A DNA stretch of 25,882 bases from an uncultured Deinococcales bacterium (GTDB lineage: Bacteria > Deinococcota > Deinococci > Deinococcales > JAAFIG01). Of the stretch, positions 1 to 25,882 are shown one piece after another; the stretch's first letter is position 1; each line of letters begins with the position of its first letter. Under the pieces are notes generated by a model. The model was not told the origin of the DNA and ran no database searches. It saw only the letters and a list, made by a program, of their open reading frames with translations. The position numbers and the translations under genes were made by a program. Where the stretch lies: the NCBI GenBank assembly GCA_964244895.1, contig CAXTKV010000053.1:1-25882 (forward strand), given 5' to 3'.

Positions 1-1
1 T

Positions 2-127
2 AATACAAACGAGTTGAATCAATTTGGAATTGGTGAACTCTCGCAACTAGAGTTTATGAAATTTGAGGATATTGTAAATATTCAATCTTCGACCAGGGTT
101 CTGATAAAGCGAAAATACTATCCCTGA
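2..127 (+). CDS. 3' end of an AT-rich gene running in from the left edge (product unknown)
   Basis: Open frame from position 2 (NTNELNQFGIGELSQLEFMKFEDIVNIQSSTRVLIKRKYYP) ending at TGA 125-127; much lower GC than the rest of the window; not in the ORF track. Confidence 0.5.
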   Translation, partial: NTNELNQFGIGELSQLEFMKFEDIVNIQSSTRVLIKRKYYP

Positions 128-300
128 ATCCCAGTTCACGAACCTATTTTGTACATACCATCCTCAAACACATCATTACACTTTGAGGAGGAATACCCAT
201 GCTTTCTATCTTGTTTAGAGCGCGAGACAGGTGTACTCGAAAGTAATCTTATAGCAGCTACCTGCGATATATGATGTTTCCGCCCTATTCGAGAGCTTCG

Positions 301-414
301 TCAGAGCTGCCTTACCTTTCTCTGTAGCTGCTCCAGCGGCAATGCTGCTTCCATTGGTTGCTCCTCGAAGTCGTGCGTGTACACCTGCAAGATTGCTTCG
401 GTGCTACCCCGGTG
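301..414 (-). pseudogene. C-terminal remnant of a tyrosine recombinase/integrase
   Basis: Manual translation HRGSTEAILQVYTHDFEEQPMEAALPLEQLQRKVRQL*. LQVYTH..EEQ..EAA resembles the catalytic-Tyr helix and tail of phage integrases. It is preceded by an in-frame TAG and has no start codon upstream of the motif. Confidence 0.55.
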
Positions 415-508
415 CTACCACCTGTTTCTCGAGACTCGAGACATATCAAAAGCTTGCGTGCCAGACGGCGACAATTGTGCCGCCGCCCGGTGCTACTGTG
501 GTGCTACC
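400..508. repeat. Two pairs of GGTGCTAC direct repeats, candidate integrase arm-type sites
   Basis: GGTGCTAC at 400, 411, 489 and 500; both pairs spaced exactly 11 bp. Confidence 0.6.
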
Positions 509-657
509 CGCCGCTGCATCGCCTTGCAAACAGTTCGTGATGTCTCGAGATTCGCGTTCCTGACAGTGTTCCACAACGCAACTTTGAGTGGCCCGAGTTG
601 TACAATCTGACTGTTCTTGAAACTCAAGCCTTACAGAAAAGCTTCGTCAAAAACAAA

Positions 658-710
658 AACACCGTCCAGCACACACTTCTAAATTCGCGTGCCAGACGGT
701 GTTTCTCGAG
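658..710. repeat. Palindromic REP-like element, copy downstream of gltB
   Basis: AACACCGTCCAGCAC (658-672) and GTGCCAGACGGTGTT (689-703), followed by CTCGAG (705-710). Degenerate right arms also at about 456-470 and 553-570. Confidence 0.85.
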
Positions 711-719
711 GAATCTCTT

Positions 720-3700
720 TTACTCCGTGCTGACGCTCGCGTCCACCTGCTGGTTGGCGGGCACAACCATGCGGAAGTGCGCGGCGGGATCGACCAGCAA
801 CTCCGCGACGCGGCGCGCGGCATCGGATTGCTCGCTGTTGACCAGGGCTTCGTGGTACGCGCCCAGCAATTCGCGCACGTCACCGATGCCGTGATCGTTG
901 AGCTTGTAAAGCTTGACCAGCGCGCCTTTCGCCAGTCGGCGCTGAAGGGCCGCATCATCTAATCCCAGGCTCGGTTCATGGCGCAGGTAGACCACGCCGC
1001 CCGTCATGCCGCTGCAAATCCACGGCCCCGGATCGCCCAGCACGACCACGCGACCCATGGTCATGTACTCGAACGCGAAACCCTTGGCGTTGGCTCGGGC
1101 CGCCAGCATCCCGAGGTGGTCTTCCAGGGGTTTCTTGACCTCGCCGCCCAGCACCACGTCCGCGCCGGAAAGCCGGATGCAGAAGCGGCTATCCGCGTCG
1201 CCCTGCACGATGAACGATCCGCCGATCGCGCCGTAGCCGAAGCTCTTGCCGACCGATCCGTCCACGCGCACGCCCTGGTCGTTCAATCCCTTCAGCACGA
1301 CGACCTTGCCGCCGAACGATCCCTTGCCGACGCCGTCCTGCGCGCCGCCGTCGACCAGAATCTCGAGCTGATCGGTGTTGAAGGCGGCCAGACCGTTGCC
1401 GGGAATGCTGCCGGAATCGAAGTACAGTTTCGCCCGTTCGAGCTTCATCTTGGGGTCGTTCTTGCGGCGCGAAAGCTCACCGGTCAGGTGCGTGCCCAGA
1501 GCGCGGTCGGCGCTCTGCACGGGGCCGTCCTGGTAGACCAGGCGGTCTTCTCCGCTCACGGCGGCTTCCGTCAGCCAGCTCGAGACCATCCGGGTCAGGC
1601 TATTCAAGGGCTTGCGGATGATCCGGCCCGTGTCCTTGCTGGGCAAGGCCAGCGGTTCGATGTTCTCGAGCAAATACGCCAGGTCGAGCTTGTCCTTGTG
1701 GACGAACTGCGCCAGGTGTTCGACGCGCCCGACCATGTCCTGAAGGCGAGCGTACCCCAGGGTCGCGATCATGGCGCGAACCTCACTGGCCATACCGCTA
1801 AAGAACCGCATGAGTTGATCCACGGCGCGATCGTACTCGCGCGGAACCCAGCGCTTCATGCCCTTGTGGTCGGCCTCTTCCTGGGTTTCGACCTGCGTGG
1901 CGATACCGACGTGGCAGGTGTCCAGCTGGCAGCCGCGACAGATCGTGCAGCCGATGGCGGCCATCGGAACCGTGCCGAAGGCCACCCGGTTGGCACCCAG
2001 GCAGACCATCTTGATCACGTCCAGCGCGGTCTTCATGCCGCCGTCCACCCAGAGTTCGACCTTGTCGCGGATGCCCGCCGCGACCAGCGCACGGTGGGCG
2101 CGGCGCAAGCCCAGTTCGGCGGGCATGCCCGCATACTTGAGCGCGTGCGCTCGGGCCGCACCCGTGCCACCCTCGAAGCCGGAGAGGGTGATCACGTCGG
2201 CTCCAGCTTTAGCGATGCCGACGGCGATCGTGCCGATGCTGGGCACGACCGGCACCTTGACGCAGACCTTGGCATAGGGGTTGATGGTCTTCAATTCCTC
2301 GATCAGTTGCGCCAGGTCTTCGATGCTGTACAGGTCGTGGTTGTTGCTGGGCGAGATCAAGTCCACGCCCGGCACAGCGTGGCGAGCCTTAGCGACCTTC
2401 TCCGTGACTTTCGATCCGGGCAGGTGGCCGCCCTCGCCGGGTTTCGCGCCCTGACCGATCTTAATCTCGATGAACCCCGCCGAATTGAGCATTTCGCTCG
2501 AGACACCGAAACGACCCGAGGCGACCTGCTGACCGCGCCAGCGCACGTAGCGCCCGATCATATCGGCGATCTCGCCGCCCTCGCCGTTCATGGCGACCAT
2601 GTCCAGGCGCTTGGCGGCCTCCGGGTAGGCGCGGAAGGCGGTCTCACCCTGGGAGCCGAAGCTCATGCCGGAGATCACGAAGGGCAGGCTGTGCTTGCCC
2701 GCACTGATGTCGATCTCTTCAGAGAGGCGCTGTTCTTCTTCGGTCGATGGCCCTTCTAAACCCTTGACTTCTAAAAGGTTGCGGGCCGCGACCGGGAACT
2801 CGAGTTCCAGGCTTCGCACGCGGGCGGTGTAATCGCTGTGCGTGATCTCGCCGTTGGCGGCGGCGAAAACGTGCTTGTAGACGCGCGTGTTCAAGCGCGC
2901 GTCGCGTTGCAGGCTGGCCGCGCCGAGTTGCCACTGGTGGCGGCGATCCATCATGGTGGTCTCGAGTTCCGCCATGCCGTAGCCGTTCTTGTCCGAGGCC
3001 AGGAAGGATCGCACGCCCAACCTGTCAGCCAGGTCGGGCTTGAGGCCGATGGCGGCGAAGATCCGCCCGTAGCCGCGCAGTTCCGAGATGCCCATCGTGC
3101 TCATGACCTTCTCGCAGCCCTTGGTCAAACCGGACACGAGCTTGGCGGCGCGCTCCGTACCATTTTCTGCGGTGATGGGCGCGAACATGTCGAACATTAG
3201 CCAGGGTTCCACGGCGTCCGCTCCCAACCCCAGCATGACCATCACGTCGTGCAGGTTGCGGATCGCGCCGGAAGAAATGATCAGGCTGGTCGTGCGGCGC
3301 AACGAGACGCCCGCATCGGATCTCGCCTCGAGCGCGCGGTTGGCTTCCGCCACGGCCAGCGCCGGGTCAATCGGCACGTTGCCGGATTTGAACACGCCGC
3401 GATCCTCTAAAACGATCAGTTCCGCTCCTGCTTTCGCGGCGCCCACGACGGCCTCGCGCAGCCGATCCAGGGCTTTCTCGAGCGGTTCGCCGAAGCCGCC
3501 CTCGACCTCGCGTTCGGCGCGGATGTATGTCGTGGCCAGGGTTTCCTGGAGTTCCGCGATGGTTACGGTTCCGGCGGCCTTGGCGGTTTCCTCGTCCAGC
3601 GGCAAAATTGGCGTGATGATCTCGACCACCGTGCCGCCGTGCTTGCCATCGGGCAGGGCGCGCCGCCCGAGGATCACGCGGGTGCTGAACTGTTCGATCT

Positions 3701-5321
3701 CGCGCTCGCGGTCAATCGCGGGGTTGGTCACGACCGCGACGGTCTCTTTCATGAACTCCGCCAGGTTCGCTGCGGGTGCGCGCAGCGCGGCCAGCGGCCC
3801 GTCGAAACCCAGGCTCGAGATCGGCTCGTTGCCGCGCTCGGTGATGGCCTTGACGTACTCCTCGTCCCATTTTTCCCAGCCGAAGGCGGCTGGGGCGGCG
3901 CTCGATGGCGTGTGCATCTCGGCGCGTTCGGCTTCCGAAAAACGCTCGCGCGGGGTCGGGCGCTTCAACGGCCCGCCGATGTGGGCGCGCGCGCCGACCA
4001 TCACGGCCTCGCGGTTGTGGACGCGTTCCAGCAAGAGGCGCTGCGCCTCGTGATGCGGCATCGGTTGAACGCTGCCGGGGCGCATGGTGACGGCCATCTT
4101 CTCGCCGGGCGCGAGCGGCCTGGGATCGGTCACGAACGCACCCAATGGCAGCACGCCGCGCTCAGAAGACCAGAAGAATTCTTTTTCGGTTTCACCGAAC
4201 CACAAGGGGCGCAAGCCGAGCGCGTCCACAGAAAACGCACACTCGTTGCCGTGGCGCATGACGAGCGCCGCTGGCCCCTGCGCGAGCGGCCCGAAGGCTT
4301 GGCGCAAGCCCATGTACGTGTCCTGCAATGCGGGGCTGAAAGTCTTGATCTCGCCGAGCACGGGCGGGAAGGCCATCTCGAGCGCCTCGAACAGTGACAA
4401 TCCGTAGGCGTACATCACACCTTCCAGCACGCGGTTCAGGTCTTGCGAATCCGAACCGCCGGTCAGCGGGATGCCCAACTGTTCACCCTCGCGCCGCAGG
4501 CGTTCGATGGTGTTGATCTCGCCGTTGTGGCCGAGCAAACTGAAGGGCTGCACCTGTTCGAACGTGCTCATCGTGTTGGTGCTGTAGCGGTTGTGCCCGA
4601 CCGTGCTGACCGATTCAAAGTCTGGGCGGCGCAATTCCGGGTAGTACCGATCCAGAATTTCGGCGCTGCCGCGCACCTTGTACACGACCGCGTGTGTGGA
4701 TTGCGAGACGACGTGGACGGGCGTGTTCGTCTCGAGTTCCAGGTCGAGCTGAAACAACTTCCCGGCGCGTTCGTTGTCCGTTTCGCCCTCGACGATGCCC
4801 GCGACCTGGTAAAAGACGGGTTCCGTCAGGCTGGCCATCGGCCCCAGCACGCTGCTGTGGGTCTGACCGCGACGCTCCAACAGCACGCGCACGCCGTACT
4901 TTCCGGCGCGGGCGCGCAGGTGATCCAGCACGTCTCTGGGGTTGATGGAAACGGGAATGAAGTAATGACCGACGAAGAAACCGGGGTCATTCACCAGGTT
5001 GACCTCGAGCCCGGCCTGAGCGATCCATTCGCGCCAGAGTTTGCGCGGGATGTCCGTCATCACGCCGCAGCCGTCACCCTCGCCGCGCACCTCACCGGAA
5101 CGGTGCGCCATCTGCGAGAGCGCCTGGATGGCGCGTTTGACGTTGCCGTGCGTGGGCGTGCCGGTCTTGCGCACCGTCGCGATAATGCCGCAGGCGTCGT
5201 GACCGATGGGTTCACGCAGCGCGTTGGGGATGATTTTCTCGAGGCGCGCGCGTTCAGCTTGACGGTACAGGCTCCCCCGCTTCTGAGCATCGCGGTGCTG
5301 GACGGGCTTGGAATCGGTCAT
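720..5321 (-). CDS. gltB: Glutamate synthase large subunit
   Basis: N-terminal DACG (Ntn amidotransferase Cys), HNRYSTNT, HNGEINT, GMSFGS, QVASGRFGV, EIKIGQGAKPGEGGHLPG, Fe-S Cys cluster and GXGXG C-terminal domain (EYMTMG). Start placed at ATG 5321 behind GGAGGGAG; ATG 5342 is the alternative. Confidence 0.97.
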   Translation of the reverse strand: MTDSKPVQHRDAQKRGSLYRQAERARLEKIIPNALREPIGHDACGIIATVRKTGTPTHGNVKRAIQALSQMAHRSGEVRGEGDGCGVMTDIPRKLWREWIAQAGLEVNLVNDPGFFVGHYFIPVSINPRDVLDHLRARAGKYGVRVLLERRGQTHSSVLGPMASLTEPVFYQVAGIVEGETDNERAGKLFQLDLELETNTPVHVVSQSTHAVVYKVRGSAEILDRYYPELRRPDFESVSTVGHNRYSTNTMSTFEQVQPFSLLGHNGEINTIERLRREGEQLGIPLTGGSDSQDLNRVLEGVMYAYGLSLFEALEMAFPPVLGEIKTFSPALQDTYMGLRQAFGPLAQGPAALVMRHGNECAFSVDALGLRPLWFGETEKEFFWSSERGVLPLGAFVTDPRPLAPGEKMAVTMRPGSVQPMPHHEAQRLLLERVHNREAVMVGARAHIGGPLKRPTPRERFSEAERAEMHTPSSAAPAAFGWEKWDEEYVKAITERGNEPISSLGFDGPLAALRAPAANLAEFMKETVAVVTNPAIDREREIEQFSTRVILGRRALPDGKHGGTVVEIITPILPLDEETAKAAGTVTIAELQETLATTYIRAEREVEGGFGEPLEKALDRLREAVVGAAKAGAELIVLEDRGVFKSGNVPIDPALAVAEANRALEARSDAGVSLRRTTSLIISSGAIRNLHDVMVMLGLGADAVEPWLMFDMFAPITAENGTERAAKLVSGLTKGCEKVMSTMGISELRGYGRIFAAIGLKPDLADRLGVRSFLASDKNGYGMAELETTMMDRRHQWQLGAASLQRDARLNTRVYKHVFAAANGEITHSDYTARVRSLELEFPVAARNLLEVKGLEGPSTEEEQRLSEEIDISAGKHSLPFVISGMSFGSQGETAFRAYPEAAKRLDMVAMNGEGGEIADMIGRYVRWRGQQVASGRFGVSSEMLNSAGFIEIKIGQGAKPGEGGHLPGSKVTEKVAKARHAVPGVDLISPSNNHDLYSIEDLAQLIEELKTINPYAKVCVKVPVVPSIGTIAVGIAKAGADVITLSGFEGGTGAARAHALKYAGMPAELGLRRAHRALVAAGIRDKVELWVDGGMKTALDVIKMVCLGANRVAFGTVPMAAIGCTICRGCQLDTCHVGIATQVETQEEADHKGMKRWVPREYDRAVDQLMRFFSGMASEVRAMIATLGYARLQDMVGRVEHLAQFVHKDKLDLAYLLENIEPLALPSKDTGRIIRKPLNSLTRMVSSWLTEAAVSGEDRLVYQDGPVQSADRALGTHLTGELSRRKNDPKMKLERAKLYFDSGSIPGNGLAAFNTDQLEILVDGGAQDGVGKGSFGGKVVVLKGLNDQGVRVDGSVGKSFGYGAIGGSFIVQGDADSRFCIRLSGADVVLGGEVKKPLEDHLGMLAARANAKGFAFEYMTMGRVVVLGDPGPWICSGMTGGVVYLRHEPSLGLDDAALQRRLAKGALVKLYKLNDHGIGDVRELLGAYHEALVNSEQSDAARRVAELLVDPAAHFRMVVPANQQVDASVSTE

Positions 5322-5431
5322 CGGCACTCCCTCCTGGGACATTCCTGGGCTGTTCGGGTTGATGCAGCGTCAGTGGCGAAAATGGCTCGAGCCCGGAGCT
5401 TTCGGGCGTCGAGCCGCGGTGACGTCGGATG

Positions 5432-5461
5432 AGTATACGAAAATGCGGAATAACGAGTCAA
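5432..5461 (-). promoter_or_regulatory. Sigma70-type promoter for gltB
   Basis: Minus strand TTGACT-18 nt-TATACT. Confidence 0.7.
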
Positions 5462-5716
5462 TCGCGTTTCTGGGCGAAATGTCCCGACGGGCACGCGAAA
5501 AAGATTCTTTGCAGCTCGTGCTCAGTATTCACGAACGCTCGAGATCTTGCATTCGGTGGTCGTTCGTCGGGAAATTCGTGCAGCCCGAGAGAATCCAAAT
5601 CGGTTCTCGGAACCGCAGTCGTAGGTCGTGTCGCACGTCTACGTGAGGCTCACTCGAAGAATGTTCTCGAGTCGATCTGAACACTTCGACGACGCCCCGA
5701 GCGAGCCATAGGTCAG

Positions 5717-5798
5717 AGAACCGTACCAGCGCGATGAATTCTTGTTTTCGCCGTGCTGAACGGTGTTCTTGAAGACCGCAAGCACCGTCCTGTACGCG
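5717..5798. repeat. Degenerate REP-like arms upstream of the tRNA promoter
   Basis: AGAACCGTACCAGCGCG (5717), CGTGCTGAACGGTGTTCT (5752-5769), AGCACCGTCCTGTACGCG (5781-5798). Confidence 0.7.
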
Positions 5799-5866
5799 AA
5801 TTGATCGATAACACAAAAACAGTGTTCTGGTCGGTGTTCCTATCTGCTTCACCGCCTAAACCCGAG

Positions 5867-5895
5867 TTGACACGCCCAAACCGCGATGGTACATT
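5867..5895 (+). promoter_or_regulatory. Sigma70 promoter of the tRNA pair
   Basis: TTGACA-17 nt-TACATT with extended -10 TG. Confidence 0.85.
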
Positions 5896-5936
5896 ACGCC
5901 CTCGAGCGTCCGCGCTCGCGCCCATTTGGTCTGTCT

Positions 5937-6012
5937 GCCACCCTAGCTCAATTGGTAGAGCGCCCGATTTGTAATCGGAAGGTTGTCGGTTCGATTCCGA
6001 TGGGTGGCTCCA
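5937..6012 (+). tRNA. tRNA-Thr (TGT)
   Basis: Cloverleaf: acceptor GCCACCC/GGGTGGC, D arm GCTC/GAGC, anticodon loop TTTGTAA, T loop TTCGATT, encoded CCA. Confidence 0.96.
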
Positions 6013-6050
6013 GGTTCCACGCAGGATCCCGTTTGGCCGATGGTGGGTTC

Positions 6051-6136
6051 GGGTAGGTGCCCGAGTGGTTAAAGGGGACGGACTGTAAATCCGTTGGCTT
6101 ACGCCTACGATGGTTCGAATCCATCCCTGCCCACCA
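6051..6136 (+). tRNA. tRNA-Tyr (GTA)
   Basis: Acceptor GGGTAGG/CCTGCCC, anticodon arm ACGGA-CTGTAAA-TCCGT, long variable arm, T loop TTCGAAT, encoded CCA. Confidence 0.97.
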
Positions 6137-6140
6137 CGAG

Positions 6141-6168
6141 AACGCCCCCGCACCAATCGGGGGCGTTT
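6141..6168 (+). terminator. Hairpin terminator after tRNA-Tyr
   Basis: AACGCCCCCG-caccaat-CGGGGGCGTT followed by only a short T run. Confidence 0.7.
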
Positions 6169-6245
6169 GCCATTGTCACGGCTTCTGTACTTCTCGCGAT
6201 CGTGCGGCCTCGAGTCTCCTTTCGAGATCGTGAAAGAAGCGATTT

Positions 6246-6287
6246 GCGTGCTGGACAGTGTTTTTCTAGCGAACACCGTTCAGCGCG
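6246..6287. repeat. REP-like element with arms in reversed order
   Basis: GCGTGCTGGACAGTGTT (6246-6262), then GAACACCGTTCAGCGCG (6271-6287). Confidence 0.8.
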
Positions 6288-6401
6288 GTGTCTGTGTATG
6301 GCTCGAGCCCGAGGCGCACGTTTTGACTCGAGGCTGATGATCTTTAGCAACCAATCTAACGGTTCAGATCAAATCAGTTAGCAGTATTTGTTATTCAGGA
6401 C

Positions 6402-6431
6402 TTGACATTTCGCCAGAAGTGATCCTAAGAT
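6402..6431 (+). promoter_or_regulatory. Sigma70 promoter for the SHOCT-like/DUF2089 operon
   Basis: TTGACA-18 nt-TAAGAT, with an AT-rich region upstream. Confidence 0.7.
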
Positions 6432-6487
6432 TCTTCAAACGAACGGCGAAAACCGCCAAGGGTCTGAAAACCCGCGAAAGGAGCACC

Positions 6488-7354
6488 ATGACCGCCAACG
6501 AACGAACCCGCGTCCTCGAGATGGTCGCCAAGGGAACCATCAGCATCGAACAAGCAGATCAACTGCTTGAGGCGCTGGAAAGTGCAAACAGGCGAAGTGA
6601 CGTATCGGAAACGCCGGAGGCACCAGCGGAGGACGAATCCTGGAAACGCTCTGGGCCGAACTGGGCGCGCAATGCGCAGCAATGGGGACGTTTTGGGCAA
6701 GAGTTCGGGCGCAGATTCAACCAACCGCCCGAGCCACCGCATCCGCCCACCATGCCCAGACCGCCGCGCCCACCGCGCCCACCGCGCCCACCTCGAGCCC
6801 CAAAGGGCGTGGGGGGCGGCAAGCTCAGCTTCGAGCAGATGATCGAACTGGGCAAATTTGGCATCAGCGCGAACTTCGTGCGGCAACTCGGAGAAGCCGG
6901 ACTGAGCGAGCTCTCGTTCGACGAAATCATCGAGCTGGGCAAGTTCGGGATCGACGCGGATTACGTGATCGAATTGCGAAAACTGGCCGATGAAATGGGA
7001 TCGGGCGAGTTGACGGTGGATCGGATTATCGAGCTGGGCAAGTTCGGTGTGAACCCCGAAAACGTGCGCGAGATGCTCCAGAGCGGATTGTTCGACCTGA
7101 GCAAGATGACCGACCGCGACGTGGAACGCCAGGATCGCAGGCGCGCGAGGGTCGAGGCGAAACTGGCCAAAATCCACACCAGGCTCGAACACACCGGCAC
7201 CGAGCGCGACCGGCAAAAACTCCGCGAGATGGCGCAAGAACTTCAGGATGAGCTCGAGGAAGTCGAAACCATGCGCGCGGAAATCGAGAAAGAGGTCGAA
7301 ACCGATGCCGAACTTCGAGCTGACGCGCCTGAAACCGAGCGCGACCAGGCGTGA
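6488..7354 (+). CDS. Protein with N-terminal SHOCT-like domain, Pro-rich linker, three helical IELGKFG repeats and a C-terminal coiled coil
   Basis: ATG 6488 behind AAGGAG. ERTRVLEMVAKGTISIEQADQLLEAL matches the YvlB/LiaX-type N-terminal SHOCT-like motif; PPR repeats; three copies of L(S/T)xxxxIELGKFG(I/V). Confidence 0.85.
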   Translation: MTANERTRVLEMVAKGTISIEQADQLLEALESANRRSDVSETPEAPAEDESWKRSGPNWARNAQQWGRFGQEFGRRFNQPPEPPHPPTMPRPPRPPRPPRPPRAPKGVGGGKLSFEQMIELGKFGISANFVRQLGEAGLSELSFDEIIELGKFGIDADYVIELRKLADEMGSGELTVDRIIELGKFGVNPENVREMLQSGLFDLSKMTDRDVERQDRRRARVEAKLAKIHTRLEHTGTERDRQKLREMAQELQDELEEVETMRAEIEKEVETDAELRADAPETERDQA

Positions 7355-7740
7355 AACGCCACCTGGAACGCTACCCGCTCTTGACGCGCGACCCGGTGAC
7401 GGGCGAGGAATTGACCGTGACCCGCCTCGAGAACCGCGCTCGAGGGCTCGTGCTGGAAGCTGAATTCAGCCTCGGCTGGATCGCCAAATTGACGCCCGAC
7501 CAACTCGAATTCGCGGGCTTGCTGCTGCGCTACCGGGGCAACGTGCAGAAGCTCGCCAACGAGATGGGCGTGGCCTACAACACCGCCCGCTCGAGGCTGG
7601 ACGCGATCGTCGAAGCGCTCGGCGGCGCACCGGACGATGCCAAGCTCGACAAATCCGAAGTGGACAAATCGAGCGTGCTCGAGCAGCTCGAGAAGGGCGA
7701 GATCACCTTTGAAGCCGCGATGAAATCCCTCAAAGGTTGA
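7351..7740 (+). CDS. DUF2089-family protein (zinc-ribbon-like region, HTH, SHOCT-like tail)
   Basis: GTGA overlap with the upstream gene. VTRL...EF.L..I.KLTPDQLEF.....RYRGNVQKLANEMGVAYNTARSRLDAIVEALG and VLEQLEKGEITFEAAMKSLK fit DUF2089. Confidence 0.88.
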   Translation: MKRHLERYPLLTRDPVTGEELTVTRLENRARGLVLEAEFSLGWIAKLTPDQLEFAGLLLRYRGNVQKLANEMGVAYNTARSRLDAIVEALGGAPDDAKLDKSEVDKSSVLEQLEKGEITFEAAMKSLKG

Positions 7741-7844
7741 GCGTTTCGCCCTGAATCGGGAACGGTATCTCGAGATCGCGTTTCGAGCGCGACGAAAGCC
7801 TTACGCGCCACGCGAAAGCGTAAACCCTGAAGGGCTGCCGTGCA

Positions 7845-7876
7845 CACTCCGTCTCGAAAGCACTCCGTCTCGAAAG
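7845..7876. repeat. 16-bp tandem duplication
   Basis: CACTCCGTCTCGAAAG twice, at 7845-7860 and 7861-7876. Confidence 0.9.
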
Positions 7877-8031
7877 ATCGTGACCGCTCGAGGGCGAACA
7901 TGGAGTTCGCCCCCACGCAGGCTGCGGGATGGCTCGAGCAAACTCGATGATCGCCAGAAATCCATATCGCTTTGCGTCCCGCAAAAGATGTCCGTTCAGT
8001 CGACCGAAACGATCAAGTCTCCCCCATCTGG

Positions 8032-8085
8032 CTCGAGAACACCGTCCAGCACCCATTCATAATCTCGCGTGCTGGACGGTGTTCT
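8032..8085. repeat. REP-like element, best-preserved copy
   Basis: CTCG, then AGAACACCGTCCAGCAC (8036-8052), a 16-nt loop and GTGCTGGACGGTGTTCT (8069-8085): a perfect 17-bp inverted repeat. Confidence 0.95.
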
Positions 8086-8091
8086 GAGCGC

Positions 8092-9066
8092 TCAGAACTT
8101 GACGCGACCCATCGAGACGTGATCGATCCACTCGAACTCGCCCGCCTCGAGATGCCAGCCGAGCGCACCGGCGTTGTGCTTGGCCTGATCCGCGTTGCGC
8201 GCGCCCGGAATCGGCAGCGCGCCGCGCATCACCAGCCAATTCAGCGCCACCTGCGCGCTCGATTTGCCGCGCACCTTGCCGATTTCGGTCAGCACCTCGA
8301 CCAGCGCGGCGTTTTTTTGAAGGGATGCCGAACCGAACTGCGGCGAGTAGCGCCGCACACCCTTGGGCCTGATGGCTTTGCTGCCGTTCAGCGCGTGGTA
8401 TTTGCCGGTCAGCAACCCCTGCGCCAGCGGGCTGTAGGCGATCAGGGTCGCGCCCAATTCCTGGCAGGCGCTCAGCACGCCGTTCGTTTCCGGCGCGCGC
8501 CTGAGCAAGCTGTACTCGACCTGGTTGCTGGCGAGTTTCAACCCGTGCGTCTCGAGCCGACGCGCCGCGAGGCGCATCTGGGCTGCAGAAAAATTGGACA
8601 CGCCGATCATGCGGATGCGTCCGGTCTTGACGCCCCTGGCCATTGCGTCCATCAGCGCGGGAATCCCGATCCACGGTACGGGCCAGTGCACCTGGTAGAG
8701 GTCGACCATGTCAATTCCCATGCGATCCATGCTGCGCTCGAGCGCGCCGGGTAGGGCGCGGGCGGAAACCCGAAATGGCGTCCAGAATTTGGTGGCGACC
8801 AGCACCCTGGAACGCTCGTGTTGCTCGCGGATGAAACGACCCAGCAAGCGTTCAGATTGGCCGTTCGCGTAAAATTCCGCCGTGTCGAACAGGTTCAATC
8901 CTGCCGTGCGACTCTCCAGGTACGCGCCGTGCGCGGATTGCTCGCTGTCTTCGCGCGAGCCACCCCAGTAGGTCGTCTCGCCCCACTGCCAGGTGCCGAT
9001 GCCCAGAGCCGGAACTTCCAACGGCCCGAGCAGCACCGTCTGGATTCTGGTCGTCGGTGCGCTCAC
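8092..9066 (-). CDS. Aldo/keto reductase
   Basis: LGIGTWQWG, FDTAEFY, SERLLG, VATKF, DLYQVHWP, IGVSNF, SNQVEYSLL, AYSPLAQGLLTGKY, PIPGA. Confidence 0.95.
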   Translation of the reverse strand: MSAPTTRIQTVLLGPLEVPALGIGTWQWGETTYWGGSREDSEQSAHGAYLESRTAGLNLFDTAEFYANGQSERLLGRFIREQHERSRVLVATKFWTPFRVSARALPGALERSMDRMGIDMVDLYQVHWPVPWIGIPALMDAMARGVKTGRIRMIGVSNFSAAQMRLAARRLETHGLKLASNQVEYSLLRRAPETNGVLSACQELGATLIAYSPLAQGLLTGKYHALNGSKAIRPKGVRRYSPQFGSASLQKNAALVEVLTEIGKVRGKSSAQVALNWLVMRGALPIPGARNADQAKHNAGALGWHLEAGEFEWIDHVSMGRVKF

Positions 9067-9070
9067 CCAC

Positions 9071-9547
9071 TTATCGTGACACGGCCCGAGGTTGTGCGCT
9101 CCGTTTCTCGAGCTCCTGCTTGACCTCAGTGGCGTGCGTGTACGGGTTGACGCGCCGCCAGTGGAAGGCCAGCTTGCCCTGGGGATCGATTAAGAAGGTC
9201 TGGCGATCCGCCACGCCGAACAACCCGGTCAGGCCGCCCAGCACGCCGTAATCCTTGCTGATGGCTTTGGTCGTGTCCGCGATCAGCGCGAAGCTCAGGT
9301 CGCATTTCTGGCGGAACTCCTGGTGGGACGCGCCCGAATCGGTGCTGACGCCGACGACTTTCGCGCCGTTCGCCTCGAGTTCGGGCAGGATCGCTTCGAA
9401 TTTGGCGGCCTCGACGGAGCAGCCGGGCGTGTTGTCTTTCGGGTAGAAGTACAGCACCAGCCAGCTTCCGTTGAAGTCCTGAAGGCGGACGTGGCGGTCG
9501 TGGTCATCGAGGGCGCTGAAGTCTGGGGCGGGATCACCGATGTTCAT
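9071..9547 (-). CDS. bcp: Peroxiredoxin, Bcp/PrxQ family
   Basis: GDPAPDF, VLYFYPKDNTPGCSVEA, GVSTD, RQTFLID; leaderless-type TAGGCT 6 nt upstream of ATG. Confidence 0.93.
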   Translation of the reverse strand: MNIGDPAPDFSALDDHDRHVRLQDFNGSWLVLYFYPKDNTPGCSVEAAKFEAILPELEANGAKVVGVSTDSGASHQEFRQKCDLSFALIADTTKAISKDYGVLGGLTGLFGVADRQTFLIDPQGKLAFHWRRVNPYTHATEVKQELEKRSAQPRAVSR

Positions 9548-9640
9548 GTTGAGAGCCTACTCGTGTGGCACGCGAAAAAACGTACTGACCCGTACTCGAA
9601 TAACGTTCCTGGCTCACACTCGAGAAGCGCATTTCACACG

Positions 9641-9696
9641 GACACCGTCCAGCAGGCATCTCTCGAGATCGCATCTCTCGCGTGCTGGACGGTGTC
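9641..9696. repeat. REP-like element
   Basis: GACACCGTCCAGCA (9641-9654) and TGCTGGACGGTGTC (9683-9696), a perfect 14-bp inverted repeat. CTCGAG lies in the loop and on both flanks. Confidence 0.92.
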
Positions 9697-9716
9697 GTTC
9701 ATGCTCGAGAAATCAG

Positions 9717-9935
9717 CTACGCATCCGCCTGACGCAGCACCCACAGGCCACCGCCGAGCACGACGAAACGCGCGATCCACGCAGCGAACCAGCCCCATTG
9801 GTCGAAGAACCCGAGCGTGTCCAGAAACCCGATGCCCAGGATCGAAAAAATCATCGAGGAGACGGCTGCGGTGATCACGATCCAGCCGATGCGGCGGAGT
9901 TTCACACCGAAAATCATAGGCGGGTTTCGGCGCAT
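9717..9935 (-). CDS. Small hypothetical membrane protein (about two TM helices)
   Basis: Two hydrophobic stretches (IGWIVITAAVSSMIFSILGIGFL and WGWFAAWIARFVVLGGGLWVL); fills the gap between bcp and the peptidase; start uncertain. Confidence 0.65.
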   Translation of the reverse strand: MRRNPPMIFGVKLRRIGWIVITAAVSSMIFSILGIGFLDTLGFFDQWGWFAAWIARFVVLGGGLWVLRQADA

Positions 9936-9961
9936 TTTCGGGTCACGCGCTATCGTTGCGC

Positions 9962-11311
9962 ATGGATTTGAAACCCTTCATCGCGCAGGCCAAAGAAGAC
10001 CTCACGAAGCTCGTGGCGCTCGAGAGCGTCAGCGCACAGGGGCGGATGCTGCCTGAAACCGCCGCCTTCGTGACGGCCTTGCTGACTGCCGAAGGCTTCA
10101 GCGTCAGGTCGTATCCGGGTCAGACCGCGCCGATCCTGGTGGCGGAAGCCGGGAACGGCCCGCGCACGATGCTGATCTACAACCACTACGACGTGCAACC
10201 CGAATCGCCCTTGGACTTGTGGAAATCCCCGCCGTTCACGCTGACGGAGCGCGCCGATTCGGACGGTGTTCTTCGATGGTTCGCGCGCGGCGTCAGCGAC
10301 GACAAGGGCGAGCTGATCTCGAGACTGGCGGGCTTGCGGGCGCTCAAAGCCCAGAATGGCGGAACGCTTCCGCTGAACATCAAATGGTTGATCGAGGGCG
10401 AAGAAGAGATCGGCAGCCCGAGCTTGGAGCACTTCGTGAGCGAACACGCGGGCGAGCTTCAGGCGGACGGCTGCTGGTGGGAGTTCGGCAGTTTCGACCC
10501 GGAAGGCCGCCCGGTGCTGTACGCGGGTTTGAAGGGCATCATCTGCCTGGAATTGCGCTCCAGGACGGCGGATTCTGATCTGCATTCCGCCAACGGAGCC
10601 GTGGTGGACAACCCGCTCTGGCGGCTGGCCAAGGCCGTGGCCTCCATGCGCGACGAGAACGGGCGCGTCACGATAGCGGGTTTCCACGACGATGTTCGCC
10701 CGCCGTCCGCGACCGACCTGGAGTACGTGGCGCGCATCCCGGATGAGTCCAAGGCGCTCCAGAAGGCCTACGGCATCAAAGGATTCCTGGAGAACGCCTC
10801 GGGCGCCAGGTTTTACCAGCGCGCCGACCTGGAACCCGTGCTGAACGTCAACGGTTTTCACGGCGGTTACGGCGACGCGGGTTCCAAGACGGTGCTGCCC
10901 GCTTCGGGCTTCGTCAAGCTGGACTTTCGGCTCGTGCCGGATCAGAAACCGGGGCGCATCGTGGAACTTCTCAGGGCGCACCTGTCCAGCATCGACCTGG
11001 CCGATATCGAAGTCTTGGAACTCGAGACGCACGAGAACCCGGCGCGCAGCGACCTGAACCACCCGTTCATGAAGATCGCCATAGAAACCGCGCGCGACGT
11101 TCACGGCAAGGAACCAGTCGTCCACCCCAGTTCGGGCGGTTCCGGCCCGATGCACCCGTTCATCGAATCCGTCGGCGTGCCGGTCGTGGCGGCGGGCATC
11201 GGCAACATTCAGGGTTTCGTTCACGCGCCCAACGAGAACATCGTGGTCGAGCATTTCGAGAAAGGTGTGGCCTACGCGCTGGAATTTTTCTCTCGGGTCG
11301 CCAGGATGTAA
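9962..11311 (+). CDS. M20 family metallopeptidase (dipeptidase/ArgE/DapE-like)
   Basis: YNHYDVQP, ARGVSDDKG, IEGEEEIGS, DLHS, DFRLVP, HAPNE; ATG 9962 lies 5 nt after TATCGT. Confidence 0.95.
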   Translation: MDLKPFIAQAKEDLTKLVALESVSAQGRMLPETAAFVTALLTAEGFSVRSYPGQTAPILVAEAGNGPRTMLIYNHYDVQPESPLDLWKSPPFTLTERADSDGVLRWFARGVSDDKGELISRLAGLRALKAQNGGTLPLNIKWLIEGEEEIGSPSLEHFVSEHAGELQADGCWWEFGSFDPEGRPVLYAGLKGIICLELRSRTADSDLHSANGAVVDNPLWRLAKAVASMRDENGRVTIAGFHDDVRPPSATDLEYVARIPDESKALQKAYGIKGFLENASGARFYQRADLEPVLNVNGFHGGYGDAGSKTVLPASGFVKLDFRLVPDQKPGRIVELLRAHLSSIDLADIEVLELETHENPARSDLNHPFMKIAIETARDVHGKEPVVHPSSGGSGPMHPFIESVGVPVVAAGIGNIQGFVHAPNENIVVEHFEKGVAYALEFFSRVARM

Positions 11312-11370
11312 AGACCGTCCCAGACTGTGTTCGCCGCGATCAGAATACTGCGTGCCGAACGGTGTTCTCG
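11311..11370. repeat. Degenerate REP-like element after the peptidase stop
   Basis: AAGACCGTCCCAGAC (11311-11325) and GCGTGCCGAACGGTGTTCTCG (11350-11370). Confidence 0.75.
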
Positions 11371-11582
11371 ATCAGGGGTCGTTGATCGGGGCGCACTGCA
11401 GCCCGACGAGGAACGCCTCGCAAATCACTGAAACAGCTGGCCTGGGAACGGCTGGAAATCTCGATCAGGGCGCAAAAGACGCGAGCGCACCGCCCGCAGG
11501 ACTCATCGTCACCAAATTGTCAAGCTTGCCCACCCAGGCGTTAGTATGCTCGCGAGTGAAGTCAACTCGAGGAGGAGGGCAT

Positions 11583-13172
11583 ATGAAAGAATTCTTGCGA
11601 AACGCCGTCATCACCGCGCTGATCGCGGGTGCGGCGGGTTCGGTGATCTCGAGTCAGGCGCAGAACTCGAGAACCAGCACGCTGGTTTACGGTGGGGATT
11701 TCACGGACTTGATCACGCTCGATCCAGGGCAGAGTTACGAGTTCTCCGGCGGTCTGATCACGGACAACCTCTACCAGACGCTCGTCAAATTCGACGGAGA
11801 GGACCTCTCGAAACTCAAACCGAGTCTCGCCATCACCTGGGCTGTCAAATCGGCTGGCGATTCGTGGAAAGTCACGTTCAAGCTCGGGCTTCAGAAATTC
11901 GCCAGTGGACGGCGCGTGACCGCTGCCGACGTGGTTTACACCTTCGATCGCGCGATTGCGCTCAAGGGCAACGGCTCGTTTTTGTTCACCGATGTCGCCA
12001 ACATGAAGGTTGGTTCGACCAAAGCGCTCGACCCACAAACAGTCGAGGTGACGCTGCCCAAAACCGCCAGCCCACAATCGTTCTTGAGCTTGCTGACGTT
12101 TAACATCGGCGGCATCGTTGACGCCGAAGAGGTCAAAAAGCACGAAGTCAACGGTGATTTCGGCTCGAACTGGCTCAAGACCAACAGCGCCGGTTCGGGG
12201 CCGTTCATCTTGAAGCAATGGGATCAGGGTCAGCAGGTCGTGTTGGACACCAACCCGAACTCGCTCTTGAAGTCGAAACTCTCGCGGGTCGTCTTGAAGA
12301 ACATCCAAGAATCCAACGCTCAGAAGATCGCGCTCGAATCCGGCGAGATTGACATCGCCGAGAACCTCTCTCCCGAGATGGTGATCGAGAAGCAAAAAGA
12401 CGCCAAGTTCAGCGTCTACAAGGCCGATTCCTCGCGCCTTCAGTACGTCGCCATGAACAGCGGTACGAGCAGCCCCTTCGCCGATGCCAGGGTGCGTCAG
12501 GCCGTGCGCTGGGCCATCGACCAGGACAGCATCGTCAAGGATCTGGCGGGCGGTTTCGCCAAGAAGATGCAGACGATCATCCCGGCGGGCTTGCTCGGCG
12601 CGAACACCGCCACGCCCTACAAGGTTGATCTCGAGAAAGCCAAGGGCTTGCTGACCGCCGCCGGTAAGGGCAGCGGCTTCGAGTTCGAGTTCCTGGTTCC
12701 GACCGGCGTGTGCGGCGCGGGCATTCCGTGCGCTGACTTGGCCGCCAAGATCCAGGCCGACCTGGCCAAGATCGGGCTGAAAGCCAACATCAAGCAGATC
12801 GCGCAGTCCGAAGGCTTGAAGATCTACCGCGCGCAGAAAGCCCAGATGGTCTTGTTTCAGTGGAGCCCGGACTTTCCAGATCCGGACGGCAACGGCACGC
12901 CGATGGCCGATTTCAACGCCAAATCGCTCGCGTGGCGCAACGACTGGAACAGCCCGGCGGCCAGCAAGTTGGCCCAACAGGCGGCGCTCGAGCCGAACAC
13001 CGCCAAGCGGATCGCGCTCTACAAGCAACTGACGGAACTCGTGCTGAACGACGGGCCATTCGCGGTGCTGTTCCAGCCGAGCGTGCCGGTGGTGCTCTCG
13101 AGCAAGGTCGAGAATTACCTCAGGAACGCCCAGGGTCAGGTTCGTTTCGAGATCATCTCCAAGAAGCCTTAA
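11583..13172 (+). CDS. Peptide/nickel ABC transporter substrate-binding protein (family 5, DppA/OppA-like)
   Basis: ATG 11583 behind GGAGGAGG; signal peptide; TLDP, YQTLV, TAADVVYTFDR, GSGPF, VRQAVRWAID, WSPDFPDPD. Confidence 0.95.
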   Translation: MKEFLRNAVITALIAGAAGSVISSQAQNSRTSTLVYGGDFTDLITLDPGQSYEFSGGLITDNLYQTLVKFDGEDLSKLKPSLAITWAVKSAGDSWKVTFKLGLQKFASGRRVTAADVVYTFDRAIALKGNGSFLFTDVANMKVGSTKALDPQTVEVTLPKTASPQSFLSLLTFNIGGIVDAEEVKKHEVNGDFGSNWLKTNSAGSGPFILKQWDQGQQVVLDTNPNSLLKSKLSRVVLKNIQESNAQKIALESGEIDIAENLSPEMVIEKQKDAKFSVYKADSSRLQYVAMNSGTSSPFADARVRQAVRWAIDQDSIVKDLAGGFAKKMQTIIPAGLLGANTATPYKVDLEKAKGLLTAAGKGSGFEFEFLVPTGVCGAGIPCADLAAKIQADLAKIGLKANIKQIAQSEGLKIYRAQKAQMVLFQWSPDFPDPDGNGTPMADFNAKSLAWRNDWNSPAASKLAQQAALEPNTAKRIALYKQLTELVLNDGPFAVLFQPSVPVVLSSKVENYLRNAQGQVRFEIISKKP

Positions 13173-13230
13173 GGCTGCAATTCAACCCGTCGGGGCGATC
13201 GATTGGTCGTCCCGGCGTTTCACCACAAAG

Positions 13231-13287
13231 ACCGTTCAGCACGCAAAATTCAGAGATATGAGCGACACCGTCCCAGACGCTCTCGAG
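13231..13287. repeat. Two REP-like left arms between the binding-protein and permease genes
   Basis: ACCGTTCAGCACGC (13231-13244) and GACACCGTCCCAGACG (13264-13279), then CTCGAG. Confidence 0.7.
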
Positions 13288-13339
13288 CGGGATAGACCGA
13301 GTTCTCGAGGCGCACAAGCCGTTGGAGACCATAAAAAAG

Positions 13340-14347
13340 ATGCTGAATTTCTTGATCCGCCGACTGTTCTTCGTGGTGTTCGTCGTCTGGGGCGTGACGA
13401 TCGCCACGTTCTTCTTGTCTCAGGTCGTACCCGGCGATCCGGCCATCGCTGCGCTGGGCGACCACGCCCGCGAGGATCAGATCGCGGAATGGCGCACCAG
13501 GCACGGATTGAACCAGCCCGTGCCCGTGCAATACGCGATCTACCTGGGGAACCTCCTGCGCGGCGACCTGGGGCAATCCCTGAAAACCGGGCGCAACATC
13601 ATCGACGACCTGCGCGATTTCTTTCCCGGAACCCTGGAATTGGCCTTCACGGCACTGGTGATTTCCGCGCTTTTGGGCGTCCCAGCGGGTGTGATCGCGG
13701 CGCTGCAGCAGGACAAATGGCCGGACGTGCTGGTGCGCGTGCTGGCCCTATTGGGCGGAGCCGTACCGATTTACTGGCTGGCGATTCTGCTGCTGGAATT
13801 CCTGCACAACAAGCTCGGGATTCTGCCCGGCCCCGGACGGCTGGACTCGTACCTGCTTTCACCGCCGCGCGTGACCGGCATGGTCAGCATCGACGCGCTG
13901 CTGGCGCGGGACTGGGAAGTTTACGCGGATTCTTTGCGCCGTTTGATCCTGCCCGCCTTCGTGCTCGGCGCGTTCTCCTCGGCCTTGCTGGCCCGCATGA
14001 CCCGCGCCGCCATGCTCGAGACGCTCAGTCAGGATTACATCCGAACCGCCAGAGCCAAAGGCGTCTCCGGCTGGACGGTGATCGTCAAGCACGCCGCCAG
14101 AAACGCCAGCTTGCCGATCCTGACCGTGCTGGGCAGCATCCTGGGCGGATTGCTGTCGGGCGCCGTGCTGACCGAAACGATCTTCTCGTGGCCCGGCATC
14201 GGACGTTACGCCACGGATGCCGCCATCAGCCTGGATTTTCCCGCCGTGATGGGCGTGACGCTGGTGGCCGGACTGACGTACGCGCTGGTCAACCTGGTGG
14301 TGGATTTGTTGTACGCCGCGCTCGACCCGAGGATCGCGTATGGGTGA
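13340..14347 (+). CDS. Peptide ABC transporter permease, DppB/OppB-like
   Basis: VPGDPA, GDLGQS, TLEL, DYIRTARAKG (EAA-loop region), ETIFSWPGIG, NLVVDLLYAALDPRI. Confidence 0.95.
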   Translation: MLNFLIRRLFFVVFVVWGVTIATFFLSQVVPGDPAIAALGDHAREDQIAEWRTRHGLNQPVPVQYAIYLGNLLRGDLGQSLKTGRNIIDDLRDFFPGTLELAFTALVISALLGVPAGVIAALQQDKWPDVLVRVLALLGGAVPIYWLAILLLEFLHNKLGILPGPGRLDSYLLSPPRVTGMVSIDALLARDWEVYADSLRRLILPAFVLGAFSSALLARMTRAAMLETLSQDYIRTARAKGVSGWTVIVKHAARNASLPILTVLGSILGGLLSGAVLTETIFSWPGIGRYATDAAISLDFPAVMGVTLVAGLTYALVNLVVDLLYAALDPRIAYG

Positions 14348-14351
14348 AGTC

Positions 14352-14532
14352 GCCGCGAGCCGCGAGCCGCGAGCCGCGAGGAAAACCTCTGAGCAATCGG
14401 TTCTGAACGCAGGAGCATCGTCCAGGACAGCCTTCTCGAGTGTGCCTCATTTGGCGCGCAGGCCGGTCTTCCCAAGTTACAACCCCACGCCTCGCGCTGT
14501 TGCCTCGCGGCTCGCGGCTCGCGGCTTACGGC
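14352..14532. repeat. MITE-like insert bounded by inverted heptamer arrays
   Basis: (GCCGCGA)x4-GG at 14352-14381 and CC-(TCGCGGC)x3-TTACGGC at 14503-14532; internal degenerate REP arm AGCATCGTCCAGGAC (14414-14428) and CTCGAG (14435). Confidence 0.85.
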
Positions 14533-14550
14533 CACCATTCGGGGCCAACC

Positions 14551-15429
14551 GTGGCTAGCTCCATCACCACGGTTGCGGCCAGCGCAACCTCGAGCCCAAA
14601 AGCCTCCAAAGCATGGCTGAGGTTCTGGAAGAACCCAGCATCGGTCGCGGGCGTGGCATTGCTGACCATCGTCGTGCTGATCGCGGTGCTGGCACCCATC
14701 ATTTCATCCGATCCGATCAGTCAGAACCTGCCGGAACGCCTGAAACCACCGTCCGCCGCGCACGTTTTCGGCACGGATCAACTCGGGCGGGACGTGTGGG
14801 GGCGGGTGGCGCACGGCGCGCTGATTTCCTTGCGGATCGGCGTGTTCGTGACGGCGCTTTCGATGGTCATCGGCGTGATCGTCGGCCTTCTGGCGGGCAC
14901 CATCGGCGGCGCGTGGGACAACCTGCTGATGCGCGTGACCGACATCTTTTTTGCCTTTCCCAGTTTGATCCTGGCCATGGCGATCTCGGCGGCCCTCGGC
15001 CCCAGCCTGGACAACGTGATCATCGCGGTCGCGATCGTCAACTGGCCCAGCTACGCTCGGCTGGTGCGGGCGCAAGCGCTGGCCTTGCGCGAACGAGAAT
15101 TCGTCGAGGCGGCCCGAGCGCTCGGCTCGAGCCAGGGACGGATCGCGTGGCGGCACGTGCTGCCGAACACGCTGCAACCCGTGCTGATCCAATCGAGCTT
15201 CGATGTCGGCCAGGCGATCCTGACGGCGGCGGGATTGTCCTTCATCGGTTTCGGCGCGCAACCCCCGATCCCCGAATGGGGCGCGATGGTCTCTGAAACG
15301 CGCACCTTCATCAGCAACGCCCCGTGGGCCTCGAGCGCCCCGGCGGTGGCGATTCTGATCACCGTGCTGGCGTTCAATCTGATCGGGGACGGTCTGCGCG
15401 ACGCGCTCGATCCTCGAGCAAAAAATTAA
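14551..15429 (+). CDS. Peptide ABC transporter permease, DppC/OppC-like
   Basis: HVFGTDQLGRD, FPSLILA, REFVEAARALG, LSFIGFG, EWGAM, FNLIGDGLRDALDP. Start moved to GTG 14551, downstream of the repeat insert. Confidence 0.93.
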   Translation: MASSITTVAASATSSPKASKAWLRFWKNPASVAGVALLTIVVLIAVLAPIISSDPISQNLPERLKPPSAAHVFGTDQLGRDVWGRVAHGALISLRIGVFVTALSMVIGVIVGLLAGTIGGAWDNLLMRVTDIFFAFPSLILAMAISAALGPSLDNVIIAVAIVNWPSYARLVRAQALALREREFVEAARALGSSQGRIAWRHVLPNTLQPVLIQSSFDVGQAILTAAGLSFIGFGAQPPIPEWGAMVSETRTFISNAPWASSAPAVAILITVLAFNLIGDGLRDALDPRAKN

Positions 15430-15470
15430 ATTGACCCGAGCGATTCCGACGGTTCCGCTACACTCCAGCC

Positions 15471-16637
15471 ATGTCGGAAGGATTGCGAAACGTTCTCGAG
15501 CAAATTCGCAAATCATGGCTATTAAAAATTGTCCTGATCATCTCGACAACCTTGATGTTTCGGTTTCAAACCGATCCCGACGTTCACCGAATCGTCGCGC
15601 TGGACGCAAAATCTGGTGCTGTAGTTTGGAGAGCAGCGCTTTCTGGCGAAAGAGAATCGTGGTTATTTGGCCCCGTTATCGCTTCGGGCACGATCATGGC
15701 TGTCTCACATGACATCTGGAACACCTGGCGACTCGAGACCTTCGAGATGACAACGGGAAAACCCCTCTGGACGAAACTGCTCGAACCGTGGGGGATCCCG
15801 GATGTTTTGAGCGTAAAAGGCATCACCGTAATCGGTCTTGAATCTGGAGAAATGAAGCGCTTGGTCGCAGTTCAAACGCGAGATGGACATGAAATCTGGT
15901 CTCAAACTGTACAACGCAGAAGCGTACTACTCGAATCGGACGGAAATATACTTACGACGCGCTCTGAAATGAACCAGGTTTTTCTCGAGGAACGTCGGAT
16001 GACTGATGGGAAGGTGCTGCATTCATTCAACTTCATGCAGGGCGACCTATGGGACATCGGAGCGGTCGAGGTCGCCAACAAGGTATTTTATTTTTCACGA
16101 AAGAGCAGTCTATGCAATTTCAAGATCGAAATGCCTAAAGTAACTTGTTTATCGACCGATTCCAATATTGAAAACTTTTCTCTGTCGAATACAACTATTG
16201 TTCATAACGGAAAATCTGTATTTGGATTTCAAAATGGAAAAACGACCTGGAAGTTAGTAGATTCGAGGGATACGTATTTGTATATTTCAGAATCGAATCT
16301 GTTTAGCAATAAGATTTACTTAACCACCCGGAACGTCGCAAAAACCTTTCAAATATATTGTGTAGAAAAAACCAAAGGAACAAAAAATTTATTTTACACT
16401 TTCAATTTAGCGAACGCGCCACTCGAATTACTGATCTCAGATAACAGATCATCTTTATTCGTGACGGTAAAGGACAATCTCTTTTCTATTTCTCGAGATG
16501 GAAAAGAGCAATGGCGTCATTATATCGGTGGAATCGGTGGTAGTTTAACGGCGACCGATCAGCTTGTTTTCGGGTATGAGCAAACTTCGCGGATTCAAAA
16601 CGCATTCACGGAACTTCTACCGTTTCTCGCTTGGTAA
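15471..16637 (+). CDS. PQQ-like/BamB-type beta-propeller repeat protein with an N-terminal hydrophobic anchor
   Basis: Repeats ALDAKSGAVVW, FEMTTGKPLW, AVQTRDGHEIW, SRDGKEQW; TACACT 6 nt upstream of ATG. Confidence 0.8.
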   Translation: MSEGLRNVLEQIRKSWLLKIVLIISTTLMFRFQTDPDVHRIVALDAKSGAVVWRAALSGERESWLFGPVIASGTIMAVSHDIWNTWRLETFEMTTGKPLWTKLLEPWGIPDVLSVKGITVIGLESGEMKRLVAVQTRDGHEIWSQTVQRRSVLLESDGNILTTRSEMNQVFLEERRMTDGKVLHSFNFMQGDLWDIGAVEVANKVFYFSRKSSLCNFKIEMPKVTCLSTDSNIENFSLSNTTIVHNGKSVFGFQNGKTTWKLVDSRDTYLYISESNLFSNKIYLTTRNVAKTFQIYCVEKTKGTKNLFYTFNLANAPLELLISDNRSSLFVTVKDNLFSISRDGKEQWRHYIGGIGGSLTATDQLVFGYEQTSRIQNAFTELLPFLAW

Positions 16638-16666
16638 CGGCGAACGCAACCAGGGTTTCAAGTTAC

Positions 16667-16713
16667 AACACCGTCCTGGGCAGTATTCGATAAATCACGT
16701 CCAGGACGGTGTT
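16667..16713. repeat. REP-like element between convergent genes, compensatory variant
   Basis: AACACCGTCCTGG (16667-16679) and CCAGGACGGTGTT (16701-16713). Confidence 0.9.
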
Positions 16714-16763
16714 TTTGAAGGCAGTTCGTACTGAAAAAGTATCTGTCTCGAGAAAACCCATCC

Positions 16764-17117
16764 TCAGTCCAGGTTGACGCGAGTTCCATCGGCCCACAAG
16801 CCTTCGAGGTCGTAGAACTTGCGCGCTTCGGGCGTCATCAGGTGAACCAGGATCGCGCCCAGGTTGACCAGCACCCAACGCGGGCTCGGGCCTTCGACGC
16901 TGGCGGGACGAACGCCGATCTCGAGCAGTTTCTCGCGCACGCTGCGCTCGAGCGCCTGGAGTTGCGGCTGGCTGTTGGCGCTGGCGATCACGAAGTAATC
17001 GAGGGTATCGGAGACCTTCGTCAGATCCAGGATCACGATGGTCTCGCCCTTCTTGTCCAGGAGGGCTTCGCGAATCACGCGCAGTTGGGTTTTCAGGTCG
17101 GTCTGGGTCAGGCTCAA
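16764..17117 (-). CDS. rsfS: Ribosome silencing factor RsfS
   Basis: DKKGETIVILD, DYFVIAS, VEG...WVLVNLG.I.VHLM.PEARKFYDLEGLW; TTG start behind AAAGGAG. Confidence 0.96.
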   Translation of the reverse strand: MSLTQTDLKTQLRVIREALLDKKGETIVILDLTKVSDTLDYFVIASANSQPQLQALERSVREKLLEIGVRPASVEGPSPRWVLVNLGAILVHLMTPEARKFYDLEGLWADGTRVNLD

Positions 17118-17130
17118 GGGGTTCTCCTTT

Positions 17131-18516
17131 TTACGGTTGGCTGATTCGTTGCGCCTCGAGCGTCAGCGCCACGTAGTCCTTGGCGGCCTCGCGCCCGAGC
17201 TGAATGGCGATTGCGCCCGCACCGTTCGGGTAACGGTACGGTGCGAAAACGGGAACGCCCAGGAAGCTGGCGTAATTTTCGACGGCGACCTGGTCAGCCC
17301 ACGGTCGGTACAGGACTTGCGTGGGCACGTCGGCAGCCTCGAGTTCCAGCACGGTCGCTTCGGGCATGCCTGAGCGCTTCAGGTAGGCCGCGAAGGCGCG
17401 GCCTAATCCTGGAACACCGGACTGATCCACGACCGTGACAGCTTGGGTCGGAAGGCCCGTCTGGTTGGCGTCCGTGGTCTGAGTCCCGAGGATCGGAGCC
17501 ATCAGGCGCGCGATGCCTTCCTGGTCGGGCAGCAGGTTCGTGCCGAAACGCGCGTTTTCGATGGTCGGCAAGGTGGCAAAGTTCGGCTTGATGGCGCGCA
17601 GTTGGGGGAGCACGGTTCTGACCAGTTCCAGGTCGGCGTTGGTGGTCACGTCGTTGGAAAGCCCAGCGATCAGGGTCGGAATCGCGCCGACCACGGCGGG
17701 CGATTTGATCTTCTCGAGCAACTGCCCGATCATGGCCTTGCCGCGATCCATTCGGGCGTAATCGCTGCCGTAGCCGTGCCGGAAGCGCAGGTACCCCACG
17801 GCGGTCTTGCCATTCAGGTGCTGGTTCCCGGCGGGCAGGTGAATGTGCAGGTTGGCGGCCACGTCGTCGTAGTCCATGGCTTCGGGCAAGTACACGTCCA
17901 CGCCACCGAGCGCATCGATCACCTTCTCGACCAGTTCGACGTTGAAAATGCCGTAGTAGTCGATATTCACGCCCATCAGGCTTTCCAGGTTCGTCTTGAG
18001 TGCTTCCGCGCCGCCCCGAGCGTAAACCTCGCCTGCACCGGCGTCCTTGATGGTGATGCCAGCCTGCGTCAGGGCTTCCTGGCCGCCGTAATCGAAGCTC
18101 GAGTTGATCTTGTGGGTGCCGTACTTGTCGGTCATTTGCGTGTCGCGCGGGATCGAGATCACGTCCATGCGCTGCGAGCTGACGTGAATGAAGATCATCG
18201 TGTCGGTGCGTCCCTGGTAGCGCTCCGCGCCCTCGCACGGCACGGCCTCGAGACCGCTCGGGCCGAAACCGGGCTTGCAGTAGTTGATATCGCGCCCGGC
18301 GATCAGCACGTTGAATGGGGCAATCTGACCGCCGGTGGTCGTCAGGTTTGGGCGAGCTTCGGCGCGGTAGCCCGTGGGGTTTTCAGCCACCCAGTACGAC
18401 ACCAGGCTGAGGATCGCCAGCATCACCCCGGCGGTCTGGAAGCCGCGACGCCACATCAGTTCGACCTGAGACTTTTCGCGCGCCGAGACTTCACGATGAA
18501 CTCCTGAGTCCCGCAT
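17131..18516 (-). CDS. LCP (LytR-CpsA-Psr) family protein with LytR_C-like C-terminus
   Basis: TM helix, RTDTMIF, ISIPRDT, KINS, IDALGGVDV, YLRFRHG..SDYARMDR. Start placed at ATG 18516; ATG 18456 is possible. Confidence 0.92.
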   Translation of the reverse strand: MRDSGVHREVSAREKSQVELMWRRGFQTAGVMLAILSLVSYWVAENPTGYRAEARPNLTTTGGQIAPFNVLIAGRDINYCKPGFGPSGLEAVPCEGAERYQGRTDTMIFIHVSSQRMDVISIPRDTQMTDKYGTHKINSSFDYGGQEALTQAGITIKDAGAGEVYARGGAEALKTNLESLMGVNIDYYGIFNVELVEKVIDALGGVDVYLPEAMDYDDVAANLHIHLPAGNQHLNGKTAVGYLRFRHGYGSDYARMDRGKAMIGQLLEKIKSPAVVGAIPTLIAGLSNDVTTNADLELVRTVLPQLRAIKPNFATLPTIENARFGTNLLPDQEGIARLMAPILGTQTTDANQTGLPTQAVTVVDQSGVPGLGRAFAAYLKRSGMPEATVLELEAADVPTQVLYRPWADQVAVENYASFLGVPVFAPYRYPNGAGAIAIQLGREAAKDYVALTLEAQRISQP

Positions 18517-19144
18517 GTTTTCTCGGCGTCCTGACGCGTTTCTCGAGCGGTACGGATTCAGCCCGAGAGGCGATGTCCTGGCAGGCGGGTTGCTCGGGCA
18601 GGCTGCGTTCCTGGCGCAAGCGCTCGAAGGCGGCGCGGGTGCGCGGGTGGACGGGCTTGCCACGGCTTTCCAGGTACGTGACCTTGCAAAAGAGTGCTTC
18701 GGCGTAAGCGCCTTCCAGGTCGGTGAAGGCCAGTTCGCGAATGTGATGGTTGACGCCGCGACCGGGTTCGGACACATCCGCGACGTACACGGCCAGCGCA
18801 ATGCGGTTGCCGCCGCGCGGCCCGGTGACGTGATCCTCGACGGCCTCGAGCACTTCGGCGTCCTCGAAGCCCTCAGATTCCAGGATGGCGCGGGCGGCCC
18901 GACCGTGGAGCGCCATCGGGTGTCCGGCGTCCAGCTCTGATTCGGGCGGCGCGAGGCGCAGGAGTTCATCTGCGGGCAGGTCTCGAGCCAGGTCGTGCAG
19001 GATGCCCGCCAGGTAGGCGCGTTCGGCATCCAGGCCGTTGGCGAGCGCGATCTCTCGAGCCAGATCGGCCACGCGCACGATGTGCTCGAAGCGGGCGACC
19101 TTGACGTTGCCGCGAACCCGTTCAGTCCAGCCTTCGAGGGTCAC
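18491..19144 (-). CDS. yqeK: HD-domain Ap4A hydrolase YqeK
   Basis: RFEHIVRV, AGILHDLAR, LHGRAA, VYVADVSEPGR; adjacent to nadD and rsfS as is usual for this family. Confidence 0.92.
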   Translation of the reverse strand: MTLEGWTERVRGNVKVARFEHIVRVADLAREIALANGLDAERAYLAGILHDLARDLPADELLRLAPPESELDAGHPMALHGRAARAILESEGFEDAEVLEAVEDHVTGPRGGNRIALAVYVADVSEPGRGVNHHIRELAFTDLEGAYAEALFCKVTYLESRGKPVHPRTRAAFERLRQERSLPEQPACQDIASRAESVPLEKRVRTPRKHAGLRSSS

Positions 19145-19157
19145 GGTGAGACCTGAA

Positions 19158-19220
19158 GCGCGCTCAACGGTGGAAGTCGCGCGGTCAACGGTAGAGGTCG
19201 CGCGTTTAGCGGTAGAGTTC
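19158..19220. repeat. Three imperfect 21-bp tandem copies spanning the nadD stop codon
   Basis: GCGCGCTCAACGGTGGAAGTC / GCGCGGTCAACGGTAGAGGTC / GCGCGTTTAGCGGTAGAGTTC. Confidence 0.85.
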
Positions 19221-19868
19221 GAATCGTTTGAGATAGTCCGCCACGCTCCTCGGCACCAGGTATTCGATTGGGGCTTCGATCCCGACCCGCCGACGGATCT
19301 CGCTCGAGGAGACCGCCACGCCGGGCCAGCTCACGACGGTGGTCGGGGAATCCGACCTGAGACTGGAATTATAGTCACTGCCCGATTCGGTCTTGGTGAA
19401 GTCCGTCTCGGAATTCTTCACGTTTCCGGGTTTTTCGGTGAATCCCACCCGTTCGACCACGATGATTCGCGCCAACACCAGGATGTCGTCGATCGCGCGC
19501 CACTGTTCCAGCGTGCGGGCCGCGTCCGTGCCGACGATCAGGTGCAGTTCCGCTTCCGGCTCAAGCGCCTGCAAACGCCGCAAGGTTTCGACCGTGAAGT
19601 GCGGGCCGGGCGCGTCCAGTTCCAGCCGCGTGGCTTCCAGAACGCCACCCTGAACGAAGGGCGATTCGAGCGCCGCCAGACGGGTCATCTCGAAGCGGTG
19701 TTCTGCGGAAGCGACGGGCTTCTTGTGGGGCGGTTGACCCGTGGCGGACAACATCACTTTCTCGAGCCCGACCTGGTAGGCGCTTTCGATGGCTGCACCG
19801 AGGTGACCCCAGTGGATCGGATCGAATCCGCCACCCATCAATCCGATTTTTCGGTTCGATTTCGGCAT
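19206..19868 (-). CDS. nadD: Nicotinate-nucleotide adenylyltransferase
   Basis: GGGFDPIHWGH, PPHK, FTVETL, LIVGTD, VSSSEIRRR; start ATG 19868 (TTG 19877 is the alternative). Confidence 0.95.
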   Translation of the reverse strand: MPKSNRKIGLMGGGFDPIHWGHLGAAIESAYQVGLEKVMLSATGQPPHKKPVASAEHRFEMTRLAALESPFVQGGVLEATRLELDAPGPHFTVETLRRLQALEPEAELHLIVGTDAARTLEQWRAIDDILVLARIIVVERVGFTEKPGNVKNSETDFTKTESGSDYNSSLRSDSPTTVVSWPGVAVSSSEIRRRVGIEAPIEYLVPRSVADYLKRFELYR

Positions 19869-19880
19869 GATCCTCAAACC

Positions 19881-21317
19881 TTACCGTGCAGGACGGTCTT
19901 CACTGACGGAAATACTGTCTGGAAAGGTTTCCTCGGGGATTTCGGCTTCTGGGTCATCTTTGGGTTCGTAATCCAGGTAGTAGCTGCGCGGCACGTGTTC
20001 TTCGGGTTCCTGGGCTTTTTTCTCGAATTCGTCGTCGAAGTATTCGAAAGCGAACGCGCCGATCTGAACGGTGTCCTTGGCCCTGACGCCGGCGCGTTTG
20101 AGGGCGTTGTTCAGACCCTGGCGGGCGAAGTATTCCTCGAGGTACTCGGCGGCGTCGTCCAGGTGGCGCGCGAACCTCGAGACTCGAGCCTCGAAACCGC
20201 CGCCCGTGACCGCCCAGGTGCGCGTGCCGTCCTCGTGCGTTTCCAGGAGCGCGGCTCGCACGGGTTCGGGGCCTTGCACGATCTCGGGTTCGGCCAGGCT
20301 GGCGCGTTCGGGCCGCGCGGGCAGCAGGTCGAAGATCAGCGTTCTGAGTTCATCCAGACCTGTTCGGTTCATGGCGGAAATCCCGACGACCGGCAAGCCG
20401 AAACCCGCGAGTTCGTCGATCACCATCGATTGAACGTCGGCCTCGATCAGGTCGGTCTTGTTGAGCGCGATCAGCGCAGGATTGTCCAGCAAACTCGGGT
20501 CGTACTCGCGGACTTCGGCGCGAAGTTTCTCGAGTTCGACCGCCGGATCTTGATCGGCGGCCAGCACCCAGATCAGCAATCGCGTGCGCGAGATGTGCCG
20601 CAGGAATTCGAGCCCGAGGCCCTTGCCCTGCGACGCGCCCTCGATGATGCCGGGAATGTCCGCCATCGTGAAGCGCGTCTGCTCTTCGGCGGTGAAGGTG
20701 CTTCGTTCTCGCGTCACCACGCCCAGGATCGGCGAGAGCGTCGTGAACGGGTAGGCCGCGACTTCCGGGTTGGCGTTGGAGAGCGCTTTTAAAAGGCTGG
20801 ATTTCCCCGCGTTCGGGTAACCGACCAGGCCCACGTCCGCGATCAGGCGCAGCTCGAGCCTGAGTTTGCGCACTTGCCCCGGCACGCCGAGTTCCGCGAA
20901 GCGCGGCCCCTGGCGTCTGGACGTCGCGAAGACGCTGTTGCCGCGTCCACCCTCGCCACCTCTGGCGACCAGCGCCAGTTCTCCGACGTGAACGAGATCC
21001 GCCACGATCCGTTCGCTGCTCGCGTCGATCGCGACCGTTCCGATCGGCACGTCGATGTACACGTCCTGGCCGTCGCTACCGGCCTTCAAGCGGCCCGAGC
21101 CGTAATCGCCGTTGCTGGCCTTGTATTTGCGCTTGCCGACCAGCGAATCCAGGCTTTCGACCCCGCCGACCGCGCGCAAATAGATGCTGCCGCCCTTGCC
21201 GCCGTGCCCGCCGTCCGGGCCGCCCTTGGGGATGTACTTCTCGCGGCGGAACGACATCGAGCCGTCCCCGCCGTTCCCGGCGGACACTTGAATCTCGAGC
21301 ACGTCACGAAAAGGCAT
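19881..21317 (-). CDS. obgE: GTPase Obg/CgtA
   Basis: [44 protein letters not shown] and a C-terminal OCT domain; ATG 21317 behind GGAG. Confidence 0.98.
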
Positions 21318-21334
21318 TTGAGCTCCTGGTCTAA

Positions 21335-21382
21335 AGAACACCGTCTGGGACGATGTTCTCAATCTGCGTGCTGGACGGTCTC
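21335..21382. repeat. REP-like element between rpmA and obgE
   Basis: AGAACACCGTCTGGGACG (21335-21352) and GCGTGCTGGACGGTCTC (21366-21382). Confidence 0.85.
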
Positions 21383-21390
21383 GGGGGACG

Positions 21391-21429
21391 AAAAAGCCTC
21401 GCGCTCGAGACGACGCTCAACCGCGAGGC
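21391..21429 (-). terminator. Intrinsic terminator after rplU-rpmA
   Basis: Minus strand GCCTCGCG...CGCGAGGC followed by TTTTT. Confidence 0.75.
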
Positions 21430-21444
21430 CGAGAAAGCGAAACT

Positions 21445-21747
21445 TCAATCGTCGGCGGCTTCGGGCGCGGCAACGGGCGCAGCACCTTCGCTCGCCAAAG
21501 GCTCGACCGAGATGAAGCGGCCCATCTTACCCTTGTCCGCGAACTTGACGATGCCGTGCTCGAGCGCGAACAGCGTGTGGTCGCGGCCCATGCCGACGTT
21601 GGCACCGGCCTGGAATTTCGTGCCGCGCTGGCGAACCAGGATGTTGCCCGCCAGGACTTTTTCGCCGCCGAACTTCTTGACGCCGAGGTACTTCGGGTTG
21701 GAGTCGCGTCCGTTCTTGGACGAACCCACGCCTTTCTTGTGTGCCAT
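21445..21747 (-). CDS. rpmA: 50S ribosomal protein L27
   Basis: [16 protein letters not shown]...[10 protein letters not shown]...GRDHTLFAL. Confidence 0.99.
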
Positions 21748-21779
21748 GTCAGTTCACCTTTTCGTTGAAAGTGGGGGGC

Positions 21780-22079
21780 TTACTTGACCGACGTGATCTT
21801 GACGTCGGTGTAGGCCTGACGGTGGCCATTGCGGCGGCGGTACTGGATGCCAGACTTGTACTTGTCGACGTAGATCTTGTCGCCCTTGACGTGGCGCACG
21901 ACCTGGGCAGCCACCTTGATCTTGGCCGCGTCGCCCGCGACCTTGAGGGCTTCCCCACCGACCAGCAGGCTGGTGAATTCGAGGGCCGCGCCCGGTTCGA
22001 GCTTGAGTTTCTCGACGCGAATGGTGTCGCCTTCATTAACTCGGTACTGCTTTCCGCCCGTCTGAATGATCGCAAACAT
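21780..22079 (-). CDS. rplU: 50S ribosomal protein L21
   Basis: [14 protein letters not shown]...GHRQAYT; ATG 22079 behind GGAGG. Confidence 0.99.
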
Positions 22080-22149
22080 CGTTTCCTCCGACGGGCGCGA
22101 GTGGTTGTGCTCGTTTCCCGTAAATCGCCCCGATGGGGCAAGCCGTGAA

Positions 22150-22178
22150 AGTGTAGCACGCCTTTGGCGCTTCCTCAA
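22150..22178 (-). promoter_or_regulatory. Promoter of the rplU-rpmA operon
   Basis: Minus strand TTGAGG-17 nt-TACACT with extended -10 TG. Confidence 0.75.
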
Positions 22179-22264
22179 GCCCATTCCTGCGGCGCGTTCA
22201 AGCCCATTCCTGCGGCGCGTTCAAGCCCATTCCTGCGGCGCGTTCGAGCCCAGTGCCGTGGCGC
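22175..22264. repeat. 23-bp tandem repeat, three perfect copies plus one degenerate
   Basis: TCAAGCCCATTCCTGCGGCGCGT at 22175, 22198 and 22221; TCGAGCCCAGTGCCGTGGCGC at 22244. Confidence 0.95.
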
Positions 22265-22285
22265 ACCAGCTCGAGCCGCTCTCAG

Positions 22286-22345
22286 AGAACACCGTTCAGG
22301 ACACGCTTTTTGACAACTCGAGAATCGCGTCCATCACGGTCTTCT
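22286..22345. repeat. Degenerate REP-like element
   Basis: AGAACACCGTTCAGGAC (22286-22302) and CGCGTCCATCACGGTCTTCT (22326-22345), with CTCGAG in the loop. Confidence 0.75.
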
Positions 22346-22360
22346 TGAAAGCCGTTCGCT

Positions 22361-23239
22361 TCAACGCGCGTGCGGGGCTTGGCGAACCGCCTCGAGCACC
22401 CAGTCGTGGCGCGGGCTCAAGCCGGACTTTCGGACTTTCTCGCGCACCGTCTGGCAGCGGCAACCGCTGTAACTGCACAAAAGCGCTTCCGGGTTGTGGT
22501 TGAGCATCGCGATGGTGGTGTCCACCACGTCGCGCACGCGCATTCTGGACACGACCGCCTTGCCGACATCGATGGTTTCCAGCGTCTGAAGCCGACCCTG
22601 AATCGCGTTGAAGGCCGCCGAGCAATTCGGAAAGTACGTGTGCTGCACACCGTCCACTGATGACACCCAGCGATCCAACAATGGTCTACCCGCCAGGTAT
22701 TCGCCGTAATGGATGGTCGTGTTGGAACGGTGATCCACACCCAGCAGGATCACGTCGGCGTCCAGCGCGTACAGCGCGCCGATGGGGCCGTATGGGTTCT
22801 CGAGGCTCTGCGCGTCCAGCACGTGGTGATCGTGCGGCCCGAGCGCGATGAACGAGAGCGCCGGGTGATTTGAGCGCCGGGGCGCGAACCGATCCAGCAT
22901 CATCTGCGAAACCTTGCCGATGTCCGGGCTGACCGGCGAATCCGGTCGGAAGCGCGGCCCGTCGGTGGGCAGGTTTTTGGGCCAGTCCGCTTGGCGCTGA
23001 CTGACCGGCCAGGCCAGCGTGTAGTACGTGAAGGCGGGCATCACGACCGTGGCCACGCGCCGCCTGAGCGTCTCCAGGATCGTCGGTGCGCCGCCGGAGA
23101 GGTAGCCGAAGGAACTCAGGCTCGAATGGACGATGGCATCCTTTGTGCCATCCAGACCGAGCAACCCGAGCGCACGATCGAGCTCGCCGGGGTTGACCGG
23201 GCCGCTCCAGGCGCGTCGCACGAAGTTCAGCATGCCCAC
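22361..23239 (-). CDS. AAC(3)/YokD-like N-acetyltransferase family protein
   Basis: IVHSSLSSFG..GGA, VMPAFT, RSNHPALSF, LLGVDHRSNTTIHYGE, C-terminal LLCSYSGCRC; TAGTCT 5 nt upstream of GTG. Confidence 0.9.
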   Translation of the reverse strand: MGMLNFVRRAWSGPVNPGELDRALGLLGLDGTKDAIVHSSLSSFGYLSGGAPTILETLRRRVATVVMPAFTYYTLAWPVSQRQADWPKNLPTDGPRFRPDSPVSPDIGKVSQMMLDRFAPRRSNHPALSFIALGPHDHHVLDAQSLENPYGPIGALYALDADVILLGVDHRSNTTIHYGEYLAGRPLLDRWVSSVDGVQHTYFPNCSAAFNAIQGRLQTLETIDVGKAVVSRMRVRDVVDTTIAMLNHNPEALLCSYSGCRCQTVREKVRKSGLSPRHDWVLEAVRQAPHAR

Positions 23240-23401
23240 GCCTCAGACTAACATCGCGCCGCGTTTTCAGCCGTTCATTCAGCGATCCTGCGCGACGCAC
23301 ACGAGGCTTGAGACCAGCGCAGCACCGGCCAACCCAGCGATGGATGCGGACTGAACGATCCAGTTTTCTCGAGCGCAGATAAAAACCGATCTGTACCCAC
23401 G

Positions 23402-23426
23402 AAAAAAGCCCGAGCGTTTCTCGGGC
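23402..23426 (-). terminator. Intrinsic terminator
   Basis: Minus strand GCCCGAG-aaacg-CTCGGGC-TTTTTT. Confidence 0.85.
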
Positions 23427-23447
23427 TGAGCGCTCAGGAAAGCGGGT

Positions 23448-23672
23448 TCAATCGTAGTTGATGTGCATCATGTACAGGCTGATGCCGATGGTCACGAGCG
23501 TCGCCGCGATCTTGGCGATCATCGCTTCGGCGGACATTTCGCGCTTCGGGAAGAGGCTGTCGAACCACCAGTAGACCGTCAGGGCCAGCAGGCCGATGCC
23601 GACCAGCCAGCCGACCAGCGTGGGAACGTCCTTCGGGTGATTCAGGAACGGCAGTTTGAAGGGAACTTGCAT
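23448..23672 (-). CDS. Small hypothetical membrane protein (two TM helices, 74 aa)
   Basis: MQVPFKLPF... with two hydrophobic helices; TATGCT 6 nt upstream of ATG 23672; terminator directly downstream. Confidence 0.8.
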   Translation of the reverse strand: MQVPFKLPFLNHPKDVPTLVGWLVGIGLLALTVYWWFDSLFPKREMSAEAMIAKIAATLVTIGISLYMMHINYD

Positions 23673-23830
23673 GCGCGGAGCATACCAAAATCCGGCGCGA
23701 CAGATGACCCGCCCCTTGGGTGCGCCGGAAGCTCGAGGAACATCGCGTGCGGCGCGCTCCGAACGCACTCGAGCTGTTCGGTGCATCCGATCGCGCTCGA
23801 GGAACCCTTTCTGGACAGCCAAATAGCGCA

Positions 23831-23885
23831 TTCACACGGCGTTCACCCGCCGATCCAGCACCGTTCACCCGCCCGCGCCTAGCTT
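23831..23885 (+). promoter_or_regulatory. 11-bp-periodic TTCAC direct repeats upstream of a -10-like TAGCTT
   Basis: TTCAC at 23831, 23842 and 23864 (weak slot at about 23853); CGTTCACCCGCC repeated at 23840 and 23862; TAGCTT at 23880-23885. Confidence 0.6.
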
Positions 23886-23933
23886 GATTTCAAGCGTTCG
23901 GCACAGTCCGAGCGCACCAAGGAGGCAAGGCAT

Positions 23934-24428
23934 ATGTGGCACTACGGTATGGCTCCCATGATGGGCTTCGGTTTCGGATTCTTGAACTTCATCGGCACGA
24001 TCCTGTTCTTCGTGTTCTTGTTCGGGCTGTTGCGGATGTTCTTCCGTGGTTGGCGGCACGCGGGCATGGGTCGCGGCGGCATGGGTGGAAACGGCTGGGG
24101 CGGCCCGTGGATGGCCCGAGGCATGGGTCAAGGCTGGGGTCGGCACGGTTGGGGCGGCATGATGGGCGGCTGGAACGGTCGCGACGATGCGCTCGAGACG
24201 GCCCGCGAGCGCCTGGCGCGTTCGGAGATCACGCCCGAGCAGTTCGAGACGATCAAAAAGGGGCTCGAGACGCGCCGCCAGCGCGAGGAGAATCAATCCT
24301 GGGAGCAACCCTGGCGCGGCCTGATGGGCGGCAAGGACGACGCGCTCGAGACGGCTCGCTTGCGCTTCGCCAAGGGCGAGATCAGCGCCGAAGAGTTCGA
24401 GATGATCAAGCGCGCCCTCGAGAACTGA
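23934..24428 (+). CDS. Membrane protein with a Gly/Met/Trp-rich linker and two SHOCT domains
   Basis: AGGAGG RBS; TM helix; DDALETARERLARSEITPEQFE and DDALETARLRFAKGEISAEEFE. Confidence 0.9.
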   Translation: MWHYGMAPMMGFGFGFLNFIGTILFFVFLFGLLRMFFRGWRHAGMGRGGMGGNGWGGPWMARGMGQGWGRHGWGGMMGGWNGRDDALETARERLARSEITPEQFETIKKGLETRRQREENQSWEQPWRGLMGGKDDALETARLRFAKGEISAEEFEMIKRALEN

Positions 24429-24478
24429 GTGCCCGAGAACTGAATGCCCGAGAACTGAATGCCCGAGAACTGAGTGCG
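24419..24478. repeat. Four 15-bp tandem copies spanning the SHOCT gene stop codon
   Basis: CGAGAACTGA(A/G)TGC(C/G) at 24419, 24434, 24449 and 24464. Confidence 0.95.
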
Positions 24479-24519
24479 GTTCGTATCAACGGAAAACGCG
24501 GTTCGATTCTGGCTCGCGT

Positions 24520-24573
24520 CTCGAGAACACCGTCCGGCACGCACAGATAAGGATGTGTGCTGGACGGTGTTCT
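24520..24573. repeat. REP-like element
   Basis: CTCG, then AGAACACCGTCCGGCACGCA (24524-24543) and TGTGTGCTGGACGGTGTTCT (24554-24573): a 20-bp stem with two G-T pairs on the + strand. Confidence 0.95.
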
Positions 24574-24645
24574 GGGCAGCCGCACGGTTAACGCGGCTCA
24601 CCTTCGGTCAACGGGCTTCGCAACGCATCTCAATGGAGGCTGATC

Positions 24646-25011
24646 GTGTCCACCACCGCTCCCACCCCGAGCCCGCTCGCCCCGATGACCGTCTTCATGC
24701 TCGTCAGGACGACGAATGCTTGGCTCGCGTTGTCCCCAAAAGAACGTTTCGCGTTTCTGGGAACGACGATTCAACCGATTCTCGAGAAACGCTCAAAAGT
24801 CAGCCTCCGGTTCTTCGACGCAGAAGCGTTCTCGGCGCAGGTGACCGACGTGCTGGTCTGGGAAAGCCCTCAACTCGCCGAGTACCAGGCGGTGATCGAA
24901 GACCTGCGTGAGACCGCCTTCTGGGGGGTGTACTTCGAGATCGTCAGCATCATTCCCGCGATCGAGAACGCCTACGCGTCCCACTACGGGGTCAGCCCGG
25001 TCGGTTCGTAG
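24646..25011 (+). CDS. Darcynin-family protein
   Basis: GGAGG RBS with GTG start; FMLVRTTNAWLALS..ERF, LRFFDAEAFSA..TDV, LRETAFWG.YFEI. Confidence 0.85.
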   Translation: MSTTAPTPSPLAPMTVFMLVRTTNAWLALSPKERFAFLGTTIQPILEKRSKVSLRFFDAEAFSAQVTDVLVWESPQLAEYQAVIEDLRETAFWGVYFEIVSIIPAIENAYASHYGVSPVGS

Positions 25012-25045
25012 AAACCAAAGCGCCAGGATCTTCTCGCACGAGAGG

Positions 25046-25096
25046 CACCGTCCCGGACGCATCCCCAAGAATACCGTCCGGAACGGTATCCTCGAG
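25046..25096. repeat. Compact, degenerate REP-like element
   Basis: CACCGTCCCGGACG (25046-25059) and AGAATACCGTCCGGAACGGTATCCTCGAG (25068-25096). Confidence 0.7.
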
Positions 25097-25141
25097 ATCA
25101 ACCGCGCGAGCCGGCCCGCCGGGACGAAAGAAGCGAATACG

Positions 25142-25855
25142 ATGAACACCATGCCACAAAGCCCACAGCGCACACCGGGCGCGAACGGCGCGACCATCCT
25201 GATCGTCGAGGACGAATCGCGCCTCGGGGATATCCTCGAGGAATACCTCAAACGCGAGGGATACCGCACGGAACGCGCCAAGGACGGCGAGCGGGCGCTC
25301 GAATTGTGGCGCGCAGCGCAACCGGACATGATCCTGTTGGATCTGATGCTGCCCGTGCTGGACGGGCTCGAGGTCGCAAGACGGGTGCGCGCCGAATCGA
25401 GCGTGCCGATCATCATGCTGACCGCCCGAGACGACGAGGTGGACAGGCTGCTGGGTCTGGGTTTGGGCGCGGACGATTACGTCGTCAAACCGTACAGCCC
25501 GCGCGAGGTCGTGGCCCGCGTCAAGGCCGTGCTGCGCCGCGCCAGCGGGCAGGTGCAAGCGCAGGGCGTCTACCGCGTCGGGCCGCTCGAGGTGGATCTG
25601 GGGCGCTTCGAGGTGCGGGTTTCCGATGAGCGCGTGGATTTGACGACCTCCGAGATCAAGCTGTTGGCGGTGCTGGCCAAGGAACCCGGTCGGGTGCGGA
25701 TGCGCCCCGAACTCCTGGCCGCGACCGGCGACGCGGATCGCTTCGCGGACGAACGCACGGTGGACGCGCACGTCAAGAACATCCGGCGCAAACTGGACGC
25801 CCACGGCGAAATGCTCGAGACGGTGCGCGGCGTCGGCTACCGCTTGAGGGTCTGA
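25142..25855 (+). CDS. OmpR/PhoB-family response regulator
   Basis: ILIVEDE, LLDLMLP, IIMLTA, GADDYVVKPYSPREVVARV, winged helix RTVDAHVKNIRRKL...ETVRGVGY; start ATG 25142 or 25151. Confidence 0.96.
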   Translation: MNTMPQSPQRTPGANGATILIVEDESRLGDILEEYLKREGYRTERAKDGERALELWRAAQPDMILLDLMLPVLDGLEVARRVRAESSVPIIMLTARDDEVDRLLGLGLGADDYVVKPYSPREVVARVKAVLRRASGQVQAQGVYRVGPLEVDLGRFEVRVSDERVDLTTSEIKLLAVLAKEPGRVRMRPELLAATGDADRFADERTVDAHVKNIRRKLDAHGEMLETVRGVGYRLRV

Positions 25856-25882
25856 ATGTCCAACGATCAGCAACCAAGCATC
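25856..25882 (+). CDS. Start of the next gene, possibly the cognate sensor histidine kinase (truncated by the window)
   Basis: ATG immediately follows the regulator TGA (MSNDQQPSI...); identity inferred from context only. Confidence 0.4.

Follow-up and report, generated by a model that had tools for sequence, protein, structure and literature searches.

The genome that contains the window (the whole stretch of 25,882 nucleotides analysed here) carries a family of 25-bp dyads, found mostly between genes as pairs with two main centre spacings, a full helical turn apart. Dispersed palindromes are usually classed as REP-like hairpins. The one-turn ladder seen here is a physical hallmark of proteins that bind to duplex DNA, and this ladder, together with the origin in place of units inside genes, points to protein binding on double-stranded DNA. 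The elements are probably binding sites of this kind, and about half of that confidence extends to a role in uptake or recombination. The best explanation, held tentatively and at less than even confidence, is that of a genome-wide self mark, read by a protein and propagated through biased uptake or recombination, and it is ranked ahead of a structural or termination landmark and of a mobile relic.

A high-copy family of phased dyads

The window is contig C53 of genome G000, an assembly of 5.12 Mb in 328 contigs that is 91% complete and from which even the ribosomal L14 gene is absent. The original prediction had placed palindromic arms at about 13 intergenic loci of the window; all 13 carry units, and one further locus (19878-19902) is added here. 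With up to 3 mismatches allowed, the window holds 18 matches to the 17-mer arm; 0.09 are expected, and 0 of 100 shuffles reach 18. An Rfam scan returned two tRNAs and otherwise no match. The loci are the following.

656..705, no strand assigned: paired element, centres 668 and 693, 25 bp apart, behind the glutamate synthase stop
5745..5840, no strand assigned: three-unit cluster, centres 5757, 5791 and 5828, gaps of 34 and 37 bp, upstream of tRNA-Thr/Tyr
6240..6294, no strand assigned: two units, centres 6252 and 6282, 30-bp minor class, downstream of tRNA-Tyr
8036..8085, no strand assigned: paired element, 25-bp class, convergent junction, RNA fold of -39.5 kcal/mol (z -7.4)
9639..9698, no strand assigned: paired element, 35-bp class
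11309..11368, no strand assigned: paired element, 35-bp class, at the M20 peptidase stop, weak left unit
13226..13286, no strand assigned: two same-orientation units, centres 13238 and 13274, 36 bp apart
14412..14472, no strand assigned: degenerate (weak) paired element, 36-bp class
16665..16715, no strand assigned: paired element, 26-bp class, convergent junction behind rsfS
19878..19902, no strand assigned: single unit, centre 19890, over the obg gene end, overlooked in the original prediction
21335..21384, no strand assigned: paired element, 25-bp class, between rpmA and obg
22286..22345, no strand assigned: paired element, 35-bp class, upstream of rplU
24524..24573, no strand assigned: paired element, 25-bp class, position retained in a sister lineage
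25042..25092, no strand assigned: paired element, 26-bp class, position retained in a sister lineage

The Obg protein encoded here has its best match in 1udx, a Thermus protein, in keeping with a Deinococcales label; the bacterium is probably a relative of Deinococcus.

Genome-wide, the arm occurs in 285 exact and 634 one-mismatch copies, against 0 in a shuffle, and has 6,110 matches above 12 bits, against 46. With an iterated profile, 2,009 paired elements were recovered, in line with the earlier guess of hundreds or more copies, and the unit centres number 5,039 (about 5,000 units). The elements total about 110 kb, or 2% of the genome, with a median distance of 1.8 kb between them, and 2,008 of the 2,009 full sequences are distinct, without master copies. 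That the family would be lineage-specific, high-copy and intergenic is borne out by the paired pattern, which has 912 matches in this genome and 0-1 per genome in 363 others from the phylum, a level like that of the reversed control. Small repeats of Deinococcus have been described in older work. In the literature searched, at the level of accessible text, no account of the dyad family or of the post-tRNA dyad treated below was found. How novel the family is may depend on the CGTC consensuses of PMC3733652, whose accessible text makes no mention of Deinococcus, Thermus or Truepera, and on the repeat tables in PMC11893778 and PMC12306157.

The arm forms the outer portion of a dyad of 25 bp, AGAACACCGTC-NNN-GACGGTGTTCT, in which the inner half is frequently relaxed. 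Each unit has a 9-7-9 layout, that is, a dyad with a variable centre and arms of equal length, and in the position matrix the information fades at the element ends. In 1,766 of the 1,971 pairs within 60 bp, the centres are spaced by 25/26 bp (853 + 139) or 35/36 bp (566 + 208), while minor peaks at 30/31 and 40/41 bp hold 88 pairs and the gaps between peaks are near-empty. The 35/36 peak is also present among unit pairs in the same orientation. Moreover, spacers of 16 (n=903), 17 (n=160), 26 (n=564) and 27 nt (n=214) make up 1,841 of the 2,009 elements, so the earlier description of loops of varied length does not hold. A one-turn spacing ladder is the classic mark of two dimers cooperating on duplex DNA, and the pairs of 25-bp dyads would then be cooperative sites for a putative dimer-of-dimers protein. 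Half sites arranged tail to tail outside the called units show no 14-16 nt peak. The spacer consensus is specific to the class; also, since spacer similarity exceeds Markov nulls (100 identical 12-mer pairs against 8-60), the copies may descend from few founders.

Gene ends, hairpins and mobility

According to the gene calls made for this analysis (4,478 genes), 1,926 of the 2,009 elements (96%) are intergenic, and only a few hundred of the roughly 5,000 units are coding. Short divergent junctions are avoided and convergent ones favoured, an element being present in 64-79% of convergent against 3-49% of divergent spacers of at least 40 bp. This placement is compatible with an explanation that we consider possible but on the whole unlikely, in which the dyads would be double-stranded sites for a protein that organises the nucleoid, insulates or assists termination where transcription units end, each site being kept by ordinary selection. 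The convergent bias agrees with such a protein, as do the occurrence of elements singly at junctions (of 455 long co-directional spacers, 304 have one and 19 have two), the closeness to stop codons (in long convergent spacers, 62% lie no more than 25 nt away, against 20% expected) and the ancestral form behind tRNA genes. Phased dyads would suit a bending tetramer, for which lambda CI and LysR/OxyR provide analogies. Nonetheless, many elements sit within operons, where a roadblock would harm, and units in genes alter amino acids. Also, no enrichment is found behind highly expressed genes, ranked by a self-built expression proxy, but rather a dip (0.44 for the top 3% against 0.60-0.65); element frequency increases with codon typicality. 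If this structural reading were true, it would point to a sequence-specific chromosome protein not known before.

Among the operators of Deinococcus, the RDRM of DdrO (PMC8533742) is likewise an odd-length dyad from the same order, sometimes with two per promoter. However, in the accessible text of that source it has another consensus and about 40 sites located at promoters, whereas the dyad elements avoid divergent promoter regions; identity with the RDRM is ruled out on consensus and position.

Whichever strand is taken, the elements fold well as RNA. As originally observed, a poly-T tail is mostly absent, at least 6 T being present at the 3' end in 3-9% of elements depending on class and context, and the 17 terminator-like sites detected between 5400 and 25300 include no element. 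On the transcribed strand, G-U and A-C mismatches are equally frequent (403 vs 407 in 413 elements, and 296 vs 282 in a second set of 279), as compared with 6 vs 0 in 46 control terminators, a small positive control. The rare U tails and the equality of G-U and A-C speak against intrinsic terminators for the paired elements, whose orientation is independent of transcription (173:170). Arm-to-arm covariation is restricted to the 16-nt class, where it is strongest at gene ends (z ~10), with none in the 17, 26 and 27 classes. It may reflect a secondary hairpin role or hairpin-templated correction; some secondary hairpin role would fall to the 25-bp class near gene ends.

Regarding mobility, the original prediction of a REP/MITE-like family was upheld in one part, by signs of past insertion at operon junctions, and not supported in the other, mobilisation by a RAYT, as judged from the lack of master copies and of target duplication, the fuzzy ends and the filled state of 4/4 orthologous sites. 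The sole RAYT-like gene of the 91%-complete assembly (contig C12, 52.6 bits with the NCBIfam model, under the cut-off of 80, and overlooked by the Pfam Y1_Tnp search) is not flanked by the dyad arms, as had been suggested for a mobiliser, but flanked and interrupted by a separate family of GTAG-tagged REPs. The nearest strong dyad pairs are at about 1.5 kb from this gene, and a weak coding unit is at about 0.5 kb. The GTAG family comprises 97 hairpins, 49 of them distinct, with as many as 11 identical copies and with spacers in common. It provides an internal control of a true REP/RAYT system alongside the dyads.

In the accessible text of PMC3733652, GTAG REP/REPIN and CGTC REPs resemble the dyad elements as intergenic palindromes, mostly dimers, near stop codons and at convergent or co-directional junctions. 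They differ in that the dyads have no unpaired terminal tag, identical copies or shared spacers, and show phased spacing and origin in place. The position matrix bears no GTAG at either end, which speaks against GTAG REP/REPIN. Similarly, NTS/SRM repeats with the Ssn GIY-YIG single-stranded DNA nuclease, linked to transformation in the accessible text of PMC11893778, are high-copy hairpin repeats containing CGTC, but there the oriented CGTC tag lies outside the stem and the repeats cluster around genes. Here CGTC lies inside the paired stem, internal to the arms as the original prediction had it, and not in an unpaired terminal position next to a stem of 8-9 bp with a 4-5 nt loop and a CCA tail, as would be required of those families. 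Compared with their accessible description, the elements do not fit the CGTC REP and NTS-Ssn families in tag position. The only GIY-YIG match in G000 falls within a UvrC-sized 613-aa frame common to the family; a small single-domain GIY-YIG (Ssn) gene flanked by the repeat was not found in the 91%-complete assembly. IS110 likewise has no match in G000.

No k-mer excess indicative of target duplication was detected for k 2-8 with 9 end definitions, although old duplications could have decayed. The lack of sharp terminal inverted repeats and of target-site duplication speaks against a MITE. Integron attC sites have a fixed polarity to the gene, extrahelical bases and an arrangement in cassette arrays; they are discarded here on the 173:170 orientation, the equal-length arms and the location in core operons.

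An ancient REP/MITE-like element, now immobile and kept as RNA or single-stranded DNA hairpins that protect 3' ends, its mobiliser lost or unassembled, is a further explanation, conceivable but again improbable. The strong hairpins, the covariation of the 16-nt class, the class-specific spacer consensus and junction expansions as small as 58-63 bp that are filled by the element speak for it, as does the REP-like placement (PMC3733652, accessible text), and a mobiliser may be missing from a 91%-complete assembly without L14. However, it is unlikely that four founder lengths would fall on a helical ladder whose gaps are nearly empty, and the missing covariation in the 17, 26 and 27 classes, the absence of a G-U preference and of target duplication, and the codon bias at unpaired coding sites disagree with such a relic. 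Also, the true GTAG REPs of this genome look different.

Origin, retention and distribution

A low-copy precursor is traceable behind tRNA genes. The perfect single dyad occurs in 0-9 copies per genome in 60 relatives, at least one being present in 32 of them, and of 20 places fetched out of 43 (symmetric ones favoured), 16 directly follow a tRNA called by ARAGORN and a further 3 follow tRNA-like 3' ends recognised by eye. At tRNA loci taken without bias, a dyad is present in 5/30 in relative G006, one of them with a 16-nt-class interior, and in 2/30 in G044. Also, in G000 a single T-tailed unit comes after several of the tRNAs, and lone post-tRNA dyads often have T tails. Since both the relatives and G000 carry dyads behind tRNAs, the unit likely derives from a post-tRNA terminator dyad.

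Several post-tRNA dyads in relatives adjoin integrase-like ORFs, as seen by eye, which would fit tandem tyrosine-recombinase sites (attC-, dif- or att-like) that dispersed from integrative elements located at the 3' ends of tRNAs. The 9-7-9 dyad with its variable centre and the 9 integrase matches over cut-off in G000 are in keeping with this origin. Nevertheless, it is very improbable: other post-tRNA dyads are beside core genes, the elements show no polarity to genes and no extrahelical bases and lie in conserved core operons, and the genome would be scrambled if thousands of sites were live.

Inside genes, strong units number 88, against 8-16 after synonymous shuffling (5-10x). Codon choice leans to the motif, and does so at unpaired sites as well in 4/5 tests; for example, GGT in V-x-D-G-V is used at 10/28 unpaired sites against 44/391 controls (p 0.001), three control contexts being null. 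An alignment to a relative, within 1.6 Mb of relatives' DNA, was obtained for 41 of the 267 coding sites, with a local identity of 0.46 vs 0.59. A net insertion of at least 5 aa is found in 0/35 aligned single units, many of which are weak and some presumably due to chance, and the 8 scoring at least 20 differ by 0-1 aa. In aligned paired coding units such an insertion is found in 4/6. The two units of MiaA come with no indel against 17 orthologues, and coding units change amino acids. An LpxD-like protein is 3-6 aa longer. Over-representation of a palindrome in place, including in genes, is also known for HIP1 of cyanobacteria; unlike the dyads, HIP1 is 8 bp long and unpaired.

Junctions were compared with 820 kb of G006 as the single outgroup (92 conserved gene pairs). 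Where they are tight in G006, 19/39 are longer by at least 45 bp here, 15 of them with units, as compared with 1/20 grown in the reverse direction. For G006 spacers of at least 40 bp, element-bearing junctions grew no more than others (22 vs 20, p 0.81). Insertion of unit-bearing DNA in this lineage would be the simpler reading of junction growth. Taken together, the alignments indicate that single units inside genes apparently arise by substitution, and that insertion at junctions would also have happened long ago.

A comparison of presence and absence among relatives, put forward in the original prediction as a check, revealed no empty site: all 4/4 orthologous sites compared are filled, few sites being comparable. 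A contig from run X1 (about 92% identical, 50 differences in 674 nt) keeps the elements at 24524 and 25042. Moreover, two sister-lineage metagenome contigs, which were found by carrying an element, have the same site and size class at 80% and 68% identity, with diverged spacers.

Beyond these lineages, the 820 kb of G006 contain no second dyad family, with 4 arm matches above 16 bits. Look-alikes in G276 and G278 were dismissed as a hint of a cognate gene, being hairpins behind tRNA-Lys or a remnant of it, with 33-bp spacing. A half-unit search of family f2 gave about 100 matches in 63/128 genomes, mostly coding chance among the 30 loci viewed; this tally, in which G327 is counted, supports no claim made here. 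Viral scans returned 0, 8, 2 and 2 loci, of which the 8 resemble chance coding matches, and a scan of a wider genome collection gave at least two matches among those listed, both chance-like.

Within G000, 42 element-poor contigs (461 kb) hold 11 elements in 133 kb of intergenic DNA against 1,998 in 880 kb, a descriptive contrast, as these contigs are defined by the counted feature itself. They have atypical codons and encode RepA, conjugation (plasmid), defence and catabolic functions. An excess of CTCGAG is found family-wide; its density is equal on the element-poor contigs, which separates it from the dyad elements.

A possible genome-wide self mark

In the preferred explanation, the unit would have begun as a post-tRNA terminator dyad and spread long ago, through insertion of unit-bearing DNA at gene ends and through point substitution. 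A putative reader would use the elements as a self mark, most likely in DNA uptake or homologous recombination, and DNA carrying the element would be favoured, a molecular drive like that proposed for uptake sequences. The growth of junctions (15/39 with units) requires an efficient insertion route, and uptake drive names none.

In the accessible text of PMC2397512, PMC2817400 and 10.1101/2025.10.24.684340, uptake sequences are evenly spaced, core-biased, absent from foreign DNA, arise in permissive codons and pair at gene ends. The DUS of Neisseriaceae and the USS of Pasteurellaceae resemble the dyad elements in their thousands of copies every ~1-2 kb, inverted intergenic pairs at gene ends, core-genome bias, absence from recently gained DNA and origin in place in permissive coding positions. 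However, known uptake sequences are non-palindromic and 34-65% coding (PMC2817400, accessible text), whereas here a 25-bp palindrome is helically paired, mostly intergenic and accompanied by signs of insertion.

A more ambitious version, which we regard as doubtful, holds that the dyads are a self signal for uptake or recombination of a third, independent kind: a tetrameric reader would have taken over a tRNA-terminator dyad common to Deinococcales, whose copies then rose to about 5,000 within a single genus, driven in the form of helically phased pairs that invaded many operon junctions and rewrote codons. If the self mark were true, uptake-sequence biology would reach a new phylum with a new architecture; under either this or the structural reading, the origin and persistence of high-copy bacterial repeats become directly testable.

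Counted against the self mark are the palindromic, mostly intergenic nature of the elements, their hugging of stop codons, the 16-nt covariation and the spacer similarity. Also counted against it, no reader was found, the search for a ComP_DUS domain giving no match with a positive control that was also silent, and competence genes are common to element-free relatives. On the other hand, the ladder, the retention in place, the lack of RNA-strand bias, the substitution origin in coding sequence, the absence from accessory DNA, the lack of enrichment behind highly expressed genes, and the 1.8-kb spacing are counted in its favour, along with the presence of ComEC, 7 helix-hairpin-helix matches over cut-off, and a pilin gene that is among the most codon-optimised of the genome.

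Dyads beside tRNA genes and on a viral contig

Across Deinococcales, many different tRNA genes are followed by a dyad with the core CCGTC-N3-GACGG (stretches L118-L137 and L172-L231), the free positions of which vary symmetrically, and several of these dyads are adjoined by integrase-like ORFs. Moreover, in genus g46, toxin-antitoxin-like gene pairs, read by eye, form arrays (L022:1-4770 and L021:1-3140), with tRNA-Lys and tRNA 3' remnants as boundaries and an element-like hairpin at each of them.

In G000, the genome of the window, a second tRNA set of about 26 calls forms a single array (contigs C151:8000-11700 and C178:10380-10620), some of its tRNAs being separated by elements. A comparable tRNA array is observed near 4.06 Mb in G006, the genome of a relative. 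Also, two related dyads lie 164 bp apart on a 190-kb viral contig (L169:2330-2570), and behind each of them comes a promoter-like pair on the other strand, an arrangement that resembles two small RNA genes.

RAYT-like gene and GTAG repeats

A RAYT-like HUH gene is located in G000 at C12:40618-41188 (L276:4165-4686), with one GTAG REP upstream and another within the gene, in frame. Genome-wide, about 97 GTAG hairpins are found in G000, many of them being REPIN-like dimers with shared spacers.

Other features of the window

14349-14384 and 14500-14535: tandem repeats of a heptamer, inverted relative to each other, flanking on both sides the weak element at 14412
22152-22264: 23-nt tandem repeat
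22361-23239, minus strand: gene with a domain of the aminoglycoside 3-N-acetyltransferase family
24419-24477: 15-nt tandem repeat

Comparison with the related contig from run X1 reveals that the 15-nt array is missing there.

HU-like genes, helix-hairpin-helix proteins and genome-wide features

Three HU-like genes, read by eye, are present in G000 (C10:5198, C103:16593 and C117:13596), along with five or more small helix-hairpin-helix proteins that are exported, not counting the comEA-like one. The ribosomal L14 gene was not found in the G000 assembly, which probably means that the main operon of ribosomal-protein genes is missing from the assembled contigs. Finally, every family sample (L003-L020 and G000) has a CTCGAG density of 2-8 per kb, the value for G000 being 4.3 per kb.
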